A stretch of DNA of 64,000 nucleotides from Bdellovibrionota bacterium (GCA_050950765.1 JBMNIF010000002.1:864001-928000), one strand, 5' to 3'; numbered from the stretch's first letter, positions 1-64,000 are shown. Made by a program: numbers and translations. Notes: generated by a model not told the origin, from the letters alone.

Positions 1-361
1 GTTGCCGCTTATTATTAAAAAAGATGGACGTAGAGAGCCTTTTGATCGGGATAAGTTGCGAGCAGGGTTGTTACGAGCTTGTGAGAAACGACCTGTAAGT
101 ATTGAGACTATTGAGCAGCAGATCGAGTTGCTTGAAAGAAAATTGCAGGCGATGTTCTTGAAAGAGATTGAGAGTCGGCAATTAGGCGATCTTGTGATGG
201 AGATTTTAAAAACGATAGATAAGATCGCTTACGTGCGTTTTGCCTCTGTGTATAGAGAGTTCTCTGACGTTAGTCAATTTGTTGATACCTTAAAGAGCCT
301 AGATAAACGTAGAAAATCGAGGCAGCGCAGACAAGCGCATGAGAGAAACAAAGAGGATTGA
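1..361 (+). CDS. nrdR: Transcriptional repressor NrdR (5'-truncated by window edge)
   Basis: ATP-cone IIKKDGRREPFDRDKL and C-terminal AYVRFASVYREF; upstream of rib genes. Confidence 0.95.
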   Translation, partial: LPLIIKKDGRREPFDRDKLRAGLLRACEKRPVSIETIEQQIELLERKLQAMFLKEIESRQLGDLVMEILKTIDKIAYVRFASVYREFSDVSQFVDTLKSLDKRRKSRQRRQAHERNKED

Positions 362-368
362 TAAAGAC

Positions 369-1019
369 ATGTTTTCCGGAATCGTGGAAGAGAGGGCGCA
401 GCTGTTAGCTATTAAGCGTGGCGAATCTGGACAGGTCGTTATAAAGAGTGCGCTCGATCATTCTGAAACGAAGATAGGTGATTCAATAGCGATCAACGGA
501 GTTTGTCTGACCCTCGTAAAAAAAGAGGCTGATCGCTTCTATTTTGATATATCGGAAGAAACTATTAGGCGTAGTACCTTTGCGAAATTGAAGAGCCCTG
601 CTTTTGTTAATTTAGAAAGGGCGTTGCAATTAGGGGAACGCTTACACGGACACCTTGTTTATGGTCATGTGGATGATGTTTCAAGGCTTATTAGTAGACG
701 TAGTTGTGGTGAAAGTGTTCGCTTAGAATGGTCTATCCCAGATCAATTAAATTGTTATCTTGTAGAAAAGGGATCTGTCGCTTTAGACGGAGTATCTTTA
801 ACGGTAGCTGAGGTGGGGGATCATTCATTTTCGGTTTATATTATCCCGCATACACTGAACTGCACTACATTGGCAGATGTGCAGGTGGGTTCTGAAGCTA
901 ATTTAGAAGTTGATATGTTAGCGCGTTATGTTAAAGCGAACATGCTGGGATCGAATCTAGATCGTTCAGTTGGGATAACGGAAGATTTTTTAAAAGAGCA
1001 TGGATATCTCAATGATTGA
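369..1019 (+). CDS. ribE: Riboflavin synthase alpha chain
   Basis: N-terminal MFSGIVEE, GDSIAINGVCLT, VNLERAL, GHLVYGHVD; ATG at 369 preferred over ORF start 339. Confidence 0.95.
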   Translation: MFSGIVEERAQLLAIKRGESGQVVIKSALDHSETKIGDSIAINGVCLTLVKKEADRFYFDISEETIRRSTFAKLKSPAFVNLERALQLGERLHGHLVYGHVDDVSRLISRRSCGESVRLEWSIPDQLNCYLVEKGSVALDGVSLTVAEVGDHSFSVYIIPHTLNCTTLADVQVGSEANLEVDMLARYVKANMLGSNLDRSVGITEDFLKEHGYLND

Positions 1020-2238
1020 TCATAAGGACGAAACAGAATTACAACCTCTTTTGTCACCGATTGCAGAGGTGATAGCCGATATCGCAGCGGGTAAGATGAT
1101 AGTCCTCTTGGATGATGTTACGCGCGAAAATGAAGGCGATCTGACTGTGGCTACTGAGCTGGTTACGGCGGAGCATATCGCTTTTATGATGAAACACGGC
1201 AAAGGGCAGATCTGTATCAGCATCCCTTCTGATGTAGCAGAGAAGCTTAATTTACCGTTACAAGTTTTAAATAATGCTTCACAATTTCAGACTCCGTTTG
1301 CGATTAGTGTTGATCACCGTAGTGTGGCGCATAACGGTGTGACAGCGCAAGCGCGTGCGATAACGATGCGAAAATTGATTGATGTAGATAGCACCATTGA
1401 AGATTTTGTTAGTCCAGGTCATGTCTTTCCGTTAATTGTTAATCCAGCGGGGGTCTTGGGACGACATGGACAAACGGAGGGGTCTCACGATCTGGCGGCG
1501 ATAGCTAACTGTTTTCCGTCAGGAGTTATCTGCGAGATATTAAATGAAGATGGCACGGTTGCTAAAGGCGATCAACTAACAAACTATGCAAAAAAACATA
1601 ATCTAAAAGTCACCAGCGTAATCGAGATTGCGAAGTATCGCATGGAACACGAGGTGTTTTTGCGAAACGTTGCTGAGAAAAAAACAGAAACAGATTATGG
1701 TTTGTTTGATGTTTATATCTTTGAGGATGATGTAGATCATAAAGAGCATATAGCGCTTATTTACGGAGATCCAAAAAAGGTGGATGCACCACTTGTGAGA
1801 GTGCATTCTGAATGTTTAACGGGGGATGTTTTTGGAAGTCAACGGTGTGATTGTAGAGCGCAACTTGATCTAGCGATGCAAAAGATAGTTGCAGAAGGCG
1901 CTGGGATTGTCCTTTATATGCGGCAAGAGGGGCGAGGGATCGGGCTTGCTAATAAATTACGTGCTTATCAGTTGCAAGATCAGGGAGCTGATACGGTGGA
2001 TGCGAATATTAAATTAGGCTTTGCTCCAGATCTTAGAAACTTTGCAGCGGCAGCTAAAATGTTACAGTTCTTTGGAATCTCTAAAATCAGATTGATGACA
2101 AATAATCCTGATAAAATTAAAGACCTCTCCACGTTCGGGGTTAATGTAACAGAGCGCGTACCATCGATCGTACCATCCACAACCTATTCAAAACGGTACA
2201 TCGAAACAAAAAAAGAGAAGATGGGGCATATGTTTTAA
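1000..2238 (+). CDS. ribBA: Bifunctional DHBP synthase / GTP cyclohydrolase II
   Basis: RENEGDL and PGHVFPL; RVHSECLTGDVFGSQRCDC and QEGRGIGL. Confidence 0.95.
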   Translation: MDISMIDHKDETELQPLLSPIAEVIADIAAGKMIVLLDDVTRENEGDLTVATELVTAEHIAFMMKHGKGQICISIPSDVAEKLNLPLQVLNNASQFQTPFAISVDHRSVAHNGVTAQARAITMRKLIDVDSTIEDFVSPGHVFPLIVNPAGVLGRHGQTEGSHDLAAIANCFPSGVICEILNEDGTVAKGDQLTNYAKKHNLKVTSVIEIAKYRMEHEVFLRNVAEKKTETDYGLFDVYIFEDDVDHKEHIALIYGDPKKVDAPLVRVHSECLTGDVFGSQRCDCRAQLDLAMQKIVAEGAGIVLYMRQEGRGIGLANKLRAYQLQDQGADTVDANIKLGFAPDLRNFAAAAKMLQFFGISKIRLMTNNPDKIKDLSTFGVNVTERVPSIVPSTTYSKRYIETKKEKMGHMF

Positions 2239-2324
2239 GCGAACTGTTTAGGTCAGGGCTTTAGCGCCACCCGCCAGAGCCATCTCCTCCTTCTTCTTAA
2301 CAGATACATTAAAGCCCAAACCTG

Positions 2325-2873
2325 TCAAGGACGTGGTGTGTTGATCGCGTATACTTCATTAAGAACTTCTTCGCTTTTATTTATATTTTTAATATATGCA
2401 AATATAGAAGTTAAAAAAGTTATTACGTCCATTGCAAACAGTGGGTAAGCCTTAATGTAAAAATCAAAGATAGCCCATTGAGAAAATCCAAGTATGATTG
2501 CGATCCTTATATTTTGAGCAGACTTTACTAAATATGCCAAAATAACGAATGACACTGAAGCGGTAATCGGAAGAATCCCAAGATAGGAGTTTTCGTTAAA
2601 AAGAATTCCTAAGAAAATTATTACGACACATATAGCGGAAGTATTATACTTATTTAACTTTCCTTTTAAGTCTAAAATATGTCTTATTATAAGTACGGCT
2701 GCAGAGGTAAATCCTGAATATCCGCCTAAAACAAGGTAAGCAAGCGCATATAAACTGTCACTAAGTAGCATAATGGCTACCATATTTTTTTTGTTTTTCC
2801 CAAATATCGCAACTATTGAGAAAAATACGGCAAGGGCTGATAAAATTTGTCCTAATATAAATGAGTAATTCAT
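2325..2873 (-). CDS. YgjV-family inner membrane protein
   Basis: Small multi-TM protein with a YgjV-like pattern; visibly AT-rich compared with neighbours. Confidence 0.6.
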   Translation of the reverse strand: MNYSFILGQILSALAVFFSIVAIFGKNKKNMVAIMLLSDSLYALAYLVLGGYSGFTSAAVLIIRHILDLKGKLNKYNTSAICVVIIFLGILFNENSYLGILPITASVSFVILAYLVKSAQNIRIAIILGFSQWAIFDFYIKAYPLFAMDVITFLTSIFAYIKNINKSEEVLNEVYAINTPRP

Positions 2874-2988
2874 AAGTTGAATAGCTATCTTTAATAAGAG
2901 GATGTAATAAATTTTATATACAGCTAGAAATGGTGAGTTAAAAGCTGCGCAAATAATAGGCAGCTTCTAACTCAACTACAAAGATCAC

Positions 2989-4713
2989 TTACCTCCGTCT
3001 CTTAGGGAGCTTGTTAAGGTAATTGCCGATCCTTTTGCGCAATCTAAAATAAGCTTTGTAGTTCTTGCTCCAATCGCTCGGTTTTCTGACGAGGGCATTA
3101 AAACGTTTCTGCCACCAAGCAGGTTTATTTTGTAAGTTATTCATCCAGTGAATATATTCTGCATCAAAGCTACTTTCACGCCAAAGCTTAAGACGAATAC
3201 TGGGGATAGGTTGATGCGTTATAAGCCCATGCTCTCCAGCGCGTCCTGGATAAAATAGGGTGCCGTCACCGTTACCTGTAAAATAATAGACACTATCCCA
3301 AGGATCTACATTGCCATCTTCACGTGGGAAACCCGAATAGGCAAAAACTAAGTTGTAGTAAAAAATAGCGCCAACATTATATTTTGAAGTTATCCACGCT
3401 AAGGAACGGATGTAAGCGCTGTTACGTTCAATCGTCATATCAGGCATACTATCGATGACGAATTGATCATCATACTCTGAGCAGCCGTGATTCATACAAC
3501 TTAAGTACCACCAAACTTCGGCACCTTCGTTTTGTAAATCCGAACAATCTTCCAGTCTGCCACCTATTGATGGATATCCGTTTTCTATATAGTCGGGAGC
3601 TGTAACGAAGATATCGATATCATCTTTTAAATACTTCGTGCAGGGAGCCGTTATCATGGTTTTTACATCGGGAGACCAAGCACGGATCTTTGAAGTGTAT
3701 TGTTTTACCAGTGCGATATCCTTTCTCGCTTGTTCCTCTCCTAACCAAGCGTGAATCGGTTCATCCCATAAAAATACCATCCCCCCTTTCGGATGCGCCA
3801 CCTCTCCCAAAGTGTTCTGCAACGCCTGAAAATAGTTTGCAAAAAGTGGTAGTTCATTCATATTGGTAAAATCGAAAGAGTATTGCGGAACGGGAAGGTC
3901 GTAATAGATTCCCGCAGGAAGGTCTGCAATAACGGTTGTATACAACGATTTATATGGTGTGGGTCTATTAAAGATATCTATAATCTGATAGTTGCCCTTT
4001 TTTGATCTGACAGGGTCTGATAAGAGATAGTGATCTGCTGGTCTCAACGGATAAACATTGTGACGAGCCATCTCATTAAGATATTCTTTAAAAAGTGGCA
4101 CGTTCCACTCCCTAGGTTCATAGCACCATCTACCGTAGTGTCCGGCGCAGATAGAAGCAGGCTTTATCTCACCATACATAGGGAAGGTAGGAGTTTCAGG
4201 CATCTGCATCTTCCAGACTGTTAAATTGATAGGAAGTGAGGTTCTTCCAAAAAGTAATCGTCCTTTATAATTACCCCTCGGAGCTCTTGCAGGGATCTCC
4301 ACCTCGCCCCAGACCCAGAGAGCGGAACCTCTTTTTGCAGCGATCCTTTTTGTTGATGGTATGGGAAGGAGCGGATCGTAGTACGATCCCGCTACTGCAT
4401 TACCAAAAGAGAGGGTATCAGCACTTATCTTTAAAGTTTTTGCTTCGTAAAAACGGACAGGAAATTTAAAAGCTTTCTTTCTAGTGTTGTGCACAAAAGA
4501 AGTAGTTGAAAGGCGCTCTTTTTTTCTACCTGAGACCTTAACTAGAAAGTTTACTGTTTCTCCGCGAGAACCTTGCAGATCAAGTACATTATAAAGTCGA
4601 GGTCCTCTTACGTTGGGAAGTGGCTTTTCCGCCATAGGAGTAACTTTGATTTGAGCAGATGCTGAAGTGACAAGAGAAAAAACCGTTAAAAATGATATTA
4701 AAAAAAGCCGCAT
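2989..4713 (-). CDS. Secreted DUF4091 / GH123-like glycoside hydrolase
   Basis: Signal peptide, WDEP, C-terminal GNGDGTLFYPG...PSIRLKLWRE. Confidence 0.7.
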   Translation of the reverse strand: MRLFLISFLTVFSLVTSASAQIKVTPMAEKPLPNVRGPRLYNVLDLQGSRGETVNFLVKVSGRKKERLSTTSFVHNTRKKAFKFPVRFYEAKTLKISADTLSFGNAVAGSYYDPLLPIPSTKRIAAKRGSALWVWGEVEIPARAPRGNYKGRLLFGRTSLPINLTVWKMQMPETPTFPMYGEIKPASICAGHYGRWCYEPREWNVPLFKEYLNEMARHNVYPLRPADHYLLSDPVRSKKGNYQIIDIFNRPTPYKSLYTTVIADLPAGIYYDLPVPQYSFDFTNMNELPLFANYFQALQNTLGEVAHPKGGMVFLWDEPIHAWLGEEQARKDIALVKQYTSKIRAWSPDVKTMITAPCTKYLKDDIDIFVTAPDYIENGYPSIGGRLEDCSDLQNEGAEVWWYLSCMNHGCSEYDDQFVIDSMPDMTIERNSAYIRSLAWITSKYNVGAIFYYNLVFAYSGFPREDGNVDPWDSVYYFTGNGDGTLFYPGRAGEHGLITHQPIPSIRLKLWRESSFDAEYIHWMNNLQNKPAWWQKRFNALVRKPSDWSKNYKAYFRLRKRIGNYLNKLPKRRR

Positions 4714-5161
4714 AAATATCCCCCCTCATAAAGTTGTGAATGATGCTCTACGAACTTAAATAAGACACAAAACTAGCATTTTAATATTTAAAGACAAAAT
4801 GCCCATCTCTACATACGGCATAATATCCTAAAAAGATTAGAAGGTGCCTCTGAAATAATTATTTTCTTTCATTAACCCTTCAATAAAAGGGGATCTTTTA
4901 AAGAAAAAATAAAGTTTTTCATCTGACGGTATGGTGCTTAGATCTCTCTTAAACAACGTCCCCCCTCTGATGAACGGAACTTTAGGTATGTAATAAATGC
5001 ATAGAAAAGGAACCTGTAATTACCAATATCTCGTAGAGTTATAAGAGATATCGTCTTTATCTCTAAGTAATATGTTGTAAAACAGAGATCTTACTACAAG
5101 ACAGCGTTTGGCGGAAAAATTGCATAAGACCCTTATGGAGTGGGGTATCGGAGGGTTTTAT

Positions 5162-7588
5162 ATGGTGTTTTCTCAGGTTTTCCGGATCTCTTTTATCACT
5201 ATCACTATCGCCTTTTCTCTGCTTTTTGCTTCTAGTGCCGAAGCAGATAGTAAGAGATCAGTGAAAAAAGTTAGGAACGTGGCTGTACGTTCTTTCGCTC
5301 TGATTAATGCTAAGAACGGTAAGACACTTAAGGGTTATGGTAATATTACTAAAAGAGTAACCATACCGTTATCTGTATTAGCAGGAAAAAATCTTGATAT
5401 TAAGGTTAAAACATATCCTGAAAAAGTTGGGAGCGTCAGTTTTTCTTACGATAAGCAGTGCTTTAGAAAGATTAGAAATAAACAACCGTATCGTTTAATG
5501 CAGAGCGATAACGGTAAATATCAGAAATGGAAACCAGTTGTAAAAAATTATAAAATAAAGGCAGTGCCCTACTCTAAAAGAAAGGGGAGAGGTCGGAAGG
5601 GGCGTGCTAAAAATATTAATATTCGTGTAGTGGACGCTGCTTCTCGTAGTGATAATGTTGATCCAAGACCAAGCCCGACGGCGCTACCGACCGTAACACC
5701 ACAAGATGAGCTTCCTTTTGTAGAAAACAACAATGATTTTAATATCTGGGTTAATGAAGGTGGAGATAAGGTTGTAGCAGAAGATCTGCGCTACACAAGA
5801 AACGGATTGGGACGTGTTGTTAATTCAGTTTGGAACGGTCATCAGGTTAATCTTTTTGCAGCGAAAAATGAAACTGTCTCGTTTAACGTTATTGTGGAAG
5901 CTGCTAAACGCTCCTTAAAAGATGTAAGTGTAAAGTTAGATATATTATCTCATCAAAACGGAGCAGAGATTACAGGTAGAGATGATGCGCAGTGTGATGA
6001 TGTTTTTGATTATCGAGGGCGCAATATAGAGGTTTTTGTTGTTAGATATTTAAAGATAAAAGGGCTAAGCCAACTCGGATATCAGAACTATGACGAGCGC
6101 CACATCCCACAGAGATTGCGCCGTCCACACAATGCTGAACGTGGGTACGGAACGTGGAGGGATCGTCCTGATCACGATGCCTCATATCCTGATATCGCAG
6201 TCCCTCAAGAGCTTGAAAGTGAAGTAAGAATTGAGCGAGAGAGTAATCAGAGTTTCTGGGTTGATATCTTTGTTCCTAAAGAAAGTCCGGTAGGGGTATA
6301 TGTAGGTACTATTAAGGTCTTCGAAGGAGACCTCTTAATACATCAAATCCCAGTCTCGCTAGATGTAAAAAACTTTACATTACCTGATACGCCATCAGCT
6401 AAGACCATGCTTTACTTAGGTTACTCTGATATTAGTAAACGGTATATCGGTCAGAGGTGGCCATATGCTCAGGAAAAGGTGAAGAAGCTTTCTCAAATTC
6501 GGGATCGTCATTTTCAGATGGCGCATCGGCATCGGATCTCATTGATTGATAGTAATGAGGGAGGAAGCGTTGATGCCCCTGCTGCCGATTGGTTGCCACG
6601 TCTTAACGGTGAACTTTTTACTGCACAGAACGGTTATGCTGGAACGGGTGAAGGCGTTGGAAACGGAATCTTTTCAATCGGTACTTATGGAGCTTGGAAT
6701 TGGGGAGATGCTTATTCAATGCAGCAACACGCTAATGCGTGGGTTCAGTGGTTTAATTTAAACGCTCCTACCACAGATTACTTCTTATATTTAATAGATG
6801 AAGTTGCTGATTATCCAAAAATAACAGCTTGGGCAGAGACTTTAAATAATAATACCGGTATAGGGAGAGCTTTGAAATCTTTTGCAACAGTTGCCGCCAA
6901 TCAAGCCGTAACGGCTGCGCCTGCTCTAGATATAGCTTGTAGTAATATCGGGATCGGAATCCCAGAAAGTTGGGAGGTGGCAGCCGATTATTATCGAAAT
7001 ACGGTAGGGAAACAGTTTTGCTTTTATAACGGACACCGTCCTCAAAGTGGTTCATTTATGACAGAAGATGATGGTGTTGCGCTGAGACAGTTGGCGTGGG
7101 CACAATTTAAGATGGGCATTGATAGGTGGTTTTATTGGGAATCTACGTATTACAACAACTTTCAAGGAGGTACTGGAGAAACTAATGTTTTTCAACAAGC
7201 ACAAACATTTGGTGGACGTGCTAAGGCTGATCCTATCTTAGGAGAGAACGGCTGGAATTACAGTAACGGTGATGGCGTTCTGTTTTATCCTGGAAGTGAT
7301 ACGGTTTATCCAGAAGAGTCTTATGGAGTATCGGGTCCTTTAGCGAGCTTACGCCTGAAACATTGGAGACGTGGTATCCAAGACGTTGATTACCTAACAT
7401 TGGCAGCAGCAAAAGATCCGCGTGGTGTTAAACGGATCGTGCAGAGAATAATTCCTAAAGTTCTATGGGAGTACGGAGTTAATGATCCTTCAGATCCCAC
7501 TTGGGTATTAAGTGATATCAGTTGGTCTACAGATCCTGATGTCTGGGAAGGTGCTAGACGAGAGTTAGCAGCAATTATCGAAAGATAG
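5162..7588 (+). CDS. Secreted DUF4091 / GH123-like glycoside hydrolase with basic N-terminal domain
   Basis: Signal peptide, LIDE, NGDGVLFYPG...SLRLKHWRRGIQDVDYL; ATG at 5162 (ORF is open from 5108). Confidence 0.7.
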   Translation: MVFSQVFRISFITITIAFSLLFASSAEADSKRSVKKVRNVAVRSFALINAKNGKTLKGYGNITKRVTIPLSVLAGKNLDIKVKTYPEKVGSVSFSYDKQCFRKIRNKQPYRLMQSDNGKYQKWKPVVKNYKIKAVPYSKRKGRGRKGRAKNINIRVVDAASRSDNVDPRPSPTALPTVTPQDELPFVENNNDFNIWVNEGGDKVVAEDLRYTRNGLGRVVNSVWNGHQVNLFAAKNETVSFNVIVEAAKRSLKDVSVKLDILSHQNGAEITGRDDAQCDDVFDYRGRNIEVFVVRYLKIKGLSQLGYQNYDERHIPQRLRRPHNAERGYGTWRDRPDHDASYPDIAVPQELESEVRIERESNQSFWVDIFVPKESPVGVYVGTIKVFEGDLLIHQIPVSLDVKNFTLPDTPSAKTMLYLGYSDISKRYIGQRWPYAQEKVKKLSQIRDRHFQMAHRHRISLIDSNEGGSVDAPAADWLPRLNGELFTAQNGYAGTGEGVGNGIFSIGTYGAWNWGDAYSMQQHANAWVQWFNLNAPTTDYFLYLIDEVADYPKITAWAETLNNNTGIGRALKSFATVAANQAVTAAPALDIACSNIGIGIPESWEVAADYYRNTVGKQFCFYNGHRPQSGSFMTEDDGVALRQLAWAQFKMGIDRWFYWESTYYNNFQGGTGETNVFQQAQTFGGRAKADPILGENGWNYSNGDGVLFYPGSDTVYPEESYGVSGPLASLRLKHWRRGIQDVDYLTLAAAKDPRGVKRIVQRIIPKVLWEYGVNDPSDPTWVLSDISWSTDPDVWEGARRELAAIIER

Positions 7589-7605
7589 ATCTACTTTTAA
7601 TAATA

Positions 7606-7646
7606 TTTAAAGCCGACGCTATTAAAATTATAGTGTCGGCTTTAAA
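7606..7646. terminator. Bidirectional intrinsic terminator
   Basis: TTTAAAGCCGAC...GTCGGCTTTAAA hairpin between convergent genes. Confidence 0.75.
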
Positions 7647-7648
7647 AA

Positions 7649-8401
7649 CTAACGCTCCAGTTGTGCTATTTTTGCCTTCAATTCTGGTCTTTTATCACCG
7701 AGGTCGAGAGCTCGATGATAAGCTATTAAAGCATTTTTGAGATCTTTTGAAAGTTCATAAGCTGTCCCTAAAGTAACATAGGCATCAGCTGAAACCTCCA
7801 TCTGTAAAGCTTTCTTAGCGGCGGCGATAGATTCTTCATTTTTACCGTTAGCTAGTAAAACGGCGCTAAGATTTCTGTAAAGGATGGCACTTTTAGGATC
7901 TTCCTTTATGGCGGATAAGAGCGCTACCTCTGCTTCTTTGGGACGATTCTGCATGATAAAGATCGGTGCCATTTTAGCATGAACGCTCGGATAGTTCGGA
8001 TCAAGCTCAAGTGCTTTTTGATATTCTTTGAGAGCATCTGAAGGTTTTTCTAAAGAGAAATTAACATCACCTAAACGAGCGTGCAGAGCCGCATCGTTTG
8101 GACTCCTTTTGATGTAATCTTCCAAGAGCTTTTTTGCCTCCGCTTCTTTTTTATTCATGGCATAGACGCCAGCTAAATTAAAAACTGCAGTTAAGTTGTA
8201 TGAGTCAGCAGCGATGGCCTGTTTAAAGAGCTGCTCCGCTCTATCGAGTTGTCTGTTACGTGCAGCAGTAGCACCCTGCTCATTAAGTCTAAGAGAGCGT
8301 GATGATACCTTTGTTTTAGTTGTGTTTTGTGCCATCAATTGAGGTGGACAAAAAATCAATACACTGAAGAGTGGGAGTAGGAAGAAACTTTTTTTGTGCA
8401 T
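7649..8401 (-). CDS. Exported TPR-repeat protein
   Basis: Signal peptide plus several TPR motifs (e.g. ALKEYQKALELDP). Confidence 0.85.
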   Translation of the reverse strand: MHKKSFFLLPLFSVLIFCPPQLMAQNTTKTKVSSRSLRLNEQGATAARNRQLDRAEQLFKQAIAADSYNLTAVFNLAGVYAMNKKEAEAKKLLEDYIKRSPNDAALHARLGDVNFSLEKPSDALKEYQKALELDPNYPSVHAKMAPIFIMQNRPKEAEVALLSAIKEDPKSAILYRNLSAVLLANGKNEESIAAAKKALQMEVSADAYVTLGTAYELSKDLKNALIAYHRALDLGDKRPELKAKIAQLER

Positions 8402-8496
8402 GGTTGTTGCCTTTTAAAATAAACGCCTTCTTTTTTTTACAACTCAGGTATCCGTATCTTGTAAATATTTTAAGGTATAGTTTCCGAATGGAGTTT

Positions 8497-9378
8497 TTAC
8501 AGGAACGGATAAAGTTGCTCTAATGTAGCTGCAACCCCTAGCATAACAACAAACAGTGCACAAAGACCAGCACTCTTGAGGGTAAAATGGCGGGGTAAGA
8601 TAGCAGTCTTTGGAGTCTTGTAGAGTTGGTTTATAACAGGAAGTGCTGCTAAAATTGTCAATAAAGTTGCTTGATAATATACGGAAAGGATGTGTAAAGG
8701 GATGAGAATGCCGATAAGAGAAGGGGCGGCTATAATTAGTCCGGCATAGCCTTTTGAAAAGCGTACCAATGAAAGAGGAACCTCTAGCAAGGGCTCTGAG
8801 AGACGTTTTGCTTTGCGGTTATTTTTTTCTGTGTTTGTAAGCTTCTTAAATTGTGTTTCGATATATTGTGCCAGATAAACGGAAGTTGTCATTAGAGCTA
8901 AGGGGATACTACACATAAGTACAATATCAATATTGTAAATCCGTAGTAGTCGAAAACTTACACAACCTGCGATGGTGTCAAAGATGAACACTAAAAAAAG
9001 ATATGGAAGGATCTTTTTTGCAAAACGGAGTTCGGCAGCTTTTAACATCATCATTATTACGATGATATAAAAAGTAATATCTGTTAGGTGCAGGCGTAGT
9101 AGTTGTAACGCCACAATCATCGCTAAAAAACAGCAGATAAGGCGTGCATAAAAAAAACAGGCCTCTTTAGTTGAAGGTTTCTCTCCTGTGGAGTTTTTGT
9201 TTTCAGAAAAAGTTTTGATAATTAAATTAACGGAGATGCTTAACGGAATAAATAAAAGTGCTAAAAGGAAATATGCTTTTAGTAGAGAATGACTTTGAGC
9301 GACTATCTCTTTATGTGACGAAAAAAAGAGCGCCAAAACAAAAGGAAAAAAGCGTAATAGATCTATGACGTATTTCAT
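8497..9378 (-). CDS. Hypothetical multi-pass membrane protein
   Basis: 293-aa ORF with many hydrophobic segments. Confidence 0.7.
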   Translation of the reverse strand: MKYVIDLLRFFPFVLALFFSSHKEIVAQSHSLLKAYFLLALLFIPLSISVNLIIKTFSENKNSTGEKPSTKEACFFYARLICCFLAMIVALQLLRLHLTDITFYIIVIMMMLKAAELRFAKKILPYLFLVFIFDTIAGCVSFRLLRIYNIDIVLMCSIPLALMTTSVYLAQYIETQFKKLTNTEKNNRKAKRLSEPLLEVPLSLVRFSKGYAGLIIAAPSLIGILIPLHILSVYYQATLLTILAALPVINQLYKTPKTAILPRHFTLKSAGLCALFVVMLGVAATLEQLYPFL

Positions 9379-9459
9379 CTGAATTTTTATTTAAAAATTA
9401 AATAATTTTTCTTGTCTAAAAAGGGGATTTTATGTTGCTTTTTGTTAAGCATCAATAAC

Positions 9460-12219
9460 TTAATTAAGCCTCTTTAAACCTGCCGGTAATTTTTCTCCAA
9501 AAAGGATGGATTGATCAGCCTCTTTAAATTCGACAAATTCGGTTATGGGCTTAATTTCCTCTGTAGTAGCACGACTCTGCTTCATCTTTTCAATGATATA
9601 TCTCCGATCGGCGTCTGAAATATCTCTGACACGGTCATTTGTAAGCCTCGTAGCTTGCAAGCAGGCGTATTTGAGCTGCTCGTATGGCGGCTTATTCCAG
9701 TCTAATTTATCCAGCTGCTTAAACCATGACATAACTTTACTTGGTACTACAACGGAGTTTAGTTCTGCATAGAGTGGTACTCGTGAAGCAACTCTTCCTA
9801 GTGCCCAACAAAATTGATCTTGTCCACTTAGTCCGCTGCGGAGTAGTCGCCGCACAATCAGGTCGCCGATCTGCATTCTAAAATCCATATCAATACGTTC
9901 TAACGCTGCTGCTAAACGAAAAAGCTCAGGGTTATCCGAATTACGGGTGTTAAGTTGTCGCGTAATGACAGCAAAGAGTGCATTTTGACGCTCTCGATTA
10001 AGTCCTCCCGCAACACGACGCCACATAATTGCCCACTGAATCTGAGCACTTTGTTCTTTTGGAAAGGCTAGCCCCAACTCAAAAACTCTCCATAGCTCCG
10101 TGATTCTAAAATCATCTAGCTCCGATCCGAAACCAGGTCGCAAAATAAAACCTGCTAGATTTAACCAAGTGCATTCGTGTGCAAGTGAACGGTTGCGCCG
10201 TGTTAAGCCAACTGCAAGGTCTTTCCAGAGAGCGCGTAAAAACGGTAGTGGCCAAGAGGTGCGCTCAAGTTCTGTAATTTTTTCTAAATCACGTATTAAA
10301 GTTTTTGGTGTCTGTTTTGTATTTGTGGGAGTGGTCTTTGAAGGCTTTCCGTAATACTTCAAAATAAGGTCTGAACAAGATCGGTGTGTATCTTTAGAGA
10401 TTATTACTTCATCACTGTGACGAAGTTTTTTTGAAGTAGCGCTATTTTTTAAAGAGAAAGAGATCTTACTGAGAGGCTTACCACCTTTTGTTACGCAGAA
10501 TAGTTCTAAAAGCCCTGTCTCTGTTAAAACTGAATTAATGATGACATTAACCGCACCATCTTTTGCTGAAGAGTTTGAAGTTAAAGGGATGATAGTTTGT
10601 AAAGGAGGTAAGATAGGGTGAAAATCGGTGTGATTTAACTGCACGATATCTCCTGCTTTATCAGAAGGACGCACTCCTGAATTAAAGAGTTGAAAACGAG
10701 CTGGTTGATTTACTGTTAGCATAAAGGAGTGCTGCTTGATGGTTACGGAGCCGCCACTTTCAAAACCTTTCGGTAAAAGGCAGAGTAGTTCTGGTTCTTT
10801 TTTGGTACCATCTGATTGCAGCTCAAGGTATACCGAACGCGGATATCCGCCACTGATCTTCCCTATTTTATCCTGTAAGATCTTACCGAAACGAGCAGCT
10901 CCGCAGGCAACTGATAGATCCATGTCATCGCTTGGAAGGAGGATAGGGGGACGACCTTTTTGCCACGTTGTTAACGTTTCCAAGATCCTTGTTTGTAAAA
11001 ATAAAGGCTTCAAAGTACCGCCATTAAAAAGGACGGCATCAATCGGAGTATCTTTAAGAAAGGCAGCTAAATGTTTTGTAATGGCTGTATCATTTACATA
11101 GGGGAGACCAAACTCTTTTAAGCCGCCGAGTTTTTTTGTAGGCGTAGCATCGGCGGAACAGAGAGGAAAAAAACCATCTAAAAGGATAGAGTAGATCTCT
11201 TTACGTGTAATAGAGGTGCTAAGGGTTGAAGAAAATAGTTCAGAACCTGCGCTTAAAATAGAGACGTAATAGGTAGTTTCTTCAGATTCTGTTGTATCGC
11301 TTAAGACACGCTCTTTTAAGAGGCGTGCTTGAAAAACAAGATCTTGCCACTGTTTTGTAGAAAGTTTTGAAGTTTGAAGCTTTTTTTCAAGATCTAACGC
11401 TAGCGTTAGGTCGATATTATCACCGCCAAGTAAGATATGATTACTGACTGCGATACGCTCGATTGAAAGATCGTTATTTTTTTTAGTGGGTGTTATTTTA
11501 AAGAGGCTGAAATCAGTAGTGCCTCCCCCCACATCGCAGATCAGGATTGTACTTGAAGGTGTTGGCAGATATTCAGAGAGTTGATGTTTCTCTAACCAAC
11601 TATAAAAAGCAGCTTGTGGCTCCTCTAAAAGTCTTACATCTTGCGGGTATGCTGCTTTACTTGCTGCTTCAAGGGTTAAGTGTTGTGCAACTTCATCAAA
11701 TGATGCCGGAACCGTTATTGTAACGTCCTGTTTTTCAAAAACGGTGTCAGGGTCGTCTTTTGCTATAGTGGCGTTCCAAACTTGGCGTAAGTAATCGAGA
11801 TAGTATGCTGAAGCTTCTAGTGGTGAAATCTTTTCTTTCGATGGGATAGAATCAGATCCCCACGGTAGGATTGGAGCGCTTCGATCGATATCAGCAAAGC
11901 TAAGCCACGATTTTGCAGATTGCACCACACGTTCAGGTAGTGAAGAGATCTTATTTTTGGCGAAGGCTCCAACTGCGAAGTTTATATATTGTTCTTCTGA
12001 AGTGTTCCAAGGTGTTTTTAAAAGGTCTTTTTTAATTTCTTGCGGAGTTGCGATGTAATAACAGGAAGGTAAGGTTTCTTGCTCGATAATCTGACCGATC
12101 TCGTGCAGTTGCGGAATTTTTAAAATTTGGGTGGTAGCTTTTTCAGATAGAGTATCGCAATACGCTAAGGCGCAGTTCGTAGTGCCGAGATCAATGCCGA
12201 TTTTATAGCGCTTTTTCAT
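9460..12219 (-). CDS. Hsp70/DnaK-like protein with C-terminal DUF3731-like domain
   Basis: GIDLGTTN, TVPASF, LLEEPQAA, DVGGGTTD, LGGDNID; C-terminal WLNLAGFILRPGFG and WRRVAGGL. Confidence 0.85.
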   Translation of the reverse strand: MKKRYKIGIDLGTTNCALAYCDTLSEKATTQILKIPQLHEIGQIIEQETLPSCYYIATPQEIKKDLLKTPWNTSEEQYINFAVGAFAKNKISSLPERVVQSAKSWLSFADIDRSAPILPWGSDSIPSKEKISPLEASAYYLDYLRQVWNATIAKDDPDTVFEKQDVTITVPASFDEVAQHLTLEAASKAAYPQDVRLLEEPQAAFYSWLEKHQLSEYLPTPSSTILICDVGGGTTDFSLFKITPTKKNNDLSIERIAVSNHILLGGDNIDLTLALDLEKKLQTSKLSTKQWQDLVFQARLLKERVLSDTTESEETTYYVSILSAGSELFSSTLSTSITRKEIYSILLDGFFPLCSADATPTKKLGGLKEFGLPYVNDTAITKHLAAFLKDTPIDAVLFNGGTLKPLFLQTRILETLTTWQKGRPPILLPSDDMDLSVACGAARFGKILQDKIGKISGGYPRSVYLELQSDGTKKEPELLCLLPKGFESGGSVTIKQHSFMLTVNQPARFQLFNSGVRPSDKAGDIVQLNHTDFHPILPPLQTIIPLTSNSSAKDGAVNVIINSVLTETGLLELFCVTKGGKPLSKISFSLKNSATSKKLRHSDEVIISKDTHRSCSDLILKYYGKPSKTTPTNTKQTPKTLIRDLEKITELERTSWPLPFLRALWKDLAVGLTRRNRSLAHECTWLNLAGFILRPGFGSELDDFRITELWRVFELGLAFPKEQSAQIQWAIMWRRVAGGLNRERQNALFAVITRQLNTRNSDNPELFRLAAALERIDMDFRMQIGDLIVRRLLRSGLSGQDQFCWALGRVASRVPLYAELNSVVVPSKVMSWFKQLDKLDWNKPPYEQLKYACLQATRLTNDRVRDISDADRRYIIEKMKQSRATTEEIKPITEFVEFKEADQSILFGEKLPAGLKRLN

Positions 12220-12274
12220 AACGATAGAGAGGTAGCACGTTCTTAAGTAAAAGGGTAGTTTTTTTACAATGTAC

Positions 12275-12411
12275 TAAGATCTTTTTTTCACCCTAGTATC
12301 TGTTTTTTTAGAGTGTTTTAAGAAATTTTTTTCCACCCTAGCATCTGTTTTTTAGAGTGTTTTAAGATCATCTTTCTATTTTACTATCTGTTTTTAGAAT
12401 ACATTAAGATC
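12275..12411. repeat. Degenerate ~45-bp tandem repeat, 3 copies
   Basis: TAAGA...CACCCTAG(T/C)ATCTGTTTTTTAGAGTGTTT repeated. Confidence 0.7.
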
Positions 12412-12470
12412 TTTTTATGTTTATTAAGGGGATAATAAAAACAATATTCTTTAATGAACAATAGTAAGGT

Positions 12471-12920
12471 TTAGACATACTCATCATCATTACCTCCTGT
12501 TACAATAACACCTAAGGTTCGTAATCTATCGATCATAAGGCAGATTCGGCGTTGGGCTTCTTCTACATCACTTATTTGAAGTGGTGGGAGTGATTGCAGG
12601 TCATCTTGAACAAGACGACGCTTCCCAGAAGACATATTGCGAAATAACGCTTCTGAAACTTCAGGAGAAGCTGCTTTTAGTGAAGTGACTAAATCTTTGT
12701 GGTCAACTTCTTTAATAAGGCGTTGAATACTGATGTCGGTAATCTCTACTATGTCCTCAAAGTTTATAATATTTAGAGAGATGGCTTGAAACAGTTCAGG
12801 ATCTTGAGTGATGATGGCGTTTAGAAGACGCTTTTTTTGAGTAGGTGGTAGGCTATTAAGAATTTTAGCGGCAACTCGAGGACCGTTTATCTTCTCATCG
12901 TTTCTATTGCTGTTTTCCAT
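12471..12920 (-). CDS. Stand-alone FliG C-terminal domain protein
   Basis: FEDIVEI...IQRLIKEVD...LFRNMS...DVEEAQRRI matches FliG_C; only 149 aa. Confidence 0.8.
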   Translation of the reverse strand: MENSNRNDEKINGPRVAAKILNSLPPTQKKRLLNAIITQDPELFQAISLNIINFEDIVEITDISIQRLIKEVDHKDLVTSLKAASPEVSEALFRNMSSGKRRLVQDDLQSLPPLQISDVEEAQRRICLMIDRLRTLGVIVTGGNDDEYV

Positions 12921-13086
12921 ATCTTGTTCCTCAGGAGGTGCGTCCGAATTAAAAGCGATGAGGTCACTTTAAAGTGTTATTAAAAATGGCACAATATTTT
13001 AAAGGTGTGTAGAGAATAAAGAGGTGGTTATTTTAGTCTGTATTAAAGATCTAAAATTGTAATGATAAAAAGGAAGGGAGAGGAAG

Positions 13087-13115
13087 AGTCGGCTTTTTAT
13101 AACAAAAAGCCGACT
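13087..13115. terminator. Intrinsic terminator hairpin
   Basis: AGTCGGCTTTTT-ATAAC-AAAAAGCCGACT just downstream of the HAD gene. Confidence 0.7.
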
Positions 13116-13132
13116 ACAAAAGTTTTGTTCAA

Positions 13133-14014
13133 TTAGACTGGAAGCAACAGTTCGATTATTGTTTGGATCTTATACAAGTTGTCATAAAGGTTACGTATGT
13201 CGTGAACATGATCATCACGAAGCATTCTTTCAACTTCAGCTACATCTAAATAGCATATGCCGTGACAGCCAGCGTTTTTAGCAGCTTTTATGCCGTTAAG
13301 ACTATCTTCAATGACTACGATCTGCCCTGTGGGAAGCCCAAGCCCTTCTGCCACTAAGCAAAGCGGTTCAGGATTTGGTTTCTTGTAACGGACTTCATCA
13401 CCACACACAATGCAATCAAAAAAACCGCTAATTCCGGTTGATCCTAATTTTACTTCAAGACTCTTTCTGGAAGAAGACGATGCGATTCCAATGGGGAACC
13501 CGTGACACTTAAGCGCTTGCAAAGTTTCAAGCACTTCTGGGCGCAGCATCTGGGAACGTCTAGTTTTGAACAGAACTTTGAGGGTTCTGTTAACCATGGA
13601 AATTATATCGTCAGCATTTAGATCCGAGACTTTAGCGTTTCCGAGTTTGCTGTTCAGCATCTCTCGAAAATCTTCATAGTCGTGTGAATCGATACGTTGT
13701 TGATTCTCTTCAATAGAGAAATCTGCGCCTAGCTTTCTCAAGATAAAGGAGAATGCCAGCCATTGGTAGAACTCACTTTTAAAGAGAGTTCCGTCGGCAT
13801 CGAAAATAACACCATCCAAATTGCGATCCTCTATGAGGGTTAACGTTTTGAACAGCAAGCTATATTCCAAGCTGTATCTCGGATCCGGAATTATAAGACC
13901 GCTGTTTTCTTCTGAACCTTTTTTGAAGTCTTGCAGTACAGAATCGATAAACGAAAGTATCCTAGAGGGTGTAATGCCCCTAGATGAAAAAACGTTGAGT
14001 AAAAAGGGAGACAT
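13133..14014 (-). CDS. HAD-superfamily phosphatase (beta-PGM/CbbY-like)
   Basis: IFDADGTL, IASSS, KKPNPE, VIEDSLNGIKAAKNAG. Confidence 0.85.
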   Translation of the reverse strand: MSPFLLNVFSSRGITPSRILSFIDSVLQDFKKGSEENSGLIIPDPRYSLEYSLLFKTLTLIEDRNLDGVIFDADGTLFKSEFYQWLAFSFILRKLGADFSIEENQQRIDSHDYEDFREMLNSKLGNAKVSDLNADDIISMVNRTLKVLFKTRRSQMLRPEVLETLQALKCHGFPIGIASSSSRKSLEVKLGSTGISGFFDCIVCGDEVRYKKPNPEPLCLVAEGLGLPTGQIVVIEDSLNGIKAAKNAGCHGICYLDVAEVERMLRDDHVHDIRNLYDNLYKIQTIIELLLPV

Positions 14015-14384
14015 TGAAAAACCTCCATGTCTATCTAAGGGTGAAAAACCTTGTCATCTACCAAGCCCAATTGTTACTGTGGATCGTAACAAGTCTTTAT
14101 TTTTAAAACAAATTTTTCCTTAACTTCCGAGCGTGGACACTTTTTTTAGAATAAATTTTCAAATAATCTTAACTAATTCTTTTTCAATCAGAATAGAACG
14201 GGGAGTATTGACCGCTTGCATCTTAAGGTAAAAAAGCGAAAACAGAGAATTCTCCGCTTTTTTCGGAGTGAAAATAATTTTATATGTCGTTTTTAGCTCA
14301 CCGTTAAAAGCTTCTAGGTGGAGGGTGGCACCATTAAAAACTTTAAAAAAACTCGGAAGCTGGAAAGTTTAGAACCATCAGGTC

Positions 14385-14801
14385 TTATTGAGCATGTTGA
14401 AGATTTAATTCGGAAAGCCCCTGTCTGGCATCACGTTCAATTTTTTCAAGGGCTACTTTGCAGTACTCAAAACGTATTTTGCCAAGATTCTCTTCCCCGA
14501 GCTCTTCAACTAAGAGGTATAGCGACTTTGCTAAGGCTTGCGCTAGGACGAGTATCCCGTCAAGTTGACACCTGTTTTCCCCGATTACAGTAAGTATGAT
14601 CTGGCTAACTTCTTCTATCTTTTGAGTGTAAAGATCCCATTTTTGAACACCATACTGTTCCAGCTCTTGAGGTGTTCTTTGCATGGCGCGAGCTATCTGA
14701 GTATCAATATTATGCAATGCTGCCAGTAGATTGCTCTCTAGCAGGAGCACTTTATTTTTTTCTTTTTTCATATAAGTGTCATCCATCGTTATAAATAGCA
14801 C
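14385..14801 (-). CDS. Hypothetical protein (start may be 14771)
   Basis: Helical ORF directly downstream of mtnN. Confidence 0.6.
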   Translation of the reverse strand: MLFITMDDTYMKKEKNKVLLLESNLLAALHNIDTQIARAMQRTPQELEQYGVQKWDLYTQKIEEVSQIILTVIGENRCQLDGILVLAQALAKSLYLLVEELGEENLGKIRFEYCKVALEKIERDARQGLSELNLQHAQ

Positions 14802-15564
14802 GCAAGATCTCTTTTGAAAAAGGGTGCCAGATGTCTCGTGTAAAAAGGGAGAAGTTTGCTAGGCTGCTCTGCGTCGCCGTATCTGAAACAACACGGATGA
14901 CAGTTAGTGGTTTTTTATATTCGTGACAAACTTGCGCTAAGGCACCTCCCTCCATATCAACGCAGGTGGCATCTGGAATTAACTCTAAAAGAGTATCTTT
15001 TTGCTCTTTTGTAGATATCACTTGGTCTCCTGTTGCCACAACACCGTTAAATAGGCGAGGAGAGGAGATCTGAAAACGGGTCAACTTTTCAGGTGAGATG
15101 TCAGATATAATGGAGCGATCTTCAATTATCTTAGAAAGGGCAGTTGCCTTACGGTGTAACTGATTGGAATCAATCTCAAAAAAAGGTTTTTTAAGTAACG
15201 GAGTGGCGAAACGTTTTAAAACAGGACGTCCATCAAAGTCGTGCTGGACAAGGCTTTTTGCGAGGACGATGTCTCCGATCCTAAGTTGTGGAGCAAGTGC
15301 ACCGCAGGTGCCAAGCGCGATTATTTCATCAACGTGATAGTGTTGCAGTAGTACTGCACAACAGGAAGCAGCGGCGACTTTTCCTATGGAAGATGCAGCT
15401 GCTACTGTTTCCACACCGTAGATACTTCCGCGAAAGTAATCGCGAGAACCGATCCTTTCACACTGCTTCTTTTCTAGTATCTCAATGATTCCGCTAAGTT
15501 CTACGTCTAGTGCGGTGATTATGCCGCTAAGCTTCTTCTTCATCGTCAGGTCGTTGACTCCCAT
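14779..15564 (-). CDS. mtnN: 5'-methylthioadenosine/SAH nucleosidase
   Basis: IGKVAAA, QHDFD, TGDQ, VDMEGGALAQVC, IRVVSD. Confidence 0.9.
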   Translation of the reverse strand: MGVNDLTMKKKLSGIITALDVELSGIIEILEKKQCERIGSRDYFRGSIYGVETVAAASSIGKVAAASCCAVLLQHYHVDEIIALGTCGALAPQLRIGDIVLAKSLVQHDFDGRPVLKRFATPLLKKPFFEIDSNQLHRKATALSKIIEDRSIISDISPEKLTRFQISSPRLFNGVVATGDQVISTKEQKDTLLELIPDATCVDMEGGALAQVCHEYKKPLTVIRVVSDTATQSSLANFSLFTRDIWHPFSKEILRAIYNDG

Positions 15565-15907
15565 TTAATCTGCTAATCATCCTAAGCGGATTAATTATAT
15601 TCGGATAGCTACTCTTTTTGAAGTTTTAAAGTGGTGATATTTTGAATATTAATCAGAAAAAGATATCGGATGAAGCTAGCAAGGTCTGATGGGGGGTGTG
15701 TGTATCGTATCTTGCGGAGGGGCAGATGCCCTGTTGTTATCTAAAAACAGACTATAAGGTAGCGCTTTTTATCTAAATTAAATAAAAATCTGGCGTGGAA
15801 AATCAGGCGTGGTGTTGTTAGCTTGATTTTTGAAGCTACTGAAGGTGTATATTAAAGCTCTTCTTAACGGGTGTTAATTTTAATGGCAACAAGGTAAAGT
15901 CTGAGGC

Positions 15908-17782
15908 ATGGATAAAATATATAAATCAGAAGACCAAGATGAAGCAGCAGTAGAGCTAGTTAAAGCTTTGACTGCAAAGCTTTCTGGGAAAGAGATCAGT
16001 TGTGAAAAAGGGCAGGTAGAATTAACACTTACCACCGCAGAAGCTATTCCTACCTTTAAAGTATTACGCGATGACACTGAGCTGCAATTTAATCTGTTGT
16101 TGAACGTTACGGCTGTTGATTTTTTAGATAAGACTTTTCCTTTAAAGAAAGGTAATGAACGCTTTGTGGTTGTGTACCACCTCTTAAGTTTACCCTTTAA
16201 GCGTCGTTTACGGGTTAAGCTTGTTGTACCAAGTGAAACCATGCAGGTTCCTTCCGTTTCTTCACTTTGGAAGAGTGCGCTTTTTATGGAGCGTGAAGTT
16301 TTTGATATGTTCGGTGTGAGATTTGAGGGGCACCCCGATCTCCGTCGCATCTTGATGTATGATGAATTCGAAGGACATCCGTTAAGGAAAGATTATCCGA
16401 TAGGATTAAAACAACCACGAATTAAATTGTTGCAGCCTGAAACTTCTAATGACGCTCTTAAAATGAGTCGCCCTGAATTAGTACACCTTAAAAAACAACG
16501 CTCTGATTCAGAGGGAGGCTATCCTCTCTCTTTTGGCGTGCCGCCGCAGGGTGCAACGGATGGGGGCTTGAAAATAAAGTTGCAACCTTCTGTTGTAGAT
16601 ATAGATGATGACCTGCATAGTGAAAGCTCTATTATTAGCATCGGACCATCACATCCTGCAACGCACGGTACGGTACGGATTGTTGCTGAAGTTGTAGGAG
16701 AGAGTGTTGTCAATGCCGATGTTGAGGTTGGCTATCTACATCGTGGTTTTGAGAAGATGGCTGAAGCGGGAACTTATGCGCAGCTTTTGCCGTATACTGA
16801 TAGATTAAACTACGTTTCTCCATTGATTAACAATGTCGGCTGGTGTTTAACAGTTGAACGTCTTCTGGGGATATCAGTTCCGAAGCGTAATCAATATATC
16901 CGTGTCTTGATGTCGGAGATATCGAGAGTTTGTGATCACTTGACCTGCATCGGTGCTTCTGCCATGGAGTTGGGTGCGTTTACAGTGATGTTATACCTGA
17001 TGCAGGCTAGGGAGTACCTTTGGGATCTGATCGAAGAGGTAACAGGGGCTAGGTTAACGGCATCATATGTGAGGATCGGCAGCTTGCGTTATGATCTACC
17101 TGTTGGGTTCGAAGTAAAGTTGGCAGAATCTTTTAAGAAAGTTCGTAGCCTTGTTTCTATGGTGGATAGATTATTAAGTCGCAATCGAATTTTTTTAAAT
17201 AGGATGTATGGTGTAGCAACTATTACACCGGAAGAAGCTCTCTCGTATGGTTTAACGGGACCGCTGCTGCGTGCCAGTGGTGTTAATTATGATGTTAGAA
17301 AGGCTTTTCCTTATTGTAGTTATGAGGATTTTGATTTTGAAGTTCCGTTAGGTGTGAACGGAGATAATTACGATCGGTATCAGGTAAGGATGTTAGAGAT
17401 TGAGCAATCATTAAGGATTGCTGAGCAGGCGCTTTCAAAGATGCCTGCTGGGGAGATCTCGGCAGAAGAGCCTGCTGTGGTGTTGCCGGATAAGGAGCAG
17501 GTCTATAACACGATTGAGGGTGAGATCCGACACTTTAAATTAATTATCGATGGAGTGCAGCCACCTGCGGGAGAGGTATACCTTCCGGTAGAAGGTGGAA
17601 ACGGAGAGCTCGCTTTTTATACCGTTTCCGATGGGAGTGGGCATCCGTATAGGGTGCATGTTAGAGCGCCCTCATTCGTGGCGATGGGAATTTTTAAGGA
17701 GCTTTTAAAAGGTTTGAATCTGGCTGATATCATCGCCACCTTCGGAATGATTAATATGATTGGCGGAGAGTGCGATCGTTAG
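15908..17782 (+). CDS. nuoCD: NADH-quinone oxidoreductase fused subunit C/D
   Basis: EREVFDMFG...GHPLRKDYP (NuoC) fused to GPSHPATHG, GYLHRGFEK and terminal GECDR (NuoD). Confidence 0.93.
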   Translation: MDKIYKSEDQDEAAVELVKALTAKLSGKEISCEKGQVELTLTTAEAIPTFKVLRDDTELQFNLLLNVTAVDFLDKTFPLKKGNERFVVVYHLLSLPFKRRLRVKLVVPSETMQVPSVSSLWKSALFMEREVFDMFGVRFEGHPDLRRILMYDEFEGHPLRKDYPIGLKQPRIKLLQPETSNDALKMSRPELVHLKKQRSDSEGGYPLSFGVPPQGATDGGLKIKLQPSVVDIDDDLHSESSIISIGPSHPATHGTVRIVAEVVGESVVNADVEVGYLHRGFEKMAEAGTYAQLLPYTDRLNYVSPLINNVGWCLTVERLLGISVPKRNQYIRVLMSEISRVCDHLTCIGASAMELGAFTVMLYLMQAREYLWDLIEEVTGARLTASYVRIGSLRYDLPVGFEVKLAESFKKVRSLVSMVDRLLSRNRIFLNRMYGVATITPEEALSYGLTGPLLRASGVNYDVRKAFPYCSYEDFDFEVPLGVNGDNYDRYQVRMLEIEQSLRIAEQALSKMPAGEISAEEPAVVLPDKEQVYNTIEGEIRHFKLIIDGVQPPAGEVYLPVEGGNGELAFYTVSDGSGHPYRVHVRAPSFVAMGIFKELLKGLNLADIIATFGMINMIGGECDR

Positions 17783-17847
17783 GTGAATGCGTAGTAAGGG
17801 TAGGTAGTAAGAGAGGATTGCAAAGTCGCAATTTTGGAGTTGAAAAG

Positions 17848-18351
17848 ATGTTGTCCGATAATTTAAAGGCAAAGATAGAACAACTTAAAAAATTATATCC
17901 GCAGCCACGTTCTGCTATTATGCCTGCTTTGCATATTGCGCAGGAAGAGGAGGGCTTTGTTTCGGAACAGATGATGCTAGATCTGGCGGAAGAGTTTGGA
18001 ATAACACCTATTCAAGTTAAAGAATTAGTCTCTTTTTATACGATGTATAAAACTAAGCCCGTTGGAAAGTATCATGTGCGAGTTTGTAGAACGCTCACTT
18101 GCGCTGTATTGGGAGCGAAATCACTGCAACAAGCTCTGATAGAGAGGCTACATCTTAAAGAGGGAGAGGTCTCGAAAGATGGGATGTGGAGCTATGAAGT
18201 TGTAGAGTGTTTAGGATCGTGCGGGACGGGTCCTGTGGTGCAGATAAATGATACCCTTTTTGAACAGATGACACCTGAAAAACTTTCTAAGCTTATGGAT
18301 AAAATTGAGATTGAAAAGCCGGATCTGAAACTACATGAGGAATGCAGATAA
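17848..18351 (+). CDS. nuoE: NADH-quinone oxidoreductase subunit E
   Basis: VSFYTMY, CRTLTC, ECLGSC 2Fe-2S ligands; ATG at 17848 after GGAG. Confidence 0.93.
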   Translation: MLSDNLKAKIEQLKKLYPQPRSAIMPALHIAQEEEGFVSEQMMLDLAEEFGITPIQVKELVSFYTMYKTKPVGKYHVRVCRTLTCAVLGAKSLQQALIERLHLKEGEVSKDGMWSYEVVECLGSCGTGPVVQINDTLFEQMTPEKLSKLMDKIEIEKPDLKLHEECR

Positions 18352-19591
18352 AATGAAGGGGCATTTGCAGATTTTATTACAAAATGTACAACACGATGAT
18401 CAATATCTTTTAAAAGGTGCTCGTGCGCGTGGTGCATATAGCGCTTTGCAGAAGGCTTTGAAACTTACCCCGCAAGAGGTGATTGAGGAAGTGAAAAAAT
18501 CACAGTTGCGTGGACGAGGCGGTGCTGGATTTCCGACAGGTATGAAGTGGAGCTTTGTGCCGCGAGATAGTGGCAAGCCTGTTTATCTCCTTGCTAATGC
18601 AGATGAATCGGAGCCAGGAACTTTTAAGGATCGTTTATTAATTGAGAGAGACCCGCACCTGATTATCGAGGGTGCTATGATAGCGGCTTATGCTATCGGT
18701 GCAGAGTGGGCGTGTATCTTTATTAGGGGTGAGTATACGTACCCATATCAACGTATAAAGGCGGCTGTGGATGAATGTTATGCAGCAGGTCTCTTAGGAA
18801 AAAATATCTTCGGTACCTCTTTTAATTTAGATCTGGTGGTGCATCGTGGAGCAGGAGCTTATGTTTGCGGAGAGGAGAGTGCGCAGCTGGATGCTATTGA
18901 GGGAAAAAGGGGGAGACCGCGCCTAAAGCCACCTTTCCCAGCTGTTTCAGGTTTGTATGGTTGCCCAACAGTTATTAACAACATAGAGACGCTTTCAAAC
19001 ATCCCGTGGATTATTCAAAATGGTGGCGAGGCGTATGCTGCGATAGGGGTTGAGAAATCAAGTGGTACGAAGTTAGTTAGTGCTTCGGGGCATATTAATA
19101 AGTCAGGGGTGTATGAAGTAGAGTTGGGTTATAAATTACTCGATCTTATAAATAATGAGTGCGGTGGTGTTAGAGCGGATCGCCGTTTAAAAGCAGTTTT
19201 CCCTGGTGGATCGTCGGTTAATGTTTTGCGTGCTGATGAATTGGAGGGAGTGACCCTTGATTATGAAGGGTTAAGACAAGCCGGATCTTCCTTAGGGTGC
19301 GCGGGGTTTGTCGTTCTTGATGATAGCTGTTCTATGCCTGAGGTGGCGCTTAATTTAGCACATTTTTACCGACATGAATCGTGCGGACAGTGTACCCCGT
19401 GTCGAGAAGGGGGGCATTGGATAGAAAAGATTTTGCAAAGAATAGTAGATGGTAATGGCAGACCGGATGATGCTGACCTTATTATCTCTATCTGTGACAA
19501 TATCGGAGCACATACCGTTTGCGCTCTCGGGGATACTATGGTGCTACCCCTTAGAAGCATCGTAATGAAATTTAGGGATGAATTTCGTTAA
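18335..19591 (+). CDS. nuoF: NADH-quinone oxidoreductase subunit F
   Basis: GRGGAGFPTGMKW, NADESEPGTFKDR, GAGAYVCGEE, ESCGQCTPCREG. Confidence 0.95.
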   Translation: MRNADKMKGHLQILLQNVQHDDQYLLKGARARGAYSALQKALKLTPQEVIEEVKKSQLRGRGGAGFPTGMKWSFVPRDSGKPVYLLANADESEPGTFKDRLLIERDPHLIIEGAMIAAYAIGAEWACIFIRGEYTYPYQRIKAAVDECYAAGLLGKNIFGTSFNLDLVVHRGAGAYVCGEESAQLDAIEGKRGRPRLKPPFPAVSGLYGCPTVINNIETLSNIPWIIQNGGEAYAAIGVEKSSGTKLVSASGHINKSGVYEVELGYKLLDLINNECGGVRADRRLKAVFPGGSSVNVLRADELEGVTLDYEGLRQAGSSLGCAGFVVLDDSCSMPEVALNLAHFYRHESCGQCTPCREGGHWIEKILQRIVDGNGRPDDADLIISICDNIGAHTVCALGDTMVLPLRSIVMKFRDEFR

Positions 19592-19688
19592 TGTTTTTGC
19601 TGGAGTTAAGGTACCCACTTTTTACCCCCGTTAAGATCTATCCGATTCGTTTTTTCAGTTGCCGCCCGCTCAATTGAAGTTATATTGT

Positions 19689-20657
19689 CCCTGAAGGGTG
19701 GCACCAAATTTTTTACCTCCGTCAAGATCTAGCTGATCCCGTGTTGCAGTATTAGCCCGCCCTGCCGTCCCTGAAGGGTGGCACCAAATTCGTCAAATTC
19801 TAGCTTTTTGCTAATATCTTGATATTATTGACTATTGTGGTTTTAAATCATCTGTGCCCCTGAAGGGTGACACCAAATTCGCCGAACCCAAGTTTTTACT
19901 AACATGCCGATATTATTAGATTGTTGTAATTTTAAGCTTTGGTTACCTTGCTTGCAAAGCATCTGCGCTCCTGAAGGGTGGCACCAGATTTTTGACCTCC
20001 GTCAAGATCTGACCGATCTGTTTTGCCATTGCAGCCCGTTCGATCGTCACTGGTCGATCGTCACTGGTGGGTGGCACCAAATTTTTAACCTCCGTCCAGA
20101 CCTAGCCGCTTCGTTTTTCAGTTGCCGCCCGCCCGATTGCCCCTGAAGGGTGGCACCAAATTCATCCAGTCGCTTAAGCCGTCAAAGCGGCAAAAAAGAA
20201 GGGTGGCACCAAATTTTCCGTGCCTTGCTTGCAAAGCATCTGCGCCCCTGAAGGGTGGCACTAAATTCTGCCCTATAAAGTTAATATGACTTCGCACTCG
20301 AGACCCCCAAAGGCTTTCTTCAATTAGGACCCCCACTTTTTACCCCCGTCCAGAGACCCCGTCTTACTGGTGGGTGGCACCAAATTCGCCGAATCTTAAG
20401 TTTTTACTAACATGCCGATATTATTAGATTGTTGTAATTTTAAGCTTTGGTTACCTTGCTTGCAAAGCATCTGCGCTCCTGAAGGGTGGCACCAAATTTT
20501 TTACCCCCGTCAAGATCTAGCTGATTCGGTTTTTAGTTGCCGCTCGCCCGATTGCCCCTGAAGGGTGGCACCAAATTTTTAACCTCCGTCCAGATCTAGC
20601 TGATTCCGTGTTGCAGTATCAGCCCGCCCTGCCGTCCCTGAAGGGTGGCACCAAATC
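19689..20657 (+). repeat. REP-like array A: 12 co-oriented copies of the GAAGGGTGGCACCA core
   Basis: Cores at about 19693, 19773, 19862, 19973, 20066, 20145, 20198, 20250, 20369, 20481, 20560, 20640; spacing 52-119 bp with reused linkers. Confidence 0.9.
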
Positions 20658-20771
20658 TGACTTGAGGGAAATGAATTTTTATAGGATCGTCTAATATATT
20701 CTAAAATGCTGACAGCAGAACCTGCTTAGTGTACACTCAGCGGCGGTTTCGCAATCTGTCGCGAGAGATAA

Positions 20772-22097
20772 ATGGAGATATTGGATATGAATGATGTGCA
20801 GTCAACAATTACGGATATTGACGAAGTAACTAAAAAAATTGAAGTCGTAGTACCAGCAACTCAAATTGATACAAAAGTGGCTGAAAAGTTGGATCGTCTT
20901 AGTAAAAAAGCGACTATAAAAGGGTTTCGTAAAGGGAAAGCCCCAAAGACGGTAATAGAAGGAATTTATGCGAATGATGCTTTTTTAGAGGTGGTCGGAG
21001 ACGTTGTTGATAGTTCTTTAAGGCAGATCGTTAAAGAGAACAGTATAAAAAATATCACAACTCCTGAGATAAGCCTTGAGGAGTGCGAGAAGGGAAAAGA
21101 TTTAAAGTTTTCTGCAGAGGTATCTATTTATCCGGAACCGAAGATTACGGGTTATGAGCATATTGAGATTGAAATTGAACCAAAGAAGATAATTTCTGAA
21201 GCTGATATTGAAGAGGCTATAGAGAGTGATAGGCTAGGACGTTCTTCTTTTAGAGAAATTGAAACGCGTGATGTTGCTGAAAAGGGAGATATCGCAAGTG
21301 TTACCGTTCAAGTTATTTATGAAGATAAACAACCGACAAAAGCAGAGCCTGCTGTAATTGAATTAGGGCGTGGTGAGGTGCTGGAGGAAATAGAAGAAGG
21401 TATCGTCGGTATGACTATCGGGGAAACGAAAGATATTAAAAAAATACTTTCTGAAAAAGAAGATGCTACTGATGAAAGACCTCTTACTTATAGAGTAACT
21501 CTTGATCTGTTAAATGAGAAGGTCTTGCCTGAAGTGACGGATGAGTTTGTGGTAAGTTTGGGATTGCCGAATGTAAATACAGTTGCTGAGTATCGTACGT
21601 TGATTGAAAACAACCTTAATAAAAAAGCTGAGAAAGAACATAAAGACATTACTAATGAGGCTATCCTTGAACATTTAAGGTCTGTAAATAAATTTATGGT
21701 ACCGCAGGTCATGGTTGATGATGAAATTAGACACCTTATTGTTAGAGCAGGAGTAATTGACTCGACAGAAGTTAATGTTGCAGAGATAGATGTAGAGCCG
21801 TTTCGTAAGGGCTTAGGCGAGATCGCTTTGAAACGAGCTGAGTGTGGTGTGATTGTTGATCGTATTGCAGTGGCGGAAAATGTTGAAGCTTCCGAAAGTG
21901 ATATCAGAGAGTGGCTAAAAGATGTATTCGAGCAAACTAACATTCCTCTTGAGATCCTAGAAGAAGGTTTTGATAACTATGAAACTAAAATGAAGGTTAA
22001 AGCGGAGGTCCTTCGTGATAAAACTTTGATCCTTCTTCAGGAAAGAACAACTGTGAAGATCAAGAAAACTGAAAAAATTGCTGAGGAGAAGAAATAG
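20772..22097 (+). CDS. tig: Trigger factor
   Basis: GFRKGKAP signature; upstream of clpP. Confidence 0.93.
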   Translation: MEILDMNDVQSTITDIDEVTKKIEVVVPATQIDTKVAEKLDRLSKKATIKGFRKGKAPKTVIEGIYANDAFLEVVGDVVDSSLRQIVKENSIKNITTPEISLEECEKGKDLKFSAEVSIYPEPKITGYEHIEIEIEPKKIISEADIEEAIESDRLGRSSFREIETRDVAEKGDIASVTVQVIYEDKQPTKAEPAVIELGRGEVLEEIEEGIVGMTIGETKDIKKILSEKEDATDERPLTYRVTLDLLNEKVLPEVTDEFVVSLGLPNVNTVAEYRTLIENNLNKKAEKEHKDITNEAILEHLRSVNKFMVPQVMVDDEIRHLIVRAGVIDSTEVNVAEIDVEPFRKGLGEIALKRAECGVIVDRIAVAENVEASESDIREWLKDVFEQTNIPLEILEEGFDNYETKMKVKAEVLRDKTLILLQERTTVKIKKTEKIAEEKK

Positions 22098-22133
22098 TTT
22101 TGCTGTTAAAGTGAAAAAACTTGGAGATGGTTT

Positions 22134-22805
22134 ATGGTAAAAGAAGAGATGAATTATTACATACCTTATGTTGTTGAACAGACGGGTAGAGGGGAGCGTT
22201 CTTACGATATCTATTCTAGACTTCTGAAGGAAAGGATTATATTTCTTGGAACTGAGATTGATAGTCAGGTCGCTAATATTGTAACGGCGCAGCTTTTGCA
22301 CTTGGAAAGTGAAGATCCTGAGAAAGATATTTTCCTTTATATAAATAGCCCTGGGGGAGAGGTAACAGCAGGGTTAGCGATTTATGATACCATGCAGTAC
22401 ATCAGACCTGATGTTGCTACTGTTTGTATCGGGCAGGCTGCCAGTATGGGAGCTGTGCTTTTGGCAGGTGGCGCCAAAGGGAAGAGATCGGCTTTGCCGC
22501 ATGCTAGAGTGATGATTCATCAACCCCTTGGCGGTTTTAAAGGGCAGGCTTCAGATGTGGAGATTCAAGCACGAGAGCTTTTTAGAATTAAGAAAGAGTT
22601 AAATGAGATCTTAAGCCATCACACTGGACAAGATGTCGCTAAAGTTGAAAAGGATAGCGATAGAGATAATTTTATGAGTGCTTATGAAGCTAAAGAGTAT
22701 GGCTTGATAGATGAAGTTTTCGAGCGTAATGCTAAACGTTCTGAAAAGCAGGGAAAGGCGGAAGAGACAGGAAAAAACGGAAAAGAAAAAAATAAAGAGA
22801 AATAA
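22134..22805 (+). CDS. clpP: ATP-dependent Clp protease proteolytic subunit
   Basis: [35 protein letters not shown]. Confidence 0.97.
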
Positions 22806-22973
22806 AGATAAAGTATCGTGCTGAACGGTAATATATCTGTAATGTTTAAGACGCAGTTTTTGCCATAATATGCGGTGGTAAAGGCTGCGTTTTTTTGTAA
22901 TGTGTTTTGTGTTGGATTGTTGAAGCCTGAAGTTGGCGTAGGTTTTATTGGTGGTAAAAGTTGGCTTTCAGCA

Positions 22974-22990
22974 CTGGTGGGTGGCACCAG
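22974..22990 (+). repeat. Single REP-like core CTGGTGGGTGGCACCAG
   Basis: Exact core variant in the clpP-clpX spacer. Confidence 0.8.
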
Positions 22991-23262
22991 CGACACTACA
23001 CTTTTTTTAAACGCTTTTAAAAAAATTCTTCTTATATTTTAATAAGCTGGATTGCTATAATGGACAAATTCACCTAAAAACTTTAAAAAACTCGGAAGTT
23101 AGCTTAGGTGCTATCGGTGGTAAAGGCTGCGTTTTTTGTAATTTGTTTTGTGTGATATCTGTAGAAAAACATAAATGCTTTTATTTATTTATAAATTTAA
23201 AGTTTTCTAAAGAATGAGAATGAGGTAATGTATAACTATTAAGCTTTATAGTTACTTCGTAT

Positions 23263-24549
23263 TTGGGGGTGCTTGTGGCAAAGAAGGGAGATAAAAGTTC
23301 AAATACATTAATTTGTTCTTTTTGTAATCGTACACAAGAAGAGGTCAGGAAGTTAATAGCTGGGCCATCTGTTTATATCTGTGATGAATGTATAGAGCTT
23401 TGTAATGATATTATTGCCGAAGAGCTGGATCAAGATGAGCACGTTGGTGTTGGTTCAGGTGTCCCAAAACCTAAGGAGATAAAGGAGTTTTTAGACCAAT
23501 ACGTTATCGGACAAGACTATGCAAAACGGGTATTGTCTGTGGCTGTGCATAATCATTTTAAGAGGCTTGAAAATAAAAGTTCTAAGTCTGCTGGAGATGT
23601 GGAGATAGCTAAGTCTAATATCTTGTTGATTGGTCCGACAGGTACTGGAAAAACTTTATTGGCTCAAACTTTGGCACGTATCTTACGGGTGCCTTTTACG
23701 ATTACAGATGCAACTACTTTAACTGAAGCTGGTTACGTCGGTGAGGATGTTGAAAACATTATTTTAAATCTCTTGCAAGCTGCTGATTATAATGTTGAGA
23801 AAGCAGAGCGTGGTATAGTTTATATTGATGAGATAGATAAGATCTCAAGGAAAACAGAAAACCCATCTATTACGCGTGATGTTTCTGGGGAGGGAGTACA
23901 ACAGGCGTTATTAAAGATGTTGGAAGGTACGATTGCTAGTGTGCCACCTAAAGGTGGTAGGAAACATCCGCAGCAAGAATTTTTACAGGTTGATACCAGC
24001 AATATCTTGTTTATTTGTGGTGGTGCTTTTGTGGGGTTAGAAGATATTGTTAGGCAACGTGTTGGAGAGAAAAAGCTTGGATTCGGTGTAAAACGAGAAG
24101 ATGAGGGTGCAAAAAAGAGTAAGGCTGAAGAGAAAGCTGAATTGCTGATGAAGGTTGAGCCGGAAGATCTGTTGAAGTTCGGTTTAATACCGGAGTTTAT
24201 CGGAAGATTGCCGTTAGTTGCGACTTTGTCAGACCTTGATGAAGATGCTTTAATTAAGATCTTAACAGAGCCGAAGAACTCACTTACAAAACAGTATAAG
24301 CGTTTATTTGATTTTGAAGATGTGCAGCTCCGTTTTACGGACTCTGCTTTGCGAGCAGTGGCAAAAAAATCCATCGAGAGAAAATCTGGTGCACGTGGAT
24401 TGAGAGCGATTCTTGAGAAGGTGATGCTTGATACGATGTATGAAATTCCGTCAGAGCCTGAAATTCAGGAAGTTGTTGTTTCTGAGGATACGATTTTAAA
24501 ATCAGAGCCGCCACTAATCGTTTATCACAAAAAGATGGAGAGTGCTTAG
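23263..24549 (+). CDS. clpX: Clp protease ATP-binding subunit ClpX
   Basis: CSFC zinc finger, [20 protein letters not shown]. Confidence 0.97.
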
Positions 24550-24914
24550 TTCGGGTTGTATAAGACCTCCTGTGATGTCAGAAAAAAGAAGTTTTTTTGG
24601 CTGAAAGATTAAAGTAAAGGGGGGCGGAGTAGGGCACTCTGTTTTTTCTGTATGTCAGAAAAAAGAAAGAGTTTTTTGAAAAAAAGTCTCTTTCTTTGTA
24701 TGAGTTAATCTCTTGATATTTTTCAATAGATATATTTTGATTATTTTCTGACTGTAGTTGCATCTAATGTGTTGTTGCTATTCCTATGTGTAGTTTGTCG
24801 AAATGTATTTTGTAGTCATTCTGATGAATTAAATGTTTGGAATGGTGTGAAAGCTATCGACAGATAAGGTGACTTCAATTATCTTATCTTCCGTTATTTA
24901 TTTGGAATCATTAT

Positions 24915-27362
24915 ATGAAATCATCAGTTGATAATCCTGTCCCGTTATTGGCGTTGCGAGAGTTAGTCGTTTTTCCGCAACAGGTGGTGCCACTCTTCGT
25001 TGGTAGAGATAAAAGCGTGAGAGCTATCGAAGAGTCTCAGAAAGAGAATAAATATATTATGTTATGTGCTCAAAAGGATAGTCATGTCAGTGATCCTAAA
25101 GAGAAAGATATCTATACCGTTGGTACGCTTGGCGAGGTCGTACAGTTAATTCGTTTGGCTGATGGACCGATAAAGGTGCTTGTTGAAGGCAAGGTGCGTG
25201 CTAGGATTAAAAATTACGTCAAAGATGATGACTTTATCATGGTTGATGTTGAAGAGCTTGCTCCTGCTACTGATGTTGATACTGATCTGAAAGGATTGAT
25301 GAGAGCTGTTAACACCATTTTTGAGCAGTATGTAAAACTTGGTAAAAAGCTTAATCCTGAGATGATAATGCAGGTGAATGCGATTGAGGATCCCTCACGT
25401 TTAGCTGATGCTATTGTGGTGCAGCTGAATATTAAGATGGAAGATAAACAGGAGATTCTTGAAACGATAGATCCTAAGGTGCGGCTTGAGAAAATTCATG
25501 ACCACATGAAGTCGGAAATAGAGATTTTGCAAGTTGAGAAGCGTATCCGCGGGCGTGTTAAAAAGCAGATGGAGAAGACGCAGAAGGAGTATTATTTAAA
25601 TGAGCAGATGCGTGCTATCCAGAAAGAGCTTGGCGATAAAGATGAGTTTAAAAATGAGATTCAAGAACTGGAGGATAAGCTTAAAGCTCTTGATATGCCT
25701 GAAGAGGCGCGTGATAAGACCTCTAAGGAGATTCGTAAATTAAAGATGATGTCTCCGATGTCGGCAGAGGCAACGGTGGTGCGTAATTACGTTGATTGGA
25801 TGTTGGCTTTGCCGTGGAGGTATAAGTCTGAAACTCAGGATGATATTGATCACGCTCGTGATATTTTGGAAGAAGATCATTACGGCTTGGAATCAGTGAA
25901 GGAGAGAATCCTTGAGTATTTAGCGGTGCATAAATTGGTCGGCAAGTTGAAAGGTCCGATAATCTGTTTAGTTGGCCCTCCAGGAGTAGGTAAGACTTCA
26001 TTGGGACGTTCCGTGGCGCGTGCAACGGGAAGGGAGTTCGTAAGGGTTTCATTGGGTGGTGTGCGTGATGAAGCTGAGATTCGGGGGCATAGAAGAACGT
26101 ATATAGGTGCGTTACCAGGGAAGATAATTCAATCTTTGAAGAAAGCTGGCACTGGTAATCCTGTTTTCCTGTTAGATGAAATAGACAAGATGTCTAATGA
26201 TTTTAGAGGCGATCCGTCTTCTGCGCTTTTAGAGGTCTTAGATCCGGAACAGAACGATACTTTTAATGATCACTATTTAGATTGTGATTATGATCTTTCT
26301 GATGTGATGTTTATTACAACCGCAAATACGTTACAATCAATTCCAGGACCGCTTCTGGATCGTATGGAGTTGATCCGAATTTCCGGTTATACGGAGATGG
26401 AAAAAACGTCAATTGCAAAGAAATATCTAATTCCGAAGCAATTGAAAGAGAACGGTCTCGAAGAGAAAAACTTAACGGTTGAGGATTCCGCTTTGACGGA
26501 GATCTTACGACGCTATACGCGCGAGGCAGGTGTGCGTAATGCTGAGAGAATGATTGCAACGTTGTGTCGTAAGGCTGCTGTGGAAGTGGTGAAAGAAGGG
26601 AAAGATCATCATATCACGATGACGAAAGATAATTTAGTGAATTATCTTGGACAGCCACAATACAGTTTTGGTAAGAGCGAAGAAGAGGATCAAGTTGGAA
26701 CGGCTACGGGGTTGGCGTGGACAGAGCTTGGCGGGGCGTTACTAGTGATTGAGACGACGGTGCTTCCAGGTAAGGGGCGTTTGCAGATCACTGGAAAACT
26801 TGGTGATGTAATGCAGGAGTCGGCGAAAGCCGCTCTCAGTTACGTTCGTTCTCGTGGTGATATGTTAGGCTTGCCGCGACATTTTTATGACAAGATCGAT
26901 ATTCATGTGCACGTTCCGGAGGGTGGGATCCCGAAGGATGGACCCTCTGCTGGTATCACGATAGCACTTTCTATCGTTTCTGCTTTAACGGGCATTCCGA
27001 TCGATAAAGAGATCGCAATGACTGGTGAGATCACGTTAAGAGGAAATGTTTTGCCTATCGGTGGATTAAAGGAGAAATCGCTTGCTGCGCATAGGGGTGG
27101 TATTAAGCGAGTTATGCTTCCGCGTGAAAACGAGAGTGATATTGACGAGATTCCCGCTACTGTGCGTAAAGATTTGGAGCTGATTCCGGTTCAGCAGGTG
27201 GATCAGGTTATCTTTGAGGCTCTCAAGTTCAGATCTGCGGCAGACTTCGAAAAGTTGCTTGATATGCGTCAGGTGCGAGATGATAAGTTCTTTGAAGAGC
27301 CCGAAAGAGGTGAAGACGAAGATTCTTCAATCAAAGAGAAGCCAGCAATGGTGACGCATTAG
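24915..27362 (+). CDS. lon: Lon protease
   Basis: [32 protein letters not shown]. Confidence 0.97.
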
Positions 27363-28218
27363 GGGGAGGCTGGTGCCACCCACCAGCCCCAAGCCCTTGT
27401 CCCTTGTCCCTGGCCTTGTCCCTGGTCTTGTCCCTGGTCTTGTCACTGGTGCCACCCACCAGTACGACCTGCTTTGCTGTTTTTACTCTTCTGACAGCCT
27501 TTTTTCTCCTTATGCTACTGCCAGCAAGCTTAGTTCACCTTAAATTTGATACTACAATTTACGATTAATTGACTATTTTCAGATTTTACAGATTTTACAG
27601 CTTGCTTGTCACTGGCTTGTCACTGGTGCCACCCACCAGCGCTAAGCTCTTATTATCCCTGTTCCCTGTTATCCCTGGTGCCACCCACCAGTACGACCTG
27701 CTTTGCTGTTTTTGCTCTTCTGACAGCCTTTTTTCTCCTTATGCTGCTGCCAGCAAGCTTAGCTCGCCTTAAATTTCCTTAGATTTGATACTACAACTTA
27801 CGATTAATTGACTATTTTCAGATTTTAGATAGATCTTCCCTGTTGAAATTTAGATTTCATATTATTAACGGCTCAAAAAAGCAGCTTTTTTACATTACTT
27901 TTTTCAGGTCGCCACCCCGCAAAGTTAGGGGGAGGCTGGTGCCACCCACCAGCCCCAAGCCCTTGTCCCTGGTGCCACCCACCAGTACGACCTGCTTTGC
28001 TGTTTTTGCTCTTCTGACAGCCTTTTTTCTGCTTATGCTGCTGCCAGCAAGCTTAACTCACCTTAAATTTCCTTAAATTTGATACTACAATTTACAATTA
28101 ATTGACTATTTTCAGATTTTAGATAGATCTTCCCTGTTGAAATTTAGATTTCATATTATTAACGGGTCAAAAAAGCAGCTTTTTTACATTACTTTTTTCA
28201 GGTCGCCACCCCGCAAAG
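27359..28218 (-). repeat. REP-like array C: 6 minus-strand CTGGTGGGTGGCACCAG cores inside duplicated 150-290 bp blocks
   Basis: ctggtgccacccaccag at 27370, 27446, 27623, 27675, 27936, 27969; the block that follows is repeated 3 times. Confidence 0.9.
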
Positions 28219-29166
28219 CCTACCTACAATAGGCATACTCGGACGAAATGCCCCATAAACAAACTTAGCTGAAATATCACCTTGCTTCCACTTCTTCCAA
28301 GCCTTTCTACACTCTTCACAAAAAGCCTTATATTCTGCTATCGCTTTTATCCGTAACTCCTTAATCCAACAAATTAAATACGGCGTACGCGTCTTCTTCT
28401 TAGGTACATACGCAATATTTATCGATTGCTGCTGCACTTTACGCATCCCCATAAAATGCCCCTTCCTTTCAAGTGCAATCTCTTCTTCCCTTTTTGAAAT
28501 CTCTGTCATTATTGTTTTAAAGATCTCTTCAGACGTAAGGTTTTTTGATTCTTCAAAACAATTCTTCCAAGCATCAGGGGTAATCTTAAGCTCATGACAA
28601 GTGTGCGGAAACATATTAAGCATTTTTAATAAAATAGCATCGCTTATTTTATGAAGTCTCTGCGGTAACTTACGTAAATTAGTAGAAGAGGTATACTTAC
28701 CCTGCACTGTTAAAGAACCTGATTTATACATTCTAAAACTACTACACCCTTCCCAATCATCAGCATGTGCAACGAGTCCTGCTTTTACAGGATTTATATA
28801 AATATAGACTATCTTATCGATAACATCATTATGAGTTAACAAACGTTGCTCCTTAAAACGTCCATCCCAAACGTTTCTCCTATATTGCGGCGTTAGTTTC
28901 TTAATAGCACGTGCAACTGCACTTTCCATCTCTCCCATAAATGAAGAGATGTGCTTTCCTTCACCAACTAATATCATGTGAAAGTGGTTACTCATCCAAT
29001 TAAAATGAGCAATTCTAACACGATGGTGCTCTTGGCAACGAGCCATAATCCCTAACAGGATCCATTTCATAAAAAGGCGTGCTAGAAATGGCAAGCCAGA
29101 TAATGTTCTATTGGTGACATGTACCACCATTTTATTAGGATTTCTCCTATCTCGACGATTTCTCAT
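28198..29166 (-). CDS. REP-associated tyrosine transposase (RAYT/TnpA-REP; HUH Y1) with C-terminal extension
   Basis: HVTNR, MSNHFH (HUH), VWDGRF, YIYINPVKAGLV (catalytic Tyr), DW..SS; flanked by repeats. Confidence 0.9.
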   Translation of the reverse strand: MRNRRDRRNPNKMVVHVTNRTLSGLPFLARLFMKWILLGIMARCQEHHRVRIAHFNWMSNHFHMILVGEGKHISSFMGEMESAVARAIKKLTPQYRRNVWDGRFKEQRLLTHNDVIDKIVYIYINPVKAGLVAHADDWEGCSSFRMYKSGSLTVQGKYTSSTNLRKLPQRLHKISDAILLKMLNMFPHTCHELKITPDAWKNCFEESKNLTSEEIFKTIMTEISKREEEIALERKGHFMGMRKVQQQSINIAYVPKKKTRTPYLICWIKELRIKAIAEYKAFCEECRKAWKKWKQGDISAKFVYGAFRPSMPIVGRLCGVAT

Positions 29167-29315
29167 AAGACAACTCCAGATGAAAAATAAAAATAATCAA
29201 TAAATTGGCAGAATTGCCAGTTAGTTTGGCAGGATTGCCAAATTCTAACGCCTAATTGTCGCTAGAGTTGGGATTTTATTGTGGGTAAAAATGAAAAAAG
29301 TTTGGAGATTGGGAT

Positions 29316-29528
29316 TGGTGCCACCCTTCAGTGGCTGGGAAGGTGTTAGAGAAAGAAAAGAAGGGTGGCACCAGTTTTTACCCCCGTGAAGACCTAGCTG
29401 ATCCGTTTTGCAGTCCCAGCCCGTCCGGTCGTCCCTGAAGGGTGGCACCAGTTTTTTAACCCCCGTGAAGACCTAGCTGATCCGTTTGCAGTTCCAGCCC
29501 GTTCAGTTGTCCCTGAAGGGTAGCACCA
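29316..29528. repeat. REP-like array D (1 minus core, then 3 plus cores)
   Basis: TGGTGCCACCCTTCAG at 29316; GAAGGGT(G/A)GCACCA at 29360, 29437, 29515. Confidence 0.9.
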
Positions 29529-29532
29529 GAGG

Positions 29533-29561
29533 TTGACATTAGTTATCCAAATGAGTAATTT
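29533..29561 (+). promoter_or_regulatory. Sigma70 promoter of tRNA-Val
   Basis: TTGACA-17 bp-TAATTT, ending about 20 bp upstream of the tRNA. Confidence 0.65.
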
Positions 29562-29580
29562 TTGCTGTGTTGTCAGAGAA

Positions 29581-29657
29581 GGGCGCTTAGCTCAGTTGGT
29601 TAGAGCGTTAGCCTTACAAGCTAAAAGTCACTGGTTCGAGGCCAGTAGCGCCCACCA
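29581..29657 (+). tRNA. tRNA-Val(TAC)
   Basis: GGGCGCT/AGCGCCC acceptor stem, TTAGC-CTTACAA-GCTAA anticodon arm, GGTTCGAG T-loop, encoded CCA. Confidence 0.97.
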
Positions 29658-29800
29658 GTCGTAAATGCCAATCATTAAGTATCTCTCACTACTTCCTTTT
29701 AGACTAATTTCTTAATTCTACTAATAAATACCAAGTAGGGGAAATAATTTAGGTGGGTGGCACCATCTATCTACCACCCATTTGACGAGTTTTTCGATTT

Positions 29801-32074
29801 TTAACTAATTTCTTTTCTGATCTCCTTTGCTGCCTGCACTAGATGTTTAAGGCTAGGTACAGTTTCAGCATTTCCTCTCGTTTTCAGACCGCAATCAGGG
29901 TTAACCCACAACTTAGATGCTGGAATGGTTGCAAGCATTTTACGGAGTGCTGTCTTTATTTCTTCTACGCTTGGAATCCTCGGAGAGTGAATATCGTAAA
30001 CACCTGGACCGACCTCTGTTTTGAAATTACACTCTTTAAGTGCTGCCAATATCGTTAAATCAGAGCGTGATGCCTCAAAAGTTATTACATCTGCATCCAT
30101 ATTATCGATGTCTTTGATAATATCGCCGAATTCACTGTAACACATGTGTGTATGAATCTGCGTTTCCGGTTTAACACCGCTGTGAACCATCCTGAAGGCA
30201 GGGATCGCCCAATCGAGATATTCACTTTTCCAATCAGATTTGCGAAGCGGTAATTTTTCACGAAGAGCAGCTTCATCTATCTGGATAATTCTGATACCGT
30301 TTGCTTCAAGATCTAGCACTTCATCGCGGATGGCGAGACCGATTTGAAAAGCGCATTCTTTTAAGGAGATATCCTCACGTGGAAACGACCAATTGAGGAT
30401 AGTAACGGGTCCCGTTAACATACCTTTCATTGGTTTTTCTGTAAGACTTTGCGCATAGATCGACCACTCAACTGTCATCGGATTTCTTCTTGAAATATCC
30501 CCCCACACTACGGGTGGTTTTACGCAACGCGTACCATAGGACTGCACCCACGCTTTTTCGGTAAAAAGATATCCGTCAAGGCATTCTCCAAAATATTCAA
30601 CCATATCGTTGCGCTCAAATTCGCCATGAACGAGGACATCAAGTCCGATCTGTTCCTGTAATTTGATGCATTCTGAAATTTTCATCTTGTTGAATTCTTT
30701 ATACTGCGTCTCCGAAATCTCTCCTTTCTTAAATAAAGAACGATTTGCTTTGACATCTGTTGTTTGAGGAAATGAGCCGATAGTCGTTGTTGGCAACAAT
30801 GGTAAATTAAAAATCTTTTTTTGAATTGTTTCACGTTCTGCAAAAGCTGGAAGCCTTGTGAAGTCCTTATCTGTCAACGCAGCAACCTTTTTCTGGACAC
30901 TTTCGTTTGTGCAATCTCTCTGTTCTGCAAAAAGAGAAGTGTTATGGAGATACTCTTTTTCGTTTATTGGATTGGAAGATTGTATAATTGATTTCAATTC
31001 TGAAAGTTCCGTCAATTTTTCAACAGCAAACGAAAAATGCTTCTTATATTTATCAGCGAGTTTTGTTTCATTATCGAGAGTGTACGGGACATGTAGGAGC
31101 GAACATGATGTGTTTAAAATAATATTGTCGCAGTGACTTCGTAGTTCATCTATGATCTTCAGGGTTTTTAAATAATTATTGCGCCAGATGTTTTTACCAT
31201 TAATAATTCCCGCAAAGAGGGCTTTTTCAGTAGGAAAACCGTATTTTGTTACGAGGGAGAGCGATTGCTTCCCTTCAATAAAATCAAGTCCTATCCCGTC
31301 AAAATTAAGTTTCGTTATTGTTTCATAACAATCTCGGACATCTCCAAAATAGGTTTGTAGTAAAACTTTAACAGCACCTTTAGAACTAAGAATTTTACTG
31401 TAGAGTGATTCGAAAAGCACAATATCTTCATCTGTTAAATCTTGGACAAGGAAAGGCTCATCGAACTGCACCCACTGTGCTCCGAGGGTGTTAAACTTCA
31501 CAATAATTTCGGAGTATGCTTTTGCAACGGCATCGGCAAAATCTAAGGCGCTCTTAACCCCTGTAAAGCGCGTCAATTTTAAAAATGTAAACGCACCGAC
31601 TATTACAGGTTTTGTAATTAATCCTTGTTCTTTTGCTTCGATAAATTCATCAAATGGTTTTGTACCAACCAGCTTAATCTCCGAACAGTCGTCAATTTCA
31701 GGAACGATATAATGATAGTTAGTGTTAAACCATTTCTTCATGGCGAGTGCTTTCACATCGCCGTTTTCGCCTTGATAACCTTTTCCGGCAGCAAAATACG
31801 TGTCAAGTGAAGATAAGTTTAGTGCCTTGTACCTTTCAGGAATAACGTTCAATAAAAAAGCAGTATCGAGCGTATTGTCATAATAAGAAAAGTCGTTCGA
31901 AGTGATTAGGTCGAGCCTGCCGCTCTGTTGGACGTTCCAGTGAGCACGACGAAGAGCCTTCGCAGTTTGCTCGAGACTTTCTGCTGTTATTTCACTTTTA
32001 AAGTATTTTTCTGAGGCATGTTTTAATTCTCTAAGGGTTCCAACGCGTGGAAATCCGACAATTGATGTTTTCAT
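29801..32074 (-). CDS. metE: Cobalamin-independent methionine synthase
   Basis: [50 protein letters not shown]. Confidence 0.97.
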
Positions 32075-32795
32075 GGGAATTTGTCCTTTTAATTTATAGT
32101 GCTATTTTTCGCCATAGGGTAACGTCTATTTTTTATGCAATTACATAGGCTATTGGTTTTTATAAATAATTTTACGTAATTTACTATTTAAAATAGTATT
32201 AATAGCTAACTATACTTACAAAGCAGTGATGTGGTGGATAGTGCCACCCATTAAAAATACCGCCTCCAACCTACTCGATTAGGATACAGCACTGCAAGTT
32301 GATTTTTTATATGGTCTTTTAGAGGAGGTAAAAAAGAAGGGTGACACCAGAGCCAGTCCAACCGTAAAAGTCCTAACAAACAGCCCTGCTTTACTGAAGG
32401 GTGGCACCAGCGCCAAAGCCACCAAAGCCAAAGCCAAAGCCAAAGGCAGCAGATCAGCTCAAACTGAAGGGTGGCACCAGAGCTACAGTCTCAAGATCTG
32501 GCAGAACCGTCCAAACTGAAGGGTGGCACCAGAGCAAACCAACCGCTCGAAGTCTTCAAGAAGGCAAAAAAAGAAGGGTGGCACCAGTACAAATCAACAG
32601 ATCCGACCAGTTCTAACCAGAAAGAGAAGCCAGAGAAAAGAAGGGTGGCACCAAATTCGGTTCCAACAGGCACCGAAATCAGGCAGATCCGTCCAAACTG
32701 AAGGGTGGCACCAGTGCAAACCAAACTCCCAGAGTCTTCAAGAAGGTAAAAAAAGAAGGGTGGCACCAAAGCCCAAGCTAGCAAAGTAGTAAAAA

Positions 32796-34623
32796 CCTGA
32801 ATTCCCGCGAAATTATACCATACAAACGTGTTTTTAAAGGTAGCTTTCGAGCGGTATAATCTTACTTTTTCTTAAAAATACTTTTTAGAAAGTCATCTTC
32901 TTCAATATTGAAAATTTTCAAAATATCCTTTTGTTTTTTTGTTAACGGAACCATTAATTTACTGCCATTTTTAGTTTCTATAACTTTAATTTTTTGAAGC
33001 TCTTTAATGACATCAGGTATATTAAACTTTTTTTGCCTTGTATCATTTTTAAGTAAATTAAGAATATAACTTCTAAGTATAAGAGCTAAAAATCCAACAA
33101 AAAGTTTTCCTTCTGTGGTTTGAAGATTATGTGTTTTAAGTCTTCTAAAATCAATTTCATTTTTTAGCTGGAAAAATTGTTTTTCAATTACATCTTTTTG
33201 ACGATAACGAAAAAGTGCTTCACTCGGATTTGAATCACAACCAATACCAATCAAAATTAAGAAGCCACAATTTCTCAAGTATTCATCTATAGCTTCTGAT
33301 TTTTTTTCATAAGTGAAACCATCTTCATTTATTTTAATATCAAAATATTTCCTATATTTTTTACGATCCAGCAAAGAGTATTTTAATTTTTTCAGTTCTT
33401 CTAACTCTTCTTCCATTCTAGAAATTTTCTCGTAAAATTGAACTATCTCATATGGCGCCTTTCCCATATTGTAATAAACATAAATCTTTACAGGTTGTCC
33501 CATAACAGTATCTATTACAGAACAACCAAAAGTAGAGGTTCCTTTTATATAATTAGCATCTTGCTTAATAAGTGCAGTGTGATTTTCTAATATTCTTTTA
33601 GCGTCATTCCAATATAGTGGCAAAGGACAAAGTAGTCCAAACTTTTGCCCTTCTTCATTTGCTACTTCCGCTAAATTATCTTGCGTCACAAAACCTTGAT
33701 CCGTAACAAGGTTAATACGATTATTAAGACTAATAAATGGAAAGTCTCTTAAAAGAAAACTAAAATATGTCTTATCTGTAATGCTGCCATTATAAACTTG
33801 ATAGAATAAAGGAAGCTTCGTTGTAGAGCCGTAGCACATACCTATATTTATTTGCGGCAATTTATCCATATCCCTATTATAGCCAAACTCCAATATGCTT
33901 ATTTTTTTACTATAAGAAGATATGGAAGTTACGTCATAATACCAACATTCTTGAGCTAAATATCGCTTCGTCCATTTCTTAAAAAAATTAAGTCTTTTCT
34001 CGTAGTCAATACGTTCAAAAAGACGACTTATTTTTTGACTTGTTAATTCAGAAATTTCATATGGTAAGACACTATCATCTATCCAACTTGAAGCATGTGA
34101 TACTACATTTCCATTTGCTAGAATATAAAACGCTAAAGTTAAAATCTCGTATGTGTCATTTCCAAAAATTGAAAGCAATGTCTTGTCTAACCTTAAATCT
34201 TTTACAATCTTATTTAAAACATAAGTAAGACCAAAAGATTTATTGCTAATAACATATCTATTAGAATCATCTGGAAACAAATCATAGTAATTTCTATTAG
34301 GAATTAATTTCTTACCGCTTTCATCTAGCTTCCCTATACCTATTTCATCAAACGTAGGCTCTCCGTTTTCACGACGAAAGTTCATCCTGTAATAGATATA
34401 AGTAGTCCCATTTTTGTTTTTCTTACGAGCAATTTGCCTATCTGGTAAGTCAACTTTTTTAGTTATTTTTTTCATAAAAAACCTCCCTAATATGTATAGG
34501 GCAATCATACCATACAAACAGGAAATGTCAATATAGAAAAATATATAACTAACTAAAATATCAATAAAAAATACGGTGGCTTATTTCTGGAATGGAGAAA
34601 AGATAAAAATTGCGGAATTTAGG
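32796..34623 (-). mobile_element. IS1634-family insertion sequence
   Basis: Imperfect terminal IRs CCTGAATTCCCGC / GCGGAATTTAGG; 6-bp TSD TAAAAA at 32790-32795 and 34624-34629; AT-rich. Confidence 0.88.
32862..34475 (-). CDS. IS1634-family DDE transposase
   Basis: YYDVTSISSY, FGYNRD..LPQIN, DQGF, YRQKDVIEKQF..LK, GKLFVGFLALIL; RBS GGAGGT before ATG at 34475. Confidence 0.9.
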   Translation of the reverse strand: MKKITKKVDLPDRQIARKKNKNGTTYIYYRMNFRRENGEPTFDEIGIGKLDESGKKLIPNRNYYDLFPDDSNRYVISNKSFGLTYVLNKIVKDLRLDKTLLSIFGNDTYEILTLAFYILANGNVVSHASSWIDDSVLPYEISELTSQKISRLFERIDYEKRLNFFKKWTKRYLAQECWYYDVTSISSYSKKISILEFGYNRDMDKLPQINIGMCYGSTTKLPLFYQVYNGSITDKTYFSFLLRDFPFISLNNRINLVTDQGFVTQDNLAEVANEEGQKFGLLCPLPLYWNDAKRILENHTALIKQDANYIKGTSTFGCSVIDTVMGQPVKIYVYYNMGKAPYEIVQFYEKISRMEEELEELKKLKYSLLDRKKYRKYFDIKINEDGFTYEKKSEAIDEYLRNCGFLILIGIGCDSNPSEALFRYRQKDVIEKQFFQLKNEIDFRRLKTHNLQTTEGKLFVGFLALILRSYILNLLKNDTRQKKFNIPDVIKELQKIKVIETKNGSKLMVPLTKKQKDILKIFNIEEDDFLKSIFKKK

Positions 34624-34794
34624 TAAAAAAGAAGGGTGGCACCAGAGCTACAGCCCCAAGATTTGGCAGATCCGCCCAAACTGAAGGGTGGCACCAAATT
34701 CGACCAGCCCAAATCCGCCAGTCCAAACCAAAGCTAAAGCCAGCAGATCAACCTAAACTGAAGGGTGGCACCAAATTCGACTCCCCAAATTCGA

Positions 34795-35907
34795 CTACTC
34801 TTCGTCTATATCGGCTGTCGGTGTGGGAGATTCGATGGTGGCTGCTGTATTTGCTTCGGCGGTGTCTATATCTACATCCGCACCCTCTGTTTCTTCAGAG
34901 GTGTGTGTATTTACGGAGGTGCCTATATCAGCACCATTAGAAGTGTTTGTATTCGAAAATTTTTCTTTAATTTCTTCTACGGGGATGCGGCGCTCCTCTC
35001 CAAAACGCATCTTTATTGCGATGCGGCGGTTTGCTATGGCGTACGGATCGTCCACCACACGCGGATATTTATCCGCCCGTCCTATCACCCCGACGATGCG
35101 CTCTTCTGGAATATTTGCTTCTAATAATAAACGTCGTGCAGCATTTGCCCTGTCAGTTGATAGCTCCCAGTTTGAATATCCTCCGCTTAAACCGCTATTG
35201 TAAGGATGGGCATCTGTATGACCGAGGATATCTATCTTGTTAGGGAATGGAACTAACTGAGCTGCTACCCGTAAGAAAGCCTCTTTTGCTTTTGGATTGA
35301 TAACAGCACTTCCACTTTCAAACATGGAGTACTCTTCAGTATCCATAATCTCCATGACCAGACCATCAGCTTCAACCTGTATCTCAAATTTGCCTAAAGC
35401 GTTTTTCAATTCCGGAATATCTACAAGTTGTGTATTTATTGAGTGTGCTAACTTAGTGAAGTTACGCTTTTCATTTGTCCCACCTTCACCGTCTTCTTCT
35501 GCGGAATCAATATCTTCATCGCCCTCTTTTAAAGGAGAAGCTCCCTTTGATTTAAAAAAGCCATCTTCTCCATCTGTTTTTGCGCTATCTTCAGCCTTTG
35601 AACTTTTCTCAAACGCCATCCCTCCTCCCCCTGGAAGGTTATGAACTGAAAACGGTCTGTCTAAAATACCTGTGTGACCTGGAAGAAGACTTCCGCCAGA
35701 GTTTTCAGCAAATATCCCTGGATCATTGAAGTATTTGGCGATGCCAGTTTTTGTGGCAGAGTCAGCGCTGTTAACAAGCCACATCACAAGAAAGAATGCC
35801 ATCATGGCGGTCATGAAGTCAGCATACGCTACCTTCCAAGCGCCACCATGATGTCCGGCATGACCGCCTTTCTTTTTAATAATTATGATTGGCTTTTCGT
35901 CCGCCAT
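34795..35907 (-). CDS. motB: Flagellar motor stator protein MotB
   Basis: HHGGAWKVAYADFMTAMMAFF; OmpA-like GHTD...NWELSTDRA...NRRI. Confidence 0.93.
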   Translation of the reverse strand: MADEKPIIIIKKKGGHAGHHGGAWKVAYADFMTAMMAFFLVMWLVNSADSATKTGIAKYFNDPGIFAENSGGSLLPGHTGILDRPFSVHNLPGGGGMAFEKSSKAEDSAKTDGEDGFFKSKGASPLKEGDEDIDSAEEDGEGGTNEKRNFTKLAHSINTQLVDIPELKNALGKFEIQVEADGLVMEIMDTEEYSMFESGSAVINPKAKEAFLRVAAQLVPFPNKIDILGHTDAHPYNSGLSGGYSNWELSTDRANAARRLLLEANIPEERIVGVIGRADKYPRVVDDPYAIANRRIAIKMRFGEERRIPVEEIKEKFSNTNTSNGADIGTSVNTHTSEETEGADVDIDTAEANTAATIESPTPTADIDEE

Positions 35908-35921
35908 CTCTTCCCATTAAC

Positions 35922-36797
35922 TTATTCTTTCTTAACACTCTTTGCGTCTTTTATAATCTGTTCTAATTCCTCAGCTGTCGGACGCATATCTGAAGGAATC
36001 GTTTTTCTTGAAAATTCGAGCGCTACTTGTGGTGGGGAACCACCGGCAAAGGCTACAAGCCCGATCTGTACAGTCTTTAAGATATTGGTAGATTCTTTAA
36101 CGTTATTCTCCATCTTTGAACCGATGGGCGAAACGAAACCGTATCCGAGTAAGATACCAAGTAACGTTCCAACCAGAGCAGCTGCCACGTGGTGTCCGAT
36201 CGCTTCAGGTCCTTCATTCAAAGCTTGCATGGTAATGATAATACCAAGCACGGCAGCTACAATACCGAGAGCAGGGAATCCGTCAGCAAATTTCTGAATG
36301 ACCGCGGGATAGATCGACTCTTCTTCGTGATGAGTTTCAATCTCTGTATCAAGAAGCCTCTCAAGTTCAAAAGCATTGACCACGCCATCGACAAACATTC
36401 TTAGAGCACCGACTAAAGTTTCCATCAGATGATGGTTGTTTGAAGCCGCAGGATATGTTTTAAAGCGTGGACTATCTTTCGGATTTGCCAAGTCGTTTTC
36501 AATACCAAGCACACCTTCTCTCCTCATCGTATCAAAGATACTTGCCATCAAGCCTAATAGATCGAGGTATGTTTTCTTATTGATACCACTCCCTTTTACT
36601 GCACCAAGTACAGCAGGAATAAGCCTTTTTAGAATGTTCCCCGGATTACCAATAATAACGGTAAAAAACGAACATCCGGCGATAACGACAAATTCGTACG
36701 GTTGTAGCAATACTCCCAAGAGTTTTGTTCCACCCGGACCAGCCAATCCGATAATGACGCAACACAATACGCCTAGGCACCCTATTATTACACCCAT
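35922..36797 (-). CDS. motA: Flagellar motor stator protein MotA
   Basis: PALGIVAAVLGII, AALVGTLLGILLGYGF, ALEFSRK. Confidence 0.93.
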   Translation of the reverse strand: MGVIIGCLGVLCCVIIGLAGPGGTKLLGVLLQPYEFVVIAGCSFFTVIIGNPGNILKRLIPAVLGAVKGSGINKKTYLDLLGLMASIFDTMRREGVLGIENDLANPKDSPRFKTYPAASNNHHLMETLVGALRMFVDGVVNAFELERLLDTEIETHHEEESIYPAVIQKFADGFPALGIVAAVLGIIITMQALNEGPEAIGHHVAAALVGTLLGILLGYGFVSPIGSKMENNVKESTNILKTVQIGLVAFAGGSPPQVALEFSRKTIPSDMRPTAEELEQIIKDAKSVKKE

Positions 36798-36860
36798 AGC
36801 ATTAATCCTTTGTGATTATCACTTCCTATGGGTAATAGTCGGCGCCGTAAAAATATTACT

Positions 36861-37493
36861 TTACGAGAATTTTAATATTCCGAAATCTTTAAGGTTATGG
36901 AAGGTTTTGGAGCTCATTTTACGTAGACTCCAGAGGGTCGGTTCTGTCGCATCATAATCGATTCTTGTGATATTTATACGCCAAAACGTGCCCACCTGTG
37001 GTGGTATTTCAGCTAAACCCGTCATTAAACAAAATGGAATAAAAAATTCAGCAGCCCAGTTTTTATCTCTATTTAAACAATGAATTCTATGTTCAATTTT
37101 ACGCTCATTTTCATAATGCCACGGACGCCACCCCATAAATTCGCCGTTATATTGCGGTACGAGAAGGACTAATTCCTTATTTTTGGGCGATATCTCATAC
37201 TCTAAATATAACGGTATGTCACAGTTTGGTTGTAAAAAAACTTCAACGACATCCTCTTTGTAAAGGTCATCAAAATCTTGTGTAGCGCTACTACAAGAGA
37301 GCTTCTTATCTTCACATGAAATAAGAAAATAGATGCCATCATCGGACCAAACAGCTTTAAATTCAGTGTTATAATCTAAAGTTCCTGCCGATCTGGTTAG
37401 TTTTGTCCAATTAAGAGAATTCCACGGTTTTATCGCATCATCTGCGTTGATAGAAAATGTTGCTACATGTTTTATGATCAGATCTTGCGCCAT
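36861..37493 (-). CDS. Carbohydrate-binding family 9-like protein
   Basis: WSDDGIYF, LYKEDVVEVF, YLEYEISP, WAAEFFIPF, WRINITR. Confidence 0.75.
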   Translation of the reverse strand: MAQDLIIKHVATFSINADDAIKPWNSLNWTKLTRSAGTLDYNTEFKAVWSDDGIYFLISCEDKKLSCSSATQDFDDLYKEDVVEVFLQPNCDIPLYLEYEISPKNKELVLLVPQYNGEFMGWRPWHYENERKIEHRIHCLNRDKNWAAEFFIPFCLMTGLAEIPPQVGTFWRINITRIDYDATEPTLWSLRKMSSKTFHNLKDFGILKFS

Positions 37494-37974
37494 CTATAGA
37501 CTCCCTAACGTTAGATATGTTAAGCGTGACACGGTGCTGCTTTTTCGCGATGGGTTTTTATCATGAAATAAAACGCAACTATTAGGGAATGGGTGTTTTT
37601 TTCAAACAGCGTTTGTCTCTTTGTCTTGAAATGCTCTTATTGCCATTATTCGGGGTGACGTGCAATATTATTGGGGTAAGATAGCTCCGAACTTCGTAAG
37701 GGTGTTTATAGAAGTATTTAAATGGTAGATTCAATCTTTCTTCCTCTTTAGCGCTTTTTAAGGAGGGAGAAAGGTAAAAAGTGTCTGTGTAGTTGTTGTT
37801 CTTGGAGCGTTTGAAGGTGTTTGTGATTAAAGCTCTAGGAGCTTTAATAATTTGTTGTAAAAAAAGAGAATATTTTCTGTATTCTATAGCATCTACTAAT
37901 TTGTCATGATAGCGCTGATGGCAGTTGCTTTCATGAAAGTGACTCTATAACAAATATTTTAGGAGTAAGTGCTC

Positions 37975-38268
37975 GTGAATAAATCTGAGTTAATGGAAAG
38001 GTTGGCGGAAAAGTGCGGTATTAATATTATGCAAGCTGAAGATGTGGTAAATCTTATCTATCGCAAGATGAGAGATACCCTTGTTAGCGGCGGACGTATT
38101 GAAATTCGCGGCTTTGGAAGTTTTGTTGTTAAGGAATATAAAGCTTATCAGGGACGCAATCCGAAGACTGGTGCAAAGATCTCCGTCCCGAATAAAAAAC
38201 TTCCGTTCTTTAAAGTTGGTAAAGAGCTTAAGGAGCGCATCGACACTATAGATGAGCCAGGGGCGTGA
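37975..38268 (+). CDS. ihfB: Integration host factor beta / HU family
   Basis: MNKSEL, RIEIRGFGSF, GRNPKTG, PFFKVGKELKER. Confidence 0.88.
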   Translation: MNKSELMERLAEKCGINIMQAEDVVNLIYRKMRDTLVSGGRIEIRGFGSFVVKEYKAYQGRNPKTGAKISVPNKKLPFFKVGKELKERIDTIDEPGA

Positions 38269-38325
38269 ATTTCTTAATAGGCTACTTCGTTTTTTATTAT
38301 AGTTACCTGTTTTCTAGGGCATAAA

Positions 38326-38706
38326 ATGTCGATTGATTGGTTATGGGATTTAGATAGGGCCGTTGAAGGTGGAAGAGTTTACTATGGATGCCAGAGTGTT
38401 GGCAGAAATCAGTGGGCTATCGCAAGGTCTGTAGATGAATTAAGGGCAATTGCAAAACGTGCTGCAGACCACAAGAGGCTCCCTGTCGATATTGTTAGAA
38501 TTGTCTCTCCGCATGAGACTATTGCAGGAGATCTCTACCTCGTTCCGATTGACGTGGGAGACCCTGGACATCGCGGAGAGCCAAATGTTAAATGGACCTG
38601 TGTTGAAACCAGAGAAGCCGCAGATATGATGAAAGATGTTAGAAAGGGTCCATCTCCTATTTTTGGGATTCAGATAGAAGAGACAATAGATCCAACAGCT
38701 GTATAA
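38326..38706 (+). CDS. Hypothetical protein
   Basis: 126-aa ORF co-oriented with ihfB, ordinary composition. Confidence 0.7.
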   Translation: MSIDWLWDLDRAVEGGRVYYGCQSVGRNQWAIARSVDELRAIAKRAADHKRLPVDIVRIVSPHETIAGDLYLVPIDVGDPGHRGEPNVKWTCVETREAADMMKDVRKGPSPIFGIQIEETIDPTAV

Positions 38707-38712
38707 GTTGTT

Positions 38713-38855
38713 TTTTAAGAGTCTGTTGTAGTTGTAGGTGTGACTATTCTTATAACCGGTTGGCTGGCGAAGGTTCTTCCGACGTTGCCGCCGGTTTTTA
38801 AATATAATTCCTTAGGAATCGACACGTCACAGATGCAGCCCCTTCCGTAAAAGTC
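38713..38855 (-). pseudogene. Duplicated 3' end of the yjeF-like gene
   Basis: Near-identical to 39952-40088. Confidence 0.85.
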
Positions 38856-38876
38856 CTAACAAGCAGCCCTGCTACT

Positions 38877-39937
38877 GAAGGGTGGCACCAGTACAAATCA
38901 ACAGATCCGACCAGTTCTAACCAGAAAGAGAAGCCAGAGAAAAGAAGGGTGGCACCAAAGCCAAAGCTGCAGCAAAGTAGTAAAAAAGAAGGGTGGCACC
39001 AAACCCAAACCAAAGCCAAAGCTGCAGCAAAGTAGTAAAAAAGAAGGGTGGCACCAAACCCAAACCAAAGCCAAAGCTGCAGCAAAGTAGAAAAAAGAAG
39101 GGTGGCACCAAAGCCAAACCACCAAAGCCGAAGCCAAAACCAAAGCCAGCAAAGTAGTAAAAAAGAAGGGTGGCACCAAACCCAAACCAAAGCCAAAGCC
39201 GAAAAAAGGAGGGTGGCACCAGTTTTAAGCCAGATCTAGGCACCGCAAAAGTCCTGACAAGCAGCCCTGCTACTGAAGGGTGGCACCAAAGCCAAACCAG
39301 TTTTTCAAGAAGGTAAAAAAGAAGGGTGGCACCAAACCCAAACCACAGCAAAGTAGAAAAAAGAAGGGTGGCACCAGTTTTAAGCCAGATCTAGGCACCG
39401 CAAAAGTCCTGACAAGCAGCCCTGCTACTGAAGGGTGGCACCAAAGCCAAACCAGTTTTTCAAGAAGGTAAAAAAGAAGGGTGGCACCAAACCCAAACCA
39501 CAGCAAAGTAGAAAAAAGAAGGGTGGCACCAGTTTTAAGCCAGATCTAGGCACCGCAAAAGTCCTGACAAGCAGCCCTGCTACTGAAGGGTGGCACCAAA
39601 GCCAAACCAGTTTTTCAAGAAGGTAAAAAAGAAGGGTGGCACCAAACCCAAACCACAGCAAAGTAGAAAAAAGAAGGGTGGCACCAGTTTTAACCACCAG
39701 TACAAATCAACAGATCCGACCAGTTCTAACCAGAAAGAGAAGCCAGAGAAAAGAAGGGTGCACCAAAGCTGCAGCCCCAAAGCAAAAGCCAAAGCTCGCA
39801 AAGTAGCAAAAAAGAAGGGTGGCACCAAAGCCGAACCAAAGCCGAACCAAAGCCGAAGCACCAAAGCCGAAGCCGACTGGTGGGTGGCACCAAACCCAAA
39901 CCAAAGACAAAGCCAGCAAAAAAGAAGGGTGGCACCA
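38877..39937 (+). repeat. REP-like array F: 20 co-oriented cores, including a 155-bp unit x3
   Basis: Cores from 38877 to 39924, spacing 42-80 bp; equivalent cores at 39275, 39430, 39585. Confidence 0.92.
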
Positions 39938-39953
39938 GTTTTAAGAGCCAGTT

Positions 39954-40733
39954 TTAAGAGTCTGTTGTGGGTGTGACTATTCTTATAACCGGTTGGCTGG
40001 CGAAGGCTCTTCCGACGTCGCCGCCGGTTTTTAAATATAATTCCTTAGGGATCGACACGTCACAGATATAGTTCCTTCCGCAAAAGTCGTTTCCTATAAG
40101 TAAGCCATTTAAAGGTATACCGAGTGAAAGGGTTGAGGAGGCGTAAAGCGTTGTAGCGGCGTGAGCCCCCGTATCAGGTGCTAAACCGAACGGACACTGC
40201 ACACAGTGGACAGGGGTCTGTAAAGTATTTAATGTTTCAATAATATGCTTTTCAAGATCTGTGGCTGTACGATCTAGATCGGAAAGCCCGCAAAGTACAT
40301 TATGCGAATCCTTAAGATACTCTGCTAAGGGCGGTAGACCCGCACTCTCTTCAACAGTTATTACCTCCACTCCCTGCTTTGTTAAGATCTTTAATTGTGA
40401 TTGAAGTTGTGCGGAAAGTGTCTCAGCACTTTTTATATGTAGAACAGAAACAGAAGCTCCAGCATTAAAGAGGTGTCGTAAGGCAGCTAGGATAACCCAA
40501 CTGGAGAGATTGTCGTTGATAATACCAACAGAATACGCTCCTTCAGCGCTATACGCCAGCGCTGCTCTAACAACCATAGCCAAAGAAAAAGAAGCAGATT
40601 CAGTTATCTGAGTATAAGAAAGCCCGTAAGTTGTCGTTAGCGCAGTTAAAATGCTCTGATATGTCGCATAAGATACCGTCGGGATCTGAAGATTAGCCTC
40701 ATCTATAAAAAAATTGTTTGTCGTCTCTTGCAT
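39954..40733 (-). CDS. YjeF N-terminal (NAD(P)HX epimerase-like) protein, degenerate
   Basis: TESASFSLA, ALRHL, TLSLGIPLNGL, YICDVSIP; lacks the GNNGGD motif. Confidence 0.65.
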   Translation of the reverse strand: MQETTNNFFIDEANLQIPTVSYATYQSILTALTTTYGLSYTQITESASFSLAMVVRAALAYSAEGAYSVGIINDNLSSWVILAALRHLFNAGASVSVLHIKSAETLSAQLQSQLKILTKQGVEVITVEESAGLPPLAEYLKDSHNVLCGLSDLDRTATDLEKHIIETLNTLQTPVHCVQCPFGLAPDTGAHAATTLYASSTLSLGIPLNGLLIGNDFCGRNYICDVSIPKELYLKTGGDVGRAFASQPVIRIVTPTTDS

Positions 40734-40754
40734 GATCTATCCTTATTATTTCAA

Positions 40755-40952
40755 TTACAAAAAAGAGGGATTAAAGTTGTCGTTTGTAACAACCATAGCC
40801 AGAGAAAAAGAAGCGGATTCAGTTATCTGAGTATAAGAAAGCTCATAAGTTGTCGTTAGCGCAGTTAAAATGCTCTGATATGTCGCATAAGATACCGTCG
40901 GGATCGAAAGATTAGCCTCATCTATAAAAAAAGTGTTTGTCGTCTCTTGCAT
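40755..40952 (-). pseudogene. Truncated duplicate of the yjeF-like 5' end (219-bp tandem duplication)
   Basis: 40787-40997 repeats 40568-40778 with a few substitutions. Confidence 0.85.
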
Positions 40953-41117
40953 GATCTATCCTTATTATTTCAATTACAAGAAAGAGGGGTTATAGTTAAA
41001 AGTCGCTGTTTGTAATACTGCAAAATTTAAGGCTTTCGCTAATGTCAGAATATCTGCAATTGAGATATTGCAAAACAGGTAAAAAACGATTGTAGATTTG
41101 ACTGTAAAGATGGCATA

Positions 41118-41918
41118 GCCTAGCGTGCATATTATACGTAATTATAAGCGATATTTTTGTGATTGTGAAAAAGGCTGAATATGAATAAGCAACCGACAGT
41201 GGCGATTTCCGGTACTACGGGAGTAATCGGCAGTGAGATAGTTTCTATTATTAATGATATGCAGCTTCCCCTCGGGGAGGTGCGCTTACTGGGATCTAAA
41301 AACTCAGTAGGAGAGGTGTATGATGTGCTCGATGATGAGGTTAAAGTTAATCTCTTAGAGAGTGAAAGCTTTGAAGGGGTGAATGCCTAGCGTGCATATT
41401 ATACGTAATTATAAGCGATATTTTTGTGATTGTGAAAAAGGCTGAATATGAATAAGCAACCAACGGTGGCGATTTCCGGTGCTACGGGAGTAATCGGCAG
41501 TGAGATAGTTTCTATTATTAATGATATGCAGCTTCCCCTCGGGGAGGTGCGCTTACTGGGATCTAAAAACTCAGTAGGAGAGGTGTATGATGTGCTCGAT
41601 GATGAGGTTAAAGTTAATCTCTTAGAGAGTGAAAGCTTTGAAGGGGTGAATGCCTAGCGTGCATATTATACATAATTATAAGCGATATTTTTGTGATTGT
41701 GAAAAAGGCTGAATATGAATAAGCAACCAACAGTGGCGATTTCCGGTGCTACGGGAGTAATCGGCAGTGAGATAGTTTCTATTATTAATGATATGCAGCT
41801 TCCCCTCGGGGAGGTACGCTTACTGGGATCTAAAAACTCAGTAGGAGAGGTGTATGATGTGCTCGATGATGAGGTTAAAGTTAATCTCTTAGAGAGTGAA
41901 AGCTTTGAAGGGGTGGAT
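41118..41918 (+). repeat. 267-bp tandem triplication of the leader and 5' end of the usg/asd-like gene
   Basis: Units start at 41118, 41385, 41652 and yield 69-aa truncated ORFs at 41181 and 41448. Confidence 0.95.
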
Positions 41919-42716
41919 GTTGCTATCTTTGCTTTACCTGCAGATGTCGTTGAAAAATACGCCAAGAAAGCTTTGAGTGCCGGATGCGTTGTAATAGATA
42001 CATCTACTTTTTTCAGAATGAATGATGAGTCTCTTTTAGTTGTACCCGCTGTTAATCTTGAAGAGATTTCAAAAGAGACAAAGATGATAGCCTGCCCGAA
42101 TGCTTGTGTGGTCCAACTTGCGCCGCTTCTGCAGGTGGTAGATAAACTCGCCTCTATCAAGCGTGTGGTAGTTACGTCTCTACAACCTGTTGCCAGCGCC
42201 GGTAAGGTGGCTCTAGATGAATTGTGGAATCAGACAATGGCTATTTTTAGACAAGCTGAAGTTGAAATTGAAGCTTTTCAACATCAGATAGCTTTTAATT
42301 GCATTCCGCAGATCGGAGTTTTCTCAGATAACGGTTATACTAAAGAGGAGTTATCTATTGCAGTAGAATTGAAGCGAGTCCTTAAGAAAAAAGATCTGCA
42401 GATTTCATTAACAGCTGTGCGAATCCCGATCTTTCACGGAAGTTCTTTAGTAGTGAATATCGAGACAGAGAGAGCGCTTGAAGTATCCAATCTTAATGAT
42501 CAATTAACGAACGTAATTGACCTTGAAGTTATGCAAGCATACGAAGAGTATCCGATGCCCCTTTCTGTTGCCACTAATGCCGAAAATATTATCGGAAGAA
42601 TTAGAAAGGCGTCAGATAATGTTTTAGATCTCTGGATCTCCGCAGACGGTATCAGAGCGGGTGTTGCTTGTGGCGTTGCTAGAATTCTTCAACGCATTAT
42701 GGAGTGTCATCAGTAG
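41715..42716 (+). CDS. Aspartate-semialdehyde dehydrogenase homolog, USG-1-like (catalytic residues altered)
   Basis: GATGVIG and IAFNCIPQIG present; NPNC reads CPNA and GHS reads GSS; overlaps truA. Confidence 0.8.
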   Translation: MNKQPTVAISGATGVIGSEIVSIINDMQLPLGEVRLLGSKNSVGEVYDVLDDEVKVNLLESESFEGVDVAIFALPADVVEKYAKKALSAGCVVIDTSTFFRMNDESLLVVPAVNLEEISKETKMIACPNACVVQLAPLLQVVDKLASIKRVVVTSLQPVASAGKVALDELWNQTMAIFRQAEVEIEAFQHQIAFNCIPQIGVFSDNGYTKEELSIAVELKRVLKKKDLQISLTAVRIPIFHGSSLVVNIETERALEVSNLNDQLTNVIDLEVMQAYEEYPMPLSVATNAENIIGRIRKASDNVLDLWISADGIRAGVACGVARILQRIMECHQ

Positions 42717-43462
42717 TTTTTAATATGATTACAGTAAAGCTTATTATCGAGTACAACGGAGCCGGTTTTCATGGTTGGCAAAATCAACCTGGACAGCGCA
42801 CGGTACAAGGTGAGCTGGAACGTGTTCTGCCGATGATTTTGAGAGCTCCGTTAAAAAATTTTGTAGCATCAGGTAGAACTGATGCTGGAGTGCATGCCAA
42901 AGGGCAGGTGGTGAGCTTTCGTGTTGAAGAGGAGCCGGATCTTGAAAAAATTAAGCGTGCTGTTAGTTCACTGTTAAGCCCCGAGGTCTCTGTTTTATCA
43001 GCGGAGATAGTGGATAATTCTTTTCATGCTACCTTGAGTGCACGTGGAAAACGGTACGTTTATACGATAATAAACAGGCAGTCTCCGCCTACTTTGGATT
43101 ATGATCGCGCTTGGTGGGTAAGTGCAAAGCTAGATATTGAAAGAATGCGACTTGAAGCTGCGCAGTTATGCGGAGAGCATGATTTTAAAAGCTTTGCAGG
43201 ACCTAAATGCCAAGTAAAATCTACCGTTAGAACTATCACACGATCGGAGATCGTATCTGAACCACCATACCTATATTACATCGTTGAAGGAAACGGTTTT
43301 ATTAAGCAGATGGTGCGTAATATAGTCGGTACATTAGTAGATTTCGGGAAAGGTCGTGCACAGGCAGCTTCAATCTCCGAAGTTATGGCTGCTAAGGATA
43401 GACGTAGCGCCGGAGTAACTGCACCTGGCTATGGCTTGTGCTTGGAAGAAGTTTTTTACTAG
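42704..43462 (+). CDS. truA: tRNA pseudouridine(38-40) synthase
   Basis: GFHGWQ, SGRTDAGVHA, GEHDFKSF, MVRNIVG, GLCL. Confidence 0.95.
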   Translation: MSSVVFNMITVKLIIEYNGAGFHGWQNQPGQRTVQGELERVLPMILRAPLKNFVASGRTDAGVHAKGQVVSFRVEEEPDLEKIKRAVSSLLSPEVSVLSAEIVDNSFHATLSARGKRYVYTIINRQSPPTLDYDRAWWVSAKLDIERMRLEAAQLCGEHDFKSFAGPKCQVKSTVRTITRSEIVSEPPYLYYIVEGNGFIKQMVRNIVGTLVDFGKGRAQAASISEVMAAKDRRSAGVTAPGYGLCLEEVFY

Positions 43463-43583
43463 ACTATCTTTAGGTACACTTTGTGTTTAAGAGGTTTTTT
43501 TACTAAACTATCTTTAGGTATACTTTGTGTTTGAGAAGTTTTTTATTAAACTCTCTTCTGCTATGGCTTGTGCTTGGAAGAAG
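43428..43583. repeat. Echo of the truA 3' end: 43-bp tandem units plus a 24-bp exact copy
   Basis: GCTATGGCTTGTGCTTGGAAGAAG at 43428 and 43560. Confidence 0.8.
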
Positions 43584-43703
43584 CTTCTCTGCATAGTCGG
43601 AAAAGGTTTTTTATGTTTTTAACCTTAGTTTTTTAGCTCTATACCAAATTAGATCTTTATGCTTATCATAAAATATCATTAATTTTATCATGGTGAGGAA
43701 GTT

Positions 43704-44336
43704 ATGGAGATGGGAGAAAACGTTAAGCCTGACATAGAATATCCCAATGCTGCGATGCCGGAGACGTTTAATTACGAGTTTATAAGCAAGAGAGTGTTAG
43801 AAGTTTTTTCTAATAAGCCGGAGGTGTGGGCAAAGATAAGACATGAATATGCAGATGTAAAAAGGATCTATCTAGCGTATCTGCTCGAGTTAATAGCGCT
43901 ATTTGTTTTGGGCGATCTCCTTTCACACCTGTTTAGTGATGGCTTTTTTAATGCAATAGTAATGAGTATTGTGACATATATTTTTACCTGCGCCGGTATA
44001 TATATTTCTGCTCTGCTGCTGGTTAAACTTGCGCCTAAGTTCGGGTGCAGCGTCGATATTGTTTCCGTTCTAAAGTTATTAGCGTATACATTAACTCCTG
44101 TGCTTGTAGCTGGTATTTTTTCTTTTATCGAGCATCTGGGAACATTGATCCGTTTAGTCGCTTTTCTTTACACCGTATATCTACTTTATTCCGCAATCTC
44201 TGTGTTGCTTGATGTGCCGAAAGAAAAGAGGGGAGTGTTCTTTGTACTTGTTTTAATAACAATATTACTTGCCAACATAGCACTCGTCGGTATCTTAAGT
44301 ACTATTATTATCGGAAGTGTTGTTGTCATACAGTAG
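43704..44336 (+). CDS. Yip1-family membrane protein
   Basis: LAPKFG, LAYTLTP, YLLYSAI..LLDVP pattern; about 5 TM segments. Confidence 0.75.
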   Translation: MEMGENVKPDIEYPNAAMPETFNYEFISKRVLEVFSNKPEVWAKIRHEYADVKRIYLAYLLELIALFVLGDLLSHLFSDGFFNAIVMSIVTYIFTCAGIYISALLLVKLAPKFGCSVDIVSVLKLLAYTLTPVLVAGIFSFIEHLGTLIRLVAFLYTVYLLYSAISVLLDVPKEKRGVFFVLVLITILLANIALVGILSTIIIGSVVVIQ

Positions 44337-44672
44337 CACAATAAGAAGAGAATCACGTGTTTTTTAGGGAATGCCGTTTCCCACCTATTTTAATCTAGCT
44401 CTGTAAAAAAAGAGTTCGCGAAAGCGCTACACGTCGATAATGTGCACCAATAGAACGTGGTTTTACTTACATTTGAACTCATTGTATGGATTGTAAGAAC
44501 GTCTAAAACGCAATATATTATTGAGATATCGTAAGATGTTAGTGGTGGAGAGGTGACTTTTGTAACCGTTTTAGGTGGCTTGAAGTGTCGAAGAGTTGCG
44601 AACCGTTACAAAATTTCAGGATGCATACTGAACGGAAAAAGGTGTGCACGTTAAATTCTAAAAAGGTAGATT

Positions 44673-47201
44673 ATGAATAATCAGAAGATTTTAAGCAGAG
44701 GTGCTGCTGCAATGGCTCTCTCGCTGATGACGCCGTTAATGGCGTTGGCAGAAGGAGGAAGTGAACGTTCTTTAGCTTCAGTCCCGTGTTGGTGGTGGAG
44801 TGTGCCGATCTTAGGAGCGTTAGCCTTAGTGATGGCTTTTTATTTCTATAAGTCAATTATGAAAGCTCCTGAGGGTAACGATCGCATGAAAGAGATCGCA
44901 GGTTATGTAAGAGAAGGCGCTTATGCGTATCTGCGCAGACAGTATAAAGTTGTCGCAATCGTTATTGTTGTGCTCAGTATACTTTTAGCCTTTATGGCGT
45001 TTGTATTGCACGTGCAGCATCCACTTGTGCCGTTTGCTTTTATAACTGGTGCCTTTTTCTCCGCTTTGTCAGGTTTTATCGGGATGAAGACTGCTACGGC
45101 AGCATCTGCCAGAACTGCACAAGGCGCTAGTGAATCATTGAATAAAGGTTTAACTATCGCTTTTAGAGCTGGTGCTGTGATGGGATTAACGGTAGTTGGT
45201 CTTGCACTCGCCGATATTGCGATGTGGTTTCTATATCTTTATTTAGGGCATCATCGACTCTTTGGTGGAGATCCGATGAACCTTGAAACGATCACCGTTG
45301 TGATGTTGTGTTTCGGGATGGGTGCTTCAACGCAGGCGTTATTCGCGCGTGTTGGTGGTGGTATCTACACCAAAGCTGCTGATGTCGGTGCTGATTTAGT
45401 TGGTAAAGTTGAAGCGGGCATTCCTGAAGACGATCCCCGTAATCCTGCCGTAATTGCAGATAACGTTGGTGATAACGTCGGTGACGTTGCCGGTATGGGA
45501 GCAGACCTTTATGAAAGTTATGCTGGAGCTATTTTAAGTAGTGCGGCGTTAGGTGTGGCAGCCGTTTCAATTGCTGCGGGAAGTTTTGAGGATGCCTTCA
45601 AATATTTAACAGCGCCGATGTTGATCGCCGCCGCAGGAATCTTGGCTTCAATTATCGGTATCTTCGTAGTGAGAACTAAAGAAGATGCTAGCATGAAGAC
45701 CCTGTTATGGGCTTTAAATAGAGGTATCTACCTTTCAAGTGTTTTGATTGTGATATTTGCTTTTGCCGTTGTTCACTTCCTTGCTTTGCCGATGGGGGTC
45801 TTCTGGTCAATCTTGATCGGACTCTTGTTGGGTATCATTATCGGAAAGGGTACTGAACTGGCTACGGCTGCGGAGTATCGTGCCACGCAGTTTGTTGCAA
45901 GTCAGACTGAAACAGGGCCCGCTACTGTTGTTATTGCAGGTATCGCAGAAGGAATGATGTCAACATGGATCCCAGTTGTTGGTGTTTGCTTGGGAACATT
46001 ACTCTCTTTTGGAGCGATGGGTGGTTTCGGTTCCGGTGATACTGCTTTGGTGGATGGTTTGTACGGTATTGCTATGGCGGCCGTTGCTATGCTTTCAACG
46101 CTCGGCTTAACTCTTGCGACTGATGCATATGGTCCTATCGCTGATAATGCGGGTGGTAATGCTGAGATGGCAGGGTTGCCAGCGGAAGTTCGTCAGAGAA
46201 CGGATGCGTTAGATTCTCTCGGTAATACTACGGCAGCTATCGGGAAAGGGTTTGCTATCGGTTCAGCAGCTTTAACAGCTTTGGCTCTATTAGCCAGTTA
46301 TGTTGAAGAGGTGAGGATCGGTCTTCATCGTGAAGCTGCCGTTGTATATGAAGTACCTGCTGGTGCTGAATATGCGACAAAAGATCTAGGTTACGGCAAA
46401 TACGGTATCTATTTTGCTGGTGCTGAAGGATCTTCGAAAGAAGCTTATACAATCAGCGCTTTTGCTAGTGATACTGATAAAGCCTTTGATATTGAGGTTG
46501 ATGGTAAGACTGTTTCAGTAATCGCCAACCAAAAAGGTGAAAGGGTTAAAAATCAAGCGCTACTTCAGACCAGTGGTGTCGCCAGCTTGCCTGATTATAT
46601 GGATTATTATGGCGTTACGTTGATTAATCCGAAGATTATAGTCGGCGCTTTCTTAGGTGTGCTATTGGTTTTCGTTTTCTGTGCCATGACGTTAAAGGCT
46701 GTCGGTAAAGCCGCCTATGATATGGTAACGGAGGTTAGACGACAATTTGCAGAACACAAGGGGATTATGGATGGTTCAGAAAAACCTGATTATGCTCGTT
46801 GTGTGGCTATTTCAACAGCGGGTGCGCAGCGCGCCATGATTATCCCATCACTGGTGGCGATCGTTGTGCCGATCGTTGTCGGGCTTGTGCTTGGTGTTGG
46901 TGCGGTGCTAGGACTTCTTGTTGGTGGATTGACAGGAGGCTTCTGCATGGCAGTCTTTATGGCTAATGCCGGTGGCGCTTGGGATAACGCTAAGAAGTAT
47001 ATTGAAGCTGGTAATTTCGGCGGTAAAGGCAGCATTCAACATAAAGCTGCTGTTGTTGGCGATACGGTTGGAGATCCGTTTAAGGATACATCAGGTCCAT
47101 CGTTGAACATCCTGATGAAACTTATGACCATGGTTAGCATTGTTTTTGCGGGTTTAATTGTAAAATACTCTCCGCAGATCTCTTCTTTCTTTGGTATGTA
47201 A
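44673..47201 (+). CDS. hppA: Membrane-bound K+-dependent ion-translocating pyrophosphatase (Na+ or Na+,H+)
   Basis: [44 protein letters not shown]. Confidence 0.95.
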
Positions 47202-47241
47202 GAAATTAAAGATCCGAGTATAAAGATCGGATCTAAAAAAT

Positions 47242-47311
47242 AAAAAACGGCACCTCTGATCACCCTGAAAAGTAGTATAAAAACAGTGTGAAGATGAGGT
47301 GCCGTTTTTTT
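47242..47311. terminator. Long-loop hairpin / bidirectional terminator
   Basis: AAAAAACGGCACCTC...GAGGTGCCGTTTTTT between convergent genes. Confidence 0.6.
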
Positions 47312-47348
47312 ATCTATGCGGTGTCCGATAGTGTTATAATAAATTTAT

Positions 47349-49301
47349 CTATCTGACGAATCTACCTTCCCAATTTGCAGAATCGCTATAAGTGATGATC
47401 GGGGCGTGTTTAGCCAAGCCGATCATTGAGAAGATTTTTAACGGGACTTTAACACTTGTTGTAACGGTGAACTTATCACCATTAGAAGTTGCTTCGACAG
47501 TAGCGCAGGAATCTTGTTTGCAATCCCAATGCACCCAAGGTAGTGCTGCGTTAATGGCGTTTCGAGCTTTTGCTTCAGCGATATTAAGATCGTGAGAGAC
47601 TCCGGAAAGAGCGCCATTAAAGATCGGAGCTCCGATATCACAGATCCATTCACTAGAGTTAAAACAGTAGGTCGGGATCTCCGACCACAAGAAGGGGCTA
47701 CCTGCAATACCTTCATAAGGTGTTGTCGCTATGTTTGAAGGTTCAGCGTTGTAACAAGCTAGTTGCGGGTTTGTGGTGGATACCCTTTTACCAACTTGAG
47801 TTTTAGTTGGAGTGATAAGATCTTCCGATATCTCGAAAAAAGGTTGTAAAGCTTTAGCACTTTCTCTCTTTACTCTGCTCTCCCAGTTGCAGATCGGATC
47901 GTGCTTACCGAAGAAGAGGGAGCCTTTTTTCTCTGTTTTATCCTTTATCAGGTCTGATACTTTAACTTGAGAGCTCTTGTGTTCAGTAAGACAACTAAGT
48001 GACGAAGTGTTGTTATCTATCCCTTCAGCAGTTACAAAGATCTTATCTTTTACGGCAAAGGCGTTTTTCGGAAGTTGTGCAACTGTGGCAGTCCCTGAAC
48101 AGGAATTATCTTCCAATAGAGAGCAAGCTTTTAAAGCATCAGGAATTGTTGTTTTTGTGATACTCTCTTCAGGGAGAGCAGCTCCGTTTATAGTGGCTGT
48201 GCACCGTGCACCTTCTTTTTCTTGGCAACGAATATTGCAGAGAGATTGTTTCACTACCTTTTCGCTGAATAATCTGATCTGATTAGCCTTCCAACTAACG
48301 TGTCCCGCAGTTGTTCTTTCACCTATAAAGCCGCGATGCTCTAAAACGAAGAGGAGGCAAACGGATTCTCCCCGTTTTGCTTTAAGCTCTTTATTATAAC
48401 TTTCATTATATTCTAATATCCCTTCTTTAAGTGTAGAATCGCCGTTAATATTCTCTTTAGCACTTCCGCGAGTATAAAGAGAACCGTCTGAAGATCCAAC
48501 AAACTCACGCCCGCCAAGCGAAGTCCAGCCCGAGATATTTTTTAGATCACTCGGGAGCACTTGAGGCTTAGCTGGGCATGCTGATCCTGCTGCGTAATAA
48601 AGTAAGACAGCGCCTTTGGTGTTTTTAGTTGTTCCTCTAGCGGATCCATTAACGTGCAGCACTAGCTTTACCTTGTCGGAGCACCGTTTAGATCCGTTTG
48701 GTAAAAAGACACCATCGACCTCTTGTAACTTTTCATAACACGGCGCATCGTCCAGAGTAGGAATTTTACCAAGTTTTACCACGCCTAAAACCGTAGCGCC
48801 GTTCTTTACGGTGCCACTTAACCTTGAAAGGTGTGATTTTTTGGAGTCTCTGTTAAAGAGGGGGTGGTATTTATTTCCAGCGGCATCAGTAAAGGTAGGG
48901 TTTAACGCCTCTTCTTGTGTTGAGCCGATATTTATCTTAGGGGTGTTTTCAAGGGAAACGTAATAGGTGCTATCTGCAAGTTTAGGAGCTTCTAAGTAGG
49001 CGAGTGAGAGGGCACCGTCGAATTTGTATTGTGGTATCGACCATCCTAAGGTGGCTTTGGCACGTGTAACGGGGTAGCGCGCGCTCAATTTTGAATTATC
49101 GATGGTACAGGCACCATCTGTCGGGGTTAGACACCGTAAAGCTTCCGCCACACCGTCCTGCATCCCAGTATAAGCTTGAAAGGTGGAGTTTATATCGATA
49201 ACACCGATAATAAAGAAGATAACAAAGGGGAGGATTAAGGCTTGTTCTAAGATTGAATATCCAGCATCCTTTTTAGCATTTCTTAAACAACTATTCTTCA
49301 T
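47349..49301 (-). CDS. Large TadE-like pseudopilin, Cys-rich
   Basis: N-terminal G|YSILEQALILPF prepilin-like motif plus TM; C-terminal VTTSVKVPL. Confidence 0.65.
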   Translation of the reverse strand: MKNSCLRNAKKDAGYSILEQALILPFVIFFIIGVIDINSTFQAYTGMQDGVAEALRCLTPTDGACTIDNSKLSARYPVTRAKATLGWSIPQYKFDGALSLAYLEAPKLADSTYYVSLENTPKINIGSTQEEALNPTFTDAAGNKYHPLFNRDSKKSHLSRLSGTVKNGATVLGVVKLGKIPTLDDAPCYEKLQEVDGVFLPNGSKRCSDKVKLVLHVNGSARGTTKNTKGAVLLYYAAGSACPAKPQVLPSDLKNISGWTSLGGREFVGSSDGSLYTRGSAKENINGDSTLKEGILEYNESYNKELKAKRGESVCLLFVLEHRGFIGERTTAGHVSWKANQIRLFSEKVVKQSLCNIRCQEKEGARCTATINGAALPEESITKTTIPDALKACSLLEDNSCSGTATVAQLPKNAFAVKDKIFVTAEGIDNNTSSLSCLTEHKSSQVKVSDLIKDKTEKKGSLFFGKHDPICNWESRVKRESAKALQPFFEISEDLITPTKTQVGKRVSTTNPQLACYNAEPSNIATTPYEGIAGSPFLWSEIPTYCFNSSEWICDIGAPIFNGALSGVSHDLNIAEAKARNAINAALPWVHWDCKQDSCATVEATSNGDKFTVTTSVKVPLKIFSMIGLAKHAPIITYSDSANWEGRFVR

Positions 49302-49702
49302 CTTGCGATCCTACAAAAAATACAACAAACAAAAACGGCACTTCATAGTTCAGGTCATGTGATGACCCTTAAAATGCAGTTTTCGCAAAAGAAGTAGAAA
49401 TGTTTCTAAGAGAAGGTACGTTTTTTCCTCTTTTTATTCAATCAAAATCGGTAATTTATAGGCGAGGTTAAGCTAGAAGATGTTTAAATGCTTTAATTAT
49501 AGGAACGTATAGAAAAGGCTAATAATCGCTAGAAAAGAAGGGGCTAAAAAGTGGGAAGCTAGAAAATAAGAGTGGAGAAAAGTGAGGTAAAAGCAATAAA
49601 AAATTGAGAACTTATGTTACGGTATGGTATAAGATAAGAATAACAGAGATATATAGTTACATAGTTTTAACCGTTAATTTTTTTTGATTAAGGGGCGGTC
49701 TT

Positions 49703-50290
49703 ATGTCTGGTGGAGTGAGTTATAACTACAAAAACCCTGCTGTAAACAGGATGACGGAAGCGGCTGAAAGTTTTGCTGTGAATGCTGATAATCAGTATCT
49801 TGCAGCAACAAAGGTGTTGCAGACGGCAGGGCTATCGGATGTAGTTAACCGTGTTTCAGAGAGACAAAATTATAGTGTATTTGTAGGTAGTAATAATACG
49901 GATGTGATGCAGGCGCTCAAAGAAGATGTTAGTGTCGCTGTTCGTGGTCACGTATCACAAGGTGAAGAGGAGAGGGTCATTCGGATTGTTAATGATATGT
50001 TGGAACTCCAAAGAGCACCATCTATCACTGCAAAAAATGATTTATCAATATTAGGAAAAGGCGTTGTAGGTGCTGCTGTTTTAGATGCTGTGATAGGTGC
50101 TGCTGGCGCATCGGATGCTGATAGGCAGGAAGCTAATAAGCAGAAAGCGACCGCACAAACGGCATTAAATAATGCTCAAGGAGAACTGGAAAGAGCAAAG
50201 GGATCGGGGGACACAGCAGCAATAAAGAGGGCAGAAGATCTTGTGGAAAAGAAGCGGGCTGAGTTATATAACGCCACTACCGCCGCTTAA
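49703..50290 (+). CDS. Hypothetical Ala-rich coiled-coil protein
   Basis: 195-aa ORF with RBS-like AGGGG. Confidence 0.65.
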   Translation: MSGGVSYNYKNPAVNRMTEAAESFAVNADNQYLAATKVLQTAGLSDVVNRVSERQNYSVFVGSNNTDVMQALKEDVSVAVRGHVSQGEEERVIRIVNDMLELQRAPSITAKNDLSILGKGVVGAAVLDAVIGAAGASDADRQEANKQKATAQTALNNAQGELERAKGSGDTAAIKRAEDLVEKKRAELYNATTAA

Positions 50291-50377
50291 ACCCAATACA
50301 CTTTTTAATACCGTCTTATTGCAGTAAGAGGAAGTAGTGCTAAAACACTCCTTCCTCTTAAAATTAACTAGGTAATC

Positions 50378-50575
50378 TTATCTGACTTTAACTCTTCTAA
50401 CTTTGCTTCTTCTATCTCCTGAAGCAACGTAAGCTTTAATTACCTTACCTTTCTTAAGTCTCTTAGAGAGTCTAACTTTCCAGATCTTTCTCTGATTCGA
50501 AACTGTTCTGTACATTTTGCCCATAGCTCTAACAAAAACAGTAGATCCAGCAGCAGCCCGCCCTCTTATCAGTTT
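50378..50575 (-). pseudogene. Fragment resembling a C-terminal bacterial Ig-like domain (not in ORF track)
   Basis: Manual translation KLIRGRAAAGSTVFVRAMGKMYRTVSNQRKIWKVRLSKRLKKGKVIKAYVASGDRRSKVRRVKVR*. Confidence 0.45.
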
Positions 50576-50659
50576 ACAATAATAGCCACCACTTTCCTTA
50601 AATACAGTTATAAAAAAGCATTTTACAATAAGGGGCGTTTAAATTGATCTTGTATTTTT

Positions 50660-50911
50660 GGAGGTAAGGGCTATTTAAAAAGAAGCCGATCGTGAAGTAA
50701 GAAGGGGAACCGAGAAATCTTTAACTACCGTGTATTGAGCGGAGGTAAGGGCTATTTGAAAAGAAGCCGATAGTGAAGTAAGAAGGGGGATCGAGAAATT
50801 TTTAACTACCGTGCATTAAACGGAGGTAAGGGCTATTTAGGATAAAGTTACTTGTGAAGTAAGAAGGGGGATCGAGAAAATATTAACTATCGTGTATTAA
50901 ACGGAGGTAAA
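50660..50911. repeat. 81-bp tandem repeat x3 overlapping the rluA-like 3' end
   Basis: GGAGGTAA at 50660, 50741, 50822, 50903. Confidence 0.88.
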
Positions 50912-51867
50912 AGCCAATCGGGAAGGAGTGCTTCTGGAACTGAAACCTCGAGGGGGGTGTGGCTAAAGGGGTGGATAATGGAAAGTTTGTAACTTAGTAG
51001 GTGTAGGGTAGGCGCTGCTGCACCGGCGTAAAAGGTATCTCCAAGTAGTGGAAAACCTGCAAAGGCGCTGTGTACACGGATTTGATGAGTGCGACCCGTT
51101 AGAGGTTCAGCTTGTAAAATGGTTGTGCCGTGAGGAGTTTCGTATAGTCGTGTAAATTTTGTGATCGCACTTTTTCCGTCTTCAGGTGTTGTTACCTTTC
51201 GTAGTACGGGGTGTCTTAAATCCCGACCGATCGGTTTATCAACGGTAAAGGTAGCGTCTACTGTTTTACCACTTACCTCTAACAGATAATATTTGTGGAT
51301 GGAGCGACGTTCAAACATCTGTTGTAAAGCGATGTGAGAGCGTCTTGATTTACTAACGATGATAACCCCCGCTGTTGCCACATCAAGGCGTGATGGCATG
51401 TGTAACTTACGCCCTGTGTAATCTTCCAGTGATCTTAAAAGGCTGAACTTGGATTGCTCCTTAGCAGGTTTACTGGGAAGCCCTGCCGGTTTAAAGGCGA
51501 CTAATAGGTCATCATCTTCAAAAAGGAGGTGCTTCTCCGGTAAAAATGGTGGATAGAGGTGCGCCATCTCTGCAAGAGGTAGCTTCGGCTCGAAATATTC
51601 TATCTTACACGGTGCAGAGAGGATTATATCAGAGGTAACAGGTCGTCCGTTGATAAAGATGCCGCCCCACTCAAAACGTTCTTGCCAATCATCATGATTT
51701 AGCTCTGGAAATTTTTTTTTGAAAAAAGTTAGAAGAGTTTCACCTGATTTTAGCTCCTTTTTGTACACTTTCCACATCCAATGTTTAGTGTTGAGGATGT
51801 CGTATATTTTTGAGATCTCCTGATTCTTCATGACGGGGATGGTAATACCGACAGAATTTTTGAGCAA
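50887..51867 (-). CDS. RluA-family pseudouridine synthase
   Basis: KPAGLPS, SRLDVATAG, TGRTHQIRVH, LLGD. Confidence 0.9.
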   Translation of the reverse strand: MLKNSVGITIPVMKNQEISKIYDILNTKHWMWKVYKKELKSGETLLTFFKKKFPELNHDDWQERFEWGGIFINGRPVTSDIILSAPCKIEYFEPKLPLAEMAHLYPPFLPEKHLLFEDDDLLVAFKPAGLPSKPAKEQSKFSLLRSLEDYTGRKLHMPSRLDVATAGVIIVSKSRRSHIALQQMFERRSIHKYYLLEVSGKTVDATFTVDKPIGRDLRHPVLRKVTTPEDGKSAITKFTRLYETPHGTTILQAEPLTGRTHQIRVHSAFAGFPLLGDTFYAGAAAPTLHLLSYKLSIIHPFSHTPLEVSVPEALLPDWLLPPFNTR

Positions 51868-52008
51868 CTTCTTGAAAAAAATAAGAAAAAAGCCACCTTT
51901 TTAGTAGCGAATATTTTTCAGTCGTTGTATGAATAGGGTAGTAGTAGCGAATTGTTTTGTTTAAATGATACAGCCCTTCTTTTTTTGGCTTATCGCGGAA
52001 TAGAGATT

Positions 52009-53784
52009 ATGCTTCAGGATTACACAGCTATGGTAACAGGGAGTGTTGAACTCGTACGGGTTGTTCAACAGGAAGAAGTTCGCACGCTACATTGCTCTGG
52101 GTATTTAGAGTGTTCGGAAGGGCATGTTGATCTTTTACAAGTAGCCATTCCTGGTCGTCCGATGATCGTAGCTGAGTTATCACCTTATATCACTACGCAA
52201 CACTCTTCTACTGAAAAGTTACGATTCTCTGTCACCTTTGAAATCGCTGAAGAGGAGCCGCTCTTAAAAGAACTTTTCCTTTTGGCGCATAAAAGTGACG
52301 GTACCTTTTGTTCGTTAAAGTTACAGATTCCACAATCAGCTATCGAGCTTGAACACATTCCCGAGTGTCCAAGTATCTTACTTGAATCGATCACACGTAG
52401 AGTTGAGGTTGAGTATCAAGCTTTCATTGATAGAGGCGCTGGAATGGCGTTAGTGCAAAGTCAGAAGCCGGAGTTTAGTATTATAATCACCCCTGGAGAA
52501 CCTGCGCAGATATTTTCAGCTGTGCGTGGTATTGAGCAATCTCTTCTAATCCGTTCAGAGGTGTTTATTCCTGAAGATGGTGAGAACGGAGATCTGCTTG
52601 CTAATTTACGTGGAGTTAGACGGTATCAAGTTACTGATGGGCTCTTTGCAGGGATAAATCAAGCCATAACAGAGTCACGCGGACGGATCGTTATGTTGAT
52701 GGATCCGCGTGCTATCGCCCTGACAGGTGCTGCTGATATCGCACTTAATCTGTTTTCTGCCTCTGATAAGGTTGGAGCGGTGGTGGGTAGGGTCTTAAGA
52801 CCTGACGGCTTGCTTTATGAGGCTGGGATTATGCTCGATGATACTGATGCTGTGAAGTTTTTTGGTGCGGGGCATCAAGCTAACGGTTGGGAGTATCTGT
52901 ATGAGCACGATGTTGATGTAGCATCTCCTACATTAGCCTTTTTTGATAGAGCGATGTTGGCAGAGATGTTATTTGATACAACGGCAGAGTCTATTATAGC
53001 AGCGTATACCACTCTTTCCGTTAATATTAGAACCTCTGAAAAGACGATAGTTTATCACCCTGATATAGTCAGCACCGTTATCGCTTATGATTTAGAGAGG
53101 GAGAGCCCTGTTCTTGTAAAAGAAGTTCTTAAAGAAGCACCTTTAGACGGTGAAGATGAAGATCTTGATGATATCTACTATCAAGGTGATGTTATTGTCG
53201 AACCTGTGCCGATGATTCCTCGTCTCGTTAGTAGCGCAGTTGAGAAAGCTGGTGCCTTAGTGGTCTTAGGACACTTAACGGAAGATGTTGTGGGTGAGAG
53301 TCGTTTACACCGAATCTTTGAAACTTTATCGAATGATGGTTTGGCGGTAACGATATTTGCTATGCGTGGTATCTCATGCACCCCTGCTCAGTTAAGACGT
53401 GATCTGCCAGTGACGGTTCAGTATGCAGACGGGATGGAAACTCCTTTATCTCAATTCCTTGAGCAAAATAAAGGGGTCTATGATATGGCTGTTGTGTGGC
53501 AGTTGGCACATTTAAGAAAAGTTTTAGATGCCGTGAAGCCGTATAATATGCCCGTTGTCTGTGATGTTTCGGGGCGTGAAGTCTTTTCCGAGACTGAAAG
53601 AGCGTTAATGCGTAAGGTTTCGACTGTCTGGGTTGAAGAAGAGCGTGAGGCTAGACGTTTGCGTAATATCGGCATTCATCACACTGAAGTCGTATCGTTA
53701 TTAAGTGGAAGTGGTGGTAGCGAATCTTTAGCAGCGTTACTGCTGAAGCTACGAAGCTCACTATTATCACAAACGATCTCATAA
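52009..53784 (+). CDS. Glycosyltransferase-like (degenerate GT2-related) protein
   Basis: FSIII, AGINQAI...GRIVMLMD, VGAVVGRVL.PDG.L.EAG resemble GT2 proteins. Confidence 0.55.
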   Translation: MLQDYTAMVTGSVELVRVVQQEEVRTLHCSGYLECSEGHVDLLQVAIPGRPMIVAELSPYITTQHSSTEKLRFSVTFEIAEEEPLLKELFLLAHKSDGTFCSLKLQIPQSAIELEHIPECPSILLESITRRVEVEYQAFIDRGAGMALVQSQKPEFSIIITPGEPAQIFSAVRGIEQSLLIRSEVFIPEDGENGDLLANLRGVRRYQVTDGLFAGINQAITESRGRIVMLMDPRAIALTGAADIALNLFSASDKVGAVVGRVLRPDGLLYEAGIMLDDTDAVKFFGAGHQANGWEYLYEHDVDVASPTLAFFDRAMLAEMLFDTTAESIIAAYTTLSVNIRTSEKTIVYHPDIVSTVIAYDLERESPVLVKEVLKEAPLDGEDEDLDDIYYQGDVIVEPVPMIPRLVSSAVEKAGALVVLGHLTEDVVGESRLHRIFETLSNDGLAVTIFAMRGISCTPAQLRRDLPVTVQYADGMETPLSQFLEQNKGVYDMAVVWQLAHLRKVLDAVKPYNMPVVCDVSGREVFSETERALMRKVSTVWVEEEREARRLRNIGIHHTEVVSLLSGSGGSESLAALLLKLRSSLLSQTIS

Positions 53785-53845
53785 GAGCAGACAAACGGCT
53801 CTTTTATCTCTTTGTGAGATCACGCCTTGAGCAAGATAAAAACGT

Positions 53846-54042
53846 TTTAAAGAACACTTTTTTCGAAAAATCTTCTAGCATAATCTCTGCAAAGAAAGCG
53901 TGTAGGAATTAAATCCTTGTCACAGACCTTTAAGAACATTTTTTTAAAAAAATCTCCTAGTAGGATCTCTGCAAAGAAAGCGTGTAGGAATTAAATCCTC
54001 GTCGCAGACCTTTAAGAACATTTTTTCGAAAAATCTTCTAGC
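53846..54042. repeat. ~82-bp tandem repeat x2.4
   Basis: ATCTCTGCAAAGAAAGCGTGTAGGAATTAAATCCT twice; AAGAACA...AAAAATC three times. Confidence 0.85.
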
Positions 54043-54062
54043 TAAAAAGTGGCAGTAGAAAC

Positions 54063-54725
54063 TTATTTTTTGGCAGCGTTCTTATGATTTTCAAGGTAGT
54101 TGCGTAAGACGTGCTCGACGCGAGAAAGCTCTTGAACAAGTGTTAGAGGTGAAAGCGACTCCGATGTAACATCTATATCTTTCAGACCAAAGTTCTTAGC
54201 TATCAGTTCAAGTCTTTTTACGAAATCTTCATCTAACGATTCTAAAAATCTGCGACGATTGATATTGCGACGTTCATGACGTAAGGCAACGAGACGTTGA
54301 TAACGTGCAATGCTGTCAGGTAGTGCTGGAGATTTTCTCCCGATATTCGGTTCGCAGATATCTAAAACGGGAGGCACACTTGCTGTATCAAAACTTCTAA
54401 TGTTACCAAATACGATATCGCCGTTCTCCGATGTAATTGCAGCGCTAAATGTGGTGTTACTAGAAGGTAAGTCCTGTTTTTTTACTTTAAAAGAAACTAA
54501 ATATCTACCACTAGCGAGTCGCTCCAATTGCGGTTGAGGTATCTCTTTTATCTTATCATCTGAGATGACTAGCCCCACTGAATCTTTCGGTGAGAAGGGA
54601 GCTTCTACAACGATAAATATCTGTGTATTTTTTTGGGCGTGTGCTTCACTACTTATGAGCAATAAGCAGGGCAGGGAAAAGATAAGTGCTAAAAGTGTTA
54701 AGAGGCGATAGTGGAGTTTAGTCAT
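54063..54725 (-). CDS. Hypothetical exported protein
   Basis: Signal peptide ending AHA; overlaps the upstream gene. Confidence 0.7.
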   Translation of the reverse strand: MTKLHYRLLTLLALIFSLPCLLLISSEAHAQKNTQIFIVVEAPFSPKDSVGLVISDDKIKEIPQPQLERLASGRYLVSFKVKKQDLPSSNTTFSAAITSENGDIVFGNIRSFDTASVPPVLDICEPNIGRKSPALPDSIARYQRLVALRHERRNINRRRFLESLDEDFVKRLELIAKNFGLKDIDVTSESLSPLTLVQELSRVEHVLRNYLENHKNAAKK

Positions 54726-55338
54726 TTTTGGAACCTCCTTTTGAAACCTGTTTAAGAACCTCTTTCAAAAGTAGATCCAGCCGATCTGAAATGTTTTTTG
54801 CTTCAACATACAGTGCGGCTTCATGATCTAAGATCTCCGCTTGAGCTATTAGTGCGGAGATCTGAGCCTCTCCCGATAGCTCTGCCTCTTGATCGAGAGA
54901 CGGCATCTCCGTATTTATTACACACTCTCGCGAGATTGAGACTCGTTCTGAAAAGATAGCGGGAGAATCTTTCGGATACGCTACGAATTGATAAGAGAGT
55001 TCTGCAAGGGGTGCTTGTATATGGAAAAGATACTCCGGAAGGTCGTGACGATTGAGATAGGCTTTTTCTGGAACCACTGTAAAGAGTTCACCATCAACCG
55101 TTATCAACGCTTTAACGGGGATCTTAGTATCTCTGGTATTTTCTAACTGAGCATATAAGGGGATCCTGTAACCTGGTTTCGAAAGCTCCTCGTGGCTTAT
55201 TTCAATCGGATATATCTCAACTCCTGTTTGTGCAGTAGCGATATTTGCGATTAATAATAACGCCGCAAAACAGATCGTCCTGATTTGGGAGAGCCATGTT
55301 AAACTTATTTTTATTACATTAGAGGCTTGAGTTTCCAT
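54718..55338 (-). CDS. Hypothetical exported protein
   Basis: Signal-like N-terminus (ATA-Q); overlaps the kinase gene. Confidence 0.7.
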   Translation of the reverse strand: METQASNVIKISLTWLSQIRTICFAALLLIANIATAQTGVEIYPIEISHEELSKPGYRIPLYAQLENTRDTKIPVKALITVDGELFTVVPEKAYLNRHDLPEYLFHIQAPLAELSYQFVAYPKDSPAIFSERVSISRECVINTEMPSLDQEAELSGEAQISALIAQAEILDHEAALYVEAKNISDRLDLLLKEVLKQVSKGGSKND

Positions 55339-57419
55339 GTTCCTGTCTCCTCTGTAGTTATGTTTCTAAAAGTTCCTGCTATCTCCCCGTTATCTGATTC
55401 TCCGTCTTGTAGTAACGTTAAGAAAAGTCCGTTAGATCTGATATGAAGTTTTTTTGAAGCAGCAGCGCTGCTTTTTACGGTAACGGTAACAGGTTGCCAA
55501 CCGTTAATCCCGACAATGACCGTTACACAATTCTTTTCAGGATTCGAGACCAATATAAGGGGAGCTGTTGGTACCGCTAGTAGATTTTCTATCGTACCGA
55601 AATAGGTGCCGTGCGGAAGTTGCGGGAAGGTTAGTTGCGTTACTTCTGTAACAGGTGGAAGTAACGAAATCGAAGATCTCTGAACTTGATGTTGTATAGG
55701 GCTACCTTTAGTTCGGATAAATACAACGACACCGCTAGCAGCTATTATCAAAAGAATCAATAAAAATAGTAATTTTTTAAAGGCTGAAGATCGGGGACGC
55801 GCACTTGAAATATCGTGTGAAGATGGAACCTCTTGCAACGTTTCAGAGCTAGGTTGATCATCAGAACCGTAAAAATCAAATCCACTTGAACTAATGGCAC
55901 TTTTAGCATCTTCAAGATCTTGATCTGTTGAAACGTTATCCCCCGAAGAGAGGGTGCCTGAAGAGAGGGTAGATCCTGCGGTGGAAAAATCATTTTCAGG
56001 AGACCCTGAAAAAAGGGTATCATTTTCATCATTTTCATCTTGCTCATCTTGTGGAAAGTCTTCTTGCGATTCCTCGCTAAACGTTTCCGCAAACTCGTGA
56101 TGTTGACTAATATCTTCACCGTAATCTTCTTCTCTCGGAATAGCAGCATCGTATTGAGTAGGTGGAAGGTTTTCTTCAACTTCAATAGTAACGTCTGCTG
56201 GATTGATACCTTCTTCCGTTACGTCTTCTAGTGCTAAGTGTTCTTCTTCTGGCGAAGTATCTCTAGAACGTCTTCTATAAGGATGCCGTCTTTTAGGGGG
56301 TTCGTATTCCTCATCAAAGCCACTTTGTTCTGGTTGTGGTTGCGGTGTGTCTAAAATATCTATCTCAGTTAATGAAGCCGCAGGATCGTATTCTGAAGAA
56401 AGAGGGGGGTAAGCAGAAGTGGTAGTGTAACTTTTTGCTTCTACTTCGAGGTCTCCCTCTGCATCTGTTGCGGTTGAGTAAGTTGAGGTATCTTCCTGAA
56501 GATCTTCTACCGCTTCTTCAACTAAAGCTGGTTCTTTATCTAAAGAAAGCCCCTGATCTACAACGTTAATAGGTGATGAATTCTTAAATTTTTCCGTTAA
56601 AAATGCGTTTAACATCTCCGCTGCTGAAGTGAAACGATCACTTGCGTTAAACGCCATAGCTTTCATTATTACATCGCCGAAGTAGGGAGGAATATCAGGC
56701 ACTAATGCAGAGATGGGCAAGATGTTTTCATCTTTTCGTGCCTCAAGGATATTAGCTAAGGGGATATTTGAAAACGGCTGCTCCCCCGAAAGGAGTTCGT
56801 AAAAGGTAACACCTAAACAATATACATCTGTCTGTTGATTGCAAAACTCAGCTTGAAAAACCTCCGGTGCCATGTAATCCATAGTTCCGACACCGTGTTG
56901 TAACTCCTCAACTGAAGATTTTTCTCCTGGTAAGACGGAGATGCCGAAGTCTGCTAAACGTGCCTCTTGATCATTGATGACAAGGATATTGTCAGGCTTA
57001 ATATCACGATGAATTATCTCGGAGTTGTGAATGAAGGTTAACGCTTCTAGCATCTGATTAAAAAAGAGCTCTGCTTGTGGTGGAGTAAGCTTGCCACCCC
57101 GTCTCTGTGTATAAGCACGGAGGTCTCCTTCAGGAGCGTATTCCATACATAGATAGCAGAGGCTATCAATCGAACGAAAATCATCCAAGCGGATAACGTA
57201 TTTGTGACGTGAAGAGACCATCGCCAAAGCTTCCTTCCGCAACTTGTCAACGATATCTTCATGCGAATGTTTATTTATCAAGACTTTTAGCGCAGCATCA
57301 CCGTATGGAGGTGAGATGTGGCGCACTTTGTAGACAACACTACAATTACCTCTACCTACAATAGATAGGATCTCATAACGTCCGTCAAAAACTTTAATTT
57401 TCTTACTTCGTTTGTCCAT
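55314..57419 (-). CDS. Hanks-type Ser/Thr protein kinase with acidic linker, TM and extracellular domain
   Basis: GRGNCSVVY, ALK, HRDIKPDN, DFG, GTMDYMAPE. Confidence 0.93.
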   Translation of the reverse strand: MDKRSKKIKVFDGRYEILSIVGRGNCSVVYKVRHISPPYGDAALKVLINKHSHEDIVDKLRKEALAMVSSRHKYVIRLDDFRSIDSLCYLCMEYAPEGDLRAYTQRRGGKLTPPQAELFFNQMLEALTFIHNSEIIHRDIKPDNILVINDQEARLADFGISVLPGEKSSVEELQHGVGTMDYMAPEVFQAEFCNQQTDVYCLGVTFYELLSGEQPFSNIPLANILEARKDENILPISALVPDIPPYFGDVIMKAMAFNASDRFTSAAEMLNAFLTEKFKNSSPINVVDQGLSLDKEPALVEEAVEDLQEDTSTYSTATDAEGDLEVEAKSYTTTSAYPPLSSEYDPAASLTEIDILDTPQPQPEQSGFDEEYEPPKRRHPYRRRSRDTSPEEEHLALEDVTEEGINPADVTIEVEENLPPTQYDAAIPREEDYGEDISQHHEFAETFSEESQEDFPQDEQDENDENDTLFSGSPENDFSTAGSTLSSGTLSSGDNVSTDQDLEDAKSAISSSGFDFYGSDDQPSSETLQEVPSSHDISSARPRSSAFKKLLFLLILLIIAASGVVVFIRTKGSPIQHQVQRSSISLLPPVTEVTQLTFPQLPHGTYFGTIENLLAVPTAPLILVSNPEKNCVTVIVGINGWQPVTVTVKSSAAASKKLHIRSNGLFLTLLQDGESDNGEIAGTFRNITTEETGTWKLKPLM

Positions 57420-57789
57420 CTATTAAACATACCTGAAATCGTGTGTTGTCCCCAATCCTAATCCAATCGCCGTGTTTCAACTTGACGGGACCTGAGATAG
57501 GACGTTCCTGTTCATTCCCCCTCTGTAAAAAGCTTCCGTTGTCTGAAAAGATGTCCAGAGCAAAAATGGTATGTTGATCAGTCGCTTTTAAAACAAGGTG
57601 CGGAGAGTTTATAGTATCATCATTGATAGCAAGGGTGCGAACGTCTGCGGTGTCATCTTTTGCGATAAAAGTTTTTCCGGTTGTGATTTTATATGAAAAA
57701 CCGGATTCGTCTAACTCATAAGACACCAACCACCCGATTAAACGATCGGAGCTGCGTCGGTTTGCCTGTTTGCGTTGTTTATTGTCCAT
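57403..57789 (-). CDS. FHA-domain protein
   Basis: LIGWLVS, DDTINSPH, DIFSDNGSF, LKHGDWIRIG. Confidence 0.8.
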   Translation of the reverse strand: MDNKQRKQANRRSSDRLIGWLVSYELDESGFSYKITTGKTFIAKDDTADVRTLAINDDTINSPHLVLKATDQHTIFALDIFSDNGSFLQRGNEQERPISGPVKLKHGDWIRIGDNTRFQVCLIDGQTK

Positions 57790-58282
57790 GTCTAAGACCC
57801 TCCCCCTGCTAACGCATATCTTTAAAAATATACGTTAAAATGTAAAAAAATTAGACAGCTTCTCATAAAAAATAGCAACTGAGACGCTTTTAAACTTTAA
57901 TAAAAATTTATGGTACAAGCAGTATTTTTTATCGGCGTCTCTAGCCCCCGAATAACCCTATCGGTAAAAATAAGAAATTGCATAACAGTATTACGAAAAA
58001 ACAGCTGCTTTTTATAACGTTATAAAAACACTTAAAAAGTGATTTAGTGGAAGTTAAAAAGACGCTTGAAAAATACTACCCCCTAAACAGATCTAAAAAA
58101 CTTAGAAAAACTAAGTGTATACACAACTAACTTCTTAAAAAGAGTAGATAATGCTTCATCTTTTTTTATCATTCCAAAGAACAGATAGGTGAATATTTTT
58201 GAGCTAAAATCAGTAAGTTAAGATGCTTCTTGTTGTAAAAACTAAGGTTTCCACTGAAACTTAAAGTAAGGTGTGCAATAAC

Positions 58283-58705
58283 CTATTGCAAAACCTTACT
58301 TTGAGAGAACTTCTTCATTTCAAGGATCTTGTTACATTTCCTATGATCGTTTTTCCCGCCTTGTAAAAGCTCGAACCTGCTTTTTTGTAGACTTTGCTGA
58401 TTAAAAGCTTGTAAAATATCAGAGTAGAGATCGTCTTCAAATTGAGCGTTTTTAACGTCTAATTCGCTTTTTAAACGGACATCGCCGTCGGAGATCTTCT
58501 GCACTATATTTATAAAGTGACCGAGTACGAGTCGTTGCTCCTCCTCGCCGAGTTGGCAGAGCATATCAAGTAATGCCACGACCTTATCTCCGCCAGAATC
58601 TTCCATCAATGTTTTTAACTGCATTTGTAATGCGATTAAATTAGCCGAAAAGTGTTTATTTGAACTATTTCCCATTCCCAATATTTCCCATTCCCAAGGT
58701 GTCAT
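58283..58705 (-). CDS. Hypothetical protein
   Basis: 140-aa ORF (start may be at MGNSS). Confidence 0.6.
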   Translation of the reverse strand: MTPWEWEILGMGNSSNKHFSANLIALQMQLKTLMEDSGGDKVVALLDMLCQLGEEEQRLVLGHFINIVQKISDGDVRLKSELDVKNAQFEDDLYSDILQAFNQQSLQKSRFELLQGGKNDHRKCNKILEMKKFSQSKVLQ

Positions 58706-58915
58706 GGTGTGATCCTTTTTATTAGTGGTTATGCTTCACTCAAAATTTATTTATTTTAGAAAGCAAAAACGTGACCAAATTAAGTATTTGAAAATACAGG
58801 GTAGAAGATACGGAGGTGTTTAAAAGATCGACAATGTGTCCGCCAATTTATTAACTGTCTAGTTCAGTAAAGCTTTGAAGAAGAAAGGTTATTACAATTT
58901 TTTACTTTTTCAGGA

Positions 58916-60835
58916 CTATCCGACGACTGATCTGCTAACGCTTGAAAAACTTTCAAGGATAAAGTGCACGATGGCGCTGGGGTCATAGTGGTTCATCTTG
59001 TGTTGCTCTTGTTGCGTGGCGTGCGCTACAAAGTGGTCTCCTATGCCGAAACGTTTAATGGGCATCTTAAGCGATATAGCGTGATCTGCAGCAAACTCTA
59101 CAAGAGCCGATCCGAAACCTCCTGCCAACATCTGGTCTTCAATAGTGCAAACCATTTTGTATCTCGGAAGGTGTGAGATAAAAAGTTTTTCATCAAGCGG
59201 TTTTGCAAAACGAGCATTGATAACGCCACAAGAAAGCCCTTCATTTGCTAGAAGATCCGCTGCGATCTCTGCATATTGAACCATATTCCCCAGTCCGATC
59301 AGTAGCACATCACTACCGTTACGTAATACCTCCCCTTTACCGATCGGTATCTGGTGTGGGCAAGAATCCATAGCGACACCACGCGCTTGTCCACGCGGAT
59401 ACCTGATAGCAACGGGTGCAGCTAACTTTATTGCTGAAAACAACATGTGTTGCAGCTCGTTTTCGTCTTTTGGAGCCATGATGGTCATGTTGGGAATGCT
59501 CCGCAAAAACGAGATATCAAAAACACCTTGATGTGTTTCGCCATCATCTCCGACCACACCAGCACGGTCTATTGCAAAGACAACAGGTAGCTTCTGAATG
59601 CAAACATCGTGTAAGATCTGATCATAAGCACGTTGTAAAAAAGTCGAGTAGATCGCGCAGACTGGGCGTTTCCCTTCGCAGGCCAATCCAGCAGCAAAGG
59701 TTACACCGTGTGACTCACAGATCCCGACATCATAAAAACGATCGGGGAACTCTCTCTGAAAACGATCTAGCCCTGTCCCTGACGGCATGGCTGCTGTTAT
59801 GGCCACAACTTCCGGCATGGAGTGTGCGATCTTGATTAAAGTATCTGAAAAAACTGAGGTATATGACGGAATCGGAGTTTGCTTTGAGGCAAGCTTTATA
59901 AACTCTCCCTTCTCTTTGCAAAACGGATTAACGCCGTGCCAAACAGTAGGATTCACCTCAGCAGGTTTATATCCTTTACCTTTAGTTGTTACAGCGTGTA
60001 TCAAAACGGGCACGTCCTGTTTCTTTGCTTGATTGAAAGCTCTTACAAGGTCTTTAATGTTATGCCCGTCAACCGGCCCGATATACCTAATACCTAGGGA
60101 CTCAAACAACATGGAGGGACCTGATATAAAACCTTGCGTAACCTCTTCAGCTCGATCAAAAATTTTATACAACAGTTCAGGTATGTAACCACGCTTGTAA
60201 AGGCTCTTTAACTTAAAACGCGCTCTAGTCGGAACGTGCGAGGTGACAGCCATAGAGAAGAGGCGGCTAATAGCTCCGACGTTTGGTGAAATGGACATCT
60301 CATTATCATTAAGCACGATGATAAGGTTGCTCGGACGCACATCTCCAGCGTGATTTAGCGCTTCAAAGGACATACCACACGTCATAGCACCATCGCCCAG
60401 CACCGCTACAACTGATCTCTCGGGAGCTTCTTTTTCTAAGGCGAGAGCCATGCCCACGGCGGCGGAGATACTGGTGCCAGCGTGCCCTGCGCCAAAAGCG
60501 TCATAGGGGCTTTCGTCACGCCGCAAGAAACCGGAGATGCCGTTCTTTTTACGGATACTCTTCATAAGACTTAGCCGCTCCGTTAACATCTTATGAACGT
60601 AACCTTGATGACCGACATCCCAGACAACACGATCTTGTGGAGTATTAAAGGCGTGATGAATAGCAACTGTTAGTTCAGTTACCCCTAAACTGGAGGCTAA
60701 GTGTCCGCCTGACATCGAAACGGTATCGATTAACTCCGAGCGAAGCTCCGCACAGACCTTATCTAATTCCCTGTAACTTAGAGAGCGTAGCCCTTGCGGG
60801 AGTTTAATCTTGTCTATAAGCCGTTTCGTCGCCAT
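58916..60835 (-). CDS. dxs: 1-deoxy-D-xylulose-5-phosphate synthase
   Basis: GGHLASSLG, WDVGHQ, GDGAM, LNDNEMSIS, IYSTFLQRAYDQ. Confidence 0.97.
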   Translation of the reverse strand: MATKRLIDKIKLPQGLRSLSYRELDKVCAELRSELIDTVSMSGGHLASSLGVTELTVAIHHAFNTPQDRVVWDVGHQGYVHKMLTERLSLMKSIRKKNGISGFLRRDESPYDAFGAGHAGTSISAAVGMALALEKEAPERSVVAVLGDGAMTCGMSFEALNHAGDVRPSNLIIVLNDNEMSISPNVGAISRLFSMAVTSHVPTRARFKLKSLYKRGYIPELLYKIFDRAEEVTQGFISGPSMLFESLGIRYIGPVDGHNIKDLVRAFNQAKKQDVPVLIHAVTTKGKGYKPAEVNPTVWHGVNPFCKEKGEFIKLASKQTPIPSYTSVFSDTLIKIAHSMPEVVAITAAMPSGTGLDRFQREFPDRFYDVGICESHGVTFAAGLACEGKRPVCAIYSTFLQRAYDQILHDVCIQKLPVVFAIDRAGVVGDDGETHQGVFDISFLRSIPNMTIMAPKDENELQHMLFSAIKLAAPVAIRYPRGQARGVAMDSCPHQIPIGKGEVLRNGSDVLLIGLGNMVQYAEIAADLLANEGLSCGVINARFAKPLDEKLFISHLPRYKMVCTIEDQMLAGGFGSALVEFAADHAISLKMPIKRFGIGDHFVAHATQQEQHKMNHYDPSAIVHFILESFSSVSRSVVG

Positions 60836-60979
60836 ATTTTAAAATAGATCGCTAAAAACAGATCGAAGAAATAATTAAGGTCAGTAATATTTTTTAGCTG
60901 GCGTAATATACAGCGATAATCCTCACTTGGCAAACAGGGAGGAGGGGGAATTGATAAAAAAGAGAGTAATCCTTTATTG

Positions 60980-62185
60980 TTAAGCGAATTCCTTTCTTTT
61001 AGGATAGGCCGTAAGTGCTGCTAAAAGGATAATGATAGCGGTTATTGCGATAGCGTGCGCTGGACCGTAGATCTCTGTTGTCCAGCCGATAAGGAGAGAT
61101 CCAAACGGAACAAACCCGAAAAATGTCAGTAAATAGATACTCATAACTCTGCCGCGTAAGTCCGGTTGTACATAAAGTTGAATAAAAGAATTGGTCAGGG
61201 TGAAGATAAATTGTGATGATAAACCGACCATAAAAAGTAATGCGATTGATGACGCTAAAGAGGTGCTGGCAGATAATAATAAGAGGAAGCAGGGGAATAT
61301 AATTAAACTATTAAAAAATAACGTAATGCGTTGTTTGGATGTTGCCAAGTTCGCTAAAATTAAAGCAGCTGCGAGTGCACCGACACCACGAGCTGTTTGT
61401 AAAAAACCGTTAGTGCTGGCATCTCCGTGTAAAATATCTACTGCCCAAGCTGGTAAGATCGTAAAAAGCGAAATACCAAAACAACTTATTAACATGGTAA
61501 TAGCCATTAGTAATCGTATCTGAGGATGGCGCACAGAATATTTAATCCCTTCTAGTACCTCTTCACGCAAGTTTCTCTTATCGACACTTTTAGTTTTGTG
61601 AGTAACCTTCATGCTCAATAAAGCTCCCAGAACCGCTAAGAATGTAACGGCGTTAATACTAAAGCACCAAGCTGCACCCCACACAGAATAGATAATTCCA
61701 CCGACAGCAGGGCCTAAAGACGTTCCAGTATGAAACAAAACTGAGTTTAGGGCGATGGCGTTCGGAAGGTCTTCATTAGGTACAATTTCGGCGATAAAGG
61801 CGTGTCGCGCCGGTGTATCAAAGGCGTTTGCCATACCGGTAAAAAAGCTTAAGAGTATGATGTGCCAAGGTTTAACCGTGCCGCTAAAGGTTAAGAAAGC
61901 AAGTACTAGCGCCAGTAGCATCATCGCCGATTGCGCCATGATAAGGATCTTGCGACGTGAATACCGATCGGCAACTACTCCTGAATATAACATTAAGATC
62001 CAAGCAGGTAGTCCGCCAAAGAAGGTAACGTAACCGAGGAAGGCGGGGGAGCCTGTAAGTTCATAAACCAAAAAGCCTTGCGCTGAAGCCTGCACCCAGT
62101 ATCCGAAGACAGATATCATCTGTCCCCAAAACCAGATACGATAATTGGGATGCTTTAAAGCTGCGAAGGTTTTTACGGAAAACAT
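60980..62185 (-). CDS. MFS transporter (MFS_3-like)
   Basis: G..ADRYSRR, NAIALNS, LRGRVMS; about 12 TM segments. Confidence 0.9.
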   Translation of the reverse strand: MFSVKTFAALKHPNYRIWFWGQMISVFGYWVQASAQGFLVYELTGSPAFLGYVTFFGGLPAWILMLYSGVVADRYSRRKILIMAQSAMMLLALVLAFLTFSGTVKPWHIILLSFFTGMANAFDTPARHAFIAEIVPNEDLPNAIALNSVLFHTGTSLGPAVGGIIYSVWGAAWCFSINAVTFLAVLGALLSMKVTHKTKSVDKRNLREEVLEGIKYSVRHPQIRLLMAITMLISCFGISLFTILPAWAVDILHGDASTNGFLQTARGVGALAAALILANLATSKQRITLFFNSLIIFPCFLLLLSASTSLASSIALLFMVGLSSQFIFTLTNSFIQLYVQPDLRGRVMSIYLLTFFGFVPFGSLLIGWTTEIYGPAHAIAITAIIILLAALTAYPKRKEFA

Positions 62186-62278
62186 AGTTACGACTTATTG
62201 CGCGAGGTGGTGTCGGATCTCGCCCCCTGTACACTTTAAAAAAGCATGAAGGGGGCGATAGATAAAATGAGAGGGCAA

Positions 62279-62962
62279 CTACTTATCAGTTTGTTCCTGC
62301 GAATTCGCCTCTGCAAATTCCGCTAGCAAGATCCCGTTTTCAATGGTGAATTTTTCCACATAAACACCTCCCTCTTCCTTGTGTTTTTGTGATAGGGGTA
62401 TATAAGTGGCAAAAAAGCTATTAAGAGCAATATTAATATCATCAGGAACTTCGCCTTGATTGAAGTGAAGATCAGTAATCTTCATCGCTGGAGTACCATC
62501 ATCAAGAGGCTTGAATTTTATAACGACAAAACCGTTTAGATATTTATCAATGATCGGGATGGAAAAATCCACTTTCATAGCATCACCGGACATCGTCACA
62601 AAAGCACGATCTTTTACCCCTTCGAAAAAATTATGCTGCGCTATTAATGTATTAATATCAGTAGCTGAAAGTTTAAAGGAGGCTGACTTATTTGCCTCTA
62701 AGGCACGAACCTGCTTATCATATTCACCTTTCAGATTAGAATATTCAGCAGGTGATAATGTTTGTACGGCAACTGTAAGAGGCTCAGAGCTTAAAAGAGG
62801 TGTTATCTTGGCTATTAGTTGAGACTTAAGGTGGTAGTATCCAAAGATGCTCCCCACAAAAAGTAAAACGGCAATGATTATTACTGATAGGCAACCGTAA
62901 AATAAACAACCATTATTTGTATCTAAATCTGTTTCACTTTGATTTTTGATATTTGCGTTCAT
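62279..62962 (-). CDS. Hypothetical membrane-anchored protein
   Basis: GCLFYGCL followed by an N-terminal TM segment. Confidence 0.7.
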   Translation of the reverse strand: MNANIKNQSETDLDTNNGCLFYGCLSVIIIAVLLFVGSIFGYYHLKSQLIAKITPLLSSEPLTVAVQTLSPAEYSNLKGEYDKQVRALEANKSASFKLSATDINTLIAQHNFFEGVKDRAFVTMSGDAMKVDFSIPIIDKYLNGFVVIKFKPLDDGTPAMKITDLHFNQGEVPDDINIALNSFFATYIPLSQKHKEEGGVYVEKFTIENGILLAEFAEANSQEQTDK

Positions 62963-63214
62963 TATAAAAGACCCTTATTTTTCGAGAAAACTACATAAAC
63001 GTATAGACGTAGAGATAGTATATAAAAAAAAACAAAAAGTAACTAGGTGCTAAGATATTATGCGTTGTGGCTCATAATTCAATATCACTGAAATAGCGTA
63101 GGTGCCACTAAAAAGGAAGAGGGGGGTATTTTTAGAGTGAGTTAGGCGTAAATATTAGAGTGCAGATAGAAACAAGGTAGGGATGTCGTTTGGAGGAGTA
63201 TTAAGGGGAAAAAA

Positions 63215-64000
63215 TTACTCTAGCCCTGTTTTTAATAATAACCACCTATTTTCAGCAGGTGCGCCCGTTCGGGAGGTTCCCATACGCACCCAGACTTTCG
63301 CCATGAAGATGAAATTAATATAACCGTCTTTTGCCACAGCTTCTGCTGGTGGATGTGGGTCTCTAGCACTACTATGAATAGCTTGCAAAACTGCTTCATC
63401 AAAGTTTCGACTCTCTGATTTTTGTAAAAACTCAACGTCTTTTAATTCACCCGTAGGAGAAAGTTTGGCGCGAAAAACTGCAGAGCCTTTAGCTGCACGG
63501 ATATCAGCGGCACTTAAAGCGCTCCAACTCTGTTGTTTTAAACGATAAAAAACTTGAGTTGCGACGCGTCTAACAAAGGTGGCGAATTTATCAGCTTTGG
63601 CGTTAAGTAATGTTATATCGCCATCACTAATTCCAGGGATATAATCACTAGAGCCGTTTATGCCGATAAAGCGCGCGCCACTTCCGCTCGATCTTGAAAA
63701 GGGGGCGGGGTCTGCAACTTGCAAAGGCTCTGAGGTGTCGTATTGTTTACCATGCCCCAACTCACTAAGTAGGGCGTAGTCCGGACTTAAGTCTAAGGTT
63801 TGTGATTGTGATGATGTGGCTAAGTGATTATCAGAGAAGATCGCTCCCTTTCCACTTGCTCCACCACTTGCGGAGATATTTTTAGCGGTGCCTACTATTT
63901 TAGAAGACCCTTTTGAAGGGTGTGTAGATCCAGTAGAAGTTTGACTCTGTTTATTAGTAGCCTTTGAAGAACCTTTTACATTAGTTAGTCTTTGCTTATT
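63215..64000 (-). CDS. TonB C-terminal domain protein (5'-truncated by window edge)
   Basis: Frame is open to the window end; TLLNAK..FATFVRRV, G.L....KS...FDEA..AI, PPAE. Confidence 0.7.
   Translation of the reverse strand, partial: NKQRLTNVKGSSKATNKQSQTSTGSTHPSKGSSKIVGTAKNISASGGASGKGAIFSDNHLATSSQSQTLDLSPDYALLSELGHGKQYDTSEPLQVADPAPFSRSSGSGARFIGINGSSDYIPGISDGDITLLNAKADKFATFVRRVATQVFYRLKQQSWSALSAADIRAAKGSAVFRAKLSPTGELKDVEFLQKSESRNFDEAVLQAIHSSARDPHPPAEAVAKDGYINFIFMAKVWVRMGTSRTGAPAENRWLLLKTGLE

Follow-up and report, generated by a model that had tools for sequence, protein, structure and literature searches.

The short repeats that form arrays within this 64-kb stretch of DNA (the window, taken at its full 64,000 nucleotides) are very probably the cognate repeat family of a Y1 transposon. 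We consider it on balance probable that their 11-nt core, GGGTGGCACCA, serves as both terminus and recognition site for a ~1.5-kb mobile element encoding a RAYT/TIRYT-type class-2 Y1 (HUH) transposase of single-strand DNA, and that exchange between cores made by this enzyme has shaped the arrays. The element and its arrays are an unusual variant of REP/RAYT-type systems, not a new kind of system.

Distribution and structure of the core repeat

The window contains 53 exact matches to the core GGTGRCACCA against 0.07 expected, a count reached in none of 100 shuffles. All but one of these (at 14324) lie within 19689-39937, where the initial annotation described arrays of 12, 6, 4, 11 and 20 copies; these are confirmed as placed, with the 11 copies divided into 8 + 3 and degenerate copies completing the 12 and the 20. 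The first array (19689..20653, plus strand) lies between nuoF and tig and has 11 exact cores, starting at 19697, and one degenerate core (GGTGGCACTA) in family-A units of 79 bp and in further units of ~110 and 53 bp. It is followed by a single core between clpP and clpX (22980..22989, plus strand) and by an array of six cores (27371..27979, minus strand) that adjoins the right end (RE) of the Y1 element and includes two 5'-truncated copies of the element 3' end (27672-27924 and 27442-27588), each terminating in an RE core. Four exact matches, one on the minus and three on the plus strand, form a group at 29316-29765, the last of them standing singly between tRNA-Val and metE (29756..29765, plus strand). 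The arrays of eight cores (32340..32768) and three cores (34635..34773), both on the plus strand, are the left and right parts of one array and are separate because a DDE insertion sequence has inserted between them. The last array (38881..39937, plus strand) has 19 exact cores and one degenerate core, and contains tandem repeats of a ~155-bp block made up of three units.

The arrays had been thought to centre on the HUH/Y1 gene, which is not the case: 961 cores in 145 clusters are distributed over the whole 2.64-Mb genome of this uncultured Bdellovibrionota (~950 short repeats, or 943 in the exact count by which genomes were compared), and core density in the window is only ~2x the genome average. 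The clusters together occupy 63,148 bp, or 2.4% of the genome. Their placement between genes and their co-orientation are both borne out genome-wide. Only 67 of the 961 cores fall inside greedy open reading frames of at least 100 aa, though such frames cover ~80% of the DNA, and most of these 67 are in short spurious frames within arrays. Among the 107 multi-copy clusters, 89 are strand-pure (direct) and 18 mixed; the longest head-to-tail arrays reach 28 cores, and close inverted core pairs number only 16 across the genome. The strands relative to replication are weakly biased (547 versus 414, summed by hand). Internal array order is read from a single assembly; short-read contigs from four independent runs break in the arrays, the listed joints have sides of 20-32 letters (54 in one case), and these data are uninformative either way on movement.

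The core was initially credited with a 9-bp palindrome. This understates the structure: with a GGTG flank the core reads CTGGTG-GGTGG-CACCAG and has a stem of 6-7 bp and a loop of 5 nt. A stem of at least 5 bp is available to 215 of the 961 cores (78% lack one), and 617 have a 1-bp stem only. The core consensus carries no GTAG tag, and a search for conserved structure in the linker-plus-core units found none. Conservation is concentrated in the core: there are 943 exact copies and just 140 more with one mismatch, whereas linker bodies of the same family are only 70-81% identical. The core is thus at least 10x better conserved than the linkers, which calls for selection or homogenisation on the core itself. 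The 5' and 3' core flanks vary independently of each other (odds ratio 0.91, p 0.58).

The Y1 element and its transposase

A BLAST search of the genome with a reference copy of the element identified six full copies with a common extent of query 36 to 1532, including the copy in the window (27965..29456, minus strand; hit C2:891965-893491), which runs from an outer inverted core to the RE hairpin core. The six copies are 97.4-99.2% identical over ~1,404 nt and account for every Y1_Tnp match in the genome. Element depth in the short-read contigs of the four runs is ~3.5-6x that of flanking single-copy DNA. What had been taken for a single RAYT-like gene is therefore one of six copies in a multicopy element that looks active, and not a single-copy domesticated RAYT.

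All six copies share one layout: an inverted core, 79 bp, a second inverted core, 37-38 nt, a forward core, the gene and a forward hairpin core, the two forward cores being 1,345-1,346 bp apart. In the window copy, the two cores inverted to the gene (29364-29373 and 29441-29450) make up the left end (LE; 29364..29450, plus strand) and bracket one 79-bp family-A unit. The forward core (29316..29325, minus strand) lies 159 nt upstream of the ATG and forms, with the inner LE core, a 14-bp inverted repeat across 38 nt. The RE hairpin core CTGGTG-GGTGG-CACCAG (27969..27985, minus strand; 6-bp stem, DNA fold -6.0 kcal/mol) is present 3' of the gene in each of the six copies, at the end of the element. 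The gene is accordingly bracketed by the core in every copy, and all six copies end in the terminal inverted repeats CTGGTGCCACCC ... GGGTGGCACCAG. The commonest flanking 16-mer occurs 307 times. Flank indels among the copies are whole units bounded by cores, a solo LE module at C1:385498 stops exactly at a core, and tandem partial duplications of the element 3' end adjoin three of the six copies. An inverted core stands at the upstream edge of 11 of 95 arrays and at the downstream edge of one, a preference that agrees with the LE module of the element.

The gene (28198..29166, minus strand) encodes a 322-aa RAYT/TIRYT-like transposase, P0001, that matches Pfam Y1_Tnp (E 7.2e-7) and has a C-terminal extension of ~175 residues. 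Its proposed RAYT-like HUH/Y1 identity is upheld by the catalytic residues, with H61 and H63 (HUH) and Y121-x3-N125-P126 invariant in 25 of 25 aligned sequences, and by its predicted structure (pLDDT 89.7). Among solved structures its best relative is TnpA-REP from E. coli (4er8; Z 14.1 and rmsd 2.7 over 154 aligned residues by VIA-align), which is also recovered by Foldseek (4er8_A, E 2e-6, TM by target 0.72) and by a profile search of PDB sequences (E 6.4e-9). P0001 scores under the cut-offs of the NCBIfam models REP_Tyr_transpos (NF047646; 67.4 bits, cut-off 80) and IS200 equivalog (NF033573; 18.3 bits, cut-off 55). Among Y1/HUH enzymes it belongs to the RAYT (TnpA-REP) type.

Of 124 genomes from the phylum that were searched, 100 contain homologues of this enzyme, at 25-34% identity. 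The expectation that they would be flanked by cognate ends of their own is borne out at 8 of the 12 testable loci, where related inverted ends are present (G025, G028, G013, G007, G030, G020 and G015, with one end only in G040). These ends take the form CTGGTNC..CCCA, or CTGGAG.. in G030, and the core in the G025 element ends is identical to that of the genome analysed here (G000). Five of eight right ends fold into a hairpin, with a compensating stem change (CTGGTG/CACCAG versus CTGGAG/CTCCAG). Among 41 genomes the core is amplified in G000 alone (943 copies; the next counts are 37, 16 and 9). In most relatives that carry homologous genes, no amplification of the native ends is seen; the majority of these assemblies are in fragments, and arrays may simply be unassembled. 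The proposed dependence of arrays on a RAYT gene is partly called into question by G019, which has 37 cores in direct arrays, a number far below the 943 of G000, and no detectable Y1 gene.

Unit shuffling and its possible causes

The 796 linker-plus-core units, which range from 32 to 160 bp, fall into length and sequence families of 79, 53, 88, 87, 65, 32 and 111 bp and others, the largest linker family having up to 153 copies. The modules are reshuffled as first described, with the families in many different orders across 141-145 clusters and mixed with higher-order periodic blocks. This shuffled order, together with the independent core flanks, is as expected from breakage and joining inside the core.

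The IS200/IS605 enzyme acts on one strand and uses circular single-strand intermediates (PMC6006769), and it is on this chemistry that our proposed core-to-core exchange is modelled. The Y1 enzyme would nick one strand at or in a core and rejoin it to another core. That would allow any stretch bounded by two co-oriented cores, the 1,345-bp gene stretch among them, to be excised, copied or placed beside an existing core. Repeated core-to-core insertion would pile up units of a single orientation in ever-changing order, and ordinary tandem duplication would subsequently enlarge blocks locally. We put such enzyme-made exchange at close to an even chance. Most cores are unable to form the hairpin bound by solved Y1 enzymes, exact duplicate units are mostly local, and arrays occur in G019 with no detectable Y1 gene, all of which count against it. 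No host function is apparent, and the arrays resemble non-autonomous passengers carried by the Y1 element.

More tentatively, the enzyme might be a single-strand site-specific 'cassette shuffler', in which any core-to-core cassette, its own gene stretch included, would leave as a circle and re-enter beside another core. Integron cassettes are co-oriented modules with a terminal recombination site, and in the usual view they leave as circles and are reinserted at a site. By analogy only, the arrays here resemble integron cassette arrays in their co-oriented modules with terminal sites, whereas integrons use an enzyme of another class, the tyrosine recombinase IntI, and have much longer attC sites, gene-carrying cassettes and one array each. 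A cassette shuffler, if real, would be the HUH-enzyme counterpart of integron cassette arrays and would give a working model for the spread of repeats by RAYT/TIRYT enzymes.

Alternatively, the element may have seeded the cores and the Y1 enzyme may move only the full element, with the arrays growing and being reshuffled by host processes alone, either by replication slippage or by unequal crossing-over and gene conversion that involve the 11-20 nt cores and the related linkers. We judge this appreciably less likely than enzyme-made exchange, though it is a live rival because exact duplicate units tend to share an array (79 near pairs versus 10 far). In 19 near pairs the neighbours on both sides are also identical, which indicates block duplication, and the periodic blocks (for example, the ~155-bp tandem at 39212-39686) and the tandem partial duplications beside three of the six element copies likewise favour host processes. 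These processes fit less well with the 12 near pairs that are identical single units set between neighbours of different families, with the wide shuffling of unit order over 141-145 clusters, or with the superior conservation of the core. Moreover, 11 nt is a short homology for RecA-dependent exchange.

It is improbable that the arrays belong to a domesticated REP/RAYT-like system, in which the cores would serve the host in nucleoid organisation, at transcript 3' ends or in mRNA stability and the Y1 protein would maintain them. The broad occurrence of the protein family in the phylum accords with such a role, as does the enrichment of arrays in convergent intergenic regions, which hold 47 of 141 arrays although only ~16.5% of intergenic regions overall are of this kind; such enrichment is typical of REPs. 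However, the gene is multicopy and near-identical in the manner of an insertion sequence, amplification is confined to one genome of 41, and the arrays have no set orientation relative to genes (in co-directional intergenic regions, 47 are antisense and 25 sense). Most cores also have no hairpin, and no known RNA family matches them: an Rfam search of window positions 19000-41000 at E up to 1 returned only the tRNA-Val and one chance-level match (E 0.42). A CRISPR-like or other RNA-producing locus of repeats and acquired spacers, which the layout of short direct repeats 30-105 bp apart superficially recalls, can be dismissed, in line with the distinction drawn initially, as the 'spacers' fall into repeat families with as many as 153 copies, the repeat is 11 nt long and present at 145 loci, Rfam gives no relevant match and the 14 window proteins scanned by Pfam contain no Cas domains.

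Comparison with described systems

The closest described kind of system is the TIRYT/TIRtron branch of REP/RAYT systems, as set out by Di Nocera et al. 2013 (PMC3733652) and in PMC6006769, and the label 'candidate novel system' was overstated because TIRYTs and TIRtrons had already been described (PMC3733652). In this branch, RAYT-like genes lie between terminal inverted repeats (TIRs) that may form repeat families arranged as dimers or clusters (PMC3733652), and Quentin et al. 2018 (PMC6006769) treat it as their TnpA-Y1 subclass 2.1. The system analysed here shares with it a Y1 gene between TIRs rather than classical GTAG REPs, a TIR drawn from a repeat family that is spread over the genome (943-961 copies, 145 clusters) and a protein longer than RAYTs by a C-terminal extension. 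It differs in having ~950 copies, where PMC3733652 speaks of 'moderately abundant' families, and in its six near-identical gene copies and its head-to-tail arrays, in which as many as 28 cores alternate with modular linkers. By eye, neither the end GGGTGGCACCAG nor the ends in relatives fit GGGGWSAS, a motif true of some TIRYTs only. Unlike that of subclass 2.1, the extension has no Bac_DnaA_C, HTH_23 or HTH_28 match; Pfam finds no such domain in the whole protein at E up to 0.01, and no Bac_DnaA_C or HTH match in 12 C-terminal halves at E up to 1.

REPtron systems of E. coli and Pseudomonas pair a RAYT/TnpA-REP with REP, BIME or REPIN repeats (PMC2817692, PMC3116915 and PMC3333891). RAYTs average 1.3-1.8 copies per replicon, with a near-identical duplicate in 0.8-6.3% of Group 1 and 3 members (PMC5581495). 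The enzyme fold and catalytic motifs are alike, with 4er8 the best match, and here too inverted copies of an abundant intergenic repeat flank the gene, the right end being a small hairpin. In contrast to single or low-copy RAYTs, the gene here has six copies at 97.4-99.2% identity; REPs are 20-40 bp hairpins in inverted pairs, whereas 78% of the cores lack a stem of at least 5 bp, 89 of 107 multi-copy clusters are direct and the GTAG tag is absent. In IS200/IS605 elements both ends carry subterminal hairpins, and these elements are not known to have terminal inverted repeats. The element resembles IS608 and ISDra2 of this group in its Y1 HUH transposase (Pfam Y1_Tnp) and in being multicopy with high identity, but their enzymes are ~130-150 aa long against 322 aa, and the structural match is weaker (2vhg, Z 7.8, versus 14.1 for 4er8).

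The catalytic tyrosine of P0001 stands in a Y-x3-N-P context, like the Y---NP signature of class 2 TnpA-Y1 (PMC6006769). The same paper gives subclass 2.3 a median length of 325 aa and >5 copies in some orders, and on length and copy number only P0001 is a candidate member of that subclass.

Core repeats and modular arrays across the genome

The short repeat GGTGRCACCA (the core) is present in 53 copies in the 64-kb window, compared with 0.07 expected (none of 100 shuffles reached 53), and 52 of these copies lie within positions 19689-39937. The initial annotation described five head-to-tail arrays of 12, 6, 4, 11 and 20 copies, all of which are reproduced once degenerate copies read in the sequence are added. 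It also centred the arrays on the HUH/Y1 gene of the window, which is incorrect because the genome of this Bdellovibrionota bacterium (G000; 2.64 Mb, 5 contigs, 40% G+C) carries 961 dispersed cores grouped into 145 clusters, each with 1-28 copies, and together these clusters span 63,148 bp (2.4% of the genome). The window corresponds to C2:864001-928000 of this genome, whose Lon protein shares 73-80% identity with Lon from MAGs labelled Bdellovibrionota. The cores do lie between genes, as had been claimed: only 67 of the 961 fall inside ORFs of at least 100 aa (called greedily, with no gene finder) even though such ORFs cover ~80% of the DNA, and the ORFs holding these 67 cores are mostly short and inside arrays. 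Clusters are enriched between convergent genes, where 47 of 141 are found as against ~16.5% of all intergenic regions. The repeats are direct and strand-polarised, with 89 multi-copy clusters strand-pure and 18 mixed, and cluster orientation is fixed neither relative to genes nor relative to replication (547 to 414 by hand sum, a weak bias).

The extended core has the consensus C-T-G-A-A-G-GGTGGCACCA-A-A-T, in which the G-GGTGGCACCA part is near-invariant. It occurs in a hairpin form (CTGGTGGGTGGCACCAG) and a non-hairpin form (CTGAAGGGTGGCACCAAA). The palindrome had been put at just 9 bp, which understates cores that have a GGTG flank, since these read CTGG(T)G-GGTGG-C(A)CCAG and fold into a hairpin with 6-7 bp in the stem and 5 nt in the loop (-6.0 kcal/mol as DNA for the hairpin core at the right end, RE, of the mobile element described below). 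Most cores nevertheless have little stem: it is at least 5 bp long in 215 of the 961 genome-wide and just 1 bp in 617, the CTGAAG and AAGAAG flank classes included. Exact core copies number 943 in G000 and one-mismatch copies just 140 more, whereas linker bodies are 70-81% identical inside a family. The core is therefore under far stronger constraint or homogenisation than the flanking linkers.

The 796 core-to-core units, each a linker plus a core, favour lengths of 79 nt (102 spacings), 53 nt (61) and 88 nt (41), and include family A at 79 bp with 153 members, B and C at 53 bp, D and E at 87-88 bp, F at 65, G at 32 and H at 111; ~45% of the units fall in small sequence clusters. Unit order, as given by a single assembly, varies between arrays, with higher-order periodic blocks intermixed, so the earlier description of the linkers as reshuffled modules is right and they are not unique spacers, a possibility also ruled out by their membership of sequence families. 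Derivation of the linkers from the mobile element can likewise be set aside: only 91 of the 796 units have a match in the element extended by 330 nt on either side, and these are almost exclusively the 79-bp unit adjacent to its left end (LE). RNAalifold detects no conserved hairpin inside the units of the nine largest families on either strand, the only pairing being between palindromic halves of adjacent cores. In positions 19000-41000, Rfam (E up to 1) gives no unit match and returns only tRNA-Val and one chance-level snoRNA match. Three RNA or possible-RNA runs contain small word shares (0.06-0.09).

As a guide to whether a unit belongs with its 5′ or its 3′ core, flanks beyond the outermost exact cores were compared: they are linker-like in 66 of 84 cases upstream and 51 of 84 downstream, an asymmetry that is weak because arrays run on into decayed cores. 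Independent short-read contigs confirm the genes and the element as well as the edges of the arrays, but break inside the arrays. Contigs from four DNA runs stop at arrays, with joint sides of 20-32 letters (54 in one case) and the sequence between them recorded for most as not known.

The 11-core array of the window consists of 8 and 3 cores separated by an inserted DDE (DDE_Tnp_1) insertion sequence of 1,828 bp (32796-34623; gene 32862-34517, minus strand), which lies inside one repeat unit. This insertion sequence is flanked on both sides by TAAAAA(A), resembling a 6-7 bp target duplication, and has a depth ~2-11 times that of single-copy DNA in four runs (~3.7-4 times in the two deepest). 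In the array at 38881-39937 a block of three units (~155 bp) is tandemly repeated, and the linkers are A/C-rich low-complexity runs (AAAGCCAAACC...) that give rise, on both strands, to spurious ORFs 90-144 aa long.

The Y1 transposase and its element

The Y1 gene of the window (28198-29166, minus strand) encodes a 322-aa protein, P0001, with a Pfam match to Y1_Tnp (E 7.2e-7). Against NCBIfam models it reaches 67.4 bits for REP_Tyr_transpos, short of the 80-bit cut-off, and 18 bits for IS200. Residues H61, H63, Y121, N125 and P126 are invariant in 25 aligned homologues, and conservation in this alignment reaches the C-terminus. In structural comparison the P0001 model (pLDDT 89.7, pTM 0.88) matches TnpA-REP of E. 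coli (4er8) best (Foldseek E 2e-6; VIA-align Z 14.1); IS608 TnpA gives a VIA-align Z of 7.8. Residues ~148-322 match no Pfam family and gave no solved fold in the structural searches, and are weakly modelled alone (pLDDT 68.6, pTM 0.34; best structural Z 4.1). This region contains a conserved F-C-x-x-C-R stretch at ~265-283 together with one further frequent cysteine (I-C), and none of these cysteines is invariant among the 25 sequences.

G000 contains six full copies and one fragment of the P0001 gene, which is thus not single-copy. The six copies are 97.4-99.2% identical across ~1,404 nt and are the sole Y1_Tnp matches in the genome. Contigs from four independent runs show the element at ~3.5-6 times the depth of its single-copy flanks, and the gene family is apparently still active.

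The copies share a unit of ~1.5 kb with an inverted core at one end and a forward core at the other. In gene orientation the LE comprises ACTGGTGCCACC, a 79-bp family-A unit and ACTGGTGCCACCCTTC, followed by 37-38 nt and (G/A)AAGGGTGGCACCAAT; 159 nt then precede the gene, and ~215 nt separate it from the RE (ACTGGTGGGTGGCACCAG), which is the hairpin form of the core in every element copy. The outermost 12 nt of the termini are perfect inverted repeats, and the forward cores are spaced by 1,345-1,346 bp in all six copies. Outward from the element, inverted-core arrays extend on the left and forward-core arrays on the right. Three of the six full elements have, immediately downstream, 5′-truncated copies of the 3′ end that are each closed by an RE hairpin core (window 27442-27588 and 27672-27924; G000 contig C2:8905-9331; C3:210415-210485). 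The copy at C2:8905-9331 still codes for the final 77 residues, with 84% identity. In the window a tRNA-Val gene (29581-29657, plus strand) lies ~50-130 nt beyond the outermost LE cores of the element, with a degenerate core (CTGGTGCTACCC) between the two.

Homologues and their ends in relatives

A word-indexed search returned 16 homologues only, all on contigs of at most 4 kb, and a related-locus search with P0001 alone found nothing, whereas a full profile search recovered 442 representatives (E up to 1e-30). Of the 41 genomes in the order, counting G000, 37 carry full-length homologues, usually more than one each, as do 100 of the 124 genomes searched in the phylum. These relatives are species representatives distant from G000 (Tig 27-40% identical), too far removed to provide orthologous empty sites.

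At the loci examined, relatives' homologues (25-34% identical) are flanked by inverted ends of related sequence. The core at the G025 locus is that of G000, and the ends elsewhere read CTGGTGCGTCCCA (G028), CTGGTCCGTCCCA (G013), AACTGGTACATACCACCA (G007), CTGGAGGGGGCCTACT (G030), ACCT(C/A)GTACGTC(C/T)CA (G020) and a tandem run of CTGGTGCCCCCA (G015). Their distance from the gene is 70-380 nt on the upstream side and 210-350 nt on the downstream side. Left ends do not fold, whereas five of eight right ends form a hairpin whose stem changes in a compensating manner (CTGGTG/CACCAG versus CTGGAG/CTCCAG) and is extended to 13 bp in G028. Across the relatives, ends and proteins appear to diverge together.

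The sequence GGGTGGCACCA is present 943 times in G000, 37 times in G019, 16 in G025, 9 in G040 and at most 6 elsewhere, and the degenerate end pattern hardly exceeds the control in most relatives. Core amplification is special to G000, with most of the relatives' assemblies being fragmented, so that arrays may be missing from them. The G019 cores form direct arrays (AAAACAGGGTGGCACCAG; for example G019:C9:21090-21480), and no Y1_Tnp gene is detectable in this 92%-complete, 20-contig assembly. Direct arrays thus exist in a relative with no Y1 gene found, but at 37 cores rather than the 943 of G000. The G019 arrays are possibly orphaned repeats left after gene loss, and hint that the core may become less conserved once the gene has gone.

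Array formation and comparison with known systems

The core is very probably the cognate repeat family of the Y1 transposon. Flanks of the six element copies differ by insertions or deletions of whole units, a solo LE module ends precisely at a core, and among 95 arrays an inverted core marks the upstream edge in 11 but the downstream edge in only 1, showing that rearrangement breakpoints fall at cores. The 5′ and 3′ flanks of cores vary independently (odds ratio 0.91, p 0.58), as expected if they come from different neighbouring units with joints inside the core.

IS200/IS605 enzymes are described in PMC6006769 as using single-stranded circular intermediates. By analogy with this group, the transposase would nick one strand at a core and join the nicked end to another core, and stretches between co-oriented cores would be excised or copied and then reinserted at cores. 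Such exchange would explain the direct orientation, modularity and stacking of the arrays, and we tentatively regard its role as the array builder as close to an even prospect. Alternatively, host recombination alone, by slippage or unequal exchange, might build the arrays. Identical duplicate units occur mainly within one array (79 near pairs and 10 far pairs), and 19 of the near pairs were duplicated as blocks. Slippage or unequal exchange in the host is therefore certain to play a part and may even be the principal cause, but we think it unlikely to act alone. That the arrays serve a host function is improbable.

The closest described kind of system is the TIRtron/TIRYT, in which, according to PMC3733652, RAYT-like genes lie between terminal inverted repeats, and some of these repeats belong to families arranged as dimers or clusters. 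The G000 family has this general architecture but shows no HTH/DnaA-like match in Pfam and no GGGGWSAS motif. Quentin et al. (PMC6006769) equate TIRYTs with subclass 2.1, whose members bear C-terminal HTH-like domains and near whose genes no REP-like sequences were found there, and describe a subclass 2.3 whose proteins have a median of 325 aa and whose copy number exceeds five in some orders. The family also differs from RAYTs, for which low copy number is a defining feature (PMC5581495), in lacking both low copy number and inverted GTAG-tagged hairpins. Its copy number, direct modular arrays, apparently active gene and C-terminal extension without a Pfam family are notable as distinctive features. 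Literature on Bdellovibrio repetitive extragenic palindromes yielded, judging by titles and abstracts, no description of the G000 repeat, and the matches listed for the core sequence on either strand are all unrelated.

The spread of repeats by RAYT-type enzymes is still poorly understood, as PMC8266576 also states of REP dissemination, and G000 is a clean natural case. It combines one Y1 gene family, one 11-nt core of ~950 copies in hairpin and non-hairpin flavours, unit-level rearrangements that break in the core, and distant relatives with diverged, compensating ends, a combination from which exact oligonucleotide substrates can be designed and clear biochemical predictions drawn. RAYT/TIRYT-type repeats arranged as direct arrays can evidently make up 2.4% of a small genome. 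Such arrays would be overlooked by software that searches for inverted REP pairs, and short-read assemblies break at them. DNA near-identical to window positions 18300-22100 is present in sequencing runs from at least 15 studies, which sampled anaerobic digesters, bioreactors, wastewater and landfill, with half or more of the sampled words found in 16 runs, indicating that the organism is widespread in engineered anaerobic systems.
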